Assembly (NCBI GenBank): GCA_008632985.1
Contig: QPGO01000001.1
Span: 302,600 to 366,599 of the forward strand
Reading direction: 5' to 3'
Length of the DNA: 64,000 nt
From: Psammoneis japonica
Lineage: Eukaryota
This document shows, one piece after another, positions 1 through 64,000 of the stretch (positions within the stretch are counted from its first letter, which is position 1; the number at the start of each line of letters is the position of its first letter). The notes under the pieces were generated by a model that saw nothing but the letters and a program-made list of their open reading frames with translations, was not told the DNA's origin and ran no database searches. The translations under genes and the position numbers were made by a program.

Positions 1-97
1 AGAGGTGAGAACGCCGTGAGGTTTGGTGGAGCCTTTTATCGCATCACCTTTCATCCTTTCTTTGCTTGCACAGCATCCCCATATCATCCGTCACAGT

Positions 98-814
98 ATG
101 TTTCACTCCATGAGAAGACTTGTCATGACGACGACTTTGACGACGAGATCACGCTGCTGCCGTCACGTCCAACGATTTAACACAACAGATAATACCAAAA
201 ATAACAATATTGCAGCACAAGCACAAGAACAGCACGCCAACATTATGGAAGCCAAGGCTCAACGTGCCGCACAGTTGCATGCCGAGTTGGAAGAAATGTT
301 GTTGCAAAACGAAAAGCGACGAAAGGAAACGTCGGGCTTTCTGAATTTTCTCAAACAAAATTCATCGCAATTTGGATCCATTGGACTTTCCTTCTTGTTG
401 GTGATTTTTGCCTACCAAATTGTCGGAATGAAACAAGCGGCACGAAACTTGCAAGCGACGCTGGAAGAGAAGGAATTGGAATTGAAACAAGAGCGACAAG
501 TGATTCAATCGTTGCAAACCACCGAGTTTGCGGAAAAGGTGGCCAGCAAGTGTAACACGAACAATAGTAGCAGCAGAGGTTTCTGGAAAGGCAACAACAA
601 TACAGAGCTAGCACCCATTTTGTTGCAAGAATTGAAAAACCACATTGGTGACGCGGGTTTGACGCTGGAAGAAAAGAAAGAGAAAAAGGTGGCGCAGCTA
701 CAACAAACACAAGAAACACCACAAGATGCACTCTTGAACGAGCTCAACAAGGTGCAAATTGTAGACAAGGACGACGGCGAAACCGTAATCAAGAGACAAC
801 GATTTAGTATTTAG
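98..814 (+). CDS. Hypothetical coiled-coil, single-TM protein (possibly mitochondrial)
   Basis: Open frame 23-814, first ATG at 98; Arg/Thr-rich leader, one hydrophobic segment (IGLSFLLVIFAY), Glu/Lys/Gln coiled-coil stretches. Confidence 0.65.
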   Translation: MFHSMRRLVMTTTLTTRSRCCRHVQRFNTTDNTKNNNIAAQAQEQHANIMEAKAQRAAQLHAELEEMLLQNEKRRKETSGFLNFLKQNSSQFGSIGLSFLLVIFAYQIVGMKQAARNLQATLEEKELELKQERQVIQSLQTTEFAEKVASKCNTNNSSSRGFWKGNNNTELAPILLQELKNHIGDAGLTLEEKKEKKVAQLQQTQETPQDALLNELNKVQIVDKDDGETVIKRQRFSI

Positions 815-1313
815 ATAAATCCGGAAAGGCACCACTCCGATCTTCTAGACAATTCAATCGATTCAGTTCCAGCACGGCAGGTACTAGCGACTTTTTTGGC
901 TTTCGCAACACTGCCGCTTCCTTGGGTCGTCGTTTCCATACATTCTTGACCTTTCGGAATAGGTGAAACTTCTTGTTGCAGTGCGGATCCAATAGACTAA
1001 TCGTATCATCGTCATCTTCAGCCATGTGAATCTTGTGTTTGCCAAAGCAACGTTGCGTCTTGGGTGGTTCCACCTCGTCTATCGACCACGAGGTATCCGT
1101 ATGGGTCAATGCCAAGTCGTGATGATGATGATGATTGTCTTGATTTCGTTTCTTATTTCCCCAACAACCTGTGCTTCGTTGGTGTGGAAGGGTATCCAAA
1201 ACAGTATCATAGAGCTTGGAGAGAGTTTCATTGTATTCCGGATCGTCGTGTTGTGGATCCAACCGTGGCCGAACGCCGCCGCCGCCGGCAAGAGCCGACG
1301 TACACGATCCCAT
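804..1313 (-). CDS. Hypothetical protein with MGSC N-terminus (possible N-myristoylation/palmitoylation)
   Basis: ORF 804-1529; ATG at 1313 gives MGSCTSAL...; no recognisable domain. Confidence 0.45.
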   Translation of the reverse strand: MGSCTSALAGGGGVRPRLDPQHDDPEYNETLSKLYDTVLDTLPHQRSTGCWGNKKRNQDNHHHHHDLALTHTDTSWSIDEVEPPKTQRCFGKHKIHMAEDDDDTISLLDPHCNKKFHLFRKVKNVWKRRPKEAAVLRKPKKSLVPAVLELNRLNCLEDRSGAFPDLSKY

Positions 1314-1679
1314 GGTGGTTGTAATATTGTGCGACGACATGGTGACTATATTACAGCGCTTTATCGAAACAAGAACAACAAAAACTAGAACGACATACTT
1401 TATGGTTTGACCCGCAATCGAGGTTTTTGCCGTGACACCATGGCTATATCCGTTGATGGACTGGAAACCACAGTGACTCATCATGTGTTTTGTCACAGGC
1501 CGGCCTACGTTGAGTCGTGCATGACCCAAAAGAACAATCCCGGCTGGTTAGGCTTGGCTTTTCCTGCCATGCATGCTCTACAAGAACATTCCCGCGGGAC
1601 AGAGGAAACGATATTCTATTCTTTATTTTATGACTGTTCCAATGACAATGACATGAATCACAATTCTCTGTTATACTCT

Positions 1680-2998
1680 TTAGACTTCATTCCTTCTCTC
1701 CATGTCTCGAGCTTTCTTTTTCAAACTCTTGAGAGACAACGATTCTTGCGAGAAATCTTCCTCCTCCTCTTCTTCGTCATAATAATAGTCCTCGTAGTCT
1801 TCTTCGTTTCGATCATCATTCCAGTCACTGTCCTCATCGTACGAACCATGAATCCAATCGTATCCCTGATCATACGCAAGATCATCATCGTCCTCGTCCT
1901 GTTCTTGCTCCACATCATTCTTTTTGTGTTTATTGACTTGCATCATTTCTTCTCGAATTTCCTCGACACGCGTTTCACACGCTTCCATGATGATACTCCA
2001 CAATTGCTTAACACCTTGTCCCGTTGTCGCACTGACACAAAAGGGTTGTCCATCCGGTAAACCCAACGTCTCGCGAATCGACTCAAGATTGGCATCCAAT
2101 TCCTTTCCGGTAACTTTATCCGTTTTGGTTGCCACCACCATGATGGTAATCCCATGTCGTACAGTGCCGCCAAGACAGCCTTGTCGTCTTGAGTAGGTAC
2201 GGCTCGACGAATATCTACCAATAAGATTCCCAAGGCGAGTTCGTTTCGTTTTTGCAAATACCGTTCTGCCGCAACTTGAACGGACTCTTTGGTTTCCTTG
2301 CTCAATTTGGCATAACCAAATCCCGGCAAATCGACCAAACCCAACAAGGGCTTGTTATTGTTGCTTTCCAAACAATACAAATTAACTGACGCCGTGGCAC
2401 CCGGTGTCTTGCCGACACGAGCCTCTTGGGAGGACGCCAAGCTATTGAGTAGACTGGATTTGCCAACATTGGAACGTCCCAAAAAGGCCACTTCGGGGAC
2501 ACCGAGTTGGGGTGGTAGCTGTCGATTTAAAGTAGCACCCACAAATTTCAATTGTCCCACTCCAAATTTACATCTTGACCATTTTAATAACAATTGCTCC
2601 GAAGCCGTCAAAAAGGAACTATCCAGAGTATTCGTTGCTTCATCTTCGTCTAACAACTGAATGTTGGTATCACCACTCTGTTGAACTAATTCACGACGCT
2701 CCTTTTCCTTTTGTAAATTCTTTTTCGCATCCTTGGTCGATAATACCTTCCACGGTGGAGCGTGTTTTTGTGGCTTGCTCATCATTGCCATATGTTATTG
2801 TCGCTTGTCTTTTTCTTTTTGTTCTTTCCAACTGTTTTCTTTTTCTTTTTTGGCTGTATTCTTTTTCTTGTGCTGTTTTGCACACAAGGTTGAATAGGAA
2901 TGGTGGTGCGGTGCTGTTGTTGTGGGGACAAAGCCTTCCACAACATGGTAGAGGAAGAACCATGGCACCAAGACGACGCAAAACAGGAGCGGCGTCAT
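1680..2998 (-). CDS. engB: EngB/YsxC-type ribosome-biogenesis GTPase, probably plastid-targeted; interrupted as assembled
   Basis: G1 GRSNVGKSS, G2 KTPGAT, G3 DLPGFG, G4 TKTD, G5 VSA; signal peptide ending VEG-FVP; acidic tail; in-frame TAA at 2795-2797 and frameshift near 2145. Confidence 0.85.
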
Positions 2999-3299
2999 GG
3001 TGAGAAACGAAAAAATGTGAGGGCGGTGCGGGCGGTGGACGCGTCATCGTGGGAGGACAGACAGACGACCAATCTTTTCATCATTGCACTAGAGTATTCA
3101 AAGATAAATAAGATATTTTGTATGAAATGTATTCATGTTCATAGTAAACGATTAAAAAATCTTATGCCCTCAAAATTTCAAAAATCAAAATCGAAAAATC
3201 GCCCGACGACGACTCAAACCCACAAAACATCATCCCTCTCGTCACCATCATTCGCATTGCTCATTGACACTGATACAAAGGAGCCTCGATGTTTTGAAA

Positions 3300-4831
3300 A
3301 TGGCAGAGCATCATGATGGGCATATTCGCCGTCGTGTGTTTTATTCGATCAAGCAGATTTGGTACTTTGTGTTTATGAGTTTTTTTTTGAAAGATTCTTG
3401 TCTGTTTGGCAGGAGCATTACCAATTCGCAGCAGAGACGACTCCTATACACGCAGTAGTGAACAAGAGTAGCAATTCATCGTTTGAAGATGATAACAAGA
3501 ACAAAAATGAGTCACACACAGTATTGAAGAATAGTCGCAATACATCTTTTGAAGATGATATCAAGAACAACAACACTTCTTTAAACAAAGAACAATCACG
3601 TTGGCTACAATTCCGACAAGAGTATCGGCGGCGACATGATCGCCACGCACCAGACACGTTGAGGCAATGGCTAGCGTTTGCTATTGAGAATAATTGCGAA
3701 ACAACAAGGTTTTATGATTCCATCAATCATCACCTTGAATTCTATCGCAATTCGTCCTTGTCACTCGACGACATTGTTCCAGGTGCCTCCAAGTATACAA
3801 ATTTTTTCGTTGCCTTTTCTCTGGAAAACAACACTTTGACTGTGGAGCAATACAAAGTTCCAGGAAGGCGGTTTGAAGCAAAATTCAATGAATCCATAAC
3901 GCGTTTACGATTCCTACTGCGTCCATTGGTGGAACACAAGCCACCCATTCGAACCAAATTTGTCATGGATCTCGATGACAAGGGAAAAGAAAACAACATT
4001 GGCGAGTTTCCCCTATTTTCTTGCAATCATGTATTCGCGCATCCCAATCAAGATTCGACCTTTGAAAAGCCAATGAATTGGACACAAGCATTACTTCCAA
4101 GCGGTAATGCCCGTGATCTACTAGTTCCCTATAAATGGAGTATTGCTCCCGAACACAAACCCGCACGACAGCGACGGTCTCGAGGACGCGCATGGAAAAA
4201 GCGAGACGACGTTATTGTTTGGAGAGGCTCAACTACGGGACAGTGGTTTAGTGGACCACGATTCAAGCTTCTCGAACAATTTGGCGGGACGAGTGTCCAT
4301 CCAATTGCTCCTAATGTTTCCGTGGACGTTGATTTTGCGTTTGTGACTCCGCTCGTACACAGTGACGGAAGAGACTTGGATGCCAGTAAATATCGAGTCG
4401 CAGATAAAATTACCTATGGTGATATGCAAAAGCACAAGTACATTATGGATGTGGATGGTCATGGTAGGTTGTTGGATTGTTCCGTTATATTAATTAGGGA
4501 TTGGCAATAATCTCACTCTCTTCTTCTTCTTCCCGCCACAGCCTTCTCAGGACGATTCCCAAGTCTCTTGGACTCAGGATCCCTCGTGTTTAAATCAACC
4601 AGGTATCAAGAGTGGTTTACCGAACGTGTCGTCCCCTGGGTGGATTACGTTCCAGTCAAATACGATCTGAGCGATCTGGTCGAAAAAGTCGAGTGGGCCC
4701 ATTCTCATCCAGAGCTTGCTGCTCGTATTGCAAGACATGCTCGATCGACCGCCGAGAATAATCTTCGACGAGAGGATCAGCAATGCCATACATACAGACT
4801 TCTCTTAGAATATCATGATTTGTTTGATTGA
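3300..4831 (+). CDS. Glycosyltransferase family 90 (CAP10/KDELC-like), paralogue A
   Basis: WRGSTTG, KYIMDVDG..FSGR, YVPVKYDLSDL motifs; intron 4464-4540 (GT..AG) restores DGHAFSGRF; frameshift in poly-T near 3380-3388. Confidence 0.85.
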
Positions 4832-7137
4832 TTCAACAATGTAAGAACGTGGTGGAAATACAGCGCACAAGTGATGCACTTGACCGTCATAAAAGAAGCT
4901 GCAGTCAGACATAACCAGAGAATGAGTAGGCATCATACCTCAGTGTTTGTCATACTTTTAGATAACGCATAACTTAATGTGATGGTAAAACCAAGAATCG
5001 GCATGAATCTGCGCGCTGTTCTGACCTCCGGGATCTATGTGAGCATGCGGCAATCCTTGTCCTTTTGATTGGTGCAGCCGATGCCTTTGTCTGGAAATCG
5101 TTTTGTGCAGACGACATTTTTTGTGGAAGTTCTTGGCCTCGTGCTGGTGTTCCTTGCAGATTTCGCATGCGGATTTGCAGTCGTGGTGCTTAACGGGATT
5201 ATTTTCTCTTTCCAGCTTCCATGCTGCTTCAAAAAATCACCCTCTTCTGCAACACATGCAGCTCTCTCTGCGGTGGCAGTCTTGGCTTGGGAATGGCCGC
5301 AATCCTTCTCTGGGCTTAGTTGGAAAACAGACAACTTGTCAATGGAGCTGCAGCATGAATTGAAGGCATCTTGTGCAGTGTCATGCACCAGCTGATGCTG
5401 CGGGGGTGACCACACCAACCAGGTTTTGAGTGTGCTGGTGAGCATGATCTTCCAACTCTCTCATTTTGGGTGAGTCCTTGCCATCTAGAAACTCAGCATG
5501 AGTGCCCAAATGTGATGCCTCTGAATGGCCTTGAGTTCCTGGAACCATTCTTCCAATGTGTGGTGTTTTTGGTGCAGGTCACAACCACGTGAGCTTTGTG
5601 TGTCCCTCCTTGAGCAAGTGTTCCCCTCCTCACAGAGGAGGTCATCATCTGGGTGTGCAACTGCCATCAACACAGAATGCTTTTTGATGCCCTTGGCAGT
5701 CAGGAGTGCGTTTTGCCTTTGATTTTGTCATTCATCTTTTTTGCTTTTGTTGTCATGAATGATGGCCTTAAATTTGATGCAATCTGTGCAGAGACAAGAG
5801 CAAAGCCTCACTTTCAACTCATTTGCCACCACTTGTTTCTTTTTAGAGATCATCATGTTGCTTTTCATCTCATTCACCTTGTCACCCCCAGTGTTGTTCA
5901 TGGCCAAACAGTTGACACTGTTCACTGCAAAGCTGAGAGCACCGCTTGCTGACCACATTTTTCTTGAATCTTGTCAGCTCCAGTGCAACCTGCACTGAGT
6001 GCTGTGGGTGGTGGCTTGCTTGCCACATGGCCCCATCATCACAGTGAGCAAACATGTGGTTGCTTTTGAGTGAGGGAAAAAAGCAGCCAATCATGCGTGT
6101 GGCACAGAGGAACTTGATGGACAGACTTCTTGGGCCAGTTGTTTGCCTGGTCTGGAAGCTTTGGCAAATCTTCATGATTTGGGTGGCTGTTGATCATGGT
6201 GTGCTGGGAACAAGGCACGGCACCTCACAGAGAGTTGTGACAATGTGGTCTGTGTGGCAACTTTGTGCAAAATGATCTTGCTCACTTTGGCTCTCACTGT
6301 TTTTAGCTTGCTGCCATCTCCCATTTTCTTTCAGACCAACGGATTCCCAAAATGTTTTGTTCATGTGCCAAGAGTCACCTCACATTGGCTTTGGGATTTC
6401 TCACTTGCATGGTGCAAATGTCTCTGCCAACAACTCCAAAAATGCTCCAGCCACTCCACAGAACAAAACTTGGAAAATGCAAGAAACTGATGCTTTGGGA
6501 ACCTTGGCTTCACTGTTGCTGCCAGCAATCCCCTTCTTGGAGACTTCATTGGTGAAAAGGAAGTTTTCAACTGCTGGACAGCCAAGAAATCCAAGGCTCC
6601 TGCACCTTGACCATCCGGGAATGGAGGCCGTGGAGAGATGTTGCTTCTTGCTTGAGGCTGGTGGGAAAAACAACAGAGCTCTGTCGCTGACATTAAAGCC
6701 GCTGATGTTGGCAGATGCCCCATCACACCAACCATCCAAGAAGGCACCAAAACAGGTCCTGTTGAGTCCCAAAAGGAGAAAAAGTGGAAGCATCTCAAGC
6801 CATGCCTTCAGCAGCATTGTCATCATTTCATGCCAGCAGCAGTGTTTTTGCATGATGGAGGACCAGCTGGCAAAGAAGAGGCCCAAGCATCCCCAAGGCT
6901 GATTGCAGCATGACTTTTCTGCAAACTGCAAAAACCTCATTTGGGAGCGCCGCGCACAAGCTCGTCAATGCAAGGATGGAAGCTGCAGCTGTGAGGACAG
7001 CTCACCTTGGCCTCAGAGGCCCCCACTGTCTCTCTGTCAGCATCAACCCAAGATGTGATGACTGATTGCACATGTGGGGATGCATTGCTGTCACCTGGTG
7101 GCAAGGTGCCATCTGCACACCAAGTGTTCAATCATGT

Positions 7138-7414
7138 CAACAGGATTTGAACAGGATTTAGGTGCGCGCGACATGTCGCGCGCTGTCCAGTTTGCCGCGC
7201 ACAGTTTTGTGTGCTTCAGTTCCGCGCGTTCGCGCACGGTGCAGTTTGCTTTCGAGCCACAAGGCTCACAAGAACAATGACAGTAGCCCGATTGTGCCGA
7301 CTTTGCACGTCTTTCGGCTCCTGCAACTGTCTCTGAGCGGAGACTCATCTGCCATTTAGACAGCAGCAAGGAGTTGTTGTTTGAATTCTTGCCATTTGCC
7401 TTCAATTTCTGTCA
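7138..7414 (+). repeat. 5' LTR (about 277 bp)
   Basis: 7138-7321 aligns with 13956-14124; ends CTGTCA, the inverted repeat of the 3' LTR start TGACAG. Confidence 0.8.
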
Positions 7415-7432
7415 GATTAACAGTCTTGCTCA
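7415..7432 (+). promoter_or_regulatory. Putative primer-binding site
   Basis: GATTAACAGTCTTGCTCA abuts the inferred LTR end; reverse complement contains CTGTTAA, a tRNA-Asn(GUU) anticodon loop. Confidence 0.45.
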
Positions 7433-8336
7433 TTGTCAACCCATTGAGCAACCGCCATCGTCGTCGTTGATTTACCGACGATGACACTTCAATTCTGCAT
7501 GGATCTCCGCATGTGTTCTATGCACATCGGCAAGTCTGCGCGCATTCAATGCCAGGCATCGGCAGGAAGTTAACGTCACCGTCAAATCTCCTCACCGCTG
7601 GACATCTGGATTGATTGTGCTGCCTCTTGTCGCTGAAGACATGCATTCAACGGTCACATCCAAGTCTGTCCTTGATCCTCATCCCTTGACATGCCCATTC
7701 AACGGTCAACGGTCAAGAACCCTGCACATTCAAGGATCTTCGTCGCTGAAGACACACACACATCCACATCTTCACGGCCAAGAACTTGCACCCACTCTTT
7801 GGACTGCGGCTTTGCTGCCACTCTACAAGCACACCGAGTCCATTGCACCTGATCCACCCCAGACTGCTGGTGCTCTGCAGTTCCACTGGGTCCACGAGGA
7901 CGACTGTGAGAGCAAGCAGCCGTGATTGCAGCCTACGTTGGGGCGAGGGTGTTTTTTCCCGCGTTTGTTCGTTCGTCCACAGCGCCTGACGCCTGCATCA
8001 ACTGGCCAGCCTGATCGGGAAATCCAACCGACATAAAACAAGAACGGTTTGGGGGTCTTGTCCACCTCCAGTCAGCTCACCTGCAGGGGTTTGCAACCCG
8101 CTGCTGCGCTCGCAAGCAACCCAAAGCGCCACTGGCTGCGGGTTCAGACCTGCCGGCACAACTCTGCGGACCGGATGGGAAGTTTAGCACTTGACAACAA
8201 ACGGGACAGCACAGCCCGGCAACTTCTGATTTTAAGGCAGTTCAAGATTTCAAGTCAAGTCCATTCTCACCCAAGTTTCAAGTCTGCCTTCGCGTCCCAA
8301 CAAGAGTCGCTTGTCCTGACACCACTTTTGTCTGCC

Positions 8337-11300
8337 ATGGTTCTCACTCGTCAGCAACAAACCGATGGTTTCGAGCACGTTGTTGGAACCGTGCTTGCCC
8401 AAGGTGCTGGGAGCCCTCTTCGTTTGGCTTTGACCCATGACGGCACGGACTTGCATCAAGAACTGTTCACGTTCACACCGTCCCAAATCGACTCGCTTGA
8501 GTGCGACAACGGCACTGATGTGATCCCTTTGCCCCACGGTTGTAAGAACATGTTAGCAGCTCTAGTTGGTCTGCACATTGTCAAAGCACATGAAGGTCTT
8601 GACGTTGCCAATGACTCCTCGTTGTTCACGCATGAGGAGTTCCTTGCCCGCCGCCTCAGCCCCGACTGCATGTCTTCTGTGTCCGTCGGCAGCTTGCCCC
8701 TCGCACCTCTGCATGTCACCAACCCGACCAAGGCACGCGACCCGGTGTTGGACTTCAAGCAAGGCATCAAGCGTGACCCCACCACTTTCACGGCTCTCAA
8801 ATCCGACAAGCAGTGGCACACTTGGCACACCTCACTTGTGGCACAAGCCCGTGCCCAAGACGTCAAGTGCATTCTAGACTCGTCGTACAAACCGACCAGC
8901 CCCGAAGACAAACTGCTCTTTGCTGAACAGCAAAAGCACAAGTTCGCTGTCTTTGAATGCATCCTTCTCACCGACAAGGGCAAGGCTCTCATTCGCGAAA
9001 ATGTGGGGTCTTCTGACGCCCAGACCGTCTGCCGCGCCTTGTCCGAGCATGCGCTCGCCTCCACCCGCGCTTCCATCGAGTCCTCCACCTTGCTCATGCA
9101 CCTTGCCACCGCACGTCTTGGTGATGGCACTTAAAAAGGTCCGACCCACGGGTTCATCCTTCATTGGCAAGATCAGCTGCGCAAGCATGGGGCACTCATC
9201 CCGGCCAGTGACCACTTCTCTGAAGGGCAGAAGCGTGTCATGCTCGAGAATGCCGCACATCCTGTCGAGGAACTCCGTGCCGTCAAGAACCAAGCTGATC
9301 AGCATCGCACGCAGAGTGGCAAGAGCCTCACATGCGATCAACATTGTGGCTTGCTCCTCTCCGCGGCGGCTCAATGCGACAGCATGTTTCAACCCAAGAC
9401 GACACCTCGAGCTCCCCGACGTGCCACACACGCACACGACGTCTGCTCCGAGGAACCATCCGATGATGTGTTCCATGACATCGACAGCGACATTGACGTC
9501 CTTCAGGCCAACGCTGCCTGCACCCGTGGTCCCAGCCTCACCGGTGACCAGTGGAAACGTCTCCCTCCCGACCACCAACAGATTTGGGATTCGTTGCCCC
9601 ATTCCTCCAAGGCAATCATCCTTGAGCATTCTCGTCCGCCTCCCCGCCACCCGCGAGCCAGCAACTGCCATGAGTCCGTTGCGGTCAACCTTCATGACCA
9701 ACGACTTGGGAGTGACGGTGATGTCAACTTGTCCAACACGACTCCTGCTGACTCTGGTGACCCTGCTCCAAATGTGGATGCCACTTCAGATGATCCCATT
9801 CTGGCACACCTCACCAAGCGCAAGCCACCACCACCCGGTGATCTGCAACGCCTGTTGTCTCCTAACCAACCCCCCAATGCTGGTCGACCGGGCCCATCCG
9901 CCGCTCCCTCTACCTCGCCTGCTCCTGCAGATGACACAGAACTTGGCGGCCGCACTCACCGCCGCGTTGACAACCACAATGTCATTTGCTCTGCCTCCGC
10001 TCATCGCTCCACACGCACTGGTGCTCTGGTCAATCGTGGAGCCAATGGCGGCATTGCTGGCGACGACGTTCACGTCATTGCATGCACCTCTTGCCAAGTC
10101 GACGTTCAGGGCATTGACGACCATCAATTGGTGGACATCCCCATTGTCGCCACTGGTGCCGTCATTGAGACACAGCGTGGTCCCATCATCGCCATCCTCC
10201 ATCAGTGCGCATGCACGGGAAAGGGCAAGACCATTCATTCCTGCGGCCAGCTCGAATGGCACAAACATGATGTCAACGATCGCTCTGTCAAGGTGCCCAA
10301 CGGCTTGCAACGTGTCGCCACCCCTGATGGCTGTGTCATCCCAATTGACATCAAGGGCGGCCTGCCTCATGTTGCCATGCGTCCCTGCACTGACGCCGAA
10401 TGGGACACCCTGCCCCATGTCATCCTTGCCAGTGATGACACATGGGATCCTTCCATCCTTGATCACTCTGTCACTGATGATGACCAGCGGTGCGACGCGA
10501 TCTCTGACCTGCAGGACGATCCCACTGCCAACCCATTTGATGAATGCGGCAACTGCCGTCACCGTGTCGTTGTCAACAAGGCCATCATGTCCGCCTCCTT
10601 GTCTGCCGATCACGCATCCATCCTCGATGACCACCTCATTCCGCATGACGACGTGTTCTGCGAGTGTCATCTGCATGCGATTGACCCCAAGGACGACGAC
10701 GTTCCGCCCCCGGAGTGCACTGTGCAGCCCAAGGACCCCCCCTGCGAGTCTCTTCGGCCTTGCTTTGGTTTCCAACCTGCCGATGCGGTTCGTCGTACTT
10801 TCGACTGCACCGCGCAGTGCGCCCGCATGCCCGCTGGTGCACACCTTCAGAAGGCCTGCAAATCGCCCAACCCCGCCCTCAATGTGCACCGCCGCAACGA
10901 GCCCATCGCCACTGACACCATTTGTGCCGACACCCCGGCCATCGACTCTGGTTGCACCAGCGCCCAACTGTTTGTTGGCACCGAGTCTACTGTCACTGAC
11001 GTCTGCGGCACCAAAACGGACAAAGAGTTTGTCAACACACTCGAGGATCAGATCCGTGAGCGTGGTGCTCCATCCAAACTCATCAGCGACCATGCTCAAG
11101 TTGAGATCAGCAACAAGGTGCTTGGGATCCTACGAGCCCTCTTCATCTCCCCAGCTGGCAAAGTGAGCCTCACCAGCAACACCAAAACTTTGCCGAACAT
11201 CGATGCCAGACCGTGAAGTGCGTGGCGAACACTGTCATGGATCGTTTTGGTTCGCCTGCCCACACATGGCTGCTGGCACTCATGCACATGTGCTTCATGC

Positions 11301-14059
11301 TCAACCATGCAGCGTCCCCACGTCTCCACTGGCGCACGCCCCTCGAGACTCTCACTGGCTCCACCCCGGACATCAGCCCATTGCTTCGCTTTCACTGGTG
11401 GGAACCCGTGCACTTCCACCTTGATGACTCCGATTGGCCGTCCGAATCCCGTGAGTTGCGTGGACGCTTTGTTGGCATTGCTGAGCACGTCGGCCACCAG
11501 ATGACCTTCAAGATTCTCTCTGACGAGACTCAGAAGATCCTCTGCCGGTCCAACGTACGATCCGCTGCCACCGATCCTGCAGTTCGAAACCTGCGTCTTG
11601 ATCCTCCTGATGGGGAGCCACCTGAACCCATCATCAAATCTCACCATGACGACAACCCCGTCGATTCACCCGATGGGGAGATCAGGACACCCAAGATGCC
11701 AGTTTTCGATCCGCAAGACATCATCGGATGCACCTTCCTCATGCAGCCACAAGAGGACGGACAACGCCACAGAGCTCGCATCGTCAAGGCCATTGAAGAC
11801 CACAAATGGAAAGTGAGCAGCAATCCCGAGCTCACCAAGTTCGTCTGCTCTGTCAACAACGACGAATGCGAGGAAGTCCTGGCCTGCAACGACATCATGA
11901 ATCACATTGAACAAGAAGACGAAGACACTGCTGTTTGGAAATTTCGACGCATTGTGTCACACGAAGGACCTCTGAAGCCTCATGACCCAACCTGGAAAGG
12001 CTCAAGCTGCGACATTGTGCTTGAATGGGAAAGTGGGGAGATCACGTCCGAGCCTCTTGCCATCATCGCCAAGGACGACCCTGTCACCTGCGCCATCCAT
12101 GCACGAGAGAACGGACTTCTTGACACTGATGGCTGGAAGCGGTTCTGCACCATCGCGAGGCGCCAGAAGAAGCCATTCCGCATGGCCAACCAAGCCAAGC
12201 TTTGCTCCTTCCGCACTGCACCTTGCTGCAAGTGCGGATGCGAAGTTCCCCGGAACTGCAAACATGCCATGTCACTAGACGAACGCAACGGCAACCGCAA
12301 ATGGGGAGACGCAACTAATCTCGAGATGGACCAACTCAAGGAATGCGAAGTCTTCCATGACTGCGGGCCCTCCGAGTCTTCCACTCCTCCTGCGGGACAC
12401 AAGAAGATCCAAGTGCACCCAGCGTACGACGTGAAACACGATGGTTGCCACAAGGCACGACTTGCAGCCGATGGGCACCTCACGGACGTACCCATTGACA
12501 GTGTCTGCTCCGGAGCAGTCTCCCTCCGTGGCCTTCGGCTGATGATTTTCCTGGCCGAACTCAACGAGTTGGAGACATGGGCCACCGACATTGGCAATGC
12601 CTGCCTTGAAGCCACCACCAAGGAGAAGCTCTACATTGCAGCCGGACCCGAATTTGGCAAACTCGAAGGCCACATCCTTGTCATCCACAAGGCCCTGTGT
12701 GGACTGCGCAGCTCCGGCCTCCGCTGGCACGAGCGCTTCGCCGACTGCCTGCGAGCTGAAGGTTTCTTCCCCTGCCGCGCCGAACCCGACATTTGGATGC
12801 GCAGGAACGGCGACCACTACGAATGCATTGCCGTTTGTGTGGATGACCTTGCCATTGCCATGAAGGACCCTCAATCTTTCGTCGACACTCTCACGGAAAA
12901 GCACAAGTTCAAGCTCAAGGGTGTGGGACCGATTGAGTTCCATCTGGGCTGCGACTTTTCCCGGGATCCTGACGGCACCTTGTGCCTGTCTCCGTGCAAG
13001 TACATTGAATGCATGGTCGACAGCCACACACGACTTTTTGGGGAGAAACCCACCACCAACGCCCTGTCACCTCTGGAGAAGGGTGACCACCCCGAACTGG
13101 ACACTTCCGAACTGCTGGGGCCCAATGGCATTCAACAGTTCCAGTCTCTTGTTGGTTCACTCCAATGGGCAGTGTCCCTTGGTCGACTTGACATCACTGC
13201 GGCCGTCATGTCACTCTCTAGCTTCCGAGCTGCACCCCGTCAAGGCCACTTGGATCGTGCCAAACGCGTCTGTGGGTGCCTCTCCAAGATGCGACACGGC
13301 ACTCTCCGCGTTCGCACGGAAGAGCCCGACTGTTCGGATCTCCCTGCTCCGGCCTGTGAATGGATGCATTCCATGTGTGGCGAAGCAGAAGAGATGATCC
13401 CGAAGGACGCTCCACCGCCCCTTGGCAAGTTCGTCACTGCCACCCACTGCGTCGATGCAAACTTGTGCCATTGCATGCTCACCGGACGCTCTGTCATGGG
13501 AATGCTCCACTTCCTCAACAAATTCCTGGCTGATTGGCTCTCTAAGAAGCAAGCCACCATGGAGACTGTGACCTGCGGGTCTGAATTTGTTGCCGCAAGG
13601 ACTTGTGTCGAGCAGATTGTCGACCTGCACATCACCCTGCGCTGCCTCGGCGTCCCGATCCGTGACATTGGTTGCATGTTCGGTGACAACAAGTCAGTTG
13701 TAGACAGTGCCACCATCCCGCACTCCAAGTTACACAAGCGACACACCGCACTGTTGTTCCACCGTGTGCGCGAGGCTGTTGCCTCTGGTTGCCTTGAGCT
13801 CCACTTCATCGAAGGCTCCCGCAACCCTGCTGACATTCTCAGCAAGCATTGGGGTTGCTCCCAAGTCTGGGACCTTCTCCGCCCCCTCATGTTCTGGAAC
13901 TTCATTCCATCTAAAGTCGAGTCTGTTTCTGTGACTCCTCAAGCAAACTGGGGAGTGACAGGATTTGAGCAGGATTCAGGTGCGCGCTGTTTAGTTCACC
14001 GCGCACAGTTTTGTGTGCTTTGGTTCTGTGCGTTCGCGCGCGATGTAGTTTGCTTTTGA
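8337..14059 (+). pseudogene. Copia gag-pol polyprotein pseudogene
   Basis: ATG 8337; stop 9132-9134 within DGT*KG; protease LVNRGANG (D->N); integrase TDT...SDHA; frameshift near 11150; RT KARL..DG, DIGNACL, KALCGL, CVDD (12836-12847); RNase H DNKS, NPADILSK. Confidence 0.95.
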
Positions 14060-14124
14060 GCCACAAGGCTCACAAGAATGACAACAGTGGCCCGATTGTG
14101 CCGACTTGCACGTCTTTCGGCTCC
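13956..14124 (+). repeat. 3' LTR, truncated
   Basis: Starts TGACAG after the PPT; similarity to the 5' LTR stops at CGGCTCC (14124). Confidence 0.85.
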
Positions 14125-14708
14125 GGCTTTGCGGCACATGCATGACTTCTTGAAACTCTGCTGCCAGCACTCATGTTGAGCAGTTCATTTTGCCAGAGAC
14201 ACAGGCAAAAAACAACAAGATGCCAACAAGGCATTCCTCACATCTTCAACTCTTCGTCTCAGCGTGCCTCTTGTCTTCCAGTGTTAGCTACAGCACTTCA
14301 GGTTATGACGCCGATTCTTGGACTTGGACGACAGGACGGGAAAAGTTTCGATTTTGCGAAAAAATTGCGGTTGCGATGTGACGGCTTTCAAAAAAAATAT
14401 ACATTAAACCCATGCGTAAATCTTATAATGTACGGCAACGCCTAGCTCTAACACTATCACTCATACAGTTAACAAAGTCGTGCAGGAATCACATGTATGA
14501 GGAAGTTCATATACTCTCTAGATTTATATAAGCATGGATTACGGAAGACTAACGCCGCAAACGCCAATTCGAAATTTTGAAAGAATCAAGCGAGCAAAGC
14601 AAGCCATCACTTTTCACCTGCTCGTTTCACCTTTTATTAGAGTACCGCACAGTTGGTGGACATCAAATTGACGTACGGGCCTCTGTTAAATGGTGGAAAA
14701 ACGGCATT

Positions 14709-16494
14709 ATGCTCATTGCAGGGCGAGTTACGACATCTTCGGTGAAGAAGGTTTTCTACTTTGCTTGCACGAGTTGCTTCATGATAAGGTTCTTCACGAT
14801 GTGGACCGAGCAGTATCAAATAATAAGTCTAACGCAGATCCCTCAAAGGAAGCACAAGCACGTCAAGAATAGTTCATTTGCTAATATCTCGTTACCAGAC
14901 GAAACCTACGAGACAGAAGCAGAGGATGGCCCTCAAAGGAAGCACAAGCAAGTCAAGAATAGTTCATTTGCGAAGATCTCGTTACCAGACGAAACCCACG
15001 AGGCAGAAGCAGAGGATGGCCCTCAAAGGAAGCACAAGCAAGTCAAGAATAGTTCATTTACGAAGATCTCGTTACCAGACGAAACCCACGAGGCAGAAGC
15101 AGAGGATGGCCCTCAAAGGAAGCACAAGCAAGTCAAGAATAGTTCATTTGCGAAGATCTCGTTACCAGACGAAACCCACGAGACAGAAGCAGAGGATGGC
15201 TTTTCATCAACCAAGAATAAGAACAACGAGACGTCTAGAGAACAGGAACGCTGGGATGCCTTTAAGAAAGACTATTGGAAGCGAAATCACAGACAACCCC
15301 CAGACTCGTTGAGGCAGTGGTTGGCGTTTGCTGTAGAGAAGAAATGTGCAACAAGAAGGTTTTATGATTCCATCAATCACCACCTGCAGTTCTTTCGCAA
15401 TTCTTCCTTGTCACTCGAGGATATTGTTCCTGGAGCCTCCAACTACACAAACTTTTTCGTTGCTTTTTCTCTCAAGAATAACAAGCTGAATGTCGAAAAC
15501 TATCAAGTTCCAAAAAAGCTATTTGAAGAGAAATTCCCTAGATCTGTAGAGCGCTGGCGATTGTTGCTGCGTCCTTTGGTCAAGCACAAGCCACCTCTTC
15601 GAACCAAGTTTGTCGTGAACCTCGACGACAAAGGAAACACAAAGAAAGACAGCACGTTTCCGCTTCTTTCATGTAACCACTGGTTCAAGACTCCAAACCA
15701 GGATATTACGTTTGATAATCGACTGAATTGGAATGAAGCATTAATTCCAAGCCATAATGCCCGTGATCTTTTAGTTCCATATAAATGGAGTATTGTTCCC
15801 GAAGACAAACCTGCAGGACAACGACGGCCTCGAGGACCTGAATGGAAAAAGCGAGATGACGTTATTATTTGGAGAGGTTCAACAACAGGGGAATGGTTTA
15901 CTGGTCCACGGTTCAAGCTGCTTGAAATGTTCGGTGGGTCAGGTGTCCATCCTATTGCTCTCAATGCTTCTGTGGACGTCGATTTTGCGTTTGTCAGGCC
16001 GCTCGTTAACAGCAACGAGAACGACTTGGATACGAATAAATATCGAATCGCAGACAAAATTGTTTATGAAGACATTCAGAAGCACAAGTATGTTATGGAT
16101 GTGGATGGACATGGTGAGTTAGTGAACATGGCTCATCCATGATGGTTGTGCTTCCGGCATTGGCAAAATTCTTCGTTCTTACGTACCTGCTATAATTACA
16201 GCTTTCTCAGGACGCTTCCCAAGTCTCTTGGCTTCAGGATCGCTTGTTTTTAAATCAACCAGGTATCAAGAGTGGTTTTCCGAACGTGTCATTCCCTGGG
16301 TGGATTACATTCCTGTCAAGTACGATCTAAGCGATCTTGTCGAGAAGGTCGAGTGGGCTCATTCTCATCCGAACATAGCTGCCCGCATTGCAAGACATGC
16401 TCGATCGACCGTCAAGAATCATCTTCGTCGAGAGGACCAGCAATGTTACACTTACAGGCTTCTTTTAGAGTACCATGATCTGTTTCATTACTAA
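14709..16494 (+). CDS. Glycosyltransferase family 90, paralogue B
   Basis: Colinear with paralogue A; same intron position (16114-16201); N-terminal signal anchor. Confidence 0.9.
14841..15200 (+). repeat. Coding tandem repeat, 4 x 90 bp
   Basis: CCTCAAAGGAAGCAC at 14841, 14931, 15021, 15111; unit PQRKHKQVKNSSFAKISLPDETHEAEAEDG. Confidence 0.97.
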
Positions 16495-16829
16495 GACGAT
16501 GATGGAAAAATGAAGCGTTGTTGTTAACACACCATTTCTTCGAACTTTTTGCTTGATGTGTTACCTGTAGATAGCAGAGAGATGCGAGCACCGACACTGT
16601 ACTGTAGAAGAGGATTTCCATCGCATCGATCATCACATCGGCCGCCCGTCAAATAAGCCCGCCAAAAACCCAGTCGCACTGTCCGATCTTCGCCAGGCAT
16701 CCGTGGTGAGACGCAGTGAATCGGCGCCGACATGCGACGACGCGAAGGCTTACGACGTAAGACTGCACCCCAATGTGAAAAACAGGGAGAGATCACATTC
16801 AATTACGCGCATGCCAACGTTTTAAACCG

Positions 16830-19800
16830 AGCAATCCACAAGTCAGCAGTCATTGCAAGAGCCTCCTCTGCGCAGCGCGCTTGGCAAATGCTGTGTGGCT
16901 CATTTTCAAATGGCTGTTCTTTTGTGCAGTGGTGCCACTGCAATTCACTCTCAAACTGCTGACAATGCAGTTGCTGCTCATGTGCTTCTTTCAACTTCTG
17001 GACTGTTGACAACTCCAGATTGCAGATCTTGGTGCAGTTTGCCATGTGGTCTCCCTCGTCATCCATTTCATTGAGTTCTTTTCTGGACATTTCCGCTGTT
17101 TGTGCTGCGGTTGTCCTGCACAAATCTTCCCATTGGTTGAGTCATTCACTCACTGCATCTTGCTTGATCACTGTCCCACTGCCACACTGCGCTGCAGTCA
17201 GGAGGCAGACTGTGTGCCTGCTGACACTTTGAGAACCAAGAATCAAGCCCTCAACCTGTGGGGCACAATGTGGTCTTGTGGTGGCCAAGAAGATGATGGC
17301 AGAATGGGGCCATTGTGTGCTCTTCATTCATGAATTTTCTTGTTGCACCTCACAGCCAGCGCAGGCTGCCACCCCCTCTGATCCCCCTGACAGGGGGAAG
17401 CTGTGTGGGGTCTGTGCACACTTCCCGTGCAAAAAGATTGTGCACTTCACGTGTGCAGACAGGTTGTGCATGCTTCATGCTCGCTTGCAAAGCAATTTCA
17501 AAACTGGTTTGTTGCTTGACAAATGCAGTTGCTTTGTGGTTTGCTGACAAACTGCATTTTGTAAAACACTCAGTCAGAAAATGTTTGCAAAGAGCTGCAC
17601 ATGCTGCATTGGGTCACCTCACCACCAGCCATTCTGAGCATGCAACCCATCTCATTTCATTTTCATCTGCAGGGGTTGCAAGCACATCTTCTGCTGCACC
17701 TCTGGAAGTTCTGGAAGCAAGCCACCCATCAGCGTTGGTCCACAATTCTGGACAAAGTCTTTTCACAACATGCCTGTTTCCTCCAAAAACTGTTGGCATC
17801 AAATGTGGGTGTGGTGTGGTGCTCAGAAACACTTTTGTCTTTGACATGGTCTCTCACCTTGATGATGTCTCTGCCAGCAGCCTTTTTGTCATTGGCCACC
17901 CACTTGCCCAGATTGATCTGCCTCTGAACCTTTGCCCACCTGCACACACTGTGGGGCTGCTTTGTGGCATTGCAAGTTGCTTGGCCTCCCCTTTGTGTTG
18001 TCTTGTGATCTGAACACAGTGGTTTTTCCTTCATCATTGACTGAAATTTTTGACAAGCAAATTGGATTAAAAAACAACCCCAAGTTTTAAAAATGTTTTG
18101 GTTGTTGATGACCATGGTTGCACACAACAGAAATGCAAACATTTCTTTTTTCTGGCAGCCTTGAAAGCCCTCTGTTTGTCCTGTTGCAAACCACATGGTT
18201 TTGGAATTGCTGCCCTTCTTCACTCACTGAACAAACCAATTTTCAAATCAATCAGCACACTGCACAGCCAACAAATTGTCGCTGACTTGCATCATGATTT
18301 GTGCCTCAATTTTGTCTGCAATGCATGATGAAGAGTTGCCATTGCCATGGCTGGCACAACAGAATCCAGTGTGTTGATGCAACTCAAAATGAGCTGGGCA
18401 TGTTGTTGTCCCAATCCACTGATGCTTCTGCACCACCAATGGGCTGATGACTGATGCACATCATCAGCAACCAGTCAGTTGAGCACAGCAGCCACCTCCC
18501 AGGTGCTGCAGGTGCCAGCCACCCCCCTTCTGGCTCTGCTGCTTGCACCTCAGGTGACACCATCATTGCATCTGGCACCAGACTCCCCATGTTGGGTGGC
18601 AGCAGTGGCATCTCAGGTGCCTCTCCTGGTGGACCAAGCCTTGTGACATGTTGGGCAAGCCAAGTGCATTTGCTGACACTGACACACACAGAGGAAATGG
18701 GGGCCCAGGAAACCAACAAGACTGATGAAAATGACGGATCTCTCTCAAGAGAGGACAACAACAAAGGTTTTGTTTTGAAGTGTTTCTTGGGATCAACTCA
18801 TCCCAGCAGATGTTGGGTTCTGATGATGAAGAGGGTTTGGCAGCACCAGAGCTTTCTGCTCCAAAGGAGCGTGCCGCCACATCATCATCATTGGGCTGCA
18901 TGTTTGCATCTGGAGGGAAAAGCATCTCTTGAGCTGATCACAATCTGTGGCAAGTCCAGTGCTGCTCACAACACAAGGTGCAAAGAGACCAGTGACAAGC
19001 AAAGCAAGCAAACACACACCACATTTTTTCACTTTTTGAACTTTTCTTTCATGACTGGTCATCTTGTCTTTCCAGCATCTTCAAACTCATCAAACAGATG
19101 ACTGGCATCCTCATCATCTGCCAAAAGAGTTGTCATCTGCCAAAAGAGGGGGTCACCACAAGATGGCAATTTTTGTGCTTTCCCTGCACTGCACTGCAGT
19201 CCATCAGAAGAACTGGGCCTCTTCAGGATTGCTGGAAGTGGGGTCTGACACTTCTTCCTCTGTGATGCTGTTCTTGAACTGAGAAAGGGAGTTTTTGAGA
19301 CTTGCAAGAAAAGCACCCCACCCATCCACCATTGATCATGTGCCTCCATTCCTCACCTGTGGCTTGTCAGTGTGCAAAAGCTCCTCTTCATCGTTCCATT
19401 GGCAACACACCAGAAATGCCTTCAATGGGTTTGAAGCTTTGTCTTTTTCAGGCTGCAGACATGAAAGTGGGGTGATTTTGGACACATCTTTGTGACAGAA
19501 GCAAAATGCCACAAGGTGGCACGCAATCTCACCCTGTTGACATCAGACCTTGCCAATTTGAGGGGGTGAAATTCGTGCAGGAATTTTTTGCAGGGTGGAC
19601 AAAAAATTGCAGTGCAAGTCACTTCACGCAGATGACCAAGTGGGTTTGTGGCTGCCTCTCTCTCTGGGCATTGCTCTGACAACTGCTGAACATGTTAACA
19701 TCCAATGCAAAAATGCCAAACGCAAAAATGTCAAGTGAAATTTTTGAAACACCCCCAAATGGAAATGTCAGTGGCAAAAATCAAGTGCAGATCTTTTGTT

Positions 19801-22355
19801 CAGATGTGAGCAAAACAACAAAGGAGTGACAGTTGCTGCAGCTGCTGCACTTGTGTCAAGATCTGAAAGAAGACAAAATGATTTGGTCACATGGGACAAT
19901 GGTCGCATGCAGACCAAAGAAAAAAATGAGTGCCACAAATGAAAAGGGGCACTCATGAGAGGTCAAAGTGCCAAACAACAACCTGTGGCTGATGCAGCCC
20001 CCTTTCTTGTGTCTCTGACATGCAGTGGTTCTCACCACCACATCCTCTGCATGAGCAAAAGCTCCAAGAATCTGCTGAGCATGTTGCAGCAGCAAGCAAC
20101 AACTTGAGCCAGCTTGCGCACTGAGCACATGGCATCTGCCATGATGAGAGAAACTTTCTGCACCCTCACCCCAGTGAAGTCAGGGCTTTCATGACACTGT
20201 CTCAGAGCACAAAATCAACCCCTCAAACCAGCTCATCATGAGAGTTGTCTCAGTGTCCATCATCTTTTCAATGCACCACTGCACAATGTGACTGCCACAA
20301 AGCAACAACAACAACAGGAGCACTTTGTGTTGTGCAAGTTCACAAAAGCTGTCTTCTGCACAGCTTTCTCTTGCTGCTTGCACCAAACAGTGCTCCAGCG
20401 GGTGTTCACATCTCTTGTTTTGCTTCATTTCTTCTTGCAGTGTGTCAACATGAGTTTTGAGGCTGGAGGCCTCTTTTGGTGCCAAGAACTGATTGAGCTT
20501 TGCCCTGAGACAGTTGTGAAATCCCCTTTGGCAAGTTGCAAACAAGACAATTGCCAAGTCCACCTGATGCTCTTTTCACAGACTTGCAGCCATGCATCAT
20601 TGATGACTGCACAAACATGCCACAGGGCCCAGGGAGGGTGTGTGCCCCACTGCCTGTTAGAGCAGCAACAGACAAGAAGAAGTCAGCAGCAGATGGTGCA
20701 TGAGCCTCCCTGCAAACTGGCAACATCGGTGGCTGCAGTGTGTGCTTGGAACTCCTCTGCATCAATCACCACAAGGGCAGCATTGACAACTCTCCTTTCT
20801 CAAAGGGGGCTTGGCTGGCACCAGATTTGAGGTGCAAAAAACAGTTGTTCCCAGAAAATGCAGGGAGAATGCCAGCGTTGTCCCGTCGTTGGAACATCAA
20901 GGCCAGAGGCAGTTTTTGCAGGACAGACAGACAAAGTTGCAGTGTGAGACATGCTGACAACTGTGGACAATGTGGCAACTTGTCTGCATTTGCAACTCAG
21001 ATTGAGTTGCAGGTCTTGTGCTTGCTTTTTAGATTTTGCATCTGGTGCACATGGCAACAACAGCCAGCGGCAACAGTTGTGTGTTTGCAAGCCAATTGGT
21101 GAGTTTGGAGATGCAGTGAGACTAAATGGGTGCTGGTCAGCAAGCTGCAAAGCTCCAACCCAGAAGCCAAAAAGTCACAGCACAATGCCCAAAGGAGTGG
21201 CATCATTCAAGGGTTGGGAAGTTGAGAGAAATCCACAGAGAAGAGCTGGGAAGTCAAGAGGAATCTGCAGATGAGGGCTGGAAAGTTGATGGGAATCCAA
21301 AGGAAAAAGGCCAGGATGTCAACAGGAATCCAAAGGTGCACATTGTGTTGGTGAATTGCAGCAAATGAGCCAAACAACATCTCTAGAGGGCTGTGAAGGG
21401 TCTGCTGAAACAGGGTGTGACAAGGTTGTGTGTGTCAGGATCAGCGAGACAGAGTGTGTGGCTGTTGACAAGCCATGGAACTCCGGTGCAAGTCCCAGAA
21501 AAGATGGGCAAGGACACAGCTGAGTGCAGAGAAGCACAAATGAATCAAAACAGTGGGTGCACAATTCCATTGCCTGGCTGGGATGACATGCAGATGGGCA
21601 CATGGAAACCATGAGGAAGATCATTGGCAAGCATGTGTCAGAAGAACAATGTTTGGGCTGGAGATGCAGGCACCAGTGTCTCTGAGGCAGGGTGAGAGAA
21701 TGCCAGGAGAGAGCCAGATCATCCCTTGTGGGAGGACACCATGTCAGAGAAGGACAAGGCAATCTGGGGCAAGAAATGTGATCACCATGTAAAACAGAGT
21801 GTGTGACTGCAACAAGATGCAGAAGGCAAAAGGCATTTGACACAATTGCGGGGCAATGCACAAAAGACCACTCATCACAAGCTTGAAACAGTGGGACATG
21901 GCAGCACTGCTGGATGCACTCAAGTTGATTTTGTTCAGTGCAACTGAGATGACAAACCCGTGTGTCCAGATGGTCAGGGCTTGGCAGCATCAGCTGGTGC
22001 TCATTCACCAAGACAAAGGAGAAGTGCTTCACAAAAGATTCTTGTGGTTGGCTCACAAGCATCCATGGTTGAAATGGTGGAAACATCCCATGGCAGGATC
22101 ATCCAGGAAGAAATTGCCAAGAAGAAGATGGGTTCAGCAAGGATGCTGATGATGCCTGGAGCAAAGAAAGGAGGAACAAGTCATTGGCAGCAACGCCAAG
22201 AATGGAAGGTGCCAAGGGCTGCTGTTGGCATGTCTTGAAAGACCTGCATTGGCGGTTCACATTGCGGGGGTTGACATTTGTCCCAATTCAGCTGAGGAGG
22301 CACTGCAGGTGTTGGACACCCACGGGACCAACAAGAAACCTGAGGGGGCATGAGT
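16830..22355. other. TpA- and CpG-depleted block B (degenerate, unidentifiable sequence)
   Basis: No TpA found by eye in 20041-20650; CpG rare; no credible ORF. Confidence 0.85.
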
Positions 22356-22675
22356 TATGGAATGACAGGAAGAAGATTGCACGCTAGAGAAGTGTGACAG
22401 GTTGGACATCGCAATCTGAAATCGACCAAATTCAAATCCTGCAATTGCAATCTACATCCACGTAGAAAACCTATGACCAATGCCGCTGCAAAAGCAATGC
22501 CTGCTTCGCGGTTGATGGTCCACAATAATCTTGTCACAATTTTCTTTTTTCTTTTTTCTCTTTTCTCGATCTCCGAACTACCGTACGTATCACACAAAGA
22601 TAGAGCAGTTTGAGTTGCTGCCGTTTCCTTCTCTCGTCAGACCGGCACCCTCTAACGTACTCCAAAGGACTTCCC

Positions 22676-25016
22676 ATGAGCATGTCGTTGTCCCTGCCGA
22701 GCAAACGAAAGCACAGCGACGAGTTCTCCACAAAAGAGAACTTGACGAGAGATCAAATCGATCAGTTCTTTGATGAAGATCTTTTGAATGATCGCCAACG
22801 ACTCTCGTGGGCTTACCAAACAGAGGAACGAGTGCGTCTGGAGAAAGTCAAGACCCGTGATGCTTTGGATGTATCCCATACACTTGATTCAGAGTTTCTC
22901 TTTGACATCTATCCTGATGTCGGCATCAAACTCGAAGAACGCCCATACAAAGGCAAAAAGGAGCGCCTAGCTCCAGAGAAGGATCGATATGCTTGGGAAC
23001 GCAAGTGCCATCCATCCTTTACAAAGAGTCGTTTTCCCGATTCAAGCTTTGCCTCTCTTGTCGAGTTAGACATGACTTTGCGCGAGAGGGTGAGGCATGC
23101 GAACTTCTTGAGACATGAGGACAAAGATGAGGGAAAGGCTTCGCATGAGCTGTACCGCAAGTCTCCCGTTCCACCAAATTTCTTGTGCTTTCAAATTCTT
23201 ATGAAGGCATACCTGGGTTATGACTTGCCGAGCTTTCATCCTAAAGGTACCGACATGCCGCGATGTGCCATTATGGGTGGAGCAGTGGTAGCGGTGTTGA
23301 CGGCATGGCGTCACATTGAAGTCTTAAAGATGTTCGAAGAAGCCCAACTTGAGACTTTAATACACAAGCGTGCGAAGAAAGAGAGCGGCAAAACGCAATA
23401 CAGTCGTATCAAGTCAGAACTTATATATCAGCTGCATTCTTGGTTTCAATACCGAAAAGGCGTTTCTGCAGAGACCCGCGCTTCTCCCTTCAGCACTGGT
23501 GACGTTGACATCTTTCTTCAGGCATCTCCATTGACGAGAGCACTACTACAAAGAATGAAAGATCTCGGTCTTGAAAATTCCGATGTGTATGATACCGTTG
23601 AATCATTTGTCGGCGGCTGCGGATACGTCCACCGTGACCTCGAACAAATCGTGAATTCCATCTTTAGGCAAGAAGATGACGAGTACGAGTTCTTGGGTCT
23701 TGATGAGGAAGACGAAACCTCTGATGAGGAAGACGAAACCTCTGACTTTAGAATGATTTTTGTTTTAACACAAAATGCTCTGAGCTTCATGAATACTTCC
23801 AGAGAGGAACATTTCCATCTTTCAGACTCCAAGTGGCATCGAAGGGATATCCCAGCCTACAAGTGGCCTCGAAACACGCAGTTGATCCGCCTCAGCGAGA
23901 AAGCAGATCTCGTCGGAGCCTTAATGGACTTTGACATAAGTCTTGTGGGATGCTCGTTTGACGGGAATAGTGTTAGAGTCACGCCCAGGGCAGCCTTTTC
24001 CCTCATCACATTGACTCAGGTAGTAACGCCTTTTGTTTTGGAAGAAAAGCGCAATTGGCAACGGGTTGTAAAGGTGAGATGGTGGTGTTTCTGCGTCAAA
24101 GTACGACGTTGCTTCGAAAACTATCTCACCCTACTTGAGTTTCGTACAGTACTTCAAACGAGGATTCCAAGCCTATGTATTGGATCCGAACTGTAACCAC
24201 AACGTTCAGTGTGCTAAAGGCCCATTCGGTCCAGTGGCTTGGAATCGCTCGATGTCATCAAGCAATAACCGGTACCCAATGAGCTTGAATTTCGGCACAA
24301 AGCCGTCAAGTGACGAACTGTGTGCATTCCAGAGGGAGAATTCTCCTGTTTACTGCTGCGGACACATAGGTGGGTTCAAGTATTCCTTTGTACTTTTTGA
24401 AAAGGAAGAAGGAGATGCGATACAGTTCTTTTCAAATAGGGACAAGTGGGACGACGAGAAAAAGGACGAGATCAAGGCTCTTCATCCATGGTTACGAATT
24501 TGCTGTCGAGAGTGCCGATATGAGTATGAGAATTACGTCTTTGTGAAGAGAAACCCTGAGTACGGAGGCATGATTGAAAAGGAAGCCGATGAGCTTATTC
24601 GTGGAGACAAAAGTTTTATGCGAATGAGCGGAATGAGCGGCAGGAGCTTGTTTGCTCCTTCATTCTACAGCGGAGGCGTGTTTGATGGTCGTCGAAACCA
24701 GTTTGACCCATACTTTTTCAGTTGTGCCTTCTGGAAACTAGATTCACAACTACGAGCTGAAAAGGCTCGATACTTTGTTAGGCACAGCACATATGATGGA
24801 TACAAACCAAGGTACGCTTTTGGTGATGACTTGAGGGAACTCTTTGAGGAAGTATCGGCCATGTCGCTCTCCGACTCTAAACGCAACCCGGTGGGCCTGA
24901 ACCCGGAACGATTCGTTGGCGAATGCAAGAGCTGTAAGCAGTGGCTGCTTGGCTGTGAGTATGGCACTGAATACTGTGAGAGTTGCTTGAACCAAAAACC
25001 GCCCAGTGCGACGTAG
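22676..25016 (+). CDS. Hypothetical protein with nucleotidyltransferase-like motifs and a C-terminal Cys cluster
   Basis: Two exons, intron 24074-24149 restores RVVKYFKRGF; motifs MGGAV, GDVDIF, FDISLVGCSFDG, TPRA; CxxC..CxxC at the end. Confidence 0.75.
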
Positions 25017-26345
25017 CGGCAGGGCGATCCTTGTAAATTGTTAAGTTTTTTGTTGTGTGAATTCGTGGTATTGTCAAGACTATCTAAAGCTATTAGAATG
25101 GCTTTTTGGGTGGACCCATTTTCATAAGCGTCAAAGAACACCGTGGTCATTGACAGCGACGTAACCGCTGACCTTGAAGACTATGGATCACAGGGGCAGA
25201 AAGATTCACCCGAACCTACGTGCTACTCTGGGCTAGCCATTCAGCACAAGAATTTCGATACTTCTCTGCCAGCATCGCCGTCTACGAGGAATGTACTTCG
25301 GAAATTCCTAGAGCTGATAGGGTTTACTTCCCTCATCTGGGATATCATCGAGTCGTCCATTCTTGGAGGGCGCAGTTTCGTACAAAGCGATCTACGATCT
25401 GTGTTCGACCGGGAAGACGATTTGGATACTGTCAATGATTTCGAGGAGTCCTATTTTTTGAGACATGAAAATGTTATTGATTGGCGTAAAGTCTATCGGG
25501 TCTTTTTACGACTTCTTCGCTCAGCTTCATGTACGCTACAACAACAACGGTGATGGCGATTATGACTGACGGGGGGGGGGGGGGGGGCAGAAACAGATGA
25601 TGCTTGCCTTGGCCTCGAAATACGCAGTTGGTAGGGCTTATCAAGAGAGCAGATCTTGTCGGTGCTTGGGTGGATTGAGTTTGGAACAGAGTGTTGCCAA
25701 ACAATGTGCTTGAGCCAAGAGCCTAAAGCCAGGTGAAGAATGACCAAAAATGACGTGGTTCCGTTTCGACAAAATCATTCGAAGAAATTGGCTCAGTCGC
25801 GTTCTCTTGACGGAGTTTTTGCAGGCCTTTCAATGGCCTTGACCTTCACGGATGCTCTCGCCTCGATTGGATGGCAAATACCAGCATTACCGTATTGTGA
25901 AAGTGATGAGGGGTGGATGGATCAAGCCGGGAGTGGTGTTCGCAAAGCAGGGCAGTTTTTGTCGTGTCAGTCATGATCCACGTAGAAAGGACATTTTCGT
26001 GAGTGTCAGTGCATTTGTCTTCATAAATACGTTTGAATATGAAGGTGTCTATGATAAATAATCTTCATATAAATGCACAATGGCAATACGACAATTTTGA
26101 GGATTGATTGTGCACGTGCTATCGCCACGTCTGCACTGTCACTAAATGCCCACCAGTGGAACGCGTGAACGAGAAGCATGGTCGTAGATCTGTTCCAAGG
26201 CATTTATGGTCCGGATTACGCTGCAAGACTTCACACTTATTATTTTGTGCAGTGCAGCCTATTGACAGTAAAAGGCCTCGCTTAGTCGTCTCGACATCAC
26301 GCCCCCACACCAATCACTTTTGACTACATCAGCGAACGCGAAGCC

Positions 26346-28850
26346 ATGGCACTCACCGCCGCTTTCTTGCTTCTTGTTACGGTTGCCCTTTTTCCGGCAC
26401 TTGCGGTTGCTTCCAAAGAGGAGCTGCCTACATTGGAGTTTGTTGGGAGACATGAAACACACCCTTCTCGGTTTCCGCTAGGACGATGTAAAGCTCATTG
26501 TCGATCGAATCGGGATTGTCGAGCCGGGCTGACGTGTCAAGCATACAAAGGCCAACACATTCACGGATGCAAAATCAAAAAGAACAATGGCCTGGGACGG
26601 AACTACTGTTTGTTGCCCATCAAAAATAAAACAACCTTGGCTCGTGATGTTGCAGCACCTCCACGTGAGAAAAAGCCATTGACTATAGTGGACTTGAAGA
26701 AATCAGACCGAATGAGTCAGCGACTAGGCTTTTGCGAGGGACCGTGCCGGGGACATGAGGACTGTGGTCTTGGTTTGAATTGTTATCCTTTTTTTACAGG
26801 AGGAAACAAAGTACCGGGCTGCATTGGCAAGTCTCCAGGCTTTAAAAGGTTCTGCTACCAACCAGCATCGACAGTATTGGTACGCAAAGCTGTCCAAGGA
26901 GTGCCAGCAGATGCATACCCCTTGAAGAACTGCCAAGGCGTATGTAACCGAGGAGACTCGGATTGCGACTTGGGACTCATTTGCTATCGACGAAGCGATG
27001 ATCAAACGATCCCTGGCTGTCGTGGAATGGGTATTCCCGGAAAGAATTATTGCGGCTTCCCCACGGACCCATTCACTCTGGTGAGAATGGCAGAAAAGAA
27101 CAAGCCACGAGACTTCTTGTTAGACAAGTGCCAAGGAGAATGCACGTCGAACGAACAATGCAAACGAGGACTGAAATGCTTCCGCCGCAAATTAAACGAA
27201 GCCGTTCCAGGCTGCACTGGCTTTGGAATTGAAAACGGTTCCTATTGCTTTGATCCAAAGGACGGTGGCACAGCAGGTCAAAGCAAGGAAAATAAAGGCG
27301 GAACAGCAGTTGGACGCGTCAACCATGTTGCTTGTTCCCCGTCGTCACCATGCTCCTTGTGCTATGGTGACTGCAATGGGAAGAATGCCAATTGTAGGAA
27401 GGGATTGGTTTGTTTTTCCAAAACAGTCCACAACGGGATTCCTGGATGTGGACCGACGGGATTGACATCCGGCGTGGATTATTGTGCCATTCCTCCCAAC
27501 AACAGACCCATGACGTTCGCACCTGGCAACTTGCAACATGTCCAAGCGGGGTTGTTGCTTTCCAAGGGCTTGACAGCTCGTATCATTGCCGTGGAACACA
27601 AGCACATGACGTTTGATAATGGCCAAACATCGAGAATAAGATTCCACGAGGATCCTGATGGTAAGCTTGTTGTGGTCTGTTTTGTAGATTTTAAAAAATT
27701 GTCTTGTAATCCTCATTGGTATTCTGTCGAATTTTCTCGGCAGGTGCGGCCGTGTTTGAGAACAAAAGGACGGGCGGTTGGAAGTATGTATCCAATGCCG
27801 AAAGCAGTTCAAAAGGAGGCGTGGGAGCTATCGAGTTTGACGCGCAAGGCCGAGTCATTGGATATGAAATGCTCTTGTCCGGTACTGACCGGAATTGTGG
27901 CGGAGGCAGAACGTTTTGGAACACTTGGCTTTCCTGTGAAGAATACGAAGACGGTCAAGTTTGGGAAGTGGATCCTTTTGGAAAGCATCCACCACGCAAA
28001 ACAATCATGGGATCAAGGGCGGTGACATGTATGAATCTGCCGCATACGACAATCGCAACCGTCAAAAGCCCGTCTTTTACGTGACAACCGACGATGAAGA
28101 TGGTCCCGTCCTTAAATTTACTCCCGACGTTGCCGTCACGGCTCGAGCCTTGAGAACCAACGACTTTTCGCGCTTGTTGCACTCGAATGAAACGGGTACC
28201 GCCAAGACGGAATTCCTAGTGCTTCAACCCGACTGGAAGAAATCCGGAGAGGAAGGAGCCTTTTACTGGACGGATAAAATTTGGCTGCTCGTGCGAGTGC
28301 CAAGAATATTTACCCCAATTGCGAAGGTATGTCATGTTACAAGTTTTGTTTTTCGTCTCCGGTTTCATGTCTCTTGATATTCACCATCTTTCCAATCAAT
28401 TTTTTTCACAGGCATCGACTCGCATGAAGGTATGGTGTACTTACCTGCAAGCGCCGTGCGGAATTGTTTATTTTGGATACCGACAGAGGAACGTATACCA
28501 AAGAGTCGATTAAATCAGGAGCCTTCAATGGCAATCCCGATCAAGTGGCCCGAATTATTGGTGGCGGTGAAGAGGATGATATCCTGTACTTTTGTGAAGC
28601 CAAGGGCTCGAGTGCCAGGGACTGTGGGGTGTTTGGCAGAGACATGAAAGGAAATTACTTTACCATTCTTGAAAACAACGGTTCGATTGAAGCACTCACC
28701 GGGGAAGTGACGGGCTTGGCGTTTTCGCCAAACAACAAATTCATGTACTTGTCCTATCAAAAGCCGGGGTTTATATATGAAATCAAACGTACCGATGGCT
28801 ACCCGTTTGGCGGACAAAAACTGGATATCCTCTATCATAAGCAACAGTGA
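26346..28850 (+). CDS. Secreted protein: Cys-rich repeats fused to a PhoX/DUF839-like beta-propeller phosphatase domain
   Basis: Signal peptide; five C.G.C....C..GL.C-type repeats; NCGGGRTFWNTWLSCEE, YESAA, PDQ, GEVTGLAFSP; introns 27661-27743 and about 28327-28391; several frameshifts. Confidence 0.8.
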
Positions 28851-29413
28851 TAGAACCTCACAAGAAAATCGGATGGAGTTTTTTGTTTGCTCCAAGAATC
28901 GTCTGTAGATTAATTGCACAAAACAGTTTTAAGTGCGTAGGATACATTGCTTTTTCTAATTTTCAGAAAAATGCATGATCTTTTGATGCGCGTTGCTTGC
29001 GATACCTTTCGTGCGCTTCTTCTTCTTTGCGACCGCCTTTTTCCGTATTTGTTCTATTCAAAGGTAACAACATTACAATCATGGCAACAACGCATTGCTC
29101 TTGTGAGCGCCATTCTCGCCACCGACGTTGCACAACAACAACAACACGGTCAATGATCTTGTTTTCGTTTCGGTCATCATTTCTGATGTGAAGTCAGTCA
29201 TAGTCGGTTGTGCTCCAGAGGTTGATGACTTGGATGCATCAGTCGAATCAGTCGAACGAATGATCTCAGCCAGCAGCCCAGGAAAAAATGAGGATGACGT
29301 CACCGATTTTGGCGGGAAATGCCCGTCCGTCGTCACGTCCTGGGCACGGTGCGGTGGGAAACCCTGCAAAACGACCGGCTCTCCTCCTCCAACCTCCAAA
29401 CCGTACTGTAATA

Positions 29414-29729
29414 CCGTGATTATCATAGAAAATCTGTGCCAAAATCAGAATCTGTACCTATTTTTCAGGGCTTTAGAAAATCTGTACCTATTCTGAACGG
29501 AAATCTGGAATCTGTACCCCAGTACAAATGTACGTAGGATCTACGTAGAACGCGCCAGGCCTGATGGGGAGGGGTTCTTCAAATCTGAGAAAACCCAAAT
29601 CCAGGTTTAGCAGAATCAGTGCAAATCTATATTTTTTGAGAATCTGTATCTATTTCTCCGGAATCCTTGAAAATCTGTACTAATTTTGAAACAAAATCTG
29701 TGGCACAGATTTTCTTATGATAATCACGG
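29414..29729. mobile_element. MITE, Tc1/mariner-type (316 bp, about 28-bp TIRs, TA target duplication)
   Basis: Left TA|CCGTGATTATCATAGAAAATCTGTGCCA; right TGGCACAGATTTTCTTATGATAATCACGG|TA; internal AATCTGTAC repeats. Confidence 0.9.
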
Positions 29730-29847
29730 TACCATACGCCATACGCTCTCGGCTCTCAGACACATCCAAACAAGCCAAGGCTCAAGCTTTCCTGGTCTCT
29801 ACTCTAGAGAGAACACTACACTGTTAGTTTTAAAAGTGTCGAGCACC

Positions 29848-31339
29848 ATGACACCGCCAAGCGATTTCGTGTTGCGTATTGCGTTGTTACGTGGTGACGA
29901 TGATCTGACGGAGCTGTCTCCGTCCGTTTGGCGAATCTTTCGATGTAGTAGTGGAATTAATCTCGATGCGTTTCAGGACAAAATCTTGCAACCCATCATG
30001 GGATGGCAACGAAATTACCACGGCTATTACTTCAAAAAGGCCAACACGTACTATTATCAATCGGAGACGAGCACTGCGGATTGTTTTGGCATGCACGACA
30101 GCTACCGAGCAATGACGGAGAGCGTGTAATCCAACCGAATACACACTTGGAGATGTCCTCCAGCGCAAGGGTGATTCGTGTTACTATGCATATGATTTAG
30201 GGGATCACTGGTATCACAGACTGACTGTCGAGCAAGTAATTACAGACACGGAGGAGAAATTGTTTGGAAAGGCAATTGTACTTGATGGGGCCATGCGCTG
30301 TCCGGATGAGGATGGCGAAGGAGGACACAAGTACCAAGAAAAGGTGCTTGACTTGTACAATTTGCTTCAGGCAGATCCTGACAATGTGTCGTATATCCGT
30401 GATTATGCCCAAGCGTGCTTTGATCGGGTAAATCCACTCAATGTCGAAGGACGCTTTTTTGCAGACGAGTTTGCCGTGGATCATGTTCAACAAGCTCTAC
30501 AGGATGCGTTACGATCGCGTGCAACTTACCGAATGGGGGGCATTTCGCCCGATGCTCTTCCTGGTAGCATGTTTGCTTCGAAAAACAAGACTGAAATCCT
30601 AAAGGTTGGTCCAGGCTTACGAAAGCGTAGCTTTTATCATGAGGACTTGCGAGGCCATACAGGTGGGCCGCTCGCTCCACCCTTTTACTGGAGAATGCTG
30701 GAAATTGTTCATGTCAAGCCGGACGACGAGAAATTTGCCCTATGCGCGGCTTGCGGGAACCCCCATGATCTCAAACGCTGTGGACGGGTGCGTATAAACA
30801 CTATGTTATCGTTCCTATGCTGTGTTTATACACGTTTTCTCTCAACGGTTGATATTTCTTATTGTCTCTATTATTGTTTATTCTCTCTAGTGTCACACGG
30901 CACGCTATTGTAGTCGCGATTGCCAGTCGGCTGACTGGAAGATCCACAAGGCCACCTGCAAACAGGACAAGCGATACTTTGAGGCGTACATGGCAGAAAA
31001 GGAGGGACGCGCACAAGTTCCTCAAGGCATTATCGATACAGGCGATCGGAGACCTTTGCGCAAATTTGATCCCGAAAATATGCGTTTCATGGTTGGACAA
31101 AAGTCGAATGCATGATTGGTCATAATGTTTGGGGTACCGGCGAGATTATTCGTGTTTTGCACGAGTGTGAAGGAATAGTTCATGCTTACCAAGTCCAACT
31201 TGATCGTGAAACTGCCAACAAAATGGGCGTTCCCTATTCGCGGGCGCTCATTTGGGCAGACTGGGATTGCGATTACCAAATCAGGGAAGTTGATGACCAG
31301 CGTAAAGTTCCCAAGAACACCATGGAAATCGTGGACTAA
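29848..31339 (+). CDS. pRiA4b ORF-3-like domain plus MYND zinc finger protein
   Basis: VWRIF..LQPIMGW..YH, YDLGDHWYH, RCPDED; CAACG..LKRCGR|CH..YCSRDCQ..DW..HK..C across intron 30788-30889; frameshifts near 30128 and 31090. Confidence 0.8.
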
Positions 31340-32153
31340 AAAGAATGTTAGAATGAGAGGCTCCGTTTATGCAGATATAATCGATATCCTTCTCACTACT
31401 TTTAGCGACAGCAGATCTTGGGTCTTGGCGGCGGCAAGAAAAACTCTAGGATAATCAGTCGAAGTAATCAAGAGCATGCCGCAGTGAAAACACAGCTTCA
31501 TCAAGCTGGCAGGTTATTGTTGTTTGTTGCGGTTGCGCGGTTACAGTTCGTTGTTCTTGTTATCACGTTACACCATTGTGATGAGCATTTTTGAGTAACT
31601 TTAAGACGGTCTTGCAGCGAGATTTGATTCGGAATTCTCCTCCATGGTGTGATGATGCACACGCGCATGAAAATTGCCCTCGTAAGGCGCAGCGTTTCAA
31701 CCACCACTGTCTCTGCGAAACGCAGCCTTCAGGACAATTATATAAGCTAAAATGGGGCGCACGACTGTCACATGCCAAACTTACCAACCGACACATGAGT
31801 GGGAGGCATGGGTGAGAAAACAAGTCTCCGACGAGTCACGCACCATCCAGATCAATTTGTTTTGATTGGATGAAACGCATCATGAATCGTGATTGATGAG
31901 ACGCGACACAACGCGACTGCGGCAAACGCGAAAAATCAACCAATCACACGAATCCTTTGTCTTTTTGCTTCAAGTTGGTAAACATTGAGAATTCGCCAAG
32001 ACTGCCTTTTCTCTCAAAATACCGATCGTGAACTGTAAGCGCAGAATACAAATAAGAGAGTAGAGGCTGGAGGAGAGATATGTAATCATTATGGTTGTCG
32101 ATAGCACTGCTCGCGATACACAAAATGACAGCAACACAAGGAATCGAGAAAGG

Positions 32154-32507
32154 ATGGAACAAGCGCAAGAACAAGCACCATCGCTTTATGGATTATCGCC
32201 TCCGACGGTGATAGACATGCCGGAAGAATTCGCTGGAGACATTGTTCTTGATCAAGAAGACGACGGGGAAGAGCTCATCCACATCAAGTACACTATTGCT
32301 GCCTTGTTGATGTATGCGGGAATTGTGGTAATGGCTCTACTGATTGTTTCAATCTTGAAAATAGCGTCCAACAGCAAGGCCAGCAGCTCCGCAACAACAA
32401 ATCATGTGCCATCCACGGCACCAACAATTCTTCCAACTGTGCTGCTGTCAACTACTCATTCACCAACAGTTGCTCCTACAAGTGTTGTGCTTGGGCACCA
32501 TCACTGA
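32154..32507 (+). CDS. Short or truncated single-TM protein with Ser/Thr/Pro stalk
   Basis: TM segment IAALLMYAGIVVMALLIVSIL followed by PSTAPT-type repeats; 3' end runs into block C. Confidence 0.4.
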   Translation: MEQAQEQAPSLYGLSPPTVIDMPEEFAGDIVLDQEDDGEELIHIKYTIAALLMYAGIVVMALLIVSILKIASNSKASSSATTNHVPSTAPTILPTVLLSTTHSPTVAPTSVVLGHHH

Positions 32508-32519
32508 GATTGGAAAGGG

Positions 32520-32990
32520 GGTTGCATGACGTGTAGCTTGCGTTTCATGGCAGAACAGATCACGTTGGAGGATAAAGCACATGCACCACAGTTTGCTTTT
32601 TGCCAACAGGCATTTGATGGCGAAGAGAAGCGTCAAAAAAGAATGCAAGGATAGCATTAATGAACAAAATCTAAAGCAGTGTACATTAAGTTCCACGCAA
32701 AGATGGTCCCTGCTGTTGCACGCAGTGCACATCTCGTGACGCCTTTTTGTCATTGGTTTCTAGCCACAGGCGAAGGGCTCCATGGCAATCTTGACTTTTG
32801 GCTTTGAGCAATGGCATCAGGAACATCATCTGGTGGGCTCTGAATGTTGGTTCTGCCAAAGTGATTGACACTCTCAAGAACAACAATCAATTCATTTGGT
32901 TTCCTCCATTGGCTGTTGCTCAAGGCACACACATCTTCCCTGATTTGGCTTCATGACCCAAGCCTCTCTCTGGCAATGGATGCCCCAGTC
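32520..32990 (-). pseudogene. Decayed copy of the hydrolase-like region at about 38490-38950
   Basis: ELIVVLESVNHFGRTNIQSPPDDVPDA vs ELILLDGVNHFGITSIQNPPGAIPDA; DNA similarity extends into the 3' flank. Confidence 0.8.
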
Positions 32991-33759
32991 ATGCAGGTGC
33001 CTCTTGCTGGCAGGCATCTTGCTCACAGGTCAGCAGGATGATCTCTGGATCAAAAGCACTGGACGTGCAAATTGCTGCAAGAACTTGAGGGCAGTGCAGT
33101 GCACTGGCTGAGCTGCAGCCAAAGTGAGAGCTGCCATGCTCTCTGGCATGCCACTGGCACTGCACTCAATCCTGCAAACATGAGGGCAGCACAGGGTGAG
33201 AGCTGGGAGAGATCTGTTGTCAGTTTGCACCATCCCTGCAGCAGGAAATTGTTGTGCCACACATGCTTCTTTGGTTGGCACACCATCCAACAAAAACTCT
33301 GTGTTGTCTTCTTTCCCCACAGAACAGCGCTGTGACATCAAAGGGCCAGGAAAGGGCATTCTGCCCCATGTGCAAGAGAAGTGCAAAGAAAAGCATTTGT
33401 TGCACATGCAGTTCTGCACAGTGTGACCCACCTGCACACCACCATTTTTTTTTCGCAGCACAAACAGATGCACCACACCCTGCACTGTTGCCAAAACCCC
33501 ATTGGCAATTCCTGCAATGATGCAACTCAGCCAACACATGGCTCTTGCACCACACAGCTTTGATGCAGAGCAGCACAACTTCATCGGCACTTGCCAGAAA
33601 ATCACATTGCAAAAAGCAGAGCAGGGCACAACATTGCTGCACCCACCACCAAAAAAAGCAGGTGTGTCATTCTCTTTGCCAATGGCATTGTGGACCAACA
33701 TTGGAGATGCATGCCTTGGCCTGCTGTGGCAGCAGCGGAGCACAGAAGAAGACAGCAAA

Positions 33760-34035
33760 ATGACAACCACATGGGAGCAGCTCTGGTCAATTCAGAGCAG
33801 CCTGCAGATTCCTTTGGCAATCTTGTCAATCATTCTTGGATTGGCAATGACCACTGCAGTTGTTCTTCAAGAACAGAGGAAAAGCCAGAAGCAAACACTC
33901 ATGTGCCATGCTGGGTCTTGCATTTTGGTTGTCTGAGTCAGCTCCTTGGGGCATGGCACTTGGGCTTGGGGAGCTGCCTTTCATGTGGAATGATTTGGAC
34001 ACATGTGCACAGCTCAGGACTTTCTCTTTGTCTTG
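33760..34035 (+). pseudogene. Decayed 5' fragment of the GPCR-like gene at 36744
   Basis: MTTTWEQL..LQIPLAILSII vs MPPTLEQL..LQIPSAILSIV; DNA alignable with an internal deletion. Confidence 0.85.
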
Positions 34036-36743
34036 TTTGAAAGAACAAAAAAGAAAAGCACTGGCCATGTGTCCACCACCAAAAGCCAGCTCTGTTCTCC
34101 ATGCCAATGTGGCCCTCCTCATTTTCACTCCCACTGGCCATCCACACTCTTGCACTTGAGCCTCAGTTGGCTGGTGCACTCCATGAAAGACATGATGCCA
34201 TGCTGTGCCACATGTTTGTTGTGAAGAACTTGAAAAAATCACACCACATGGAACAAATGTGGCAGAGCTTAAAAACTCACCATGCTGCAACATTCTGGAA
34301 ATGATGTTGATTGCTTGGGGAGCACAGCAGCTGGTCAACTGTTGCACCACCACCATGCAAAGCTTGAACAAACCACACCATGTTGCATGAAAAAGATGTG
34401 GCACGGTCTGTGTGCCACATTGCAGCACAACACAGCCAGGGTGAGAAAAGGACTGCAGAACTCTGAAAACAATGGGTCAATTGTTGTCACTGCACACAGC
34501 TGGCCAGGAGTTGCACTGCCACATGTCACAGCCAAAGACTTGCATTTTTCAGGTCAAGAAAACAAGACAGCATGATGACAGTGAGTTGACTGGGCTTGAT
34601 GTGGGGGGTCAAAAAATCATGCAAGTGCAGCAAAGCTCAAAGTGGACAGCAACCAGAGTTCACAGCAGATGTTGAAACACTGCCAGCAGGAGACACAGCA
34701 GAGCTCATTTCACAACATGGCAGTTGGGCAGAAGAGAAATCACACAGCACATGGGGGGGGGGGCAGTGCTCTGACTCCATCTTGATCAATGGTCAGCACA
34801 GGAAGCCACCAAAGAGCTCCAACATGCATCCACTCTACAAAGAGGTCTTGCATTTTTTCAAACTCTGGTGGAGTGGCAGATGCAGTTGGTGAGCTTGAAA
34901 CAGCACCAATTTTTTGCCAATGACAGCAACTGTGTTGGCAACAACAGATTGACTTGGCTGCCGGCGCCTCTTGCCTTGTTGTTTGATGTTGACCTTCTTC
35001 CTCAAGAATCTTTTGTGACTGCCTTGCATGTTTCTCCAAATGTTTCTTCAGCTGTTGCTGAAACAGGGGGCCTCTCTGTTTGACTCTCTTAGACCACACA
35101 CTTTGATCTTCAAGATTGTAGAACAAGGTGATGGGTCAGTCATCCAGGAAGATGTTGCTGCCATGTTGGGAAGATGCTTGCAAGAACAGAGGGAGGGCCC
35201 TCGTCTTGCCAAGCCAAAGCTTGTGGAATTTTGCTGATTGCTTGTTTTGCTCTTTGCCTCATGGAGTCTGTGAATGGGCACTTCCTCTTGGGGTGCACTT
35301 GTGCGCCCCCCTGCCTGCATCAGCCAGACTTTGAGTTTTCCAGCAAAGCAGGTGCGGATTTTCAGCATCATCATCACATCTCCAACACCTTGTCACAACC
35401 CAGTTGGGACATGGTGAATGCCATTTTTTACAATCTCCATGATTTTGGAGCATTTGCAGGGGTGTGCACTTGGTTGCTGCCTCTCAGGAGTCTGCAGAAG
35501 GCTGGAGACAGATTTTTAGTCACACACACAGATTTTTGCGCTTTTGAAACAAAGTGCAGAAGAGTTTCACAAGTGTGGTTGCTGGTCAAGACATGCAGAT
35601 GCTCCACTTGATGCCAAGCACAGAGGTGACTGGGTGACCCTGATCTGCTTTTTCATTTGAAAAGAGCGGGGGGTGCTGCTGCGAGACAGCAGCCACGACA
35701 ACAAAGCTTCACACTGGCAGGAGACAACAAAAGGAGGAGGCTTGGCATTCTGTGAGTCATTGCATGGCTGAAGCTGAGCTGATGGCAATTTACACTGGTC
35801 AAGATGAGCACCCCACTTGGGGTTGAGCTCATCTTCTTAACTTGTCAGAAGCTCGTCTTTCTTGCTGGGCCTCGACACCCCCCATGACGACTGTGTGCCA
35901 ACACCCAAGTCCAGCTCATGAAGGAGGCCAAGAAGTTTACACAGCAAAGTGTTCACACTTTTGCAAGTTATTTTGGCCAGGTGCCACTGGGTGCTGCACT
36001 TTTGTGGTGTGCAACCTGCTGCCAGTGTTGCGGGGTGGGGTGCAGTGCAGCGATGTGTGGTGCTGCAGACAGTGGCTGGTCATTTTTGCTCTCTCTGTGT
36101 TCATGGGCTTCACAATGCCCAGTTTTCAGAGCACCAAAAATGTTCTAAAGATGACAAATGATGACCCAAACCCACCACGTGTGGGCAAACTCCCGTTCAA
36201 ACCGGTGGGGGGCAACTCGAAAAGTTTTGCTCTAGCTGGCTGGAGGCAAACTGTTCGTTCGTGCGTTCAACAACAATGAGACAGTCTGTGCGCGCGCCCA
36301 CAGCAGCGAGCTGCTGCAGTTTTGCGCTGATACGTTGCCAGCGGTACAGTTTCTACGCAATGCCGGTTCCATTAAAGGATGTTGAAGTTATCATACAACT
36401 TCTCCGGCGATTGACGGAACTTTTCAAACCTTGCTGACACGCACGCACAACAACGGACACCACAATAAATACTGTGGCCTACCGTATGTAGGACCATACC
36501 GTAGCGCGACACTGTCGATCTCACAATTCTGCACAGTACGATGTGGTCGTGAAAGTTTGGGGAAATAACAACTCCAGTTCTGGTCGAAATAAGCATCGGA
36601 TGGTTGACACCATCGCATTGTGCTTCCATATTGTTGGATCACAAACTATCTACTTGGTTCTCGAACCGGGAAAACGCCTTAGGGACGCATACCTTCAAAC
36701 CTCCTGTGGTGGGTGAGCATTGAAAAATAATAAAGGCAACAGA

Positions 36744-38116
36744 ATGCCGCCCACACTGGAACAGCTCCGACTGTTGCAGATCCTACAGATTCCTTCAGCA
36801 ATCTTATCGATCGTTGGATCGGCCACGATCATTGGAATCATCCTTCGAAAACGGAGGAAAAGGTTGAAGCAGACATACTATCGCATCATGCTGGGTCTTA
36901 GTGTCTCCGATGTGATATTGTCCAGTTCCATCGCCCTTTCATCTGTACCGGCTCCTCGGGGCATGGGCATGCTTGGGCTTGGGGCTGCCTTTGCACGTGG
37001 AACGATACAGACGTGTACGGCTCAGGGCTTTCTCGTTGTCTTTGGGTCAACAGGGGTAGTCTTCTACACTAGCTCGTTGGCGATTTACTATCTCCTTGTC
37101 GTTGTGCTAGGAAAGTCCCGACGATGGATTGCAACTCGTGCTGAGCGATATCTCCACGCCGTTCCCATTACAGTTGCTCTTGTTTTGGCGATTATTAATT
37201 TGCCCTTGGAAATGTACAATTTTTCAGGCAGCACATGTTGGGTGAATTTGGCTCCACTTGGATGTAGCGACAATCCGAATTTCCCGTGTCAACGTGGCCG
37301 CATCGCGGGAGTCTTAGAGGTCTATGTTTACCGGTGGATAGTTTTTGGCTGGCAAATACTTTTGGCCTTGACCATTACTACAGTTTGTATGCTTGTCATT
37401 TGGTGGCACGTCTGGAAAACAGAAAAGCGTATGAGAAACCGCTACGACTTTGAATTCAAGTCGCGGCATCTCGCTTCTGTAACTATGGATACGACCCAAC
37501 GTACGGGAGATTCTCAACAAGATAATTTCCAGCAAAAAAGAGAACGAGCAAAGATGAGCCGTACGCGACAAGTGGCCATACAAGCACTCCTCTACATTAG
37601 TGCACTGATTATTTGTTGGATCTGGCGATATATTTTCGCCATACAGTTGACGAGGAAGGGAGAGGTTGACTTTCCACGTAAGTTTCATTGAGAAGGAGCA
37701 AGATCCTATTTCGTACTTCTTTTAACACATCTCGTTTGTGCCCCGCAGTCCTTGCAATTGAAAGAATCCTGCAGCCTTTGCAGGGATTCTTCAACTTGGT
37801 GATTTTCCTACGTGTCTACAACAAGAATCGAGGGAATCAACCCGAAGCCGCTTCTCAATCACTCAATCCACACAGCAGCCACGTCAATTCTCTCGCTTTC
37901 CAAATAAATCGATCTCGGCACCGTTTGTCGTTATCAATTACAAGTCACACCAATGTAAGCAAGACCAACGAAAGTAATGAGACGTCGGCTTGTCCGACAG
38001 AGAAGTTGGAGGAAGACTTGGCTTCAGACGGTGCTGAAGAGGACGATGGTTCCACTGGAAGTGAAGATGTTGAAGTTGGAGGAGCACAAGGGGACGAGAC
38101 GACATCTCCAGTTTGA
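36744..38116 (+). CDS. 7-TM GPCR-like protein (cAMP-receptor/Git3-like)
   Basis: Multiple TM helices; RIMLGLSVSD, TCTAQGF, QALLY, PLQGFFN motifs; intron 37678-37748. Confidence 0.85.
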
Positions 38117-38648
38117 TTGCCCGTTCGCACTGGCGCTTGGTACTGGCGATAGAGTGATTTTTGCTTGCATGTTGCATACTTGTACATAGTTTTGATGTTT
38201 TTTAGTCGACAGAGAGTGCTTTGTTTGGCGCCTCTACATTGCGCTGCATATTAGATTAGAGCGTAATCGCGTCTGGTGCCCAGACCTCATGAAACTCGAC
38301 AGGAGCTGCAGATGACACCCGAGACGGGATCGAGAAAATGCATTCATTTACATGCCGCGACGACAGATTCGAGAAGCCGATCTTCAACGCGAGGTTGTAC
38401 GCGATAGTATGTCCTAAACGTTGGTGCAAGCGAGAAACATTGCGCCTACCGGTATCGAGCTTCGGCATAGTACCCTCGCTGGGACTTGGAAGGTTGAATG
38501 CGTGCAGTATGAGTTTCATGGCAGAATATTTGTTGAAGGAAGAAGAATGTGCCATCGTCTTACGGAATGAAAATTGGGCCCATTGCCCAAATAGGCATTG
38601 AAGGACAAAAAAGCGCCAGAGAAAGATTCAATGGAACTAATGATCGAG

Positions 38649-39325
38649 TTACTTATATACGCATTGCACATCACGAATATCTCCCTCTTGTGACATGCGG
38701 CTGTGTTTTTCATCGGCTTTCAGGTACGAATCAAAGAAATCTGCCGCCACCTCTGTAGATCTCGAGGTGCTCCAACCTTGACTTCTTGTTTGAACAACGG
38801 CATCAGGAATAGCACCCGGTGGATTCTGAATGCTGGTAATGCCAAAGTGATTGACGCCGTCAAGTAAAATCAATTCTTTTGGGTCCTCCAGTAGCTGCCA
38901 TTCGTGACATACGTCTTCCATGGGTTCGTCCAAACTTCCCTGGATACCAGCCACAGGCGCCGCACTGGTATCCGAAACTACAGCAGGATGATCCGGATCA
39001 AAAGCGCCGAATACTCCAAACACTGCAGCTGCCTTGAGTTGAGGTGGCCGGGGATAAGATGGTCCTAAACACAACGGGGGTGAGTTGGATCATCATTCAT
39101 TGCTGTCACACTCTCCAATGCATCGTTGACTGTAAACTGAGATCCAAACAGTTGCGGGGGCTGTCCAGGAATAAGCGATTCATAATGGATGGGAACCACC
39201 ACAACATACTGTTTTGCGGCAAGCTTGGAAGCAAACTTGCTGTAGAGGCTTTCATCAACGAGTCCACCTTGTAGCACAACGACTGTTGGAAAGCTTTTGG
39301 GCACTCTTTTTCGTTCTTCTCTCAA
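38649..39325 (-). pseudogene. Chlorophyllase-like alpha/beta hydrolase, internally deleted
   Basis: FPTVVVLQGG..YS.FA..LA...YVVVVP and LDGVNHFGIT lie in two frames joined near 39070; no GxSxG nucleophile motif visible. Confidence 0.6.
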
Positions 39326-40065
39326 TGAACTTCCGCTTATGTGTCTTGCTCCTGCTCGTCTTACTCAGCTTTGCCTTGCTTTTACGAGTCTTGCTCCTGC
39401 TCGTCTTGCTCTACTCCTCTTTATATTGCTCGTTTTTTCGTTTTCGTTTGCCCTTGTTTTGCTATTCCACCTACTCGTCTTCTCAATCGTGGATAGAAAA
39501 TCAAGTCTTGCATCATGACTGAGAAACGTCACCAAATATATGGTATAAAGAGAACATAAAAGTCCTAAGCAATATGTTTTTTCGTGTCGGGTCCTTTGGG
39601 CTTCGTGCGTTGGTGGCGGATGTTGAGCAAGACAACAGCGAACTGCGGTGAAGAAGAATCACTCATCTCTTCACCATGACGGCATGCATCGAAAAGAAGA
39701 ATACCGACAAAGCAAAAGAGCAGAACATAGCCTTTGGTGATGACTTTGTAAAAGGGAAACGAAGGGAAAGGAGTTGGACTGCTACCGGTAGTTGTTGGAG
39801 GAAAAGAATCGTGATTCGTGATTGGAATGACGTGAATCAGCCAATTAGAATCAGGAGACTTGCGTATCCTATTGTCAGAATCCGCAGGTTGATCGCAATC
39901 GATCGTGAGAAAAAATGATGAGGGAGTCATCAATCCTTTGTGGAGCAGCACAACTATGAGTGAATCAAACAAGCCATCTTCATCCAAGAACATCATGAAG
40001 GACGATGACGACGTGATGTGTGATCGCCGTGGGAACAGACGAAAGCAAGAAGAAAAAGAGAAAGA

Positions 40066-42542
40066 ATGAGAGAAGTGCTCGAGCAAGCACATTCAAATGA
40101 TCATCTTTCACCATCTACAAACGAAAAGTCTCTTTCTTGGGGTTTTGATTGGGTTGATCTCAAAGAAGAAGAAAAGGTCGAGGAGCAGGCCGACTCAAAC
40201 ATTTTAGAGGCTGTGATGGCTGGAGCGTTTGCGGTTAATCAAGAAGGGGAGGTACCACGAGCCGGACTCCACGACACTGCTACTGCGATATCCGAGCTTG
40301 AGACTGTGCATTCAGATCCGGCAACAACGCCTCGTGATGACAGAACCTTGCTTGTAGAAGCCCGACTTGCCCGACCCGACAATGAAGAATTAGTGGCCCG
40401 TCTCCAAGAAGAGAATATGCTCCTACGACAATCGGTTCCTCTTGCTCAAGCCGAAGTTGCGCAAGTCGCTACTGAAGAATCAGTTGAAGAGCACGAAGAT
40501 TACAATGCCGAGACTGAGATTGAACATCAGAGAAAACGCCGTCGCAAACGCTTTGTTGTTCTTGGAGTTGCGATTTTGGTCGTTGGTGGGATTATTGGTG
40601 TGGTTATGGGAATATCAACTGGCGGTGGCAGCCGTGGTGGCGACTCTCCTACAAGTTCCAAAGAAGCAAATGGATTGGTCATGATTTTGTTTGGCGTGGC
40701 TTCAGAGTTTACTCCAGAAGACTCTGATTTGTGGACGACCACAACTGAGGAATATATTGAGGATTATTATGACAGGGGTCGTCTTCGTCTCCTTCTCTAC
40801 CATCGGTATTTGCAAGCTTCGACTTTACATAACCTCAAGACAACCCTGAAGGTATTAGATACCAATGTCATTCGAGGTGACGTCATTGATAATGGTACCA
40901 ATTCTTCCTTGCAAGTCATTTATAACCAATCCATCACGTATACTCCCGAAGGCAACAACGACTTTTCAGTTGAAAGCTTGGTGGCAGAGCCATTCAGGTC
41001 ATCCTCCAGCAGATTGGCCTACGCGACAGATCTTAAGGATGCAGGTATGGCTGAAGGAAATGGCATCTTTGATACCTTGGTTGGTGTTAGCGAAGTTGTA
41101 GCTATGGCAACAATTCCTACGCCGTCACCCACGAGAAGTGTGCCTTCAACTGACTCACCAACGCTATTCGATCCGGCCTCACCACCTCCAACGTCAGAAC
41201 AAATGGTCCTCAATCCAACTGTTTTTCCCGCTAAAATTCCCACTCGTCGTCCAGCAATGGATCCCACGCCACGTCCGACTTCCCCACCGTCTCGAGCGCC
41301 TTCTGGTTTGCTGCCAAACGGTCCGTGGCAGCCAGTCGGACAAGTTTTACACGGCAAAGCAGAACGTGATTATTTTGGCGAATCCATTGCCTTATCTCGC
41401 GACGGAACCGTCATGGGAGTTGGAGCAGCGCCATCCGGATCTTCCAAACCTGACTATGTGTTGATGTATAGATACAATCAAGTTACTCAAAGATGGACAC
41501 GCATGGGACAAGATTTGGTAGGAACGTCCGTGTCGTTGAATGGGGATGGCACGATACTGTCACTGGGAGTAGATGCAGACATACTGTCGTTGGGAGAAAA
41601 TGCAAACATTGTTGAACGAACTGCCGCTGGAAAAGCTCGAGTTTTTGAATATAGTAGCACCACAGATCGATGGGTTCAACTCGGCAGCGACATTATTGGA
41701 GAAGCATCTTACGCTTATTTTGGTCGGGCCGTGTCTCTCTCGGAGGCAGGCGACATTCTTGCTGTGGGTGCGTGGAATGATGAGAAAGACGGCTACTCAA
41801 CTGGATCGGATGGCAACCGTAAGGGATCCGTTCAAGTGTTTCAGTACAACCGCAGCACTTCGTCTTGGGAGCAACTTGGGCAAAAACTGTTTGGTCGTGC
41901 TGCGAATGATCAATTTGGAGTGGCGGTTTCATTGAACCGCTTAGGAACCATTCTCGGTGTTGGTGCGGATCGGCATGATTCTGGCGGACTCGATGCCGGT
42001 CAGGTATCTATGTATGAATACAATTCTGCGTCACGTCGATGGGATCCTTTGGGTGATTCAGTACCTGGGCAATTCGATCATGGTCGGTTCGGGCGATCGC
42101 TGGCTCTTGACGACACGGGATTGATCATGGCGGCGGGTACCCCAGAGGGTAACTACAGGAGGGCTCAAGTTTATGCTTACAACCGTGCGTCCACAACCTG
42201 GCAGCAGCGTGGTCAAACGCTAGTTTCGCAACAGCCAGGTGATTTCTACGGTTGGTCTCTGTCTTTGAGTGGAAATGGAAATGTTTTTGTTGTTGCAATG
42301 TCTCGTCAACACGTCCATGATCTGACGGAGGCAGGTCAAGTTGGAATCTTCCAATACGATAGCAACATAAATGAATGGAAGCAAGTTGGCGAACGATTAA
42401 CAGGCGATGCCAAGGGGGATTGGTTTGGATCGTCCGTGACCATTTGGCAGACGGAAACGTCGTTGGAGTTGGAGCGATTCATACTGATGTGATTAGTGAT
42501 GATTCTGGATCCGCATATGTTTTCACATTGAACAAGAAGTAG
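40066..42542 (+). CDS. Single-TM protein with extracellular FG-GAP-like beta-propeller repeats, paralogue A
   Basis: 808-aa ORF; RKRRRKR then TM; Pro/Thr stalk; repeated FG.SV.LS..G..LAVGA; C-terminal frameshift near 42445; start uncertain. Confidence 0.85.
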
Positions 42543-42829
42543 ACTCACTGCCTATCTATTTCGGATATTCTGTATCCTTGACAGCATCGGCAGGAATGCG
42601 GCTGTAGAAAGCTTTTACCCATTTCAGCACTTTAGCTTTAATTTCGGATCAGCACACTTATTCTCAGCAACCAATTGAGGTTTTTACTTTTATGTTATCA
42701 TTTTGTATCTTTCGTATTGGCAAGTGGCATAGATCTTCTCCGCTTTGCTGTTGCTTAAGAGCTACAGCCGCTGCAATAGCTCGATAGCTTAGGAAACACA
42801 AAGCTAACGACATTCTGGAACCTGCGTTT

Positions 42830-45240
42830 AAACACACAACATTGTCACATTGGTCGTCAATGACAACAACTTCCGTTGCAGGCCAGCATCCTGACCTTTG
42901 GGTCTGGAGCTCCAGCTCCACAAGTGGGCCTCTGCTGCCATCAGCGTCTTTGTCACAATTGATGAGTCCACAAGCACTGCAGACAAAACTGAGCGCACAC
43001 CACATTGGGAACCTGAGCACTTCTTAACCCCACAGAGAAGTGATGGCATGCAACTTTGAGAAAAGGCACAAGCTCAGTGCAACACAGCTCAAATGATTGA
43101 AAAAGTGAGCTTCATTTTGGGGGCACTCAACAATTTTCCAGAACTTGTGGCCCAGAAAAGCTGCACTGCTGCGCCCACATTGTCAGATGGGCAACATCAG
43201 TGGGTGTGTCTTCAAGTGAATGTTGTCATTTCACAAAAAAACTCTGTTTTGGTGGGAAATGATTGCTTGGGGTGCCCAGCACCAAAGTTGACCTGCTCAA
43301 AAGACTGAGAGTGTTCAATTTTCAGCTTGGCACATGCTTGCACAAACAGCACCAACTGGTGCAGTTGGCAGAGAAGGCATCAAAAGAAATTGACAGGTGC
43401 AACAAAGCCACAGCAGCTTGCAGGAGAGCAGCACAGCTCTGCACATCATGAAACATTTTTCTGCTGGTGTCAACAGTGGCATGCTGAAAGAGCTTTGTTG
43501 CACCATTCTTGGGTGGCAGATTTGCCTGGATTGTGTTGTTCAAAAGTGCTGCCAAAAACCTGTGATGATGCCCCCTGCATTTGTGTTGGAATGATGCTGC
43601 TGTCACTGAGAAAAAAAATTTCCTTGTTGTGGTTGAGTTTGGTGCACATGACAACACTTGGGTGCCCACCTTGCTGCCCCACATTTTTGGGTTGAGCTGG
43701 CTGAGAAAGAGCAAGCTTCAAGAAAGAGACAGACATTCCCTTGTCTTGCCTCTGTCAGTTTGGGCTTCTTGAATCCCGGGCACAGTGCTCCACACATCAG
43801 CACCATGTGTCTCCACCAGAGCTCAGTTGCTGTGTGGCGCCAGTCAAAGTTGCTCATTTTGCACCAGGCCACCACTGCAGACCACTTTTTTGCTGCATCT
43901 TGTCTGCGGGTGCCACACTTCAGCAAGAGAGACTGAGCATCATGATGCTCAAACTGCCATCTGCTGACAAATGTGTGGCAACTTGACTTCAACTGCCCTT
44001 TGCAGCCCCCCCTTCTCTTTCTTGTTTTCAGCTTCAAATTGACACTGCCAAGTTGAAAGGCAATCACCCACCTGTGGAGATGTGCTGAGCTTCAAATGTG
44101 GAGACAGCACCACCCTTCACTTTTTGCTGAGTTTTGATCATCACCAGGCAATGGAGCATCGTCAGCACAGCAAGTGCCTCAGCATGTGATTGTGTTTGCT
44201 GGTGGCACTGGCGTCAGTCATAGCACCTTGCCATTTTTTGACTTTGCTTGTGGACTTTTGTTGAGCAAAACTTGGGGGCACACCCAGCAACAAATCTTGC
44301 CTTTCACGCCTGACATTGGCAAGGCATGGTGGGAAGTGTTTCTCCTCATTTTGCTCCCCCCCCCCCCCCTTGCTGTCATTTTTGCATGAGGTCACCAGGA
44401 GCAAACTCCCAGGTGGGAAGAGTTGTGCCAAGTGCTGCTGCTCTCACCCCATGCACAGCCTGGTGCATCACACAGACTCCCACTTTCATCAATGACAGTG
44501 GTTGTTGCTGTTGTTGCACGACCACCCATTTTTGCACACTCTGCCACAACATTTTCCACATTTCCCTTTGAGCTGTTGTCTTCATTTTCTGCCTCTTTTT
44601 CTCAAGATGAGCTCTTGCTGTGCACAGTGCTGCCAGCTTGTTTGCATCAAAAATGGTGCTCAGCTGGGGCACCAACTGCAGCAACAGCGGGCTCTGCATG
44701 TGGCAGACTGCCAGTGTCATTTTGTGGGTTGTTTTGTGCAGCCAAAGTTGGGGTGCTGATTTTGACTTTTGCAGTGTTGTCATTGGAGCTCACAAGAGAA
44801 TTTTCTTGGGCAGACAGGTGGTGTCCCACCCAGGTTTGCTCTGACCTCACATCATTGGCTTGAGAAGTCCCGCTGCCCAGAGCCGAAACTTGTTGGCACG
44901 TTGGCGAGATTTTCATCAAGCACTGCCAAAGCAGATGTTTTCCAGAGCAGCGGGCCACTCCACAGGATCAACTGGGTCCTGACTTGGTGGCTGTCCAGCG
45001 CTGAGGAACATGGGCATGAACATCATCAGCAGATGTCTCCACACTGCCCCTGACCCCCGCGGTGGCTGTTTTTTGAGTTTGGCTGGATCTGGCGCAACAA
45101 AAAAATGATTGGGAAGAAACACACATCTGAGCAATGGTCCCGCAAACTTTGAACAAATGAAACCTCGAAATTAAAAAATCGAAATGATGCCAAGACGTTG
45201 CCAGGTGAGACCGGGTGGTGCCCATTTGGCTGTGAGTCAG
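42830..45240. other. TpA- and CpG-depleted block D
   Basis: Only about three TpA seen by eye (43025, 44221, 45171). Confidence 0.85.
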
Positions 45241-45632
45241 GATGTAAACACCACCTCCTGTTTTTTAGGGCAACGCTCGCGCACTCTTATTTTGCTGCAG
45301 TGCGATGCAGTCCGCAGTCCGCAGTGCAAAATAAACTTACTGTAATGTGCCTCTTGAGACGCACGAAACCTTTTCAATTGCGTGTCACAGCAGTGACGTC
45401 TCGGCGCACACGTCTTAGAGCCAATTGGAGATTGAGTTTATGACAACAACACGTAAAAAGCTAAGGCGTGGGTGTGTCTGCTGTATCCGCGGATCAAATC
45501 AATCGTGGGCGAGCAGAAATGCAAATAAAGAGAAATCCGTGATGACTTTGCGTGAAGCACAACTCAAGTGTAGCACAACTCAAGTGTAGCCTTTAAGACC
45601 GGCATTGTCGGTATATCGTGCCGAGATTCTTC

Positions 45633-47864
45633 ATGAGTCGCACAAACAAATTTTTGGCCGTGATGAGAAAGAAGACTACTAGTAGGAACAGTACGAGTGA
45701 TCAAGAAGAAGAAAGAGTGGTAAGAGATGAACAACCACGACCCGTACCATCTCCAAATCAAGCATCTTCTTCAAGGATGCACTCGAGCGACCCGAGTCTG
45801 ATTCAGAGTGCAGCTGAAGAACGCAGCCAACAGTCCTCCCCAAACACGAACTCTGAAGGAGTCGTCCCTGGCGCTTTTGCACGAAACCGTCACGGAGAAG
45901 TTCAACGTCGACGGAATGCTGAAGATAATTCCACTTTATCTCAAACTGTAGAGTCTAGCTCAGACCCGGGGCCTCATGGCGATAACACCTGGCTCGTGGA
46001 AGCTCATCTAGTACCCCAGTCCACAAACAATACTGACGCTCCGGTTGCTCATGTGATTGCAACGGAACATGACAACGAGCAATGGAAGCGCCTTCGTAAA
46101 CGCCTAATTGTTCTTGGAATTGTGGTTGCGGCTGTTGCTGTGGTTGCATCAGTTTCGCTTGCAGTAGCTTCAGGCGGCAAGGGCAGTACCGACGTATTGG
46201 TACAGACCAAACAAGCAACAGGATTGATTATGACGTTGCTTGGGGTGACTACAGATTTTGATGACGAAGACACGAAGCTGTGGGCCAATGCAACCAAAAC
46301 CTATTTCGAGGACTTTTACAACACGAGACGTCGTCGTCGCCTTTTACGACGTACATTGCAAGCATCAATTGTTCAAGATGTTGAAACAAACTTGGAGTTC
46401 TTAGAAACTGCTGTTGTTCAAGGTGGTGCTGACTTTGGTGTCGACTCCTACTTGCGAGTAATTTACAACCAAGCAGTCACGTATAGAGTCGAAAGCAGCA
46501 GCGACGACATCTCAACTGAGATCTTGGTGACTGAACCCTTCAAAACTTCTCAAAGCAGGTCCGCTTATGCTGAAGACCTCAAGGCAGCTGGTGCAGCTGC
46601 GGGTACTGATGTCTTTGACAAGTTGGTCGCAGTCCGCAGCGCAGTGACTACGAAATCACCTAGTGAGCCGAGGCAACCCGTCGGTCAAGTCTTGAATGGG
46701 AGTGATGCGGAGGACTATTTCGGCCGATCCATCTCACTTTCGCGCGATGGTAGTGTTATGGCAGTCGGAGCAACGCAAGATAAATCTCCCGAAGGTGGTT
46801 ATGTTGTTGTCCAACGATACAATCAAGCCACCCAACAGTGGATACAAATTGGCCAAGCATTGATTGGACAAGCGGGTGGTGACGAATTTGGCCAATCCGT
46901 GTCATTGAATGGTGGCGGTACAGTGCTCGCTGTTTCAGCCGACGAGAGTGACATTAAAGGCAGAACGAATACCGGTCACGTTCGAGTATTTGAGTACAAC
47001 GGTGCGTCGGACCGTTGGTTGCAACTCGGCAGAGACCTTGAAGGCCAAGAACCAAATGATAGATTTGGCTTCTCTTTGTCGCTGTCGAATGCCGGAGACA
47101 TTCTTGCTGTGGGAGCATGGAAGGATGATGATACGGAACACGGCCCTGATTCTGGTTCTGTTCAATTGTTTCAATTTGATCGTGGCACTTCATCTTGGAA
47201 CCAACTCGGGCAGACACTAATCGGCCAAGCTGCGAGGGATGAATTTGGTGTTTCTGTTTCGTTGAGTCGCTCGGGAACCATAGTTGCCGTTGGAGCATAC
47301 GAGTATATGACTGAAAGCGACTTTGGTTATGTGTCGGTTTTTGAATACAGCTCTGCATCGTCGAGTTGGGATGCATTGGGTGATCCAATCAAAGGGCAAA
47401 TCAGTGGTGGGTTGTTTGGTATTTCTGTTTCTCTTGACGATAGTGGTTTGATCATGGCTGTGGGTGCATATGGAGACAAAGAGAGGGTCTTGGTTTATGA
47501 CCTTGACCGGGTCACTTCAACATGGAATCCACGTGGTCAAACTCTCTTGACGCAACAGGGTGGCGACAATTTTGGTTCCTCAGTGTCGTTAAGTGGCAAT
47601 GGAAATACGTTGGCTGTCGGGAGTGACTTTCATGACGCCAATGGGTTAAATGATTCCGGTCAAGTTAGTATCTTTGAATACGACACTGACACTAACAGGT
47701 GGGATCAGCTGTATGATCCTTTGAATGGTGAAGCCGGAGGGGATCATTTTGGATATTCCGTAGCCCTATCGACAGACGGAAGATTCGTTGGAGTTGGGGC
47801 CGTTCGACGTCACGCGAATGGCGATAATTCTGGATCCGCTTATGTTTTCACAGTGAACCAGTAG
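45633..47864 (+). CDS. FG-GAP-like repeat membrane protein, paralogue B
   Basis: Intact ORF colinear with paralogue A (GAFA, LVEA, TM, propeller repeats). Confidence 0.9.
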   Translation: MSRTNKFLAVMRKKTTSRNSTSDQEEERVVRDEQPRPVPSPNQASSSRMHSSDPSLIQSAAEERSQQSSPNTNSEGVVPGAFARNRHGEVQRRRNAEDNSTLSQTVESSSDPGPHGDNTWLVEAHLVPQSTNNTDAPVAHVIATEHDNEQWKRLRKRLIVLGIVVAAVAVVASVSLAVASGGKGSTDVLVQTKQATGLIMTLLGVTTDFDDEDTKLWANATKTYFEDFYNTRRRRRLLRRTLQASIVQDVETNLEFLETAVVQGGADFGVDSYLRVIYNQAVTYRVESSSDDISTEILVTEPFKTSQSRSAYAEDLKAAGAAAGTDVFDKLVAVRSAVTTKSPSEPRQPVGQVLNGSDAEDYFGRSISLSRDGSVMAVGATQDKSPEGGYVVVQRYNQATQQWIQIGQALIGQAGGDEFGQSVSLNGGGTVLAVSADESDIKGRTNTGHVRVFEYNGASDRWLQLGRDLEGQEPNDRFGFSLSLSNAGDILAVGAWKDDDTEHGPDSGSVQLFQFDRGTSSWNQLGQTLIGQAARDEFGVSVSLSRSGTIVAVGAYEYMTESDFGYVSVFEYSSASSSWDALGDPIKGQISGGLFGISVSLDDSGLIMAVGAYGDKERVLVYDLDRVTSTWNPRGQTLLTQQGGDNFGSSVSLSGNGNTLAVGSDFHDANGLNDSGQVSIFEYDTDTNRWDQLYDPLNGEAGGDHFGYSVALSTDGRFVGVGAVRRHANGDNSGSAYVFTVNQ

Positions 47865-48349
47865 TGTTTCAAGTATGTCACTTTTCATACCACCGGCTCT
47901 TATCGCACGTGCCGAACCATTCATTGCAGCAAAATCAGACTCTAGAACGATCCTGTGCAATGCAAAAAGGCTTTCAATGCGGTGAACTGCTTTTTCCTGC
48001 TAGGTGGTCACGAGTTTCCAAGTGCATGGAGCACCACACGCATTCCTTGACGCATCTTGCGGCGCTGTTGTATGAGAGAGTAGGACGCCAGAGTCAGTGT
48101 TCCGCCTACTGTAAACAACAAGGCCAGGAAAGAAGCAATTGAAGCTTTCGAAATTATTGAAAACATGCACACTATATTTTTAATAGCCGGACTTGCTTTC
48201 GTTTTTTCTCTTCGATGCATTTGGAAGGGGGGTGGAAATGGGGTTCCCAAATGTGTAAATCTTGTTGACGCAGGGTCTAATCTCTTGCAACTGACCATGT
48301 TTTTCTGCCGAGAGCACAGGCAGTTTTCCACCTCGTCTTCAATGTTAAT

Positions 48350-51300
48350 GGGAGTGTTTCTTTCCTCTCCAGCACAAAATGCATGTGCTGGTGTTCTCCA
48401 AAAAGGTCCTGCAAAAACAAGGTTGTGGTCCAACACAATGGTTGGCAAAAGAAAATGTGAGATCTGATGCTTTCACTGTGCTGCACTGGGGGGGGGGGGG
48501 GGGGGGTGACAGAGAATCCATGAGAGTTCAAGAGCACATGTGTGAAGGGAGAGCAATTGGAAAGAGGCAATGACAAGTCAACCAGACAAGCCACCTTCTT
48601 CCAAGAGCATTTTGAAGGACAATGATGATGATGTCACGAGCAAGAGAAACACTCAAACAAGTGCCTTCAAATGACCATCCTTTGCTACAGTCAAAAAACT
48701 CTCTTTTTCTTGGAGCTTTGACAGGAGCAAAGAGCGGCCAAGAAGAAGAGAAGATGTGTTCCAGCTCCAGGTGGGACCTCGCACTGCAGAGCTGTGACAT
48801 CAAGAGCACTTTGGATCGAGCTGCATGCCACGCACGCGCACACATTTGCATGTGATCTTCTACGAAATTGTTTCATGTTCCCTGTTTTGCAAAGCCAAAG
48901 GCTTTCTATTTTCATTGTTTTCAAAAATGAGAATGGGCCAGGTGCACTCTCAAACATCTGCAGAACACACCAGGGCAAACTGCTGATCATGCACTTTTCA
49001 AGTGTGAAGGAGGAGACATGTTTGCAAAATTGCCTCCATTTTTGTTGACAATCATTCACATGTTCATTGCTCAATGATTTCACTGTGGAGCTCGCATGTG
49101 GAACTCCACAGCCCAAATGTCACATCGAGTCCCACCCAGGGCTGCAACGCATCAGAGTGCTGAGGGGGTCTCCCGAGGAGCGGGGGGAGTGGCAGCTGGT
49201 TGGTTGACTCAAACCTCTCACTGGAGTGAGAGGTGCCATGGGCTGGACTCAACACCACAACAACACTGCTTGCAAGCTTGAGGCTGTTTGCTCAGATGGT
49301 GTGGCGATGCCCAGAGATGGCAGAACCTGGCCTTCTGATGACAAGAACGAAGAACACCGCCGCAGTGGCCTGTTTCCAAAAATGAAACGTGTGCTTTCAT
49401 GACAACTGATCTCTCTTGCTCAAGCTGAAGCTGTGCAAATCACTGCAGAAGAATCCAACAAAGAGCGCAGAGACCCCACGAGGTTGAACCTGAGTTGTCA
49501 AACAAAGCCGTGTGACGGCCAGAAGATTGGCTTTCCTGCACGCACGCGCGCCACGCTGCTGGGAGCTGTCGCGCTCGCGCTCGCTCACACGACAAAAGAA
49601 GAGAAACGGCAACACAAGAATCAGCAGAATTCTGCCCAAGTCGCATTCTTCTGCTGAAAGTGGTGGTGCATGGAGGCACAAAAATTGGCAAAGCGACTCA
49701 GCTCCACCTCTGAAAGGTGCCCTGGTGAGCACACTGCAACATGTGACCCCAATGGATTGTTGTTGTGTACAATGTTCCACTCAAATTTTTATTTTGCCTG
49801 TCATTTTCCAGTGTGGTGAATTTCGTTGACTGTTGAAGCTTGCAGTGGCATTTCCAGGCCCATGTGTTCTAAATGACAGATGTCCTTTGACACACTCCTT
49901 GTTCACATGGGGAAATCAGATCCTGGAACTTTCTGCATCTAGCCAGGTCTAGAGAGGGAATGGACAGAACAATGTGGAGCCGGTTGAAGAAAAGTGATGA
50001 AAAAATGTTTGGCAAGTGTGCTGTTGTGTGTCAACTGCAGAGTCAGTCAGCTGTGGGTGTGTGCTTTTTCTGCATTTCTGTGAGCAATGAACCGGCAGAC
50101 AATGCCCTTGGACAGATCATGGAGTGTTGTTGTTCTTTAGAGTGTTTGCTCTAGAGTGGAGAGCCATGACCAGACAGCTGTGTCAGAAGCACTGATCGTC
50201 TGGGCGTCGCGCATGTGCGTTTTGAACGTGTTGCTGCTCTCTCTTTCCTCCTCCTCCTTTTCCTCTTCTTTTTTTTTCATAAACTTGGAGCTGCCTGTGT
50301 GTCCGGACACATGCCAAATTTCAAGCTCACAGTGCATGCCACTGGATCTTTTGCTTGAGAGCTCGTTGTCTTGCACGCAGCTTTTGTGCCAACAGAGTCG
50401 TGTGAAATTGCACGACGAGCAAAAAACAATCGACAAGAACCAATCAGAAGCCACAAAGTTGAAATGTTGTGCTCTCTTTGCTGGCAAAGACGAGCCAACA
50501 CTCTTCACGCAGTTGAAAATGTGGGGTGCCGGGGATGGAAAATTGGAGCAGTCTGTTCAAGGTTGGCGGCACGAGCAGCAACCATCTGGTCACAAGTGGT
50601 GTCATCTCCAGCAGCACACCACAGTCTCCAGTGGCATCCCATCTTGTTGAGCAGTGCAATCTGGCCAGTCTCTCCAGTTGCAGAGCATTGTCTGTTGAGC
50701 ACTGCAGTCCAGTCTCTCCAGCAGCACATCACATTGCATCAAGCAATGAACATCTGGTCTCTGCTGGTGGCTGGCATTGCACAGCATGGTGTTGCATTGC
50801 ATTGAGTGGTGCAGTCTGTGGCCAATCTTGAGTGGCAACATGTCGAGTGGCAAACATCCAGTCTTGAGCAGCATTTCCAGCAGCAATTTTGCTGCCGGCA
50901 CAAGATGAGTCCCCAACATGCAATCTTCCAATGGCTGCTCTTAAGTGTGTTGTGATTGATTTGGAAGCATGGTTTGTCTTTCGATGGTGGCGCCAAATCA
51001 AACTCTGCCGTCAAACAATTCAATGGGCACTCAATGCCACCAGTTCACCAATGGCCAACTCCTCATGCACTGGAGCTGCCACTGCCAACAGCCTGTCACA
51101 ACAAACAAGTGACTTGGAGCTTCACACTGGCATTGTTCCAAAATGCAAACTCCAGCGTTCTTGCAATGCATGATCTGAGAGTGAAAACAGGGGTGAGCAA
51201 AAGGTGCAGTGGAATGCAAAGCAACAGCAAAACCAGACTTGAGTTCACATGCCACAGATTTGCAGGCAGCTTTCAATTTTTCTGACAAAATTGGTTGTGG

Positions 51301-52765
51301 TTTCACATTGTTTTAGCATTCATCCCACACCACCCCTCACAATGTCATTTTGTGCTGCACAAGCTGAAAATGGAAAACGGATGTGAAGTGAGCAAAACGC
51401 AAGGCAGGGTGCAAAGTGCCAGCAAAACAAATCACATGGGTTTACATGCCATGACTTTGCAGTCAGCATTCGACTTTCTGACTGACTGATTGTGGTTTCA
51501 CATTGGTCTTGTTCCCATGACACTGCTTCCAATGCTCCAGCCCTTGCATGAGAAACACAGAATTGCGTGCAGGCATGCTTGTTTCGTGTTTTTGTCAACA
51601 TCCAAAAAGGAAAAAATGACAAAATGACTTAACACAGCCAACATCACAGCCACACATGGAGAAGCAAATCAAGCGTTTGTCAGAGTTCAGAAAGAACAAT
51701 GAACACACAAGTTGGTGCATGATGCACAAAACGACAAGCTGCCGTTGTCAAACGCCAGTTGACAACACCACACAACAATTGACCGAGGGAGGGATGACAT
51801 GGAACATCACAAAACATCACTGAATTGAAAGTGATCAATGTTGTTTCATGCCACATGAGCTGAGAACAGAAAATGGATGTGAGCAAAACGCAAGGCAGGA
51901 TGAAAGTGCCAGCAAAGCAAATCACAAGTTTGCATGCCATGACTTTGCAGTCAGCACTCAACTTTCTGACTGACTGATTGTGGTTTCACATTGGTCTTGT
52001 TCCCATGACACTGCTTCCAATGCTCCAGCCCTTGCATGAGAAACACAGAATTGCGTGCAGGCATGCTTGTTTCGTGTTTTTGTCAACATCCAAAAAGGAA
52101 AAAATGACAAAATGACTTAACACAGCCAACATCACAGCCACACATGGAGAAGCAAATCAAGCGTTTGTCAGAGTTCAGAAAGAACAATGAACACACAAGT
52201 TGGTGCATGATGCACAAAACGACAAGCTGCCGTTGTCAAACGCCAGTTGACAACACCACACAACAATTGACCGAGGGAGGGATGACATGGAACATCACAA
52301 AACATCACTGAATTGAAAGTGATCAATGTTGTTTCATGCCACATGAGCTGAGAACAGAAAATGGATGTGAGCAAAACGCAAGGCAGGATGAAAGTGCCAG
52401 CAAAGCAAATCACAAGTTTGCATGCCATGACTTTGCAGTCAGCACTCAACTTTCTGACTGACTGATTGTGGTTTCACATTGGTCTTGTTCCCATGACACT
52501 GCTTCCAATGCTCCAATCTTTGCATGAGAAACACAGAATTGCACACAGGCACACTTGTTTCGTGTTTTCCTCAACATCCAAAAAAGAGAAAACAACGAAA
52601 TGACACTTGGCACAGCCAACATCACAGCCACACATGGAGAAGCAAATCAAGAGCCTTTGTTGTCAGAGTTTAGAAAGAACAATGAACACACCAATTGGTG
52701 CGCAATGCAATGACAAGCTGCCATTGTCAAGTGCCAGTTGACAACACCGCACAACAATTGACCAG
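48350..52765. other. TpA-depleted block E
   Basis: TpA rare, TG/CA-rich; local CpG-rich patch 49530-49600. Confidence 0.8.
51190..52764. repeat. 488-bp tandem repeat, about three copies plus a diverged partial copy
   Basis: Identical ORFs at 51680-51961 and 52168-52449; GTGAGCAAAACGCAAGGCAG near 51388, 51879, 52367. Confidence 0.95.
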
Positions 52766-52988
52766 CGAGTAGATAGACTGTACAGTAAAAAACACAGCAC
52801 ACCAAACCATTTCGAAACCGCGCCACACACTCAATCAGCAGGGGAGCCCGCTACCGGTATGCGGCAGCGGCGGCAGGCGGCAGCGCAATTGAGATAGTGG
52901 ATGAAAACAGCAAAAAACAAAAACAGCGAACACATCATCGCGCCGTTGCTGCTGCTGTTTCTACTTTTGAGATTGCTTTCTACTTACA

Positions 52989-53170
52989 ATGCCCCAAAAG
53001 AAGATTACAGTTGTAGATGCGACTGGTGGCGAGAACAAGTGGAGGCTAAGTAGTGAAGAAGGGTGCAAAACTTTGCGTCGCAAGTTTGGCGTGGAGTCGT
53101 TAATTGACGAGGATTGTGTGATCGCAGACTTTGAGTCGCTTGAGGATGGCGGCAGGTACACACTTGGTCC

Positions 53171-53207
<37 letters not shown>

Positions 53208-54585
53208 GATGGTGAGTTGAGAATTTGTTTTTCTATATATTGTGATTGTGCTGATGGAACGTTGACTCTAGACTCGAGTTGTATTCTCTTTCTCGTATTC
53301 TGAAAAAATACGGGTATTCACGTTGTTACTCCGGAGTATTCAACCAACATGTTCTGGAATTATTGCACATGCGGTTTCAACTATCAAAACTCATCCTGTT
53401 TGTACTTGTCTGCTCTTTAATCCAGTTTCCAATAAGCAGCAACAGCAGTGGTTCTTCCAAGTGAAAGGGGCGATTAATCGGCCAAGCAGCCACGCTGGCG
53501 CCCGTCATGCTCTCTTCCGGTTTGCTGCTAACTTTTCCGGAGTTTACCCACAAGGCCTGAATGCTGACACTGCTTTTTGCGCCCGGAGTTGCAAAGGAGA
53601 TAAGGATCGACGTCTCCTCGATTTTGCAGTTGTATTTCGCAAGGAAGAGTCTGCTCAACAGTTTGTCAATAGTCTCGCGAGCTACGTCAAGATGACAGAA
53701 GGCCAGATTTTCTTCTGCGATTATAACGGCGTTGACAACGCAGGAAAGAAACCCTCTTGGCAACTAATTCCGCCTTATGAGCCTACTGTCATTTTTCCGA
53801 TCTTGGAAGCCGATTACACAGGCCGAAATTATGGGGATGCACCGCTAAAGGACTCGCCAGTTGTGGAAGTGACGTTTTCGAGTCGTCGATCAAGTCTGTC
53901 TGGAGATACAGACGCTACCGCATACGTGACGGTTCTGTCACAAAGCAATCCAGTTTTCCACTTCCTGCGCGTCGAACAGATGAGTACGTTTGATCTTGCG
54001 GATGCAGAATCTGCCCATATATTTCCTAGCGCCAAGTGTTCCGGCGTGTATGAATGGCTCGACGATAAAGACTACAATCGACTTGCCCTAAGTAGAGACT
54101 TGCACATCAACTTTGATGGCACTGGTCGAGGACGCGGTAAGCGATGGCAGACTATTCGGGTGTTGGCTTTCAGGCCGATAAGGCCATGCAATGGATACAA
54201 AATCACCCAGCTACCAAATTCCTCCGAAAGAGTCTACGAGATCCCGCTTGAGATAGTTTTGAACGAGCGCAGAAAAGTGAATGCGGTGTTGCGACGACTG
54301 GGGAAGAATGTCGAAACAAAATCATCCGGTAGCCTTACCACATTATTTGGGTCTGACTTAAAGGTTTGTTACCCCACTGAAAGGAGGATCCGCATCAAGA
54401 TGGAAGATGTGCAACGTGATGACGGAACAACAGAAAAGGTATTTGTGAACAAAGTTCCTGGAGTTGATGATTTGGGGACATGTTGGTCCATTCGTGATGA
54501 CCAGTCGTTGGAAGCGGCCGAGGTACTGGAAAAATGTTTAGTTTGGAACTACAATGAAGCTATAGAAATTTGGTCATCGCTGTGA
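52989..54585 (+). CDS. Crinkler-like modular protein with an HNH-type nuclease domain
   Basis: Short N-terminal module ending GGRYTLGP-polyQ; intron 53212-53425; AESAHIFP...NRLALSRDLHINFD resembles HNH_2. Confidence 0.65.
53172..53207 (+). repeat. CAG/CAA microsatellite (polyQ)
   Basis: 12 Gln codons before the splice donor. Confidence 0.95.
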
Positions 54586-54852
54586 TGACAATGGCAGGTG
54601 CGATACCTTGAACAAACGGTTTAAAATATTCACGTATGCTCTAAAAAATCGAGCAGAATGGGAGGCTAAAGGTCAATCTTTGGTGGTGCCGAGGCTGTTG
54701 ATCCTTCGCCTTCTGTTATGCAGAGACTGAGTCCTTGCAATAATGAGAATTCTATAATAGTAATCGATCACAAGCGAGAGAATTGATTGCCGGGTAGTCC
54801 TAAGAAAGAAGCCTGAAAGAACTGATGGCTACTGTAACTTTATTTTAGCTAG

Positions 54853-55814
54853 TCATGGCATGACGGGCATTTGTCTCAATGTGTTCCGTACTCGAATGCG
54901 ATTGGCAAGGACAGTAGTTGCCGATGAATCCGTTGCAAGCGACGGCACGTTTTGTGACTTGTACTTCCAATGTGCCGCCGATCCTTGTTCGGCAACCCGA
55001 TGCATTTCCTCCGAGCGTACTTGTACTTCACAAGTCCAATTGTGATTATCGACATTTGTATCAAAGGTATAATGCAAACTCTGATAGCCGTTGGGTTTCG
55101 GATTAGCAATGTAATCCTTAAAGGAGCGGATATTGGAAAATTTGCGCATAATCAAATCTTGAACCATATAGCATAACTCGTCGTCGTCAGAATCCACAAT
55201 AATTCTCAAGGCGAGCGCATCGGCAACGTCCGACACACTCTTGACTCGCGTTTTCAACATTTTTCTCCATAGCGAGTAGGGTTCCTTGACGCGAGCCGTA
55301 ACCGAAACGCTGTCGGCAACCTGTTGCAGTTCTGGACTGGACCTCAACAAGTCACGAACCTCTCGTGTAATTGTCGATAAAGCACGCTCCATGGATGTTC
55401 TTGATTGATCTTGTTGTTTGGTTACCTTATTGTACTGGCGACGGTACAAGAGCTTAAAGGCGGTGCGTTCCAGTTCCTTTTTCACTTGAGGCATACCCAA
55501 CCGAGACGCCACAAGTGCATCTCTGTAGAGTGCTTGACGTTGCTGTTGTCTTGAGATTGACCACTCTTGAGTTCGTAGAGTGATTGCATCAACTTACTCC
55601 GGGTGCGATCGTCGTCATTGGGCGTTGTTGTAGTCGAAAGCACGTCAAATGTAGGCGGCGGAGCGAGAATTAATTCTGGAGAAGAATCAAAGTAGTGTGG
55701 TCGTTGAAAGGGCATTCTGGATGTTGTGGCTGTTCTGTAGATTACAAAGCCATTTGAGGTCTGCGTCAGTCCCAAAAGGGACGCAACAAAGAGCAAAGCG
55801 GCACTTCGTGACAT
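54853..55814 (-). CDS. RSH: RelA/SpoT homologue, (p)ppGpp synthetase domain, probably plastid-targeted
   Basis: RVKEPYSLWRKM, DALALRII, KDYIANPKPNGYQSLH, EVQVRS..MH..AE.G.AAHWKYK; leader ending SNG-F; frameshift near 55515. Confidence 0.88.
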
Positions 55815-56574
55815 GGTCTTTGTGTAATTGTGTGAGAGAAAAATGCCAATCTGAAAAATCTGCGACCATCTGGTTTTCGCGTGAGGGAACAAGTCGGAAT
55901 TCTGCTCCGGCATTGGTTTGAGGGAGATCACGTAGAAATCGTACGAAACGAACGCGCGAGTTGGAACGGAGCCCGCGTTTTTTTCCAATCCCGCGCCAAA
56001 AAGAGTGGTATTGACTATACGTATTCTACGTGGAATTCTCCGAAGCGCAAAAGTACGGGACTGGCAGGTGTCACCGAATGTCAGTGTGTCCTTGAATGAA
56101 TCGTTTCGCGTATGTAGATTTATACTTATTTTATCAAATCTCCATCAAATCAATTACACACTATTCTCAAATGCAAATGCGCGACGTCGACTCGACGTCA
56201 CATCCGAATTCTGCTTACGTCGAACCGTTATTTAGGCTTCGCAATTCTCATCACCGTGACGTCATTGCTTAAGTTTATCGGAGGAAGTTCGACGCGCTTT
56301 ATGAGCGACCTTTCCAGTTTGGTATTTTGCATCGAAAAAGAGGCGTCTGCGCCAAAAATCGAAAAATGGCTTCTTTTCGACGGAACAGGTTGTCTTTCCG
56401 CGCATGTTGATTTCTCTGAACTCACGATTGGATCTGGAATCGCTCGAAGATCCAGGACCAGCAGATCGCAGATCTGCGGGATCGAAGATCGACAATCGAC
56501 ACTGCTACTAGCTACTAGAGAGCACATTGCACAGGTTCTAGAAACCCACATTTGGACCTTCCTGGTGTGTCAGC

Positions 56575-57324
56575 ATGCTCTTGATTGCTGCAGCTTCTCT
56601 TGTTGCTTTTGGTGGCCTGTCGCATTTTGGGCTTGTGGGATTGGCCCAAGTTTGTGGTTCGCGATTTCTTGCTCAAAAAAAACACGTCTCGCACAGAACT
56701 TATGCGATTGTCGCAACGTCCACCAACAAGAATTTTGGCAGAATCATTCCACGATTGTTGGAAACGACCAAGCAGGGTGTTCTTGATGCGGATCCAAAGT
56801 CTTCAGAGGTTTTGTTAAAAGAGTCGGCAGAAATGTATGGTTCACCAAAAGGTGCGGATGCGCTATCGGTTGGATTGTATTTTGATGATCCAAGTCAAAC
56901 GGAGAACCCCAAATGGGCGATTGGATGGTGTGTAGCAACAGCATCCTTTGACAAGGCAAAAGAACTTGCCAAGACAGTATCAACAAAGGTGAAGCTGGAA
57001 CAAGGCGAATGTATTAGAGCGGTTCGGGTTGGCGGACCGAATCCAGTCTTGACGGCTCGAATCCCGTGGCGTCATGCCTTGACTCCCATGATTGCACCCA
57101 TGCTGCACTGGAATCGTGGGTTTGATGCTTATGAAAAGGGAGGCTTTACAACAGAGGGAGATCCTGCCAAGGGCTCTACTGGGGCGCACTCGGGAGGAGC
57201 GGTGGCGTGTGAAGTCTATGTGACAGGGCCTGGCTGTTCCATGGAGTACATTGATTATGTAATTCTCATGGGCGACACCAAGAACGTTTGGAACGATACA
57301 TTTCCTTCGGTATCCACCCAATGA
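56575..57324 (+). CDS. TEX264/GyrI-like domain protein
   Basis: N-terminal anchor; VGLYFDDP...WAIG motif; intact 249-aa ORF. Confidence 0.65.
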   Translation: MLLIAAASLVAFGGLSHFGLVGLAQVCGSRFLAQKKHVSHRTYAIVATSTNKNFGRIIPRLLETTKQGVLDADPKSSEVLLKESAEMYGSPKGADALSVGLYFDDPSQTENPKWAIGWCVATASFDKAKELAKTVSTKVKLEQGECIRAVRVGGPNPVLTARIPWRHALTPMIAPMLHWNRGFDAYEKGGFTTEGDPAKGSTGAHSGGAVACEVYVTGPGCSMEYIDYVILMGDTKNVWNDTFPSVSTQ

Positions 57325-57809
57325 AATGTGAAAAAGCCTGTAGTATGAGGTGTCGACTTTGAGGCTTGTGTGTGTGTTTCTTTTTTAATGAAATATTGTT
57401 CTAATTTCGTATGTACAACAACGCATGACAGAACCAAGCTATGACACGTACACGTCTATCCTATTGTTGTAAATAGTATTCTGAAATCCACTTAGCGTTA
57501 TTTTGTCGGCTGTAGCTAAAAGTATGTTGTCCCCCCAGTTTTCTAACGCTGTCTCTGGCGCGAGAAGCCACTCCTGCACACGTCTTCTACCAGCAGAGCA
57601 TGCTGAAACCCAGTCGAGGCGAGTCGACAAGGTTGATCTCGGCACTGCATTCACGAGGTGCTCTGTTTCGTAATTTAAAGTGCCATGTTTTGCGCGAGCA
57701 AAAGGTGACATCCAGGCGCAAAAATGGAAATTCCTGTCCTGCCCTGCCTGAATCTGTTCTTTCGACAAAGCTCAACTTGATTTGAGACCGTGGCTGTCAG
57801 ATGCTCTAT

Positions 57810-59490
57810 GTGGCAACTTGCACCTGCACCATGGAAGTGCATCATGAATCAAAGGACGCACAAGATTTTTGCCAATCTTGCAGTCTCACCCATGCTCTGA
57901 CCTCAGTTCAAGTTTCGCACAATGAAGCACACTAAAAACAGATGGGTTTGTGAGTGAGACAATGTGCAAATGGGTTTGTTTGTTTGGCAGGACTTGGCCC
58001 AAGTGTCTCAAAATTTTTACAAAGCTTTGGTGCTGAACAAGCTTTTCTCCTGAAACAGCTGGTGAACATGTGGTGTTGATGACCAACAGACAAATGACTG
58101 GGGCCAATGAAATCATCTTCACAATTTGGCGCCAACTTGTCACATCACATTTGCTGTCAGGCAGAGCATGAAGCAACTGTGAACAATTGTTGTGATGGCA
58201 CTTGTTGCATTGTCGGCAGCCAGGTGCAAATCAAACTGGGTGCAGCAGCCACCAGGACAACTTTGTCAAAACAAAAAAGCAGCGCAACTTGTGTCAACCT
58301 TTCACATGTGGAAGAACAGTTTTGAGAAATGCGCAGCTCTTTCCTCCATTGGCAAATGATCTGCACATGTTTCTGCAGTGTTGCTGCATTGTGGTCTGTG
58401 CTGATGTGATCAATGTCGCGCACTTTGCACCCAGATGTGCCACATTTTTGACAACAACAAACCCAAGTTGCTGCTCAACAAGTGAGCCACAGTGTTTGTG
58501 CTGCACTGTGCTTCGCTCACTCCATGGAACATTGCCATGATCACACATGCTGAGAACACACACCCTCTGCCATCAAAAATTTGCTGCAGCGTGGAAGCCA
58601 TCGTTGGATGCACTCCAGCTCCAGGTGGGACTTTGCGCTGCTGAGCCACAACATCAGAGTTTTTTTGTCATCATGCATCACATGTCATGCGCGCACACAT
58701 TTTTTCATGTGATCTCCTGCAAAGTTGTTTCATGTTCCCTGTTTGGCAAAGCCAAAGGCTTTTTGTCACATGTGGGTTGGGGTGGCAACCTGGAAATGAT
58801 GTGCTCCAAGGATGAGAGAGAGAAGACACAATGTCAAAACTGCCTTTTTCTCTGCTGGCAACAATCTGAGCATTCATTTCCCAGCGATTTTGCTGCAGAG
58901 CTTGCGCACAAAATTCCGTGTGCATGTGTCACACTCGCTCATGACAACTTCATCATCATTGTGTGCATGATGCGATGTTTGCATGGCATGTTGTGCAGTG
59001 TGATGCAGCTGTGGTTGGGCACAACAAAACCCTCACATTGACAAGGACAAAGCCGCACCCGAGAGTCGACACAACAAAGAGTTGCCTGCAAAAACAGAGA
59101 GTGTTCCCGGTCTCAGGGGGAAAAAAACATCAAAAATGACTGATTGCCAGGGAAATGATGGGATTTTTGCCTCAACAGACATGAAAAAGGGACATCCTGG
59201 AATCAATCAGCACCGGCAACAATTGTTTCTTCCCTGGAATGTGAGCGGGGGGAAATCAGTGATTCCCGGAATTTTCGCGTGCAGCTGACGTCGAGTTGAG
59301 TTGAAGTTCAACATGCATGAAGGTTTTCTCTGTTCTGTGTGGATGATTCTTCGGGACGCCGAAGAAGTTTGGTGTGTCACAACCTCAATGATGACATGGC
59401 CAATGGCCAGCAATCTTCCTTGTGCATCTCTCCGTTTGGTTTCTAAGCTTCCTGGTTCAGTCGCAAGACAAGACGCATTGCCTCTGAAAT
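57810..59490. other. TpA-depleted block F
   Basis: TpA rare; shares a roughly 150-bp segment with block E. Confidence 0.8.
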
Positions 59491-59512
59491 GCTAGTTTCG
59501 AAAGGGGCCAAA

Positions 59513-60314
59513 ATGAAGTGGTCCCATCTTCACGGATTGGCAGGGATCGCGTACCTCTTAATTGGCATTTTCGAAGCGAGCTCAGATCACCATCTCTGGC
59601 TCTCCCTGCCTTCCACTCACTGTCGCATTGATGGCTGTCGCCATTTTGCTGACTCTGGGAATCTTCACACGGAGGTTTCGTCTCCGAATGAAGGTATTGG
59701 GATCGAGAAAGTTCCTCTTTCTTCGTGCGGCAGCGTGGACAGTTGCCTTTTCTTTCATGTCTTTATCAATCTATTCTACTCCGAGCCACTCATTTCTTGT
59801 TCCACAGGATACTGCCACGTATTTCATTAATCTCTCGGCGACTGCCCTTTCTCTTTTGGCAGCGGTAGCTGCAATGTGTGTCGCCCAACATGAGATCAGG
59901 AACAAAACAATCTGTGCCTATGGCTTTCCGATTGCCAATATTTTGTCCAACGCCATTCTTCTTACCATGCCGGTGCTCCATGTACTGATTGGTACCTCGA
60001 CAGTGGCCGAGTATTACGATCGCTTCGAGATTGGCAAGGCGCTATATATTGTTTCATTATGGTCGGGCTTTGTTACGGTATGGGACACCTTCTTTTTGGG
60101 ACTAGTAACTGCCGAACGCATAACTTACAGTCAATTCAGAACGATTTCAAAGTTCAATTGGTTGTGTCTGTACACACTTTCGCTGACAGGGTTTCTTTGG
60201 TGCTTGAATGGACCTGCAATGGCGCTTGCCTGGTTTCTCTTGATCGGGTTGATAAACGGTATCTCTATTCGAATCGAGAAACTTTTCTTAGCGATGGGAA
60301 TTGCTAACTACTGA
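59513..60314 (+). CDS. Hypothetical polytopic membrane protein
   Basis: MKWSHLHGLAG start, frameshift into a 250-aa hydrophobic ORF. Confidence 0.6.
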
Positions 60315-60814
60315 ACGCTGTGGCTTCAGGAAAAATGTGCCATCATGGAGGTTTCATTCATTGTGGGCGGAAGACAGTACGGTACAGGCAGCCCTGTGTG
60401 TTCTGATGACTCTGGAAAAAGACTAAGCAGTTCTACCATGCATACCCCACCTACAATATTACATGTACTTGTAAGGATGAGTGCGTATACTGGCTCTACA
60501 TTTTCAAACTGTTAGTTGGTTGTCCCTTGTTACAAGCTAATCTGGAAGTCGCCTTTACTTCGAAAGGGGATAGCACAAGTGAAAGAATAGGTCACGAGTT
60601 GCTGGGTCATCCCTTTCCGACGGAGCAAGATACATTTTGGGAGGCAGAAGCAAGCCCTCTACTACACTAAACTCTCTAATCTCAAACAAAATTTCCATGT
60701 TGTATGATAGTTTACAACAAAATGTTAGTTTGCAATATTCTCAATCTCAATGTAGTACTCGAGCAAATATGTCAAATCGTGTTTTCAAAAAGGTAGATAA
60801 ATCGTCTTCGTCAT

Positions 60815-61514
60815 TCATCTTGATCGTGTCATCACCGTCATCGTCGACTCTTTGGACGGGGCTTCCTCACAAATCAAAGCCCCAGAATGAAACCCATAAA
60901 GGTACAACCAACAACGGCAATTGGTAAAATAGTTGGGAGCGTCTGCGGAAGCCGAATAAGTGACCAAGATATGCGGTTGTTCGTTGATTGTCACTTTTCG
61001 TATCCTGAAGCTACTTGGTAGGTGATTCATCACTCTGATGACATCTCCAGTGAAGCCAGCACTCAGATCGAAAATTCCAAAGGCTTTCTCAATCATCTTC
61101 TGTGTCGCTTGGATTGGCCCGGCAATTTCCGCAACAAACACGGCGCCAGCAAACACAAAGACGCAATACTACTGGCAGTCTTTTCATCTGAGAAGGACTC
61201 TATTCTCCTTGCATTGCTTTTGGCAGAAAGCTCAACGACCACGCACTTCCATGAAATCGACAGTGGCTTACTAGTAGACGCTCTCTGTGGCAATTACAAA
61301 AGAGGGTGTGAGCAACATGGAAAACGGCACATCGCAAAGCATGTGAAACAAGACTTTTGGCCCACGTGCATAAGCGTAAAATACGGGAAACTCGCACAAT
61401 CGCTCCTTCGGACTGGAAATTCGTCTCACAGTCGCTTCTATCTTCGCAACTAACTCTACTAGAGTAGCAACTCAGTGTCCTGCGTCCTGCGCAAATCCAA
61501 CATAATGTAACCAT
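60815..61514 (-). CDS. Possible hypothetical gene, fragmented
   Basis: Two same-frame ORFs separated by a stop; normal composition; no recognisable domain. Confidence 0.25.
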
Positions 61515-61748
61515 TTTGGAATTTTGGAGTCATCAATGACCAACATTTTCGTCATTCGGTCACAGAAGCGGTCACTGACGATACTGTAGGGCACAAAATG
61601 ACTTGCAACCGCCGCTTCGTGCAAACCCGCTCACAAAATTCGGCCGCAGTAAGGTCATCGTCATAACACCATAGGGATTGACAACCTTTGCTTCACTACC
61701 GGCATTGCCAAAGGAAAACCAATAGCAATTTTCATCGGGGTGTTCAAC

Positions 61749-63741
61749 ATGAGTAAAATCAATCTTCCTAACAGGAGGATTTCGATGAGACGAAAGGAAA
61801 AACGCCGTTGTTGTCCATGCAAAACCACTACGGCGATCTTGCTTTTCTGTTGCGCCCTAGCGTGCAGTTGGGCGCTGTTTGGCATGTTCCTAGTCAACTC
61901 TTGGGCTCTGGAGCCCGTCGAAAGAATTCTTCATCTGGTTGAAAAAGCAGAAGAAATGCACGGCCATCCGAATATCGACCCCTCTTTTCCTCTTGTTGTA
62001 TTTGTCCACAGCGCGAGAGGCAACAGGAAACAACGAGATGCCATTCGGTCGACTTGGGCATCAACTCATACAAACGTTATTTTCACAACTGGAACTTGCT
62101 GCAACGTTCATCCTATGCTTCGAGTCGACCCACTTTCCTGTATCAGAGAACCAGAATACAACTCTACCGGCAATGCTGCGCTACTGCTGCTGCTCAGAGC
62201 GTGTGGGATGATATGTGTCGTGAAGGAGACGAGGCGATAAAGGCAGAGCAAGAGCAATACAGAGACATGCTTGTGACGATGAAAGCGATGTTTATCGTCA
62301 CACCGCCATCAAGTTAAAACATGAGCTAGCCTGGGGCATCAAGCATACACACGCTCAGTGGTTTCTCAAGACGGACGACGATTGTTTCGTCCGAATTAAG
62401 GAACTGGAACAAGACCTTTTGAAGAATTTCGACAGCCACGAGCATCCGGTCGTGGTTGGCAAAATCTTAAAGGACACAAATGTCCCCAAATCAGGAAAGT
62501 GGGCCGATCTGGACTACAATGTTTCTGCAGTCTACCCCCCTTGGCCATCTGGCATGGGTATCACTCTGAATCGCAGAGCGGCTCAATATATTACGGACAA
62601 CAGAGAGGCTCTCCTTAATTACCAGGGTGACGACATTTCTGTTGGTATTTGGATGAGTAGAAATGACACAAATTCTGAGATAGTTCACTCGGATCGCTAT
62701 AGCTTGCTTTATGGCAAGGAAGGAGATTGTATGAATCCCGAGAGCCTTGTCGCTGGCCATTCAATCTCGGCCGAAACATTGAACAAGTGCTGGCAAGCCC
62801 TCAAGTCCGAGAGGGAAGAAAAAAAAAATGACCCTGGTGTCAACGACAGGCGCAAACCCACGCTGACCAATAACGGAGCACCAACTCAGCCTGCCGCACG
62901 CGACGGGCCCAAGGATCGTTCCTGTGGAGTGTTCTGGTATTACCACGTTGGAATGACCGGCGGCAACACCTTTCGCGATTGGCAAGAAAGCGTTGCAAAA
63001 AAAAACGCCGCAATAAAGTGGGTGCCCTTTTTCGAGATTGCAACAAAACGAGACGACAGTCGGCTGAAATGGAAATCCACCCTCCGAGACATGACGTCCA
63101 CCGTGGACGACGCTATTCTTTCCTCTCCAAGAGACCCAACGCGGTGGTTATCCGTCCATCAACACCATCGTAGCCCGGGATTGCGTTACATGATGCCTAT
63201 TTTGCGACAATGGAAAAAGCGTTTGCAATTTCAAGGCTGTGAGTTGATCCTCGCCACGACGCTTGCCGAACCCATTCAGAGAGCCCTGTCGGTGGCCAAC
63301 GAACTTGATATTAAGCAATCCGACTTGGAACGTTTTTTGGACCAATCCATAGATTCGCAGGCTTATTATTTACTTCACAACTCGTGTGAACCCGTAAACA
63401 AGGACGCAAAGAATCCTCCCGCGTGGTGCGATCAGCCCGGAAACATTCCCAATCAAAATGGTCAAACAGAAGAGGAAATTGAAGAAGTGCTATCCTACCT
63501 TAAGGAATTTGATCTGGTATTTAAGTCGGAGAATGTCGATAAAGAAATTGCTCTGTCTGCTGAAAAAACAAAATGGGCAACAACGACGACGCGAGCATGG
63601 CCTCGCAAAAACAAGGCTCTAAACAAGTACACTGTATCGCCCGACCTATCACAAAGAATTGCGGACGCCACCAAGTCGGACAAGCTCTTGTACGTGCGAG
63701 CCTTTCACGGAACTACAGACACTGCAAAGTTATCACGGTAG
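61749..63741 (+). CDS. GT31 galactosyltransferase fused to a sulfotransferase-like domain
   Basis: TM anchor; VHSA..N..QRDAIRSTW, FLKTDDD, YPPWPSG, DDISVGIW; then YHVGMTGG and EPIQRALS; frameshifts near 62180 and 62285. Confidence 0.8.
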
Positions 63742-64000
63742 ATATATGACAAAGCGCCTATTAGTCAGAGCTCACTGCTCTTCATGCCCTTTCTCCCAAT
63801 TGTCCTCACTTCCACCGCGATTTCAAAATGTAACGACAAGAAAGAGTTTTGATTCTCTTTTTATTTAACCCGAGTATTCTATCAAACCTGTAACCATTTT
63901 GCATTGTAGATCGAGTTGAAGACACCTACTCCAGTTACTGTTCTGGGTTCTGGGGGTTTCGTTCTTGCGCTAATCTCAATCATGGTTGCTTTTTCAATCA

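Follow-up and report, generated by a model that had tools for sequence, protein, structure and literature searches.

Six TpA-void blocks as the probable footprint of region-restricted mutation in silent DNA

The window, which is the whole 64-kb stretch of DNA that was analysed, contains six blocks almost void of TpA, and we consider it rather probable that these are silent DNA altered in place by two region-restricted transition processes, with a deaminase directed to silenced chromatin. The changes run from TA to CA or TG, took place after insertion or duplication, are confined to the blocks and are independent of CpG loss. Within them lie a high-copy Copia retrotransposon, a tandem repeat, partial copies of adjacent host genes that are now dead, and what are probably relics decayed beyond recognition (Table 1). 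The host genes between the blocks are untouched, and the void blocks would represent the long-term footprint of targeted mutation; a comparable TpA-targeted process has been reported once before, in the unrelated alga Bigelowiella natans.

Boundaries and composition of the blocks

Segmentation of the whole 64-kb window with a two-state Poisson HMM on TA counts per 100 bp recovered the same six blocks as the first-pass annotation (5201–14200, 16901–22300, 32701–36300, 42901–45200, 48301–52700 and 57701–59400; 26.4 kb in sum), plus one small void call of 300 bp at 29101–29400. The TA distribution is bimodal, not unimodal: 199 of the 640 bins of 100 bp have no TA, compared to 56 expected (Poisson), and the longest run of bins with at most one TA is 42, whereas the maximum in 2000 permutations was 19. 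The block coordinates given earlier lie within ∼50 bp of the edges read from exact TA positions, except at the left end of block 3, where TA falls off gradually between 32363 and 32700. The transitions had been described as 100–400 bp wide and as stopping short of genes; the void footprint does end ∼250–500 bp before the flanking long ORFs, but the TA edges are mostly sharper (<100–200 bp). At three boundaries CpG becomes depleted only further in than TA, by up to ∼500 bp, leaving a strip that is TpA-void and normal in CpG.

Table 1. Blocks and features of the window (outer block edges are approximate and follow exact TA positions, apart from the HMM left edge of block 3)
Feature	Position	Strand	Details
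Block 1a, old void	5037–7137	.	TpA and CpG depleted; single-copy, depth 59–73; Copia inserted within
Ty1/Copia LTR retrotransposon	7138–14127	+	RVT_2 E 7e-21; relatives are diatom CoDi-like; sits inside block 1a
5′ LTR of Copia	7138–7324	+	Pairs with 3′ LTR
3′ LTR of Copia	13956–14127	+	Purine tract GGGGAG just before
Block 1a, remainder right of Copia	14128–14284	.	No TA between 14046 and 14285; only 3 CpG
Block 2, old void	16824–22355	.	TA o/e 0.025, CpG 0.105
Decayed copy of normal DNA 38439–38919	32469–32937	+	Left end of block 3; blastn 78% over 130 bp, E 2e-21
Block 3, void	32701–36300	.	HMM; left shoulder from ∼32363
Decayed copy, 5′ part of adjacent 7TM receptor gene	33662–34034	+	Block 3; parent 36641–37042
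Intact 7TM receptor gene	36717–37688	+	7tm_1 E 3e-6, below Pfam cut-off; normal TA and CpG; parent of block 3 relic
Intact FG-GAP repeat gene A	40024–42489	+	Parent of block 5 relic
Block 4, void	42830–45244	.	Between two FG-GAP genes; CpG back ∼300 bp before TA at right edge
FG-GAP gene B	45597–47861		Paralogue of gene A
Block 5, void	48347–52769	.	HMM and exact TA positions
Decayed copy, 5′ part of FG-GAP gene A	49223–49518	+	Block 5; parent 40242–40547; blastn 72.8% over 92 bp, E 1e-6
Tandem repeat, 488 bp	51340–52795	+	∼2.8 copies; in block 5
Block 6, void	57808–59443	.	CpG back ∼500 bp before TA at right edge

From block 1 to block 6, TA o/e is 0.095, 0.025, 0.057, 0.021, 0.059 and 0.025, compared to 0.50–0.63 in the seven long stretches of normal DNA that flank them. 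CpG o/e is 0.10–0.39 in five blocks, 1.00 in normal DNA and 0.83 in the Copia element. The old void DNA (19.3 kb) has o/e values of 0.04, 0.20, 1.84 and 1.82 for TA, CG, CA and TG; those of normal DNA (36.1 kb) are 0.55, 1.00, 1.19 and 1.17. Such an excess of CpA and TpG is predicted by conversion of TA and CG into CA/TG. The G+C content is near-equal, 0.484 in the void compartment and 0.465 in normal DNA. Tyr makes up 0–0.41% of residues in the six void ORFs checked and 2.3–3.7% in the nine normal ones. The CpG depletion of the blocks (Copia apart) and the CpA/TpG excess had been under-stated. The old blocks retain no coding potential; a Pfam scan of 88 ORFs gave two weak matches, both below their cut-offs. 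None of the nine block 1a ORFs of at least 90 aa matched, and the 23 ORFs of block 2 gave one weak match only, below its cut-off.

A sequencing or assembly artefact, for example base-calling errors at modified bases, might be considered since the void domains are probably modified DNA. However, a public run of the same sample, which may be that sample's own data, gave independently assembled contigs that match the void DNA with 0–1 differences and an even single-copy depth of ∼56–60. The pattern also has evolutionary structure (LTRs, paralogues and Tyr codons) and recurs in an unrelated metagenome contig, L076. We regard the chance of an artefact as close to negligible.

The association of the blocks with repeats holds in part. 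It applies to the Copia element, to 20342–22342 (depth ∼7–12 times, compared to about single copy at 16.3–20.3 kb) and to the 488-bp array, but most of block 1a and of block 2 is single-copy at ≥90% likeness; therefore, repeats do not cover all the void DNA. For blocks 1a, 2 and 4 (∼10 kb), an origin as silent foreign or duplicated DNA would be an extrapolation.

Direction of change in the Copia element, repeats and gene copies

The Copia element is the youngest target in the window. It has full gag-pol homology to proteins of 1618–1709 aa at 8913–13900, with one frame change near 11147–11156, and the summed depth of its family is 5e4–1.7e5 compared to ∼58 for single copy, i.e. ∼900–3000 times. 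With TA o/e of 0.11 and G+C of 0.56, the element is void of TpA yet has kept its CpG, which indicates that the TpA process is independent of prior CpG damage. Identity between the two LTRs is 81% in nucleotides but 99.3% once the sequences are reduced to purines and pyrimidines. Transitions account for 19 of their 20 mismatches; YpR-to-YpR classes account for 16, among them four CA-versus-TG double differences. At the 31 columns where Tyr is conserved in 20 homologues, the element carries Cys at 20, His at 5 (25 of 31 Cys or His) and Tyr at 3, while all other residue classes are retained at 64–100%. Compared with P0115 alone, its 67 aligned Tyr positions give 37 Cys, 18 His and 3 Tyr; the five control loci retain Tyr at 42–49 of 59–67 positions, or at 39 of 39.

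Among 80 related Copia loci in metagenomes, 79 have TA o/e of 0.48–1.01, and the TpA void is therefore not intrinsic to the element. The one exception, L076, is TpA-void (o/e 0.02), and its 35 aligned Tyr positions hold 15 His, 8 Cys and 1 Tyr. In several of the loci CpG is low and TA normal, L022 (CG 0.17, TA 0.48) being an example.

The copies of the 488-bp repeat differ in the same manner: transitions make up 18 of 18, 26 of 30 and 44 of 48 of the mismatches between them, and CA-versus-TG doubles number 5, 4 and 9. In two duplicate pairs in normal DNA, the corresponding transition counts are 135 of 253 and 108 of 255.

A BLAST search in the purine/pyrimidine alphabet shows that blocks 3, 5 and 6 contain decayed versions of intact host genes next to them. 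The alignments of relics to parents used transition-favouring scoring, so their transition/transversion counts are biased, and homology rests on blastn, tblastn and purine/pyrimidine BLAST. The 7TM relic scores 91/113 and 48/60 in purine/pyrimidine BLAST (control maxima 46/64); parental TA became TG/CA at 7 of 9 sites and parental CG became TG/CA at 15 of 16. For the relic at 32469–32937 (tblastn E 4e-9, purine/pyrimidine score 93), the corresponding counts are 6 of 8 and 10 of 12. The FG-GAP relic scores 129, compared to a control maximum of 64, with 6 of 8 TA sites and 16 of 19 CG sites converted; a second FG-GAP piece at 48615–48730 (parent 40041–40157) is borderline, with a score of 62 against the same maximum. 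Block 6 is homologous to block 5 (58606–59099 to 48752–49283; purine/pyrimidine scores 121 and 104). The parent genes are untouched and normal in composition.

Direction is thus polarised in three independent ways, by LTR and repeat copies, by Tyr codons and by gene copies, which bears out the first-pass view of the blocks as products of a mutator. The first pass had given neither this direction nor the dead gene copies in blocks 3, 5 and 6, and it had not recognised that blocks 1a and 2 are mostly single-copy. Viruses and phages are known for dinucleotide avoidance, and the blocks might in principle be foreign or viral DNA of such intrinsic composition, or avoid TA and CG under selection, e.g. 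against nucleases. The polarity tests contradict this, since conserved Tyr codons were destroyed, related elements have ordinary TA in all but one case and host-gene copies changed relative to their parents; the old blocks also have no coding potential beyond the two sub-cut-off Pfam matches. We therefore rate it as extremely improbable.

Editing of retrotransposon transcripts by an ADAR- or ADAT-like A-to-I activity at UpA, followed by reverse transcription, would fit the excess of TG over CA on the Copia sense strand at former Tyr codons. However, the LTRs, which are identical at integration, have since diverged at sites that were once TA, some reading CA and others TG, the tandem repeat and the host-gene copies decayed alike with no sign of retrotransposition, and His outnumbers Cys in L076. 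ADARs prefer a 3′ G, whereas TA with a 3′ purine survives best here. The 5′ U preference of ADARs agrees with editing (bioRxiv 10.64898/2026.01.13.699255), which we nevertheless consider largely refuted here and quite improbable.

A RIP-like process, in which duplicates are sensed by homology and then mutated at TpA (and CpG), not CpA, deserves somewhat more weight, though we think it unlikely. A large share of the void DNA exists or once existed in more than one copy (Copia, the 488-bp array, the gene copies and the block 5/6 homology), and diatom DNMT4 enzymes, whose function is unknown, group with fungal RID (PMC9998398). Against it, mutation has spared the parents of the decayed copies as well as two further duplicate pairs in normal DNA (1.3 kb long with 77% identity, and 0.8 kb with 65%); block 1a and the greater part of block 2 are single-copy at the likeness given above, and the hypermutated viral insert of B. 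natans is also single-copy (bioRxiv 10.64898/2026.01.13.699255).

Sequence context and proposed mechanism

Surviving TA in old void DNA is found once in RTAY, 17 times in YTAY and RTAR together and 34 times in YTAR, compared to 446, 767 and 214 in normal DNA. The length-scaled log survivals, about −5.5, −3.2 and −1.2, are additive, as expected if the A on each strand is struck independently and a 3′ pyrimidine is favoured. At YTAY Tyr codons the Copia element of the window has 17 TG and 2 CA; L076 has 7 TG and 10 CA and does not uphold the 3′-pyrimidine model, so part of the TG/CA asymmetry may be strand- or locus-specific.

Error-prone repair synthesis in methylated or heterochromatic domains, such as a polymerase-eta-like enzyme that misincorporates opposite T at TA while filling in repair patches, would make TpA loss a by-product of repair and leave no role for a dedicated deaminase. 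The co-location of TpA and CpG losses is in its favour, as is the WA hotspot of polymerase eta, known from immunoglobulin hypermutation. However, ApA shows no loss (o/e 1.22 in void and 1.15 in normal DNA), the changes are almost purely transitions, and the Copia element lost TpA with CpG kept, with no need of prior CpG damage. This origin is, in our judgement, as doubtful as the RIP-like one.

In the two-process reading that we prefer, the first process would be fast and TpA-specific, changing T:A to C:G near to completion, and TpG or CpA would appear on the plus strand depending on which strand's adenine changed. The second would be a slower loss of CpG to TpG/CpA, most simply by deamination of methylated cytosine. 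CpG loss is the usual footprint of 5mC, and here it is nested within the TpA-void domains, an indirect sign that these may be methylated or heterochromatic, as the first pass had proposed; it could also be due to the TpA enzyme itself, not to 5mC. Because both processes would feed CpA and TpG, these are roughly doubled at constant G+C; because TpA changes destroy TAA and TAG and never create stops, long Tyr-free open frames occur in dead DNA. Our best guess for the agent is a DNA adenine deaminase that prefers A after T and, here, before a pyrimidine. It may be guided to silenced chromatin in the way that has been suggested for B. natans.

Comparison with known systems

RIP of ascomycete fungi turns CpA into TpA and enriches TpA. 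Like RIP, the process described here is transition-only and region-restricted, inactivates transposons and duplicates irreversibly, and leaves a dinucleotide signature in sharp compartments beside intact genes. Different from RIP, it runs in the opposite direction, with TpA destroyed and CpA/TpG enriched, does not lower G+C and spares the parents of duplicates.

Decay of CpG to TpG/CpA in methylated transposon and relic DNA is likewise similar, and many related metagenome Copia loci show CpG loss alone; however, it covers only the CpG half of the pattern, and it is slower than the TpA process, with its footprint inside the TpA-void domains. In Phaeodactylum, transposon 5mC depends on DNMT5a (PMC9998398). 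Animal deaminases also act against mobile or viral nucleic acids, APOBEC3 on cDNA and ADAR on double-stranded RNA (bioRxiv 10.64898/2026.01.13.699255), and ADAR shares the 5′ U preference. Whereas they act on RNA or pre-integration replication intermediates, the target here is chromosomal DNA after integration, including non-retroelement DNA.

The TpA signature matches that of the chlorarachniophyte B. natans, where mutation-accumulation lines had 231 single-nucleotide mutations in two regions of integrated viral DNA, 230 of them A>G or T>C on TpA (Mettrop et al., 2026; bioRxiv 10.64898/2026.01.13.699255). In both, TpA changes to TpG or CpA, the process is region-restricted with the remaining genome ordinary, and adenine deamination of DNA is the proposed agent. 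The long-term footprint described in that study, TpA-poor, CpA- and TpG-rich clusters in which reverse-transcriptase and transposase domains and unannotated ORFs are over-represented, is the same here. Different from the rhizarian B. natans, the organism here is probably a diatom-like stramenopile, most likely a diatom or a near relative, judging from the nearest named homologues, all diatoms (33–54% identity). The de novo rate was measured in B. natans, while the window preserves the footprint only. With TA o/e of 0.02–0.06 the footprint is saturated here, whereas the giant-virus insert of B. natans has 0.45 and the B. natans clusters were defined by a cut-off of 0.43. In the window, the TpA-void domains also enclose the CpG loss; the text on B. 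natans makes no mention of CpG. A further difference is that dead host-gene copies are among the targets here, and the extended context of the window, in which RTAY is lost first and YTAR last, may be another.

Extent and composition of the void blocks

Sliding windows and a two-state Poisson HMM on TA counts per 100 bp divide the window into TpA-void blocks and gene islands, the latter being the normal DNA between the blocks. The first-pass annotation had described six TpA-void blocks, and all six are borne out; the HMM segments match them, and the exact TA positions place the edges within ∼50 bp of the earlier figures, except at the left of block 3, where the edge is a shoulder (32363–32700). 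The observed/expected ratio (o/e) of TA is 0.02–0.10 within the blocks, compared to 0.50–0.63 across seven long normal segments. The check for a unimodal TA distribution, suggested at the same time, was also run. The TA distribution is bimodal: 199 of the 640 100-bp windows contain no TA, against an expectation of 56, and the longest run of windows with one TA or fewer is 42, against a permutation maximum of 19 (n = 2000). The HMM returned one extra void segment of 300 bp (29101–29400), which contains 1 TA; positions 1–500 are also TA-poor (o/e 0.27). CpG is normal in both stretches, and their low TA may be due to chance or to coding constraint.

Coordinates of the void segments, the Copia element and the matches to void DNA
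Feature	Position in the window	Basis or match
Void segments by HMM	5201–14200, 16901–22300, 32701–36300, 42901–45200, 48301–52700, 57701–59400	Total 26.4 kb
Ty1/Copia LTR retrotransposon	7138–14127	RVT_2 E 7e-21; gag-pol in Copia order; direct LTRs
Copia LTRs	7138–7324 and 13956–14127	
Block 3 relic	33662–34034	Adjoining 7TM receptor gene 36641–37042; scores 91/113 and 48/60
Block 3 relic	32469–32937	38439–38919; score 93; blastn 78%, E 2e-21; tblastn E 4e-9
Block 5 relic	49223–49518	FG-GAP gene A 40242–40547; score 129; blastn E 1e-6
Block 5 second piece	48615–48730	Borderline score
Block 6	58606–59099	Block 5 48752–49283; scores 121 and 104

The void sequence is complex in nature and is not a simple repeat. 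In the 19.3 kb of old void DNA, which lies outside the Copia element and is depleted in both dinucleotides, the TpA o/e is 0.04 and the CpG o/e is 0.20 overall (0.10–0.39 in five blocks); the first-pass annotation was right about TpA and understated the loss of CpG, which is also largely gone. CpA and TpG are 1.84 and 1.82 in old void DNA, compared to 1.19 and 1.17 in normal DNA, and G+C is near-equal (0.484 in void and 0.465 in normal DNA). Arithmetically, CpA and TpG would each rise by about one expected share at constant G+C if every TA and CG became CA or TG, and this matches the values seen. The CpG survivors in the old void blocks (six segments) are enriched in GCGC, with GcgC the commonest (34/230, versus 4% of normal-DNA CpG). 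Block 5 is TA-void at 49000–50500, yet its CpG o/e there is 0.36–0.59.

The ORFs of void DNA contain 0–0.41% Tyr, with Cys and His raised, so the earlier remark on Tyr usage was correct. Because the TpA changes make no stop codon and remove TAA and TAG, long open frames fill the void DNA. The long ORFs of the gene islands (14553–63738) are nearly all on the + strand; the void blocks occupy nearly all of the space between ORFs, and ∼250–500 bp of normal DNA lies beside each ORF.

Direction, timing and context of the changes

Block 1 contains one Copia element. Its gag-pol shows full homology, over 8913–13900 and with one frame change, to proteins of 1618–1709 aa, and a purine tract precedes the 3′ LTR; a target-site duplication was looked for and not identified. 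The element (TA o/e 0.11, CpG 0.83, G+C 0.56) is embedded in older void DNA, block 1a, which continues at 5037–7137 and 14128–14284. In contigs of a public sequencing run of the same sample, the summed depth of Copia, which is no copy number, is 5e4–1.7e5, compared to ∼58 for single-copy DNA; this marks the Copia family as highly repeated. When five full-length Copia proteins were run against the window by tblastn, the other blocks yielded no further Copia relics.

LTRs are identical at integration, so differences between them postdate insertion. Among the 20 mismatches of the LTR pair, 19 are transitions and 16 are changes from one YpR to another; four sites show double differences of CA versus TG, as would arise where the two LTRs resolved an ancestral TA in opposite ways. 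The pair has 0 conserved TA and 12 conserved CpG. RNA hyperediting of the ADAR type, fixed by retrotransposition, would give identical LTRs and A>G changes on the sense strand only. Neither is seen here: former TA sites are not alike in the two LTRs, TG and CA both occur, and this explanation is largely refuted for the window. The copies of a 488-bp tandem repeat differ by 18/18, 26/30 and 44/48 transitions, and they also contain CA-versus-TG double differences. In two control duplicate pairs in normal DNA, transitions make up 135/253 (53%) and 108/255 (42%) of the differences.

The Copia polymerase was aligned with 20 homologues of 53–64% identity. At the 31 columns with conserved Tyr, the window Copia has 20 Cys, 5 His and 3 Tyr (Cys/His 25/31), and the other residue classes are retained at 64–100%; the Tyr content of the protein is 0.41%, compared to 4.3% in the homologues. 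Decayed copies of window DNA in blocks 3 and 5 (relics) were compared to their intact normal-DNA counterparts (parents). Of the parent TA sites, 7/9, 6/8 and 6/8 have become TG or CA in the three relics (19/25 in all), and of the parent CG sites, 15/16, 16/19 and 10/12 have done so (41/47 in all). The overall transition excess between relics and parents is not independent evidence, because the alignment scoring favoured transitions. Other genomic Copia copies differ from this one by 314 transitions and 87 transversions at the places listed from run X1, and adjacent TG/CA swaps are polymorphic among them, for example at 11298–11299, 11411–11412 and 12506–12507. Taken together, the LTRs, tandem repeats, Tyr codons, relics and other copies show that chromosomal DNA was mutated after insertion or duplication, from TA to CA or TG and from CG to CA or TG. 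A rough calculation that combines TA survival with the LTR pair suggests a TpA mutation excess of the order of 50–100-fold.

The losses of TpA and CpG do not always coincide. Copia has lost TpA and kept CpG, and three edges (5037–5200, 44871–45172 and 58885–59443) are TpA-void with normal CpG density. Related Copia loci from metagenomes (L022, L057, L004, L060, L062, L075 and others) are CpG-poor, with a CpG o/e of 0.17–0.25 and ordinary TA (0.48–0.66). The TpA process is therefore faster, reaches slightly further, and is less widespread among organisms than CpG decay. Since Copia separates the two components, the near-saturated conversion of CpG to TpG or CpA in five blocks is probably a second, ordinary process.

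In old void DNA, the surviving TA comprise 1 RTAY, 17 YTAY or RTAR, and 34 YTAR, compared to 446, 767 and 214 in normal DNA, respectively. On a log scale and corrected for length, survival is about −5.5, −3.2 and −1.2, and these values are additive. Tentatively, the adenine of each strand is struck independently, ∼4–5 times more readily with a pyrimidine 3′ to it; a purine two bases upstream would fit the same counts equally, and the classes, being palindromic, do not distinguish between these alternatives. Regeneration of TA from CA or TG as the cause of the context was ruled out, the precursor classes being about equally common. At Tyr codons of YTAY context, the window Copia has 17 TG and 2 CA, and a TpA-void Copia locus from a metagenome, L076, has 7 TG and 10 CA. 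A model of this asymmetry based purely on the 3′ neighbour fits the window, fails for L076, and is kept as tentative only; this disagreement indicates that some of the asymmetry is strand- or locus-specific.

Origin of the void DNA, gene islands and related elements

In void blocks outside the Copia, none of the 88 stop-to-stop ORFs of at least 90 aa has a credible Pfam match; hits to CENP-F_leu_zip and DHH are weak, below the cut-offs, and were set aside as chance. Tblastn of 156 normal-DNA ORFs against the window gave a single hit in void DNA, which means that protein search is nearly blind there. Because transitions keep the purine/pyrimidine class, we recoded the window to two letters and performed BLAST with it (word size 20 in one setting); the reversed sequence, used as control, reached maximum scores of 46 and 64 in the two settings. 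The resulting matches place dead, partial duplicates of host genes in blocks 3, 5 and 6; the intact genes are located a few kb away. Within the window, no reverse-strand match exceeded the control, and blocks 1a, 2 and 4 showed no homology by this search. By origin, the block contents are one Copia, three relics from host genes and three blocks without an origin recognisable by Pfam; no viral gene was seen. In the same public run, block 1a and block 2 at 16.3–20.3 kb are about single-copy, and 20.3–22.3 kb is repeated ∼7–12-fold.

Blocks 1 and 2 each lie directly right of one copy of a duplicated gene (3560–4852 and 15210–16513), though the void DNA that follows the two copies, block 1a and block 2, shows no mutual homology. 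Both copies are normal in composition; they are 1.3 kb long, share 77% nucleotide identity, and encode, towards the 3′ end, a glycosyltransferase family 90 domain. In normal DNA at 14840–15200, inside the long ORF 14553–16139, a 90-bp unit is repeated four times with 97% identity, and its differences have no transition bias (2/5). One PRiA4_ORF3 domain is split between adjacent ORFs in different frames (29671–30126 and 30116–30910, profile positions 9–60 and 72–160), owing to a small intron or else to a frameshift. On the minus strand (54856–56144), two overlapping ORFs together encode a RelA/SpoT (ppGpp synthetase) gene; genes of this kind are characteristic of eukaryotes with plastids.

For each of the three proteins searched, the closest named eukaryotic homologues are from diatoms: Pseudo-nitzschia for RelA/SpoT (42%), Nitzschia inconspicua for Copia (54%), and Cyclostephanos, Cylindrotheca, Chaetoceros and a Bacillariaceae genome for FG-GAP (33–38%). 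No near-identical protein was returned for the three queries, so the source genome probably lacks annotation and is, by the same reasoning, not that of Bigelowiella natans, which has a public proteome. Long ORFs without interruption are also in keeping with the gene structure of a diatom-like organism. The Atlas cluster nearest to FG-GAP is commonest in Bacillariophyta, with a score of only 0.82, and a 579-aa ORF used as Atlas query gave no usable match.

Among the 80 related metagenome Copia loci fetched, 79 have a TA o/e of 0.48–1.01, so the TpA void is not intrinsic to the element. L076 alone (1/80) is TpA-void; compared to the many CpG-poor loci, this indicates that CpG decay is common and TpA erasure rare in these elements. 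L076 is an independent environmental contig of 2766 bp and carries a different Copia (∼61% protein identity), so the phenomenon is not unique to this genome. It contains 3 TA (o/e 0.02) and has a CpG o/e of 0.44; of its 35 aligned Tyr positions, 15 are His, 8 Cys and 1 Tyr, and five control loci retain most of the aligned Tyr. The bias of His over Cys in L076 is the reverse of that in the window Copia. Positions 101–800 of L022 were rejected as a TpA-void stretch; they are TA-poor but have a CA o/e of 3.13, probably as a simple repeat. Among 120 listed Copia homologues, P0195, from a 46.8-kb contig, is the sole clearly Tyr-low protein (Tyr 1.7%, versus a median of 4.1%; Cys 2.2%), and it might represent partial mutation of a copy from a different assembly.

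Significance and comparison with known systems

The first-pass annotation attributed the blocks to a mutator confined to chromatin domains. The mutator reading is supported and sharpened; we infer the chromatin targeting and the enzyme behind the void blocks. It is possible, though less likely than not, that diatoms and, more broadly, much of the stramenopile-alveolate-rhizarian radiation have a chromatin-guided adenine deaminase that acts on double-stranded chromosomal DNA at 5′-T-A-Y-3′, an irreversible defence mirroring fungal RIP that would respond to silencing and not to foreign origin or repetition. Such an enzyme would finish off duplicated host genes too, would fill intergenic space with Tyr-free DNA without TAA and TAG, and would be a natural A:T-to-G:C DNA editor. 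A natural enzyme for this change in DNA would be of interest for base editing, since the adenine base editors now in use are products of laboratory evolution.

As far as our searches show, TpA-specific chromosomal hypermutation has been reported once so far, in a 2026 chlorarachniophyte preprint. Adding a second case, saturated and from a probable diatom, would make the process a widespread algal genome defence and not a curiosity; diatoms are a major group of algae, tractable and well served by genetic tools, so that the enzyme could be found there. The window displays the long-term end state, with TA erased completely and host pseudogenes consumed alongside transposons. In practice, long spurious Tyr-free ORFs mislead gene prediction, and the origin of void DNA is missed by ordinary similarity search; here it was recovered by search in the purine/pyrimidine alphabet. 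In the accessible literature, searched mostly by titles and abstract openings, we found neither TpA-void transposons nor TpA hypermutation reported for diatoms.

Fungal RIP is similar in working and opposite in direction. It converts C to T at CpA, giving TpA excess and a drop in G+C, whereas old void DNA has a TpA o/e of 0.04 with no change in G+C. RIP mutates all copies of a duplication; because the parent genes are intact, the window does not follow this rule, and block 1a, like most of block 2, is single-copy, which also argues against duplication as the trigger. The change from CpG to TpG or CpA, a feature of 5mC-driven decay, is present at 41/47 parent CpG. The available text of PMC9998398 groups diatom DNMT4 with fungal RID and gives it no known function; DNMT4 may thus serve as a lead, for the CpG half only.

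The closest likeness is to B. natans. In its mutation-accumulation lines, two integrated viral regions acquired 231 single-nucleotide mutations, of which 230 were A>G or T>C on TpA, at a rate of ∼1000-fold over background; the hypermutation was active in some lineages only, 124 TpA-poor, CpA+TpG-rich clusters were found genome-wide, and an ADAT2-like deaminase was proposed, according to the available text of the preprint (Mettrop et al., bioRxiv 10.64898/2026.01.13.699255), which mentions neither CpG nor diatoms. Like those of B. natans, the changes in the window are from TpA to TpG or CpA, A:T to G:C, and are limited to separate regions, outside which composition and spectrum are ordinary, as in the control duplicates. 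The targets in B. natans are foreign (integrated viruses and transposons); among those in the window, Copia fits this description and three relics come from host genes. The B. natans spectrum is almost solely A:T to G:C and lacks C to T changes, whereas the window also shows CpG to TpG or CpA. Compared to B. natans, the window differs in probable lineage, degree of saturation, host-gene relics, nested CpG loss and extended context.

What the first reader, a model, noticed from the sequence alone, without database searches (positions are those of the whole stretch)
7138..14124. LTR pair records post-insertion, two-strand TpA mutation
LTRs are normally identical at integration. In my by-eye alignment (7138-7321 vs 13956-14124) all substitutions are transitions. 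Several sites keep TA in one copy and CA or TG in the other (tttagg/ttcagg, gtgcag/atgtag, agtagc/agtggc). Five sites show reciprocal CA vs TG, for example gaaCAaTGacag vs gaaTGaCAacag, consistent with ancestral gaaTAaTA. Inference: each copy was mutated independently on either DNA strand after insertion. This argues against RNA editing or RT error, which would be strand-biased and shared by both LTRs. Reciprocal sites alone could also derive from CpG.
Basis: partly seen in the sequence, partly recalled or inferred. Interest (0 to 1): 0.85.

Follow-up and report, generated by a model that had tools for sequence, protein, structure and literature searches.

The report
TpA-destroying hypermutation of a diatom retrotransposon
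A dead copia-type retrotransposon in a diatom genome, like much of the DNA around it, has had almost every TA dinucleotide rewritten to CA or TG on either strand, a DNA-level hypermutation so far reported only in a 2026 preprint on an unrelated alga.

Summary
There are 5 reciprocal CA/TG sites, 4 TA-versus-CA/TG sites and no shared TA.

- At 25 Tyr columns conserved in 40 homologues, this copy keeps 2; 15 became Cys and 5 His. 33 of 39 Arg columns are kept.
- Other genomic copies read TA at 12 listed places where the window has CA or TG.
- A TA-ancestor model fits the LTR counts; a CG-ancestor model is rejected.

The element's TA observed/expected is 0.11, against 0.33-1.00 in 79 related elements from metagenomes.

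The signature is regional. About 28 of the 64 kb lies in sharply bounded patches almost free of TA; outside the element these also lack CG.

Host genes are diatom-like.

The same TpA->TpG/CpA hypermutation was measured in Bigelowiella natans (bioRxiv 10.64898/2026.01.13.699255). Six literature searches found nothing for diatoms. I file it as a new member of a recently described kind; the enzyme is unknown.

The parts
7133..7137 (+). Left copy of the probable 5-bp target-site duplication (CATGT).
   Evidence: it matches 14137-14141 (CATGC) apart from one transition, when the LTR ends are set at 7138 and 14136.
7138..7325 (+). 5' LTR. The alignable core is 7138-7321. It starts CA where the 3' LTR and other copies start TG.
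   Evidence: Loose ends of other copies at 7140 read a purine run followed by TG (table 7).
7326..8912 (+). Internal 5' region with no recognisable domain. It belongs to the repeat family.
   Evidence: summed depth is as high as in the rest of the element; the ORFs here have no Pfam family.
8913..11147 (+). N-terminal half of the polyprotein (frame 3), homologous to residues 1-763 of relatives.
   Evidence: tblastn with 6 homologues gives 37-51% identity and no stop.
11147..11156 (+). Frame change between the two halves of the polyprotein. Most other copies lack 2 nt here.
   Evidence: frame 3 changes to frame 2. table 4: 'left out 2' at 11149 in 10 contigs of X1, depth 31,154 of 41,115.
11156..13900 (+). 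C-terminal half of the polyprotein (frame 2) with a copia-type reverse transcriptase. RVT_2 covers residues 429-639 of ORF 11105-14059, about nt 12389-13021. The family's YVDD reads CVDD here.
   Evidence: RVT_2, E = 7e-21.; the family alignment has YVDD.
13950..13955 (+). Purine run (GGGGAG) directly before the 3' LTR, a polypurine-tract candidate.
   Evidence: The same run precedes TG in loose ends of other copies (table 7).
13956..14136 (+). 3' LTR (TG...CA). The alignable core is 13956-14124.
14137..14141 (+). Right copy of the probable target-site duplication (CATGC).
5001..7132 (.). Older TA- and CG-depleted patch into which the element inserted. It seems to continue for about 150 nt after the element (14142-14285, TA-free).
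   Evidence: TA o/e 0.03-0.11, CG 0.18-0.31, CA/TG 1.6-1.9; sharp left border near 5000-5040; first TA after the element is at about 14286.
16701..22400 (.). TA- and CG-depleted patch.
   Evidence: TA o/e 0.04 (15 TA), CG 0.16, CA 1.84, TG 1.84.
32701..36300 (.). TA- and CG-depleted patch.
   Evidence: TA 0.06, CG 0.15, CA 1.93, TG 1.78.
42801..45300 (.). TA- and CG-depleted patch.
   Evidence: TA 0.05, CG 0.21.
48201..52800 (.). TA-depleted patch. It contains a ~488-bp tandem repeat (51340-52763) with the same substitution pattern as the LTR pair.
   Evidence: TA 0.08, CG 0.36; 45 ts, 3 tv, 9 reciprocal CA/TG sites.
57601..59700 (.). TA-depleted patch.
   Evidence: TA 0.07, CG 0.49.

Best explanation
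A Ty1/copia-type LTR retrotransposon lies in a diatom nuclear genome and belongs to a family of roughly a thousand copy-equivalents. After integration its DNA was hit by a hypermutation that converts TpA to TpG or CpA. This is one chemical event (A->G, or equivalently T->C) on one or the other strand of the palindromic dinucleotide.

Shown:
- The process is close to saturating. About 86% of TA sites are changed per LTR copy.
- It is site-independent and has no strand preference over distance.
- It is confined to sharply bounded regions: the element and other repeat-like or intergenic patches, about 44% of this window. Neighbouring genes keep normal TA.
- A slower CpG->TpG/CpA decay acts in the same regions. 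The young element has lost TA but kept most CG; older patches have lost both.

Inferred: the most likely chemistry is adenine deamination in DNA by an ADAT2/TadA-like deaminase with a 5'-T requirement and a 3'-pyrimidine preference, recruited to silenced or foreign chromatin. I give this about 0.45. Thymine oxidation to 5hmU at TpA followed by mispairing is the main alternative, at about 0.25.

The effect is to kill the element: catalytic and conserved Tyr residues become Cys or His. No TAA or TAG stops are created, so long stop-free frames persist.
For: Direction of change:
- of 25 Tyr columns conserved in >=80% of 40 homologues, the window keeps 2 and has Cys at 15, His at 5, Phe at 2 and Trp at 1. 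Arg is kept in 33 of 39 columns.
- an independent set of 79 metagenome loci gives 15 Tyr columns. The window has C at 10, H at 2, F at 1 and Y at 2. 69 of the 79 loci show no Y->C/H change.
- Tyr 0.41% vs 4.05% in homologues; Cys 4.97% vs 1.14%.
- of 69 changed conserved columns, 28 are TA-type, 14 CG-type, 4 other transitions and 23 other.
- at 12 of the 40 listed places, other genomic copies read TA (14-92% of depth) where the window has CA or TG.

After integration, at the DNA level, on both strands:
- the LTRs disagree at 5 reciprocal CA/TG sites.
- model fit gives logL -15.66 (TA ancestor) vs -28.19 (CG ancestor). The per-copy mutated fraction is 0.86 for TA and 0.13 for CG.
- a 5-bp target duplication is present apart from one transition.
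- a tandem repeat that is not a retroelement shows the same pattern.
- CA and TG outcomes are about equal and unclustered in patches (runs-test z between -1.3 and +0.3 in the six other patches; +2.35 in the element).

A host effect, not a family trait:
- TA o/e is 0.11 here vs 0.33-1.00 in 79 relatives.
- 1 of 770 1-kb windows in relatives has TA o/e below 0.25, against 50 of 127 in this window.
- the 15 LTR or terminal-repeat pairs of relatives have 0 reciprocal sites and 3-275 shared TA.

Regional confinement.

Context: surviving TA in patches has a 5' A in 14 of 236 strand readings, against 832 of 2884 outside (chi2 = 93). Tyr (TAY) became Cys 15 times and His 5 times (p = 0.04).

Precedent: bioRxiv 10.64898/2026.01.13.699255 (I read the abstract, Results and Discussion). 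Mutation-accumulation lines of B. natans gained 231 mutations in two integrated viral regions. All but one were A->G or T->C, and these all fell on TpA. The genome also has TpA-poor, CpA+TpG-rich clusters.
Against: - The five reciprocal LTR sites themselves were not polarised with other LTR copies. No genome is held, and only 40 of 623 variable places were shown.
- At three listed dinucleotides the window is the reciprocal of the majority of other copies (9829-30, 11204-5, 7521-2). So some CA/TG differences reflect subfamily history, not only changes in this insertion.
- Four listed private changes are T->C or A->G outside TpA (7187, 7239, 13865, 13921). TpA specificity is therefore not absolute.
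- The LTR ends differ by indels, and the 5' LTR starts CA rather than TG. The target duplication is 4 of 5 plus a transition, not exact.
- CpG-type changes also occurred, so the signature is less pure than in B. natans.
- Nothing here shows the enzyme, the trigger or ongoing activity.
- The sequencing runs come from one sample, which may be the source of the assembly.
- The other patches have no recognisable transposon genes: 0 of 46 ORFs. That they are 'foreign or repeat' DNA is inferred.
Confidence: 0.85

Rival explanations
1. The reciprocal CA/TG sites come from ancestral CpG. The transposon is CpG-methylated, and 5-methylcytosine deaminated on the top strand in one LTR and on the bottom strand in the other. 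TA plays no special role.
For: - CpG-type changes are real here: CG/TG 3 and CG/CA 1 in the LTR pair.
- 14 of 69 changed conserved codons are CG-type.
- 7 of the 40 listed places have CG in other copies where the window has TG or CA.
- Older patches have CG o/e of 0.05-0.5.
- From recall: methylation of diatom transposons at CpG is known.
Against: - 12 CpG are intact in both LTRs while no TA is. The CG-ancestor model is rejected (G = 11.05, P = 0.0009) and is 12.5 log units worse.
- Arg columns are kept in 33 of 39 cases, while Tyr is kept in 2 of 25.
- CpG decay cannot remove TA: TA o/e is 0.11 with CG o/e 0.83.
- Other copies read TA at 12 listed places.
Confidence: 0.05
2. The changes arose before integration, through A-to-I editing of the element's RNA or mutation of the cDNA during reverse transcription (ADAR- or APOBEC-like restriction). 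The two LTRs differ because they come from different insertions joined by recombination, or from unrepaired heteroduplex.
For: - Copies of the family differ overwhelmingly by transitions: in X1, 537 transition places against 79 transversion places.
- Sites where both LTRs share CA or TG (10 each) could have been mutated before insertion.
- The target duplication is imperfect.
Against: - Outcomes fall equally on both strands. Sense-RNA editing would give only TA->TG.
- A non-retroelement tandem repeat and patches with no reverse-transcriptase homology carry the same signature.
- The flanks fit one insertion.
- In B. natans the same signature arises de novo in single-copy integrated DNA (preprint, Results).
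Confidence: 0.07
3. No hypermutation occurred. The element and the patches are TA-poor because of selection or compositional adaptation, for example avoidance of stop codons, of unstable UA in RNA, or of a TA-cutting nuclease.
For: - Gene regions of the window are also moderately TA-poor (o/e 0.4-0.75).
- Frames without TAA or TAG stay open.
Against: - The changes destroy conserved residues, including YVDD->CVDD. The copy also carries a frame change that most other copies lack.
- Relatives are not TA-poor.
- The two LTRs of one insertion diverged at these sites.
Confidence: 0.02
4. A fungal-type RIP-like process (C->T at CpA in repeats) runs in the opposite direction to the reader's idea, so that TA is the derived state.
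For: - The changes are transitions only and are confined to repeats.
- There are TA-versus-CA/TG sites.
Against: - RIP enriches TA, whereas here TA is almost absent.
- Polarisation shows TA to be ancestral.
- Reciprocal CA/TG sites cannot arise from single C->T changes.
Confidence: 0.01

Closest known systems
TpA-specific hypermutation of integrated viral DNA in Bigelowiella natans (Mettrop et al., bioRxiv 10.64898/2026.01.13.699255; abstract, Results and Discussion read; supplements closed)
   Same: - TpA->TpG and TpA->CpA, meaning A/T->G/C on either strand.
- Action at the DNA level on integrated sequence.
- Regional confinement.
- Genomic clusters that are TpA-poor and CpA+TpG-rich.
- Reverse-transcriptase domains enriched among TpA-poor coding sequences.
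   Different: - The host is a diatom (stramenopile), not a chlorarachniophyte (rhizarian).
- The target here is a high-copy LTR retrotransposon and other non-genic patches, not a giant-virus or virophage insert.
- The loss is near-saturating: TA o/e 0.04-0.11, against 0.45 for the B. natans viral region.
- CpG loss accompanies it in the same regions.
- Here it is inferred from comparison of sequences, not measured in mutation-accumulation lines.
Repeat-induced point mutation (RIP) of ascomycete fungi
   Same: - Transition-only hypermutation that inactivates transposons.
- It leaves sharply bounded regions of odd dinucleotide content.
   Different: - The direction and chemistry are opposite. 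RIP is C->T, mainly at CpA, and makes TA-rich, AT-rich DNA (recalled). Here TA is destroyed and GC rises: the element is 56% GC against 46-47% in the flanks.
- No dependence on duplication is shown. A 96-97% identical 90-bp tandem array inside an ORF keeps its TA.
Decay of methylated CpG in transposons
   Same: - It produces TG and CA on either strand.
- It is present in this element and strong in the older patches.
   Different: It cannot remove TA. It is about seven-fold less complete than the TA loss in the LTR pair (0.13 vs 0.86 per copy).
APOBEC (G->A) or ADAR (A->G) hypermutation of retroviruses and retrotransposons
   Same: - Deaminase-type, transition-only restriction of retroelements.
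- ADAR and tRNA adenosine deaminases prefer a 5' U (recalled; also stated in the preprint's Discussion).
   Different: Those act on RNA or on cDNA before integration and are strand-biased. Here both strands are hit equally, the LTRs differ from each other, and sequences that are not retroelements are affected.

Membership tests
Ty1/copia LTR retrotransposon | Copia-type reverse transcriptase (Pfam RVT_2). | tested here: met
   PF07727, E = 7.4e-21, 75 bits against a cut-off of 31.6.
Ty1/copia LTR retrotransposon | Two direct long terminal repeats flanking the coding region. | tested here: met
   a ~170-185-nt pair, about 6.8 kb apart, 81-87% identical.
Ty1/copia LTR retrotransposon | TG...CA LTR termini and a 5-bp target-site duplication. 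| tested here: inconclusive
   The 3' LTR reads TG...CA (13956, 14136), but the 5' LTR starts CA. The flanks read CATGT and CATGC, 4 of 5 plus a transition. The LTR ends differ by indels.
Ty1/copia LTR retrotransposon | Polypurine tract before the 3' LTR and a tRNA primer-binding site after the 5' LTR. | tested here: inconclusive
   A purine run, GGGGAG, lies at 13950-13955. The primer-binding site was not identified. There is no tRNA gene in the window and no genome is held.
Ty1/copia LTR retrotransposon | Integrase upstream of reverse transcriptase. | tested here: inconclusive
   8913-11147 is homologous to the N-terminal ~760 residues of relatives' polyproteins. Pfam finds no integrase family, either here or in relative P0001, even at E <= 1.
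TpA-specific DNA hypermutation (B. natans type) | Changes are TpA->TpG/CpA, with TA ancestral. | tested here: met
   polarisation; model. CpG-type changes and a few other transitions occur as well.
TpA-specific DNA hypermutation (B. natans type) | Both DNA strands are affected. | tested here: met
   reciprocal sites. CA and TG are about equal and unclustered. Y->C 15 and Y->H 5.
TpA-specific DNA hypermutation (B. natans type) | Confined to particular regions, leaving TpA-poor, CpA+TpG-rich clusters. | tested here: met
   seven low-TA stretches totalling 28.3 of 64 kb. Six of them are 2.1-9.4 kb long and one is 400 bp. Borders are sharp.
TpA-specific DNA hypermutation (B. natans type) | Arises de novo in the genome at a very high rate, as measured across generations. 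| not testable with these tools
   This needs mutation-accumulation or pedigree sequencing. The only support here is the divergence between the two LTRs.
Fungal RIP | C->T at CpA (or CpG) in duplicated DNA, giving TA enrichment and AT-rich regions. | tested here: not met
   TA o/e is 0.04-0.16 and GC is raised. The direction of change is TA->CA/TG.
Pre-integration editing of retroelements (ADAR/APOBEC type) | Strand-biased changes that are shared by both LTRs. | tested here: not met
   the LTRs are discordant and both strands are hit; a repeat that is not a retroelement is also affected.

The most novel reading that the evidence does not exclude
Diatoms have an 'inverse RIP': a chromatin-targeted DNA adenine deaminase (or thymine modifier) that erases TpA on both strands of transposons and other silenced DNA. 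It works alongside CpG methylation and has rewritten a large share of the genome. Because the same signature exists in a rhizarian alga, it could be an ancient genome-defence system shared across the SAR supergroup rather than a single-species oddity.
Probability: 0.35. Interest if true: 0.9.

Novelty: new member of a known kind. Interest (0 to 1): 0.72.

Why it matters
Editing-based genome defence is established for C->T: RIP in fungi and APOBEC in animals. A DNA-level process that specifically destroys TpA was first reported in a 2026 preprint on one chlorarachniophyte.

Finding the same signature at near saturation in a diatom has four consequences.
- It suggests a widespread and unrecognised mutational force in ecologically dominant algae.
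- It explains extreme local dinucleotide bias, raised GC in transposons and stop-free 'ORFs' in diatom assemblies.
- It warns that LTR-divergence dating and gene prediction will be misleading in such regions.
- It gives a natural lead to a TA-context adenine-editing activity on double-stranded genomic DNA.

The LTR pair, the Tyr->Cys/His readout and the patch map make the hypothesis directly testable in a culturable group.

Tried and rejected
- **Whole-genome collection of LTR copies:** no genome is held.
- **Sequencing runs:** four runs of one sample and study hold the stretch, and no RNA holder is listed. Laying their contigs gave 13,255 pieces for X1, but the variant table shows only 40 of 623 places. 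None of the five reciprocal LTR sites is among them, so these sites stay unpolarised by copies.
- **First protein alignment:** the alignment of 70 homologues timed out. I repeated it with the first 40 of the 120 listed.
- **Transposon identity of the other patches:** 0 of 46 ORFs of >=110 aa have a transposon Pfam family; one weak, unrelated hit. tblastn with 6 copia polyproteins hits only the element.
- **Integrase by Pfam:** none found at E <= 1, even in a relative.
- **tRNA for a primer-binding site:** none in the window.
- **Strand-processive action (RIP-like runs of one outcome):** rejected, because CA/TG order shows no clustering.
- **Earlier notes of this scan:** three look-ups returned nothing.
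- **Literature:** searches for diatom or transposon TpA hypermutation found only the B. natans preprint. Its supplements are closed, so its per-site tables and context data were not seen.
- **B. natans as the source organism:** rejected. Host-gene hits are all diatoms at about 50-64% identity, and long ORFs run uninterrupted.
Full report
**1. What is there**

Positions 7138-14136 hold a Ty1/copia-type LTR retrotransposon.
- Its only Pfam family is RVT_2 (E = 7e-21).
- tblastn with six related polyproteins covers 8913-11147 in frame 3 and 11156-13900 in frame 2, without stops.
- The two halves are separated by a frame change near 11149. Most other copies of the family lack 2 nt there (table 4).
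- Relatives found in the protein database reach at most 65% identity. The best named one is from the diatom Nitzschia.
- A host gene in the window, an EngB-like GTPase ORF at 1943-2794 on the minus strand, has only diatoms among its named best hits, at about 50-64% identity. The host is therefore a diatom without a close sequenced relative in that database.

**2.

The LTRs align over about 170-185 nt.
The one transversion lies just outside.
- By dinucleotide class: TA/TA 0, TA/CA 3, TA/TG 1, CA/TG 5, CG/CG 12, CG/TG 3, CG/CA 1.
- A pair of genic paralogues in the same window shows 146 ts and 121 tv, so 21 of 22 is not the local norm (p = 4e-5).
- Random placement of 21 transitions gives 0.46 reciprocal sites on average. 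It never gave 5 in 100,000 trials.

**3. Which state is ancestral**

No genome is held. The read-laying table shows only 40 of 623 variable places, none at the reciprocal LTR sites. Three other lines of evidence answer it.

(a) Protein-family polarisation.
- In ORF 11105-14059, Tyr is 0.41% against 4.05% in the first 60 homologues. Cys is 4.97% vs 1.14%, His 5.08% vs 3.63% and Arg 5.99% vs 6.17%.
- Of 484 columns conserved in >=80% of 40 homologues, 25 are Tyr. The window keeps 2 and has Cys at 15, His at 5, Phe at 2 and Trp at 1. Of 39 Arg columns it keeps 33.
- The family's YVDD motif reads CVDD here.
- A second set, 79 metagenome loci, gives 15 Tyr columns in the RT region. The window has C at 10, H at 2, F at 1 and Y at 2. 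69 of the 79 loci have no Y->C/H change and the maximum is 4 of 15.
- At codon level, 28 of 69 changed conserved columns are undone by restoring TA at a CA or TG, and 14 by restoring CG. Four are other transitions and 23 are other changes.

(b) Other genomic copies.
- Contigs of four runs of one sample lie on the element in huge numbers: 13,255 pieces in X1.
- Summed depth is 47,000-112,000 per interior bin, against 59-64 for the unique flanks. This suggests about a thousand copy-equivalents, though the tool warns that summed depth is not a copy number.
- Among the 40 places shown, 12 are places where the window has CA or TG and 14-92% of the other depth reads TA.
- Seven more are CpG-type, six are three reciprocal dinucleotides, five are transversions and ten are other transitions.

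(c) Internal counts.
- If reciprocal sites descend from TA, both classes fit a simple model of independent hits per copy: TA p = 0.86 and CG p = 0.13.
- If they descend from CG, the CG class is rejected (G = 11.05, P = 0.0009). The total log-likelihood is -28.19 against -15.66.
- The 488-bp tandem repeat at 51340-52763 gives the same verdict, -37.56 against -25.04.

**4. A host effect, not a family trait**

- TA observed/expected is 0.11 in the element (38 TA in 6,987 nt). It is 0.33-1.00 in the 79 related loci.
- Element GC (0.56) exceeds that of all 79 loci (0.37-0.55).
- One of 770 1-kb windows in those loci has TA o/e below 0.25, against 50 of 127 in this window.
- The 15 LTR or terminal-repeat pairs found in those loci have no reciprocal CA/TG site and keep 3-275 shared TA. 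A 16th pair, in L010, is a 65% match between different elements and was set aside.

**5. One insertion or two**

- With the LTR starting at 7138 (TG in the 3' copy and in loose ends of other copies) and ending at the CA at 14136, the flanks read CATGT and CATGC. For fixed ends, a match this good has a chance of about 0.6%.
- I take the LTRs as one insertion. The match is imperfect, though, and the LTR tails differ by indels.
- Even if the element were recombinant, the conclusion about TA would stand. Only 'post-insertion' would weaken.

**6. The wider picture**

The window is bimodal.
- Stretches at 5001-14400, 16701-22400, 32701-36300, 42801-45300, 48201-52800 and 57601-59700, together with a 400-bp stretch at 39801-40200, total 28.3 kb. 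There, TA o/e is 0.04-0.10 in the long stretches and CA and TG reach 1.5-1.9.
- Outside the element these long stretches also have CG o/e of 0.15-0.49.
- Gene-bearing DNA has TA o/e of 0.4-0.75 and CG about 1.
- Borders are sharp.
- The element has lost TA but keeps CG at o/e 0.68-0.88. TA loss is therefore faster than CpG decay, and the older patches have suffered both.
- The patches carry no recognisable transposon genes: 0 of 46 ORFs.

**7. How it behaves**

- CA and TG outcomes are about equal and show no runs (z = -1.3 to +0.3 in the six other patches). Strand choice is therefore independent at each site, unlike strand-processive editing.
- Surviving TA in patches rarely has a 5' A: 14 of 236 strand readings, against 832 of 2884 outside (chi2 = 93). 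ATA, which reads TAT on the other strand, is thus lost most efficiently, while YTA (TAR on the other strand) lingers.
- This agrees with Tyr (TAY) turning to Cys three times as often as to His (15 vs 5, p = 0.04). If the target is A, it sits in 5'-T-A-Y.
- Three private A->G changes lie in A-T contexts without a 5' T (7239, 13865, 13921), as does one T->C at 7187. Specificity is strong but not absolute.

**8. Mechanism**

*Shown:*
- The direction is TA->TG/CA and both strands are hit.
- The loss is near-saturating and regionally confined.
- CpG decay co-occurs in the same regions.
- The changes are lethal to the element.

*Inferred:*
- It acts on integrated DNA. This rests on LTR discordance, the tandem repeat and the precedent.
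- It is targeted to silenced or foreign chromatin.
- The chemistry: I favour adenine deamination in DNA by an ADAT2/TadA-type enzyme (about 0.45). The natural substrate of this enzyme family is an A preceded by U (recalled; also argued in the preprint).
- The main alternative is thymine hydroxylation at TpA, with mispairing or faulty repair (about 0.25). 5hmU at TpA in dinoflagellates is recalled, not tested.
- The sequence cannot tell the two apart, because TpA is palindromic.

**9. Comparison with what is known**

- The closest match is the preprint on Bigelowiella natans (bioRxiv 10.64898/2026.01.13.699255). I read the abstract, Results and Discussion; its supplements are closed.
- There, 231 of 302 new mutations in 15 mutation-accumulation lines fell in two integrated viral regions. 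All but one were A->G or T->C, and these all fell on TpA. The genome has 124 TpA-poor, CpA+TpG-rich clusters, and an ADAT2 homologue is proposed as the enzyme.
- The present case shares the signature but differs in several ways. The host is from another lineage, the target is a high-copy retrotransposon plus non-genic patches, the loss is much deeper, and CpG loss is added.
- It is the reverse of fungal RIP in chemistry and outcome.
- It is not pre-integration ADAR/APOBEC editing.
- Six full-text searches found no report for diatoms.

**10. Verdict**

It is a new member of a kind described very recently. Interest is high but not maximal, because the phenomenon is in print for another alga and because the enzyme, the trigger and current activity are untested here.

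Noticed in passing
window 5001-7132, 16701-22400, 32701-36300, 42801-45300, 48201-52800, 57601-59700: Sharply bounded patches in which both TA (o/e 0.04-0.08 per patch; 0.03-0.11 in the first) and CG (0.15-0.49) are almost gone and CA/TG reach ~1.7-1.9. They have no recognisable transposon genes (0 of 46 ORFs). Because TAA and TAG are absent, they hold many long spurious ORFs on both strands.
   Followed up: partly
window 51340-52763: A ~488-bp tandem repeat (about 2.9 units). Its units differ by 45 transitions and 3 transversions, including 9 reciprocal CA/TG sites. This is the same pattern as the LTR pair, in a sequence that is not a retroelement.
   Followed up: yes
L055 (metagenome contig, 2,561 nt), match 254-1945: One of the 79 related elements shows a partial version of the signature. 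TA o/e is 0.33, and 4 of 15 conserved Tyr columns read Cys or His with 0 of 23 Arg columns changed. This hints that another environmental diatom has the same process.
   Followed up: partly
window 3618-4829 and 15268-16489: A 77%-identical paralogous pair (ORFs 3317-4510 and 14553-16142, no Pfam family) brackets the element and its patch. Its substitution spectrum is ordinary (146 ts, 121 tv) and it keeps 25 shared TA.
   Followed up: partly
window 14840-15289: A 90-bp tandem array (4 units, the first three 96-97% identical) lies inside ORF 14553-16142, right next to the element. It keeps its TA (6 shared), so near-identical short repeats in a gene are not targeted.
   Followed up: partly
window 40024-42492 and 45597-47864: Two paralogous FG-GAP-repeat ORFs (822 and 755 aa, about 65% identical at the DNA level over 800 nt) are separated by a TA-depleted patch.
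   Followed up: no
window 7326-8912: About 1.6 kb lies between the 5' LTR and the start of polyprotein homology. It has no known domain, yet it is as repeated in the genome as the rest of the element. It could be an untranslated leader or a lineage-specific ORF.
   Followed up: no
window 7239, 13865, 13921 and 7187: Private A->G changes (T->C at 7187) lie outside TpA, where all or nearly all other copies read A (or T). The three A->G changes sit in an A-T context. They may be off-target events of the same process.
   Followed up: no

Follow-up and report, generated by a model that had tools for sequence, protein, structure and literature searches.

Fungal RIP changes C to T at CpA, creating TpA, and mutates both copies of a duplication. 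In the editing of retroelements by ADAR and APOBEC enzymes, clusters of deaminase-type transitions arise that are read as defence; these enzymes act before integration and on one strand, their substrates being RNA or intermediates of reverse transcription, and the APOBEC change is C to T. To our knowledge, no targeted hypermutation of DNA from A:T to G:C was known before a 2026 preprint on one chlorarachniophyte.

That preprint (Mettrop et al., bioRxiv 10.64898/2026.01.13.699255) reports live TpA-specific hypermutation in Bigelowiella natans, where it affects NCLDV and virophage DNA that has been integrated. The changes are almost only A>G and T>C, all of them at TpA and giving TpG or CpA according to the strand, and are limited to particular foreign or silent regions, in which clusters poor in TpA and rich in CpA plus TpG are left behind. 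Coding sequences poor in TpA are enriched there in reverse-transcriptase and DDE domains, and an ADAT2-like deaminase is proposed as the enzyme.

The locus described here, within a window of 64,000 nucleotides (the whole stretch of DNA analysed), resembles the B. natans case in these respects: apart from CpG decay, the changes are almost only A>G or T>C, they are restricted to TpA with TpG and CpA as products, and they are confined to regions lying beside normal DNA. The claim of an earlier note on this DNA that no such system had been described is therefore outdated. The two cases also differ. The host is a probable diatom (a stramenopile) and not a chlorarachniophyte, and what is shown to be hit is an LTR retrotransposon together with dead paralogues of host genes. 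Depletion is saturated (TpA O/E of 0.01-0.10, compared to 0.45 for the NCLDV region of B. natans) and covers 39% of the window, compared to 124 clusters in B. natans, where the callable part of the genome is 85 Mb (90%). Co-located CpG decay and a preference for a 3′ pyrimidine, both found here, are not mentioned in the available part of the preprint (bioRxiv 10.64898/2026.01.13.699255).

A copia element nearly devoid of tyrosine

The element at positions 7138-14127 is a Ty1/copia LTR retrotransposon. It is flanked by direct long terminal repeats on the plus strand, the 5′ LTR (7138-7324, about 187 nt, carrying a 14-nt insertion not shared by its partner) aligning with the 3′ LTR (13956-14127), past which TpA becomes dense again from 14285 on. 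The gag-pol coding region (8337-13924, plus strand), degenerate and CoDi-like, gave collinear tblastn matches to the full-length polyproteins P0001, P0008, P0080, P0121 and P0128 (1,695-1,913 aa). Residues 429-639 of the frame 11105-14059 (12389-13021, plus strand) match the copia-type reverse transcriptase domain RVT_2 of Pfam (PF07727, E = 7.4e-21, 75.3 bits vs. a cut-off of 31.6), in which the active-site YVDD reads CVDD; gag, protease and integrase (rve) domains gave no Pfam match at E ≤ 0.01 in the upstream frames. The best named relative is from Nitzschia inconspicua (54% identity by BLASTP, 53% in the homologue alignment). The diatom CoDi elements are of the same type, Ty1/copia retrotransposons (Maumus et al., 2009, PMC2806351), and the terms "hypermut", "dinucleotide", "deamination" and "RIP" were absent from the available text of that paper in a term search.

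The scarcity of Tyr pointed out in the earlier note was confirmed, with 5 Tyr in 1,945 codons of the gag-pol frames compared to about 78 expected at the 4% Tyr of the homologues. One is in 8337-9134 (266 codons), none in 9135-11216 (694 codons) and four in 11105-14059 (985 codons). The ORF lengths are slightly unlike those given before (658 and 948 aa), the Tyr counts being in agreement. All seven motifs quoted in that note (CVDD, KALCGL, NACL, TCGSEF, HWGC, HQCAC and GHKKI) were found. When columns with Tyr in at least 70% of 29 aligned homologues were taken as conserved, 30 such columns were obtained, at which the element has 2 Tyr, 20 Cys, 5 His, 2 Phe and 1 Trp. Conserved residues of other kinds are retained in 64-100% of their columns in the same alignment. 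Tyr codons after a pyrimidine gave Cys and His in a proportion of 14 to 2, and those after a purine in one of 6 to 3. The pol protein has 0.41% Y, 4.98% C and 5.08% H, the medians of 269 fetched relatives being 4.0% Y and 1.16% C.

At the nucleotide level, only 26 TpA are present in 8337-14059 (O/E 0.10), and pol has 12 compared to 139 expected from its relatives. The whole element has 38 TpA, vs. 183 expected at an O/E of 0.55 (Poisson P = 1e-38), this being the rounded value of undepleted 1-kb windows, which span 0.40-0.75. None of 80 related metagenomic loci was depleted below an O/E of 0.49, their minimum, the median being 0.72. Metagenome proteins from independent assemblies include Tyr-erased copia fragments: P0194 has 9 C, 6 H and 2 F at its Tyr columns, and P0238 has 7 H, 3 R, 2 C and 1 M.

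The coding frame is broken twice, by a TAA stop (9132-9134) and by a frameshift (near 11147-11156), as had been reported. The conclusion drawn from this almost intact frame, that the damage is not ordinary ageing, is weakly founded, since conversion of TpA to TpG or CpA cannot make stop codons and destroys TAA and TAG. For the same reason, spurious long ORFs lie over the element (762 aa in another frame and 447 aa on the minus strand), a warning for annotation, as TpA-erased regions show long false ORFs in several frames. The G+C content of the element (0.566) is 9 points above that of the relatives (0.474), of which TpA loss explains only about half, and pol has 171 CpG vs. 125 expected from the relatives; thus, the family may have differed in composition from the outset, or else there were further changes, as yet unexplained.

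Spectrum, sequence context and timing of the changes

Tyr loss is one manifestation of an A:T to G:C transition at TpA that is context-specific, close to saturation and active on both strands, in agreement with the earlier note. When changes were tabulated by dinucleotide context against the homologues, A>G was found to be enriched at TpA: 33-34 of 40-41 single-step A>G or T>C changes at conserved columns lie at this dinucleotide (25 A>G plus one ambiguous, and 8 T>C), with only 7 elsewhere, and 8-9 of them are outside Tyr codons, including across codon borders. All 14 C>T or G>A changes at these columns are at CpG. Two processes alone are visible, converting TpA and CpG, respectively, to TpG/CpA. 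The second is as expected from methyl-CpG decay by deamination of 5mC, which also accounts for CpG loss in the depleted blocks described below, but this decay cannot remove TpA.

Loss of TpA depends on its neighbours. The sequence YTAR makes up 48 of 86 surviving TpA compared to 207 of 1,378 in host DNA (P = 7e-17), and, with a 3′ A as reference, the loss fitted for the other 3′ neighbours is 2.70 for T, 0.98 for C and 0.00 for G. A pyrimidine 3′ of the adenine is preferred (TAT > TAC >> TAR), and some of the TpA present may be new mutations instead of survivors. The context of TadA is UAC, of which the 3′-T preference is not a specific match.

The timing of the process was revealed by the LTR pair, 87.5% identical in four letters and 99.3% in a purine/pyrimidine alphabet, with 22 mismatches in 172 aligned columns. 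These comprise 5 TG/CA swaps at the same site, 4 sites with TA vs. TG or CA, 4 with CG vs. TG or CA, 3 other transitions and 1 transversion. As the two LTRs differ by TG/CA swaps, the TpA change acted on DNA in place, after insertion. The concern in the earlier note that active family members might already have Cys or His at these sites is also answered, as the LTRs show that this copy had TpA when it inserted. Both LTRs keep 12 CpG in common and no TpA; 14 of 18 copies of the nine identified TpA sites are mutated vs. 4 of 32 copies of CpG sites. The resulting rate ratio per site is about 11, a lower bound, so that, per site, TpA is converted at least about ten times as fast as CpG decays.

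Depleted blocks beyond the element

The same signature of TpA loss is present in six sharply bounded blocks that make up the 39% of the window mentioned above. Depletion stops abruptly at their edges, within about 100-250 nt, the flanking DNA having a TpA O/E of 0.4-0.75, and within the depleted regions the O/E of CpA and TpG is 1.4-1.9. CpG is depleted as well in five of the blocks (O/E 0.10-0.39), and in the older ones later mutations overlie the TpA pattern.

An older block depleted in both dinucleotides (5187-7137) adjoins the 5′ LTR; in 1-kb windows, its TpA O/E is 0.11 (5001-6000) and 0.03 (6001-7000), with CpG at 0.31 and 0.18, respectively, and no recognisable Pfam domain was found in its ORFs. 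The block 16855-22272 has 9 TpA (O/E 0.02), a CpG O/E of 0.11, TG at 1.85 and CA at 1.87, without any Pfam match at E ≤ 0.01. Between two FG-GAP_2 host genes lies the block 42986-45132, with 2 TpA (O/E 0.01) and a CpG O/E of 0.14. The block 32786-35946 is a dead paralogue of the host region 36732-39130, a 7TM-receptor-like gene (88-90% identical in purine/pyrimidine alignments). Another, at 48382-52586, contains a 488-nt tandem repeat, and the FG-GAP_2 gene at 40024-42492 has a dead paralogue in the 5′ part of this block (48638-49475); the last (57872-59495), also depleted in TpA and CpG, is partly related to 48752-49110.

The depleted copies 32786-34034 and 48638-49475 have undepleted paralogues (36732-39130 and 40024-42492, respectively). 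From a host gene to its depleted paralogue, TpA was kept at 1 of 21 sites (8 had become TG and 7 CA) and CpG at 0 of 45. Purine/pyrimidine alignments favour transitions by construction, but in host paralogues aligned by the same method, as a control, 78 of 203 TpA and 132 of 274 CpG were kept. The idea that transposons are specifically targeted was not upheld: as two of the blocks are dead copies of neighbouring host genes, the target is presumably silenced DNA and not transposons alone.

Fungal RIP resembles this pattern in being a context-specific transition hypermutation by which repeated DNA is ruined in situ and marked with a dinucleotide signature. However, its direction is opposite, TpA being lost here with a gain of CpA and TpG, and RIP mutates both duplicates, whereas in this window the neighbours of a mutated paralogue are unmutated. 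RIP itself was rejected on these two grounds. The term "reverse RIP" used in the earlier note holds only as an analogy; no sign of induction by repeats was seen, and only one copy of the tandem host paralogues was mutated.

Explanations and meaning

We consider it likely that the Ty1/copia element was inactivated after insertion by a DNA-level conversion of TpA to TpG/CpA confined to sharply bounded domains. The process consists of an A:T to G:C transition on either strand, is confined to presumably silenced, methylated domains (transposons, unclassified repeats and dead host-gene copies), runs almost to saturation and outpaces ordinary methyl-CpG decay in the same domains by at least about ten times per site. 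Its spectrum, sequence context, domain limits, action on both strands and timing after insertion are shown by the results above. It appears to be of one kind with the live hypermutation at TpA in B. natans, and it may serve as a genome defence. Enzymatic deamination of adenine to hypoxanthine in DNA is our leading guess for its chemistry.

The change could also be centred on T, by JBP/TET-like oxidation of thymine at TpA in silenced DNA to 5-hydroxymethyl- or 5-formyl-uracil, the oxidised base mispairing with G, so that the primary event would be T to C at R-T-A. An A>G change on one strand cannot be separated by sequence from T>C on the other, and the TAY context equals RTA on the opposite strand; 5-formyluracil gives T to C changes, and 5hmU of dinoflagellates is reportedly enriched at TpA. 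As no such mutagenic defence was described in the literature found, we regard this chemistry as unlikely. Alternatively, error-prone repair synthesis (Pol-eta-type WA to WG) might be drawn to heterochromatin that is methylated, as when deamination of 5mC has left T:G mismatches. This would fit with the sharing of blocks by TpA and CpG loss, TpA being a WA motif and A to G a Pol-eta error. But in the young copia element TpA is nearly gone (O/E 0.10) and CpG barely touched (0.82), so TpA loss cannot be a by-product of the rarer CpG events, in line with the rate ratio of the LTRs; moreover ApA, the other WA motif, is not depleted in the element (O/E 1.06) and shows only 2 A>G changes. This makes a repair origin very unlikely.

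A modified base at TpA in repeats could have been miscalled, the true sequence still being TA, and the sequencing platform of the assembly and of the public runs X1-X4 is not on record. Against this, 49% of the sampled 31-mers of this copy are present in run X1, whose contigs have k-mer depths of about 60-170. Contigs at least 90% like the element number 11,368 in this run, and 2,516 reach at least 99%. As runs X1-X4 may be the very data from which the window was assembled, this check on base calling is an indirect one. Other copies in this run show the same TG/CA swaps among their variable places (366 of 422 being transitions), and some keep TA where this copy has TG or CA (among the differences listed, with 413 further ones), in support of the earlier note. 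If miscalls came from the two strands, a mixture of TA and CG calls would be expected, yet CpG is depleted too in five blocks; the later mutations over the old blocks and the Tyr-erased fragments in other public assemblies also argue against an artefact, which we hold to be highly improbable. Least probable of all is that ADAR-like A-to-I editing of the transcript was fixed by reverse transcription, or that the master element was already poor in TA. The coding-strand A>G changes do exceed T>C (26 vs. 8), and a 5′ U preference is typical of ADARs according to the available part of the preprint (bioRxiv 10.64898/2026.01.13.699255), but Tyr codons present the TAY context, which accounts for this excess. 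LTRs are identical at insertion and these differ at nine TpA-derived sites, T>C changes on the sense strand show that both strands are affected, and the dead host-gene copies never passed through RNA and carry the same pattern. Editing fixed by retrotransposition was rejected because of the LTR differences and the sense-strand T>C changes. This case differs from those of ADAR and APOBEC in that the A to G changes came after integration, on both strands and in non-retroelement DNA too.

Returning to DNA-level conversion of TpA, we tentatively suggest that a chromatin- or silencing-directed TpA-specific DNA mutator, in its simplest form a DNA adenine deaminase, could be a genome defence shared by the SAR group (Rhizaria plus stramenopiles), which here would have acted to saturation on a many-copy copia family and on dead host genes, reading TAY and outpacing methyl-CpG decay at least tenfold. 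If true, fungal RIP would have its mirror image in a natural editor of DNA adenine, and a natural enzyme editing adenine in double-stranded genomic DNA would be of interest to the fields of genome defence, mutation rate and base editing. TpA-erased, Tyr-less elements, TG/CA swaps between LTRs and the TAY context provide an abundant and easily scored read-out, which allows genome surveys, dating of the process and narrowing down of the enzyme. If this signature is also carried, at saturation, by the retrotransposons and dead host genes of a probable diatom, the process would be neither a curiosity of one alga nor restricted to viral inserts.

Loss of tyrosine codons from a copia element

A Ty1/copia LTR retrotransposon in + orientation occupies 7138-14127. 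The frame at 11105-14059 (+) matched RVT_2, the copia-type reverse transcriptase family of Pfam (E = 7.4e-21), five full-length polyproteins from public data aligned collinearly with the gag-pol region (8337-13924), and a pair of short repeats on the + strand forms the 5' LTR (7138-7324) and the 3' LTR (13956-14127). As the earlier note had described, the reading frame is broken twice, by an in-frame TAA stop (9132-9134) and by a frameshift (near 11147-11156). The best relatives of the element are marine and freshwater metagenome proteins with 53-65% identity, the best named one being a protein from the diatom Nitzschia inconspicua; no relative was found in the viral_contigs scan, and tblastn with the five polyproteins across the window revealed this single copia only. 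The surrounding host genes are long and intron-poor, and FG-GAP_2 proteins are among them. For one of these genes the Atlas points weakly to Bacillariophyta (score 0.82), and a search with a galactosyltransferase-like ORF had 2 matches. Together with the N. inconspicua relative, these features make the host a probable diatom.

The depletion of tyrosine reported in the earlier note was reproduced, with 5 Tyr in 1,945 codons over three frames, and all seven of the quoted Cys/His motifs were found in these frames. When conserved Tyr columns were defined as those with Tyr in at least 70% of 29 aligned homologues, the element carried 2 Tyr, 20 Cys, 5 His, 2 Phe and 1 Trp at the 30 columns so selected, whereas conserved His, Trp, Gln and Met columns were kept at 100% and those of other residues at 64-98%. 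The same shift is seen in overall composition, as the pol of the element has 0.41% Tyr and 4.98% Cys, compared to medians of 4.0% and 1.16% among 269 relative proteins.

At the DNA level, TpA observed/expected (O/E) was 0.10 across 8337-14059, and the 38 TpA of the whole element compare with 183 predicted from a host-like O/E of 0.55 (P = 1e-38). Related metagenomic loci had a TpA O/E of at least 0.49 in 80 out of 80 cases (median 0.72), and pol has 12 TpA compared to 139 predicted from relatives. The substitution spectrum was scored at conserved columns as the single base change converting a codon for the consensus residue to the window codon. By this count there were 25 A>G (plus 1 ambiguous) and 8 T>C changes at TpA and 7 A>G or T>C changes outside TpA, a tabulation by dinucleotide that bears out the claim that A>G changes were concentrated at TpA, whereas C>T or G>A changes numbered 14 at CpG and 0 elsewhere. 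The 20 transversions and 25 multi-step changes also scored are for the most part a consequence of the 35-47% divergence from relatives and not of decay. Tyr codons do not account for all TpA events, as eight or nine were found elsewhere (for example GTA to GCA, CTA to CCA and, spanning a codon border, T|ATY to T|GTY). The mutation thus acts on the dinucleotide and not on the codon, and only two processes are visible.

Compared to the 80 relatives, pol is short of TpA by 127 sites, with TG plus CA up by 77 and CpG up by 46; a tetranucleotide mass balance against these relatives was dropped as an estimate of the outcome ratio, being confounded by the C-rich composition of the element. G+C is 9 points above the relatives, of which TpA loss accounts for about half only. 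Within pol (11156-13900), C is unusually frequent at third codon positions (43.7%), and CpG stands at 171 against 125 predicted from relatives despite CpG decay relative to other copies.

Timing and sequence context of the TpA loss

The two LTRs of one element share one template and are identical at integration, so that their differences record later mutation. In this copy, the LTR pair is 87.5% identical in four letters and 99.3% identical in a purine/pyrimidine alphabet, with 22 mismatches in 172 aligned columns. These comprise 5 sites with TG in one LTR and CA in the other (swaps), 4 sites with TA opposite TG or CA, and 4 with CG opposite TG or CA, the remaining ones being 3 other transitions and 1 transversion, while 0 TpA and 12 CpG are kept in both LTRs. 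For a swap to arise, each LTR must have resolved an ancestral TA or CG on its own. With mutations in only 4 of 32 CpG copies, far fewer than 5 double hits at CpG are to be expected, and the swaps therefore derive from TpA. Together with the sites at which TA is opposite TG or CA, they indicate at least 9 TpA in the LTR of this copy when it landed, and 14 of these 18 TpA copies have since been mutated. Per site, the LTR pair gives TpA about 11 times the rate of CpG decay; this figure is a minimum, since sites with the same outcome in both LTRs go unseen. Therefore, the TpA change took place in DNA after insertion. The LTR comparison excludes both RNA editing before integration and a master copy already poor in TA, given that this copy carried TpA at landing.

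The context of the loss was analysed with the TpA sites surviving in the depleted blocks of the window. YTAR accounted for 48 of 86 survivors compared to 207 of 1,378 in host DNA (P = 7e-17), whereas RTAY accounted for 7 of 86 compared to 439 of 1,378 (P = 4e-7). A model with a per-adenine loss term set by the 3' neighbour gave terms, relative to A, of 2.70 for T, 0.98 for C and 0.00 for G, values that are approximate as some survivors may be new mutations. The preferred site is T-A-Y, with TAT above TAC, which reads R-T-A on the opposite strand. The sense-strand adenine of a Tyr codon is invariably followed by a pyrimidine, and the preference for T-A-Y explains why Cys is more frequent than His at Tyr columns, with 14 Cys vs. 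2 His when a pyrimidine precedes the codon and 6 Cys vs. 3 His when a purine does. The ratio of YTGY+RCAR to YCAY+RTGR was also tried as a measure of outcome bias and discarded because native TG and CA dilute it too strongly (1.1-1.6, with 1.24 in host DNA).

Depleted blocks beyond the element

TpA-poor segments form six blocks that make up 39% of the window, and in the block with the copia (5187-13846) the element is joined, on its upstream side, to older DNA. The five further blocks (16855-22272, 32786-35946, 42986-45132, 48382-52586 and 57872-59495) have a CpG O/E of 0.10-0.39 with TG and CA near 1.8-1.9, and no Pfam family was found at E ≤ 0.01 in 14 ORFs from depleted blocks outside the copia. 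Two depleted segments proved to be copies of host sequences when aligned in the purine/pyrimidine alphabet: 32786-34034 matches the neighbouring region 36732-39130, which holds a 7TM-receptor-like gene, and 48638-49475 matches an FG-GAP_2 gene (40024-42492). With the undepleted copy standing in for the ancestor, the depleted copies kept 1 of 21 TpA (8 changed to TG and 7 to CA) and 0 of 45 CpG (21 to TG and 18 to CA), compared to 78 of 203 TpA and 132 of 274 CpG kept in control host paralogues aligned by the same method. Therefore, hypermutation reaches beyond the copia element and beyond transposons.

The edges of the blocks are sharp, with normal TpA density regained within about 100-250 nt; at the 3' edge of the element, position 14046 is the last TpA inside it, and dense TpA resumes at 14285, beyond the LTR end at 14127. 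In each tandem family one member only is mutated. We infer that the target would be a silenced, CpG-methylated chromatin domain and not repetition as such.

Several other repeats lie in and around these blocks. The region 32786-39130 appears to be a tandem triplication (unit length about 2.99 kb) in which hypermutation is confined to the first copy, the other two, which include the 7TM-receptor-like ORF at 36717-37691, being spared. A tandem array with a roughly 488-nt unit (94% and 87% identical) lies at 51340-52776 in a block depleted of TpA and CpG. Flanking the old depleted block and the copia, the undepleted, host-like segments 3650-4830 and 15300-16490 are 79% identical (90% in purine/pyrimidine) and look like a tandem gene pair split by insertions. 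At 14840-15289, within a host ORF (14553-16142) for which no Pfam family was found, a 90-nt unit occurs four times in tandem (96-97% identity, 63% for the last) and specifies a 30-residue peptide repeat.

Origin of the signature

The sequence is present in one public study, as four sequencing runs (X1-X4) of one sample, and no RNA data set was among the sequencing runs listed. Contigs of run X1 contain 49% of the sampled 31-mers of this copy, at depths of about 60-170, and 11,368 of them resemble the element at 90% identity or more and 2,516 at 99% or more. Transitions make up 366 of the 422 variable places. Among the 40 best-supported differences, 13 have TG or CA in this copy and CG in others, 10 rows represent 5 TG/CA swaps, 4 have TA still in other copies, 6 are other transitions and 7 are transversions or complex changes. 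At 8306, 13865 and 13921, this copy has GAGTC or AAGTC where nearly all other X1 copies have GAATC or AAATC, A/G differences in neither TpA nor CpG context.

A base-calling artefact would also yield TG and CA in place of TA, and the check through X1 is an indirect one as X1-X4 may be the data behind the assembly itself. Against an artefact, strand-specific miscalling predicts a mixture of TA and CG calls, whereas CpG is in fact also depleted; later mutations overlie the pattern in the old blocks, and Tyr-erased copia fragments exist in other public assemblies. Among proteins from metagenome assemblies, the Tyr columns hold 9 Cys, 6 His and 2 Phe in P0194 and 7 His, 3 Arg, 2 Cys and 1 Met in the P0238 cluster (4 members), while P0156 and P0077 show partial erasure. 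Full erasure is rare, at 2 of the 269 relative proteins, and was found in none of 118 short-protein matches, 2 of which had below 2% Tyr. Arg occupies conserved Tyr columns in the Tyr-poor fragments P0238 (3), P0274 (4) and P0077 (11), implying TAY to CGY with both TpA bases changed; no Tyr to Arg change was seen at the 30 conserved columns of the window element.

The data establish the spectrum of the changes, their occurrence on both strands and after integration, the limits of the affected domains and the sequence context, and would fit a mutator directed to silenced DNA. In the simplest chemistry, adenine in the DNA would be deaminated at T-A-Y, and the resulting hypoxanthine read as G at the next replication. 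Thymine oxidation at R-T-A, giving T to C, may produce the same changes. Pol-eta-type synthesis is less likely, as ApA shows no depletion and the loss of TpA is far in advance of that of CpG.

The mutational signature is real and striking and was correctly recognized in the earlier note, but the statement there that no such system had been described is outdated by a 2026 preprint on Bigelowiella natans (bioRxiv 10.64898/2026.01.13.699255). According to the available part of that text, two integrated viral regions in mutation-accumulation lines mutate about 1,000 times faster than the remaining genome, with A>G or T>C in 230 of 231 mutations and all GC-biased ones at TpA. The genome also has clusters poor in TpA and rich in CpA plus TpG, reverse-transcriptase and DDE domains are over-represented in its TpA-poor coding sequences, and an ADAT2-like DNA adenine deaminase was proposed; the words 'diatom', 'CpG' and 'trinucleotide' do not occur in that part (bioRxiv 10.64898/2026.01.13.699255). 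No report of TpA hypermutation in a diatom was found in the literature searched, and the available part of the CoDi paper (Maumus et al., 2009; PMC2806351) makes no mention of it. Beyond what is described for B. natans, the element and blocks analysed here would extend TpA hypermutation to a second, distant host lineage and to retrotransposon and dead-gene targets; they also show it at saturation and supply a TpA rate relative to CpG decay, timing proved by LTRs and a 3'-neighbour preference.

The signature is best grouped with TpA hypermutation as described lately for foreign or silent DNA. As TAA and TAG stops are erased along with TpA, spurious long ORFs arise, such as those of 762 aa (8878-11166, + strand, other frame) and 447 aa (9786-11129, - strand) over the gag-pol frame, and all depleted blocks are filled with ORFs of 90-259 aa. 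Annotation thus calls for caution, since TpA-erased regions carry long false ORFs in several frames.

Follow-up and report, generated by a model that had tools for sequence, protein, structure and literature searches.

In Psammoneis japonica, transposon copies lose most of their TA (TpA) dinucleotides after insertion, through transitions that occur on both strands, follow a defined context profile, and fill tracts anchored at the 5′ end of the element. Both the TA sites that survive and direct comparisons between copies support a TAY motif for this hypermutation, in which the adenine is preceded by T and followed by a pyrimidine. The rewriting of TA in transposons likely is the footprint of a candidate DNA-editing defense enzyme, and it adds to Bigelowiella natans a second, distantly related lineage in which TpA is hypermutated, here to saturation.

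The window is a stretch of 64,000 nucleotides, over the whole of which TA-poor blocks were called by a two-state HMM on TA steps. Six blocks totaling 27,028 bp hold only 91 TA, versus 1457 in the 36,972 bp outside. The blocks coincide with repeats and gene relics, and the genes flanking them carry about 40 TA per kb. The relevant features are listed below, with the strand given where one is assigned.

5037..14284: TA-poor block with a younger copia retrotransposon (about 7178-14127); TA lost, CG mostly retained (o/e about 0.8)
11105..14059, + strand: dead copia pol frame (RVT_2), with YVDD changed to CVDD
14553..16491, + strand: left flanking host gene, glycosyltransferase-90-like, TA normal; nearest named relatives in the diatom Seminavis robusta
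16824..22355: saturated block, poor in both TA and CG, in which old degenerate repeats form a mosaic; TA left are seven YTAR and two GTAA
About 17006-17151, 17606-17930, 19220-19300 and 19597-19946: other old repeat fragments, with repeat matches elsewhere in the genome
20888..22394: repeat-family unit, recurring head to tail (about 1.7 kb) at other loci
22604..24196, + strand: right flanking host ORF, TA normal
32688..36330: TA-poor block with 13 TA, containing a relic of the neighboring 7TM-receptor gene at 33754-34086
42830..45244: TA-poor block with 3 TA, called by the HMM
48347..52769: TA-poor block with 17 TA, containing an FG-GAP gene relic at 49253-49474
51340-52763: 496-bp tandem repeat in the preceding block; 21/39 unit differences lie at TG/CA/CG/TA steps
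57677..59443: TA-poor block with 3 TA, called by the HMM

The block at 16824-22355 spans 5532 bp and retains 9 TA and 38 CG. Its pieces have 66-90% matches at many places in the genome, and the block ends within about 40 bp of the point where homology to the repeat unit at 20888..22394 stops. Searches of this block with Pfam gave nothing above the cut-off, either for five ORFs or for six frames in which X replaced the stops, and a search for internal repeats gave short chance-like pairs only. A read check, restricted to 14300-24300, used short contigs of X1, a public run that may come from the source sample. These contigs agree with the assembly over the block apart from 2 substitutions at TG/CG/CA steps and, in the repeat part, four rows of 1-base indels. 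Because they reproduce the block, base-calling error does not account for its TA loss.

The original prediction was that TA sites surviving in saturated blocks are mostly YTAR and that RTAY is nearly absent, and both statements hold. The survivors in 16824-22355 are GTAA at 17562 and 21790, TTAA at 18068, 18088 and 19696, TTAG at 20658 and 21030, CTAA at 21123, and CTAG at 21384. Seven of these nine are YTAR (versus a 15% background, p 5e-5) and two are RTAR, with no TAY on the + strand and no RTAY. The positions quoted with the prediction are exact for the six in this block and for 43025, 49940 and 50942, but 45171 should read 45172. Across all six blocks (n=91), 51 TA sites are YTAR, 23 YTAY, 10 RTAR and 7 RTAY, versus 222, 445, 339 and 451, respectively, outside them (n=1457). 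The proportions in the blocks therefore depart from the background (Chi2 103, p 3e-22). The in/out ratio of retention per kb rises from RTAY (0.021) through RTAR (0.040) and YTAY (0.071) to YTAR (0.314), and the two middle classes, which are mutual reverse complements, do not differ (p 0.15), which is the order that had been foreseen. YTAR lives longest because it has no pyrimidine after A on either strand.

Direction can be tested directly by comparing mutated and unmutated copies of one copia family in the same genome. The window's own copia has no unmutated copy among the 30 loci compared (40 scored), and other families were therefore used for rates. When 17 copies were set against a real unmutated copy, 2156 TA sites were kept, 1025 had become TG, 801 CA, 7 CG and 23 other, such that TA>TG or TA>CA makes up 1826/1856 changes at TA sites. 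Conversion to CG is almost absent because a single change abolishes TA on both strands. In 29 copies of the window's element, the corresponding step at conserved Tyr codons is TG in 379 cases, CA in 139, TA in 136, CG in 1 and other in 56, and the 25 conserved Tyr columns of the pol frame at 11105..14059 now encode 17 Cys, 4 His, 2 Phe and 2 Tyr.

The timing of these changes can be read from paired LTRs, which differ chiefly by TA losses (in copy L173, 8 TA, 1 CG and 0 other). Copy L164 has 137/173 tract TA sites changed, yet its LTR pair shows 1 difference in 348 bp. Doubly mutated sites are in the same state between copies at only about 55-65%, the exceptions being one allelic pair (78/78) and the L161/L173 pair (67/86). 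Copies range from untouched to saturated, and the mutated tracts are kilobase-long and begin at the 5′ end of the element. Some partial tracts (L161, L170, L175) are recombinants or assembly chimeras, and seven partial copies have matching target-site duplications. In the flanks, TA is low upstream of L173 and L176, though not of L162. TA is likewise missing from gene relics, from tandem repeats and from methyltransferase genes that have been duplicated.

Within tracts, TA>TG per strand reaches 37.6%, versus 1.8% outside. Two other changes are raised, namely non-TA A>G (0.97% versus 0.23%, 4-fold) and CG>TG (2.8% versus 0.56%, 5-fold). The values for non-CpG C>T (0.26% in tracts versus 0.37% outside), transversions (0.06% versus 0.08%) and indels (13/38858 versus 10/18839) show no such rise. 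The rate excess is at least about 145-fold (37.6% versus 0.26%), as deduced from copies and not from lines. No sense-strand bias was found in tracts (factor 0.92), nor were strand-coordinated runs, with 896/1710 adjacent pairs on the same strand against a null of 879.5 +/- 17 (p 0.17).

These comparisons support the TAY target directly, beyond the evidence of survivors. The site-bootstrapped relative rate by the base after A is 1.0 for C, 0.81 for T, 0.44 for G and 0.24 for A. Of the sites that are TAY on one strand but TAR on the opposite one, 96 have most of their changes on the TAY strand and 17 on the TAR strand, and 12 are tied. Two further families give the same picture, and off-target A>G outside TA is 7-fold more frequent at AY (116/7012) than at AR (19/7893; p 4e-21). 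The motif also extends beyond TAY, with protection by T at -3 (0.47) and by A at +2 (0.51).

We consider it moderately probable that these post-insertion, TAY-biased transitions are made by a DNA adenine deaminase that acts in defense against silenced mobile DNA; its chemistry, enzyme, targeting and purpose are what we infer. After insertion, kilobase tracts of a transposon copy gain TA>TG and TA>CA on both strands, fastest at TAC and TAT; adenine would be deaminated to inosine and read as G. The enzyme, which might be an ADAT2/TadA-fold or ADAT1/ADAR-fold protein, would be recruited to silenced mobile DNA as a form of genome defense, with silent chromatin, transcription from the 5′ LTR, or both as the targeting signal. 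The slower CG loss in the same tracts presumably reflects ordinary 5-methylcytosine decay, and together the two processes would lead to the TA- and CG-free end state at 16824-22355.

Several other explanations must be weighed. By strand symmetry, A>G at TAY is the same change as T>C at RTA, and sequence therefore cannot separate an adenine lesion from a thymine lesion, in which a T-modifying activity at R-T-A would cause T to mispair with G. The outcome is the CpA>TpA change of fungal RIP exactly reversed, and the genome has several copies of C5-methyltransferases with an H(A/L)SPPC motif, which we take to be RID/DNMT4-like. We know of no enzyme that modifies T at R-T-A at such a rate, and the Tet_JBP profile has no match in the genome, which is weak counterevidence because its control was uninformative and absence is not established. 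Overall, a thymine lesion is unlikely. Error-prone synthesis of the Pol eta/mismatch-repair type (WA motif), set off in silenced repeats by T:G mismatches at methylated CpG, is similarly doubtful. The elevated CG>TG and non-TA A>G and the kilobase length of the tracts would fit such a process. However, the Pol eta spectrum, as in antibody somatic hypermutation, includes AA in its WA motif together with many transversions and indels, whereas AA changed at 1.3% versus 37.6% for TA, with no rise in transversions or indels and no strand-coordinated runs. Moreover, TA loss is more than 10-fold faster than the supposed CpG trigger. A two-step route, in which TpA adenine in silenced repeats first receives methylation (6mA or another mark) and is then lost by deamination or miscopying, much as 5mC is in CpG decay and possibly in RIP, would yield a sharp dinucleotide rule, transitions only, changes on both strands and chromatin-domain tracts. 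In eukaryotes, the 6mA described so far is found mostly at ApT within genes, which counts against this route, and we judge it quite improbable.

Two further alternatives have very little probability. An assembly or base-calling artifact, or the chimeric joining of mutated and unmutated copies into apparent tracts, is suggested by haplotig-like duplicates and frameshifts in the assembly (L157) and by three copies with swapped or shared flanks. Such errors are difficult to reconcile with the agreement of X1 contigs over 16824-22355, the shared states of the allelic contigs at 78/78 sites, the target-site duplications of the seven partial copies, or the same Tyr>Cys/His scar carried by unrelated public copia sequences. 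Least probable of all is A-to-I editing of the retrotransposon transcript by an ADAR-like enzyme ahead of reverse transcription, even though a second A_deamin gene has diatom relatives annotated as dsRNA-specific deaminases. Equal change on both strands, together with TA differences between the two LTRs of one copy, largely refutes this explanation. The lack of TA in gene relics, in tandem repeats and in duplicated methyltransferase genes also argues against it, as does the ADAR hot spot, UAG, which is disfavored here.

If a deaminase is responsible, the genome offers few candidates for it. The PF00383 profile has 9 matches, 5 of which are also matched by PF14437, and PF02137 matches 2 genes; a search for deaminase expansion with these three profiles found none, and the matches look housekeeping-like. 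Judging partly by motifs familiar to us, we take the PF00383 matches to include two dCMP deaminases, a TadA-like, an ADAT2-like and a RibD-like protein, and two small-substrate-like enzymes. The ADAT2-like gene has an Asn equivalent to TadA D108N, in CRNDRFGG, a residue common in eukaryotic ADAT2, and an Atlas search with the second A_deamin gene returned A_deamin clusters only. The Pur_DNA_glyco profile has no match in the genome, although its control matched in just 4/14 and absence is not established.

The substrate of TadA is UAC(G), and the resemblance to TadA-family deaminases noted in the original prediction stands in part. The A:T>G:C outcome, the 5′ T and the preference for C at +1 are shared. 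By contrast, TACG is not above TACC or TACT in rate, and a hairpin-loop preference was not found (loop factor 0.59, from 60/474 strand-sites with repeated sites uncorrected; unpaired-probability factor 1.0). The TadA/ADAT genes of this genome also look like ordinary single-copy housekeeping genes, and a TadA link would be only a lead. A natural ADAT2/3 can deaminate dA, and amphioxus BjADAT2 edits DNA with a preference for GAA/TCG and hairpin loops (PMC10354150). Compared with BjADAT2 as described in that source, the process in P. japonica shows neither a preference for hairpins nor an elevation of non-CpG C>T.

Parallels also exist with other mutators of DNA. Like RIP, the process destroys repeats in situ after insertion by transitions only, and C5-methyltransferases with RID/DNMT4-like motifs are present. 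RIP of ascomycetes depends on RID/DIM-2 and produces strand-coordinated clusters of CpA>TpA, whereas the change here runs in the opposite direction (TA>CA/TG), there is no sign of C>T at CpA (non-CpG C>T is not raised in tracts), and coordinated runs are absent. Copies of 6.6 kb that are 98.5-99% identical are unmutated despite duplication, and the TA-poor blocks do not take in the 360-bp tandem repeat at 14840-15200, which is 97% identical; a time lag or a length threshold could explain both. Hypermutation by AID/APOBEC likewise forms targeted promoter-proximal tracts on both strands, at C:G. The tract pattern is alike, but compared with AID/APOBEC plus Pol eta the base here is A:T, transversions are lacking and AA is spared.

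The closest known system is that of B. natans, in which integrated NCLDV and virophage DNA undergoes TpA hypermutation (Mettrop et al., bioRxiv 10.64898/2026.01.13.699255). TpA-restricted A>G was measured there directly in mutation-accumulation lines, at about 1000-fold per generation in a subset of lines, and its authors propose an A-deaminase (10.64898/2026.01.13.699255). As far as that report's main text describes it, the two systems share regional TpA>TpG/CpA changes on both strands, far above background, in foreign or mobile DNA, with a deaminase proposed as a candidate only; TpA-poor CDS of B. natans also include transposon domains. They differ in host (a diatom-like stramenopile here versus a rhizarian), in targets (multi-copy retrotransposons, old repeats and gene relics versus single-copy viral inserts), in depletion (o/e 0.01-0.07 per kb, near saturation, versus Rho 0.45 in the NCLDV region), and in that the rate is only inferred here. 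The main text of the report contains none of the words "context," "trinucleotide," "pyrimidine" and "diatom" and gives no extended motif (10.64898/2026.01.13.699255). The extended TAY motif, 5′-anchored tracts and coupled CpG decay are thus features of the present system beyond that description. A literature search, with most subscription papers outside its reach, found no report in diatoms. In a metagenome scan, 79/80 loci were unmutated, although one of the two patterns used requires Tyr and assemblies favor intact copies.

A broader interpretation, which we offer tentatively as a reasonable possibility, is that a natural DNA adenine deaminase with a TAY signature, guided by chromatin or transcription, might provide a RIP-like defense across SAR protists (diatoms and chlorarachniophytes). 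Such an enzyme would load near the 5′ LTR, spread through the element until no TA is left, and in effect be a natural base editor that acts on adenine in chromosomal DNA. To our knowledge, no enzyme has yet been linked to efficient natural editing of adenine in chromosomal DNA, and the adenine base editors used in laboratories had to be produced by evolving TadA. The profile described here (TAC>=TAT>TAG>TAA, protective T at -3 and A at +2, 5′-anchored tracts) provides a fingerprint for screening candidate enzymes, and the B. natans hypothesis becomes testable in genetically tractable diatoms. There are practical consequences as well. Because TAA and TAG stops are removed, dead elements are left with long open frames that contain no Tyr and that gene callers accept. 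Besides killing transposons, the process can erase duplicated genes or transgenes rich in TA, and it distorts the dating of transposons.

In the window, gene islands whose TA density is about 40 per kb alternate with blocks of 0-9 TA per kb, inside which CA/TG is doubled; TA-free DNA also covers gene relics and a tandem repeat. An HMM finds six TA-poor blocks (27,028 bp, 91 TA in total). Two features are central:

16824-22355: TA- and CG-poor block with 9 TA (HMM)
Within block 5037-14284: younger copia (RVT_2), TA gone, CG mostly retained

The original prediction held that TA steps surviving in such blocks lie mostly in YTAR, the only context in which neither strand reads TAY. Survivors are mostly YTAR both in the six blocks (51 of 91) and in 16824-22355 by itself (7 of 9, p 5e-5). 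Class proportions differ between blocks and outside (chi2 103, p 3e-22), with RTAY retained least and YTAR most. The example coordinates given with that claim were all correct except 45171, whose true position is 45172.

TA steps by flanking bases, in the window and in tracts of the L160 copia family
Class	In six blocks	Outside (n=1457)	Retention in blocks	Survival in tracts
YTAR	51	222	0.314	154/331
YTAY	23	445	0.071	186/898
RTAR	10	339	0.040	40/197
RTAY	7	451	0.021	65/676

Block 16824-22355 is reproduced by contigs of public sequencing run X1; as X1 may be the source sample, this support is not biologically independent. Both listed substitutions between assembly and X1 (window 20085, 20877) are CG versus TG/CA. 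The gene flanking the block has its nearest named relatives in Seminavis robusta. Old repeats with 66-90% identity to many loci of the 91-Mb, 597-contig assembly (window, G000:C2:302600-366599) make up the block as a mosaic, and no recognisable protein family was found in it, so the block is not itself polarisable. The younger copia is more informative. At 25 columns where 36 homologues conserve Tyr, it carries Cys 17, His 4, Phe 2 and Tyr 2 times, and the same codons in 29 other copies begin TG 379, CA 139, TA 136, CG 1 and other 56 times. Together with the CG mostly retained in this TA-less element, these states indicate that TA is ancestral and was lost earlier than CG. Loss of TAA/TAG also leaves dead elements with very long Tyr-free open frames (window 8878-14059; up to about 2200 codons among genome RVT_2 matches, some frames overlapping).

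An RVT_2 search revealed families containing TA-normal as well as TA-poor members, and from one (L160) 20 full-length loci were retrieved out of 42 matches. The reference was a real copy whose two LTRs are identical, and two further copies served as validators; in the 17 scored copies, TA sites were kept 2156 times and changed to TG 1025, CA 801, CG 7 and other 23 times. Changes cluster in kilobase tracts. Per strand, in the 10 copies having both states, TA>TG reaches 37.6% in tracts vs 1.8% out, other A>G 0.97% vs 0.23%, CG>TG 2.8% vs 0.56%, other C>T 0.26% vs 0.37% and transversions 0.06% vs 0.08%; indels in 9 copies number 13/38858 vs 10/18839. No sense-strand bias is seen once context is modelled (factor 0.92), and no strand-coordinated runs (896/1710 vs null 879.5). 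Paired LTRs differ by 8 TA, 1 CG and 0 other changes in L173 and by 14 TA and 5 other in L176, and L164 has a single LTR-LTR difference, yet 137/173 of its tract sites are changed. LTR pairs differ mainly by TA loss, so the process must set in once the element has inserted, and it far outpaces background change.

Among the partly mutated copies, 7 have matching target-site duplications; in all 7 the tract begins at most 500 bp from the 5' end, and the main run ends at 2.8-5.4 kb of 6.6 kb, sparing the 3' end. L161 and L175 (flanks swapped) and L170 are recombinants or assembly chimeras. L170 is an allele of L166, with 78/78 mutated states common to both in the 5' half; its 3' half is unmutated and without older CG changes, which may mean that a young copy donated it by gene conversion or that the assembly is chimeric here. 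These three, plus the tract-less L172 and L179, were omitted from the final motif fit.

That fit, a competing-hazard model bootstrapped over sites with 1966 observations from 12 copies, gives rates by the base after A of C 1.00, T 0.81 (0.65-1.05), G 0.44 (0.35-0.61) and A 0.24 (0.18-0.31). Further effects are +2 A 0.51; -2 A 1.0, C 0.79, T 0.69, G 0.65; and -3 T 0.47; A-tract-like flanks (TAA, TANA, TNTA) thus give extra protection beyond TAY. Where only one strand reads TAY, that strand is ahead at 96 sites, behind at 17 and tied at 12. In a second family (L121 vs L122 and L127) the direction is 57:23, with YTAR 13/31 and RTAY 2/62. The window's own copia family keeps 90/224 YTAR vs 63/596 RTAY, with TG:CA of 618:312 at YTAY and 57:117 at RTAR; one sub-test, on Tyr codons, was null, with no shift of TG:CA by the preceding base (p 0.2). 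Non-TA A>G changes in tracts carry a 7-fold AY bias, independent evidence for one agent reading the +1 base. On this evidence, the TAY target originally deduced from the survivors is correct.

Since mutagenesis is transition-only, both-strand, single-hit and context-reading, a deaminase acting on chromosomal adenine fits best, and is modestly favoured. The 5' anchoring of tracts, with CpG decay in the same places, would point to a targeting signal. Repair of the Pol eta type is made less likely by the sparing of AA and the flat transversions, and RNA editing of transcripts by strand symmetry, LTR asymmetry and an ADAR hot spot given as UAG (PMC10661471). A thymine-side lesion is a less likely alternative, as sequence alone does not separate the A from the T side. 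If adenine is deaminated, candidate genes would be:

L153: TadA-like gene
L156: ADAT2-like gene, with the Asn required by amphioxus ADAT2 for DNA editing
L180 and L182: two A_deamin genes

These four genes show no expansion and nothing unusual. Amphioxus BjADAT2 prefers hairpin loops, whereas sites in P. japonica show no such preference. The second A_deamin gene (L182:1114-2408, G000:C79) is separate from the ADAT1-like one and conserved diatom-wide, and its relatives are annotated dsRNA-specific editases with PF02137 as sole domain listed. A TA-free block lies some 300 bp away from it. Also, a deaminase domain is fused to a 2OG-Fe(II) dioxygenase at L155:313-1785 (-), probably serving purine salvage.

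TA-free DNA further takes in duplicated C5 DNA-methyltransferase genes. PF00145 has 27 matches in the genome; several duplicates with the HASPPC motif (L189, L190, L191, L195; G000:C301, C297) are TA- and Tyr-depleted, and the related L185, L186 and L192 are apparently intact. Within a gene, a 90-bp tandem array at 97% identity (window 14840-15200), and elsewhere two host paralogue pairs (3618-4829 vs 15268-16489, 77%; 41323-42540 vs 46668-47865, 62%) lie outside TA-poor blocks, so duplication alone may not be the trigger, though a time lag or length threshold could also explain the sparing of the array. A short high-copy element (L131-L150) is inserted beside copy L061/L121, about 105 bp of query matching at 96-99% in >20 places.

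The same Tyr>Cys/His scar occurs in 1/80 metagenome loci (L246, which is 66% identical in nucleotides to the family in this genome and has Cys/His at 11/21 conserved Tyr), 1/120 homologues (P0078) and 5/145 scorable representatives (P0336, P0380, P0298, P0316, P0390), which could include close relatives of P. japonica. No diatom report of such hypermutation was found in the papers searched. Fungal RIP works similarly, but its defining C>T rule does not hold here. The closest known system, measured in Bigelowiella natans (bioRxiv 10.64898/2026.01.13.699255), is a TpA hypermutation with the same spectrum and regional targeting; no extended motif is given in the main text of that paper, where diatoms go unmentioned, although its supplements may bear on the motif. 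Overall, the TA loss is real, the kind of process has been described once before, and its target in P. japonica is a TAY motif.

Follow-up and report, generated by a model that had tools for sequence, protein, structure and literature searches.

The window, a 64,000-nucleotide stretch of the genome of the diatom Psammoneis japonica (G000:C2:302600-366599 of a 91-Mb, 597-contig assembly), contains a live GPCR-like gene, a hydrolase gene next to it, and decayed copies of parts of both (Table 1). Exon 1 of the receptor gene, searched alone, matched the Pfam families 7tm_1 (E=3e-6, 27.3 bits) and Dicty_CAR (E=6e-4, 19.4 bits), in both cases below the curated cut-offs of 30.5 and 21 bits, respectively. 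Its intron is absent from a contig of run X2, a run labeled 'DNA?' from one sample of one study, whose contigs skip GT..AG introns. The gene has a TA observed/expected ratio (O/E) of 0.59 and a CG O/E of 0.96. The hydrolase gene, with a TA O/E of 0.54, is apparently broken: ~31 residues with the GHSFG motif are missing and the frame changes. The break may be recent. The sole database match of the hydrolase among longer proteins was a cyanobacterial MAG protein (33%).

Table 1. Features of the window, in window coordinates
Feature	Position	Strand	Remarks
Copia-type LTR retrotransposon	7140..14232	+	Pfam RVT_2; reference family for the mutation spectrum only
Second dead copy	32465..33080		Derived from 38436-39027 (hydrolase gene tail and last part of the GPCR 3' region); spans the block edge
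TA/CG-poor block holding the fragment	~32776..36230 (3.4 kb)		TA 11 vs 219 expected (O/E 0.05); CG 22 vs 210
The fragment, a dead copy of the 5' part of the GPCR-like gene	33701..34034	+	~60 bp upstream and ~first 100 codons
Decayed remnant of GPCR intron end and exon 2 (tentative)	35373..35739	+	Aligns to 37703-38084
Live 7TM/GPCR-like gene, 433 aa	36744..38116	+	Exon 1 36744-37677, GT..AG intron 37678-37748, exon 2 37749-38116
Chlorophyllase-like alpha/beta hydrolase gene	38649..39364	-	Second dead copy derives from it

The fragment arose by local duplication of the neighboring receptor gene and is now dead; its TA and CG have been rewritten to TG or CA. Homology sets in near 33,701 in the dead copy and 36,679 at the live gene, and the dead copy is interrupted by frameshifting indels and an in-frame stop. 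Alignment of 33749-34034 with 36733-37042 gave 209 identical columns out of 274 (76%) and a score of 228, compared with a maximum of 40 in 200 shuffles. Searched as DNA against the genome, the fragment returned three matches, namely itself and two pieces of the neighboring GPCR gene; no intact paralogue carrying the fragment's bases, from which it might have been derived instead, was found in this search. The initial annotation had described a dead duplicate of the neighboring gene on the basis of six pairs of short sequences, all of which were recovered (33801/36782, 33822/36803, 33914/36894, 33945/36955, 33982/36994, and 34001/37011). Its remark that host-derived, non-transposon sequence is affected is also borne out, as the fragment matches a host GPCR-like gene.

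Within 33749-34034 the dead copy has neither TA nor CG, whereas the aligned live stretch has nine TA and 18 CG. None of the seven live TA and 16 live CG that could be aligned is kept: the TA read TG in three cases, CA in one, and otherwise in three, and the CG read TG in eight, CA in seven, and CT in one. Changes from TA or CG to TG or CA number 19 in the dead copy, with none in the reverse direction (p=4e-6, sign test), and are not symmetric. For TA alone the count is 4:0 (p=0.125), and 9:0 (p=0.004) when the in-block part of the second dead copy is included. The 19:0 asymmetry sustains the claimed loss of CG, and of both dinucleotides combined, as well as the claimed direction toward TG and CA. 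However, the loss of TA is established by the block and the repeat families and not by the ~280-bp fragment alone, and for its direction the three TA of seven that changed otherwise and an outgroup that does not polarize TA weaken the claim. The outgroup was the nearest other paralogue (L044), which is 53% identical to the fragment, compared with 73% for the neighboring gene; identity to the live gene reaches 58% for the best paralogue beyond this pair. With L044, seven CG transitions appeared dead-derived, three live-derived, and five undecided; for TA the numbers were two, two, and one. Outgroup polarization was abandoned, with L044 too distant and public homologues only 24-38% identical (eight hits). 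The direction therefore rests on the asymmetry between dead and live copy and on the LTR evidence presented below. Transitions in other contexts occurred at 13 of 108 and 13 of 100 sites (12-13%), so the dead copy is old. Taken alone, the fragment is modest evidence, but the locus provides good controls of positional targeting.

The fragment is no special case; it shares the state of the 3.4-kb block around it and of ~40% of the window. In the core of the block (32776-34830) a single TA was counted where 129 are expected; the left edge is sharp, the right rim graded, and CA and TG are in excess (O/E 1.8-1.9). The window as a whole alternates between normal DNA (TA O/E ~0.55, CG ~1.0) and blocks almost devoid of TA, with five or fewer TA in 65 of 160 400-bp bins. 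The TA that survive in the depleted blocks of the window are YTAR in 30 of 48 cases, compared with 141 of 1004 in normal DNA. The interval 34040-36300 gave a single DNA match in the genome. No transposon was recognized in the block by the genome DNA search or by Pfam in six frames (no credible hit), and comparison with 0.78 Mb of fetched loci by blastn and tblastx gave marginal hits only; a decayed element within the block is possible. Two intervals are covered by contigs of run X2, 30158-32640, to which the TA-keeping part of the second dead copy belongs, and 36624-38553. The block stops ~400 bp short of 36,624, where the first spliced GPCR contig starts. The interval 32,672-36,345 has no contig from run X1 or X2 and was not used as evidence (X1 provided only two contigs, at the left edge).

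Several other observations concern the composition of the window. A GTPase encoded there has its named relatives in diatoms (Bacillariaceae sp., Fistulifera, Thalassiosira, and Cyclotella). At 30039-30157 two allelic-looking contigs from runs X1 and X2 show many differences and small insertions. A ~490-bp tandem repeat (85-93% identical) lies in a TA-poor block at 51169-52763, and a dispersed repeat at 48753-49275 and 58607-59091 is TA-free in both copies, with many TG/CA mismatches between them.

The second dead copy crosses the edge of the block and offers an internal comparison. Outside the edge it contains eight TA and eight CG in 267 columns, and within the block no TA and one CG in 252 columns (Fisher p=0.008 for TA and 0.038 for CG). 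The outer part is itself partly eroded, with three of nine TA and three of 12 CG kept, although the alignment is looser there. Its offset to the template is ~5,980, that of the fragment ~2,980. The tentative remnant of exon 2 was missed by protein HMMs, but of its eight aligned TA seven read TG or CA and none is kept; it reached p=0.007 against dinucleotide shuffles, as one of eight region pairs tested, the other seven being non-significant. The remaining parts of the GPCR gene were not detected in 34,040-35,350 by DNA alignment, protein HMMs, or shuffle-tested region pairs. The local copies would fit either an array of tandem ~3-kb units, each with receptor and hydrolase, that has since decayed, or a local duplication with permuted order. 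An inverted hydrolase remnant at 36,127-36,306 (E=0.018) was dismissed for want of support at the DNA level. A weak 41-bp match between 31866-31906 and 39795-39835 (76%) may be a piece of the local duplication or due to chance.

The mutation spectrum was determined on the copia family represented in the window, whose local copy has lost nearly all TA and kept most CG. In 35 copies, 250 sites of TA origin read TA 1437 times, TG 3735 times, and CA 2699 times (1437 of 7871 kept, 82% lost), whereas at 547 sites of CG origin 14621 of 17540 CG were kept (83%, with 17% lost); these per-site values are biased, since the copies were those most similar to the window copy and site classes were assigned from column patterns. 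TA and CG losses are correlated across copies (rho 0.68). Other-context transitions amount to 0.7-1.3% in 30 copies, where A was changed at 113 of 9698 sites after A, 133 of 14570 after C, and 158 of 15657 after G. TA is thus lost ~nine times faster than CG and ~80 times above background. The hazard depends on the following base as well, with values of 1.74 for TAC, 1.70 for TAT, 0.93 for TAA, and 0.86 for TAG. Comparison of LTR pairs showed that the mutations post-date insertion; they fall on both strands. Copia copies on one short contig (L005, L010, and L109; G000:C468) keep ~45% of the TA-origin sites, compared with 10-31% in the others.

The one-sided effect on the pair of receptor copies, to which the initial annotation had pointed as a contrast to RIP, is real, and the sparing of the live copy is very probably explained by its location rather than by duplication. 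The live gene retains 51 coding TA, 31 of which could be erased silently, and four intronic ones; we therefore consider that it was never exposed, rather than mutated and then cleaned by selection. In the 23 complete LTR pairs among the 35 copia copies, a TA had survived in the 5' LTR alone in 56 cases and in the 3' LTR alone in 21. Individual pairs were entirely one-sided (13:0 in L089 and 7:0 in L082), and the 5' flanks of both copies are normal DNA. A systematic spreading of mutations from copia copies in the 3' direction was ruled out, because normal DNA can border a copy at its 5' or its 3' end. The window copy and 11 selected others were also inspected by eye. Nine normal flanks open with an outward-directed ORF; L086, with an ORF pointing in, and L079 and L106, with erosion reaching into the ORF start, depart from this pattern.

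Duplicates elsewhere behave according to their surroundings. The live pair 3618-4829/15268-16489, 77% identical, shares 25 TA and shows symmetric TA changes (12 vs 10), with a skew in CG changes (18 vs 5). Four 90-bp tandem units (96-97% identical) were noted at 14840-15200, in an ORF (14553-16142) that is a paralogue of 3317-4510. Of 20 GPCR paralogue loci fetched from 33 matches, 18 have a TA O/E of 0.45-0.87, and the two exceptions, L047 (0.03) and L051 (0.20), both lie in TA-poor blocks. L047 (G000:C121:162156-165683), a dead but full-length GPCR paralogue, is embedded in an extended block poor in TA and CG; its 175 aligned residues include no Tyr, with His or Cys at the conserved Tyr positions. 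At L051 (G000:C71:239520-248400) a young copia element splits a single-copy GPCR-like gene. The half beyond the 3' LTR contains eight TA in 786 bp (TA O/E 0.18, CG 0.81), and the other half 17 TA in 640 bp (TA O/E 0.41, CG 0.85). Nine TA changes in the 3' LTR and one in the 5' LTR were counted by eye, together with two CG changes, and in our reading the target-site duplication is mutated twice on the 3' side. TA loss at L051 comprises the promoter-side half of the gene and the 3' LTR and ends sharply near 248,400, with CG mostly kept. Because the promoter-side half is affected, a link to transcription requires that this promoter was silenced.

We propose that the dead duplicate lies in a silenced block in which the adenine of TpA is deaminated by a host enzyme, with methylated CpG decaying at a slower rate; for this explanation as a whole we estimate a probability of about 0.6. 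The block of silenced chromatin would end where active promoters or transcription units begin, and it might have been seeded by a decayed element or by the failed tandem duplication itself. The host DNA adenine deaminase would act on the A of TpA, most readily in TAY, and the resulting hypoxanthine would be read as G at replication, while the loss of CG would reflect the slower deamination of 5mC at CpG. As the chemistry behind the loss of TA, adenine deamination is slightly favored.

Candidates for the enzyme would be a moonlighting ADAT2/3 or an undetected deaminase. Pfam matches in the genome comprise nine to PF00383, five to PF14437, four to PF02137, and 27 to PF00145 (C5 methyltransferases). 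The deaminase genes include TadA-like, ADAT2-like, dCMP, RibD, and other small types as well as two A_deamin loci, where labels beyond Pfam are our reading; judged by sequence they appear to be of the expected housekeeping types only, and none stands out. The ADAT2-like gene carries the HAE and PCxxC motifs as well as the N to which Mettrop et al. draw attention, but genes of this kind occur universally. No fusion of a DNMT with a deaminase was present in the 13 DNMT loci inspected. The MPG/AAG glycosylase (PF02245) had no match in the genome, with the control positive in only four of 14 cases; its absence, if true, would be permissive for the persistence of hypoxanthine in DNA. Two side observations concern these gene families: several copies, nearly identical to one another, of a gene for a C5 DNA methyltransferase (L121, L122, and L127; G000:C301 and C297) have lost their TA but kept CG, and some contain stops; an ORF at L038:313-1785 (minus strand; G000:C79) encodes a 2OG-Fe(II) oxygenase fused to a deaminase domain of the cytidine/MafB19 type.

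The main rival retains positional targeting but places the lesion on T, such that the thymine of R-T-A is modified to 5-hydroxymethyl- or 5-formyluracil, or is mis-repaired, and read as C. Changes from TA to TG and to CA are symmetric, and an A-to-G change on one strand is a T-to-C change on the other, so the attacked base cannot be named from the sequence. 5-Hydroxymethyluracil occurs in dinoflagellate repeats, and 5-formyluracil mispairs with G. No Tet_JBP match was obtained in the genome, which is a weak counterargument with none of 14 controls positive, and the need for a 5'-T matches known adenosine deaminases according to the accessible text of Mettrop et al. We regard a lesion on T as a serious but distinctly less probable alternative to adenine deamination. 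Error-prone repair of deaminated 5mC could also remove TA as a by-product, through the WA errors typical of a polymerase-eta-like enzyme. This would account for the correlated TA and CG losses and their common blocks; however, mutation after A is not elevated (113/9698) and the loss of TA far exceeds that of CG, its supposed trigger, which makes such an origin quite improbable.

A pairing-triggered, RIP-like process of opposite polarity would hit both copies, with the live one restored by selection, or would reach single-copy DNA by leakage. The two or three decayed duplicates of neighboring genes in a block without a recognized transposon would suit such a process, leakage of RIP into single-copy DNA is documented (PMC9453070, in the portion available), and a RID-related DNMT4 is described in diatoms in the available part of PMC9998398. 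Nevertheless, the silently erasable and intronic TA retained in the live gene, LTRs that were identical at insertion and are affected on one side, the sparing of a live duplicate pair of similar identity, and the single-copy NCLDV target in Bigelowiella natans given in the accessible preprint text leave this reading largely refuted and its probability low. RNA editing of an ADAR type, fixed by reverse transcription, could draw on the two A_deamin loci and on the 5'-U preference of these enzymes, but it is refuted by the divergence of LTR pairs after insertion. Both strands are affected within a single copy, as is upstream host DNA that was never retrotransposed, and TAG is the least favored context here, in contrast to the UAG hot spot of ADAR2 (PMC10661471, available part); we give RNA editing hardly any weight. 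Equally negligible is ordinary pseudogene decay or chance. It could be invoked for the fragment, where counts are small and background transitions reach 12-13%, but at the block level it is refuted by the near-absence of TA from the core, CpG decay alone cannot remove TA, and the broken hydrolase gene has retained its TA.

At this locus a diatom shows TpA hypermutation close to saturation, with host sequence as the target, and the internal controls (block edge, one-sided LTR pairs, and spared duplicates) separate position from duplication, the defining feature of RIP. If the proposed explanation is true, silenced DNA in these algae is killed irreversibly by the conversion of Tyr to Cys or His, the fate of gene duplicates is shaped by the process, ages based on LTR divergence are inflated, and old elements are hidden from homology searches. 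A natural DNA adenine deaminase with a TAY preference would be indicated. More speculatively, DNA adenine editing might operate genome-wide in diatoms, in common with distant rhizarian algae, and erase TpA in any silenced stretch between active genes, without need of a transposon, a virus, or pairing. The failed tandem duplication of host genes would then be enough, and a natural nuclear adenine base editor would decide which duplicate dies; we consider this wider view tentative and rather doubtful.

RIP produces C to T transitions mostly at CpA, turning CpA/TpG into TpA, mutates both copies, and has an identity threshold of ~80%; it acts premeiotically and depends on RID/DNMT4. The process described here resembles it in the dense, dinucleotide-specific transitions in repeats, in the two-state genome, and in a spread into single-copy DNA such as that reported in the available part of PMC9453070. 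In contrast to RIP, CA and TG are gained, one of the paired copies is spared, and duplication is not sufficient, nor is it required, although the spared pair with its 77% identity may fall below the RIP threshold. By polarity, symmetry, and trigger the process is not RIP. With 5mC deamination at CpG it shares the change of CG to TG or CA (15 of 16 in the fragment, 17% in the copia copies), but here TA is removed and CG is lost ~nine times more slowly. TadA favors YAC/UACG. ADAR and TadA/ADAT enzymes likewise convert A to G with a 5' T or U; unlike the present case they act on RNA in nature, and the UAG hot spot of ADAR is disfavored here. The 'YAC' preference of TadA was not confirmed in the available part of PMC10661471. 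CpG methylation of transposons is DNMT5-dependent in the diatom Phaeodactylum, according to the accessible text of PMC9998398.

The locus is a variant of a barely described process, as TpA-specific hypermutation was found in only one preprint, on viral inserts in a rhizarian. In the accessible text of that preprint (Mettrop et al., bioRxiv 10.64898/2026.01.13.699255), the viral inserts of B. natans were found to acquire de novo A-to-G changes at TpA only, at a ~1000-fold rate and in some lines only, with ADAT2 proposed as the enzyme. The targets are integrated NCLDV and virophage DNA, the depletion of TA is mild (rho 0.45), and TA-poor, TE-like coding sequences are noted; a term search of the same text returned no occurrence of diatom, pseudogene, CpG, or flank. 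A term search of the CORAL atlas (10.64898/2026.02.02.703326), in its accessible text, yielded no mention of TpA or diatom, and a literature search, with most subscription papers outside its reach, found no diatom report of TpA hypermutation. In B. natans as in P. japonica, TA changes to TG or CA on both strands (here in 82% of TA, compared with ~1% in other A contexts), the changes are confined to discrete regions, single-copy DNA is a target, and an ADAT2-like candidate gene is present. Unlike the viral inserts, the target here is a dead copy of a diatom host gene in a block without a recognized element, and unlike the mild depletion in B. natans, the loss of TA approaches saturation (O/E 0.05) and is accompanied by decay of CG. 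The case in P. japonica works like the TpA hypermutation of B. natans, possibly with a common enzymology.
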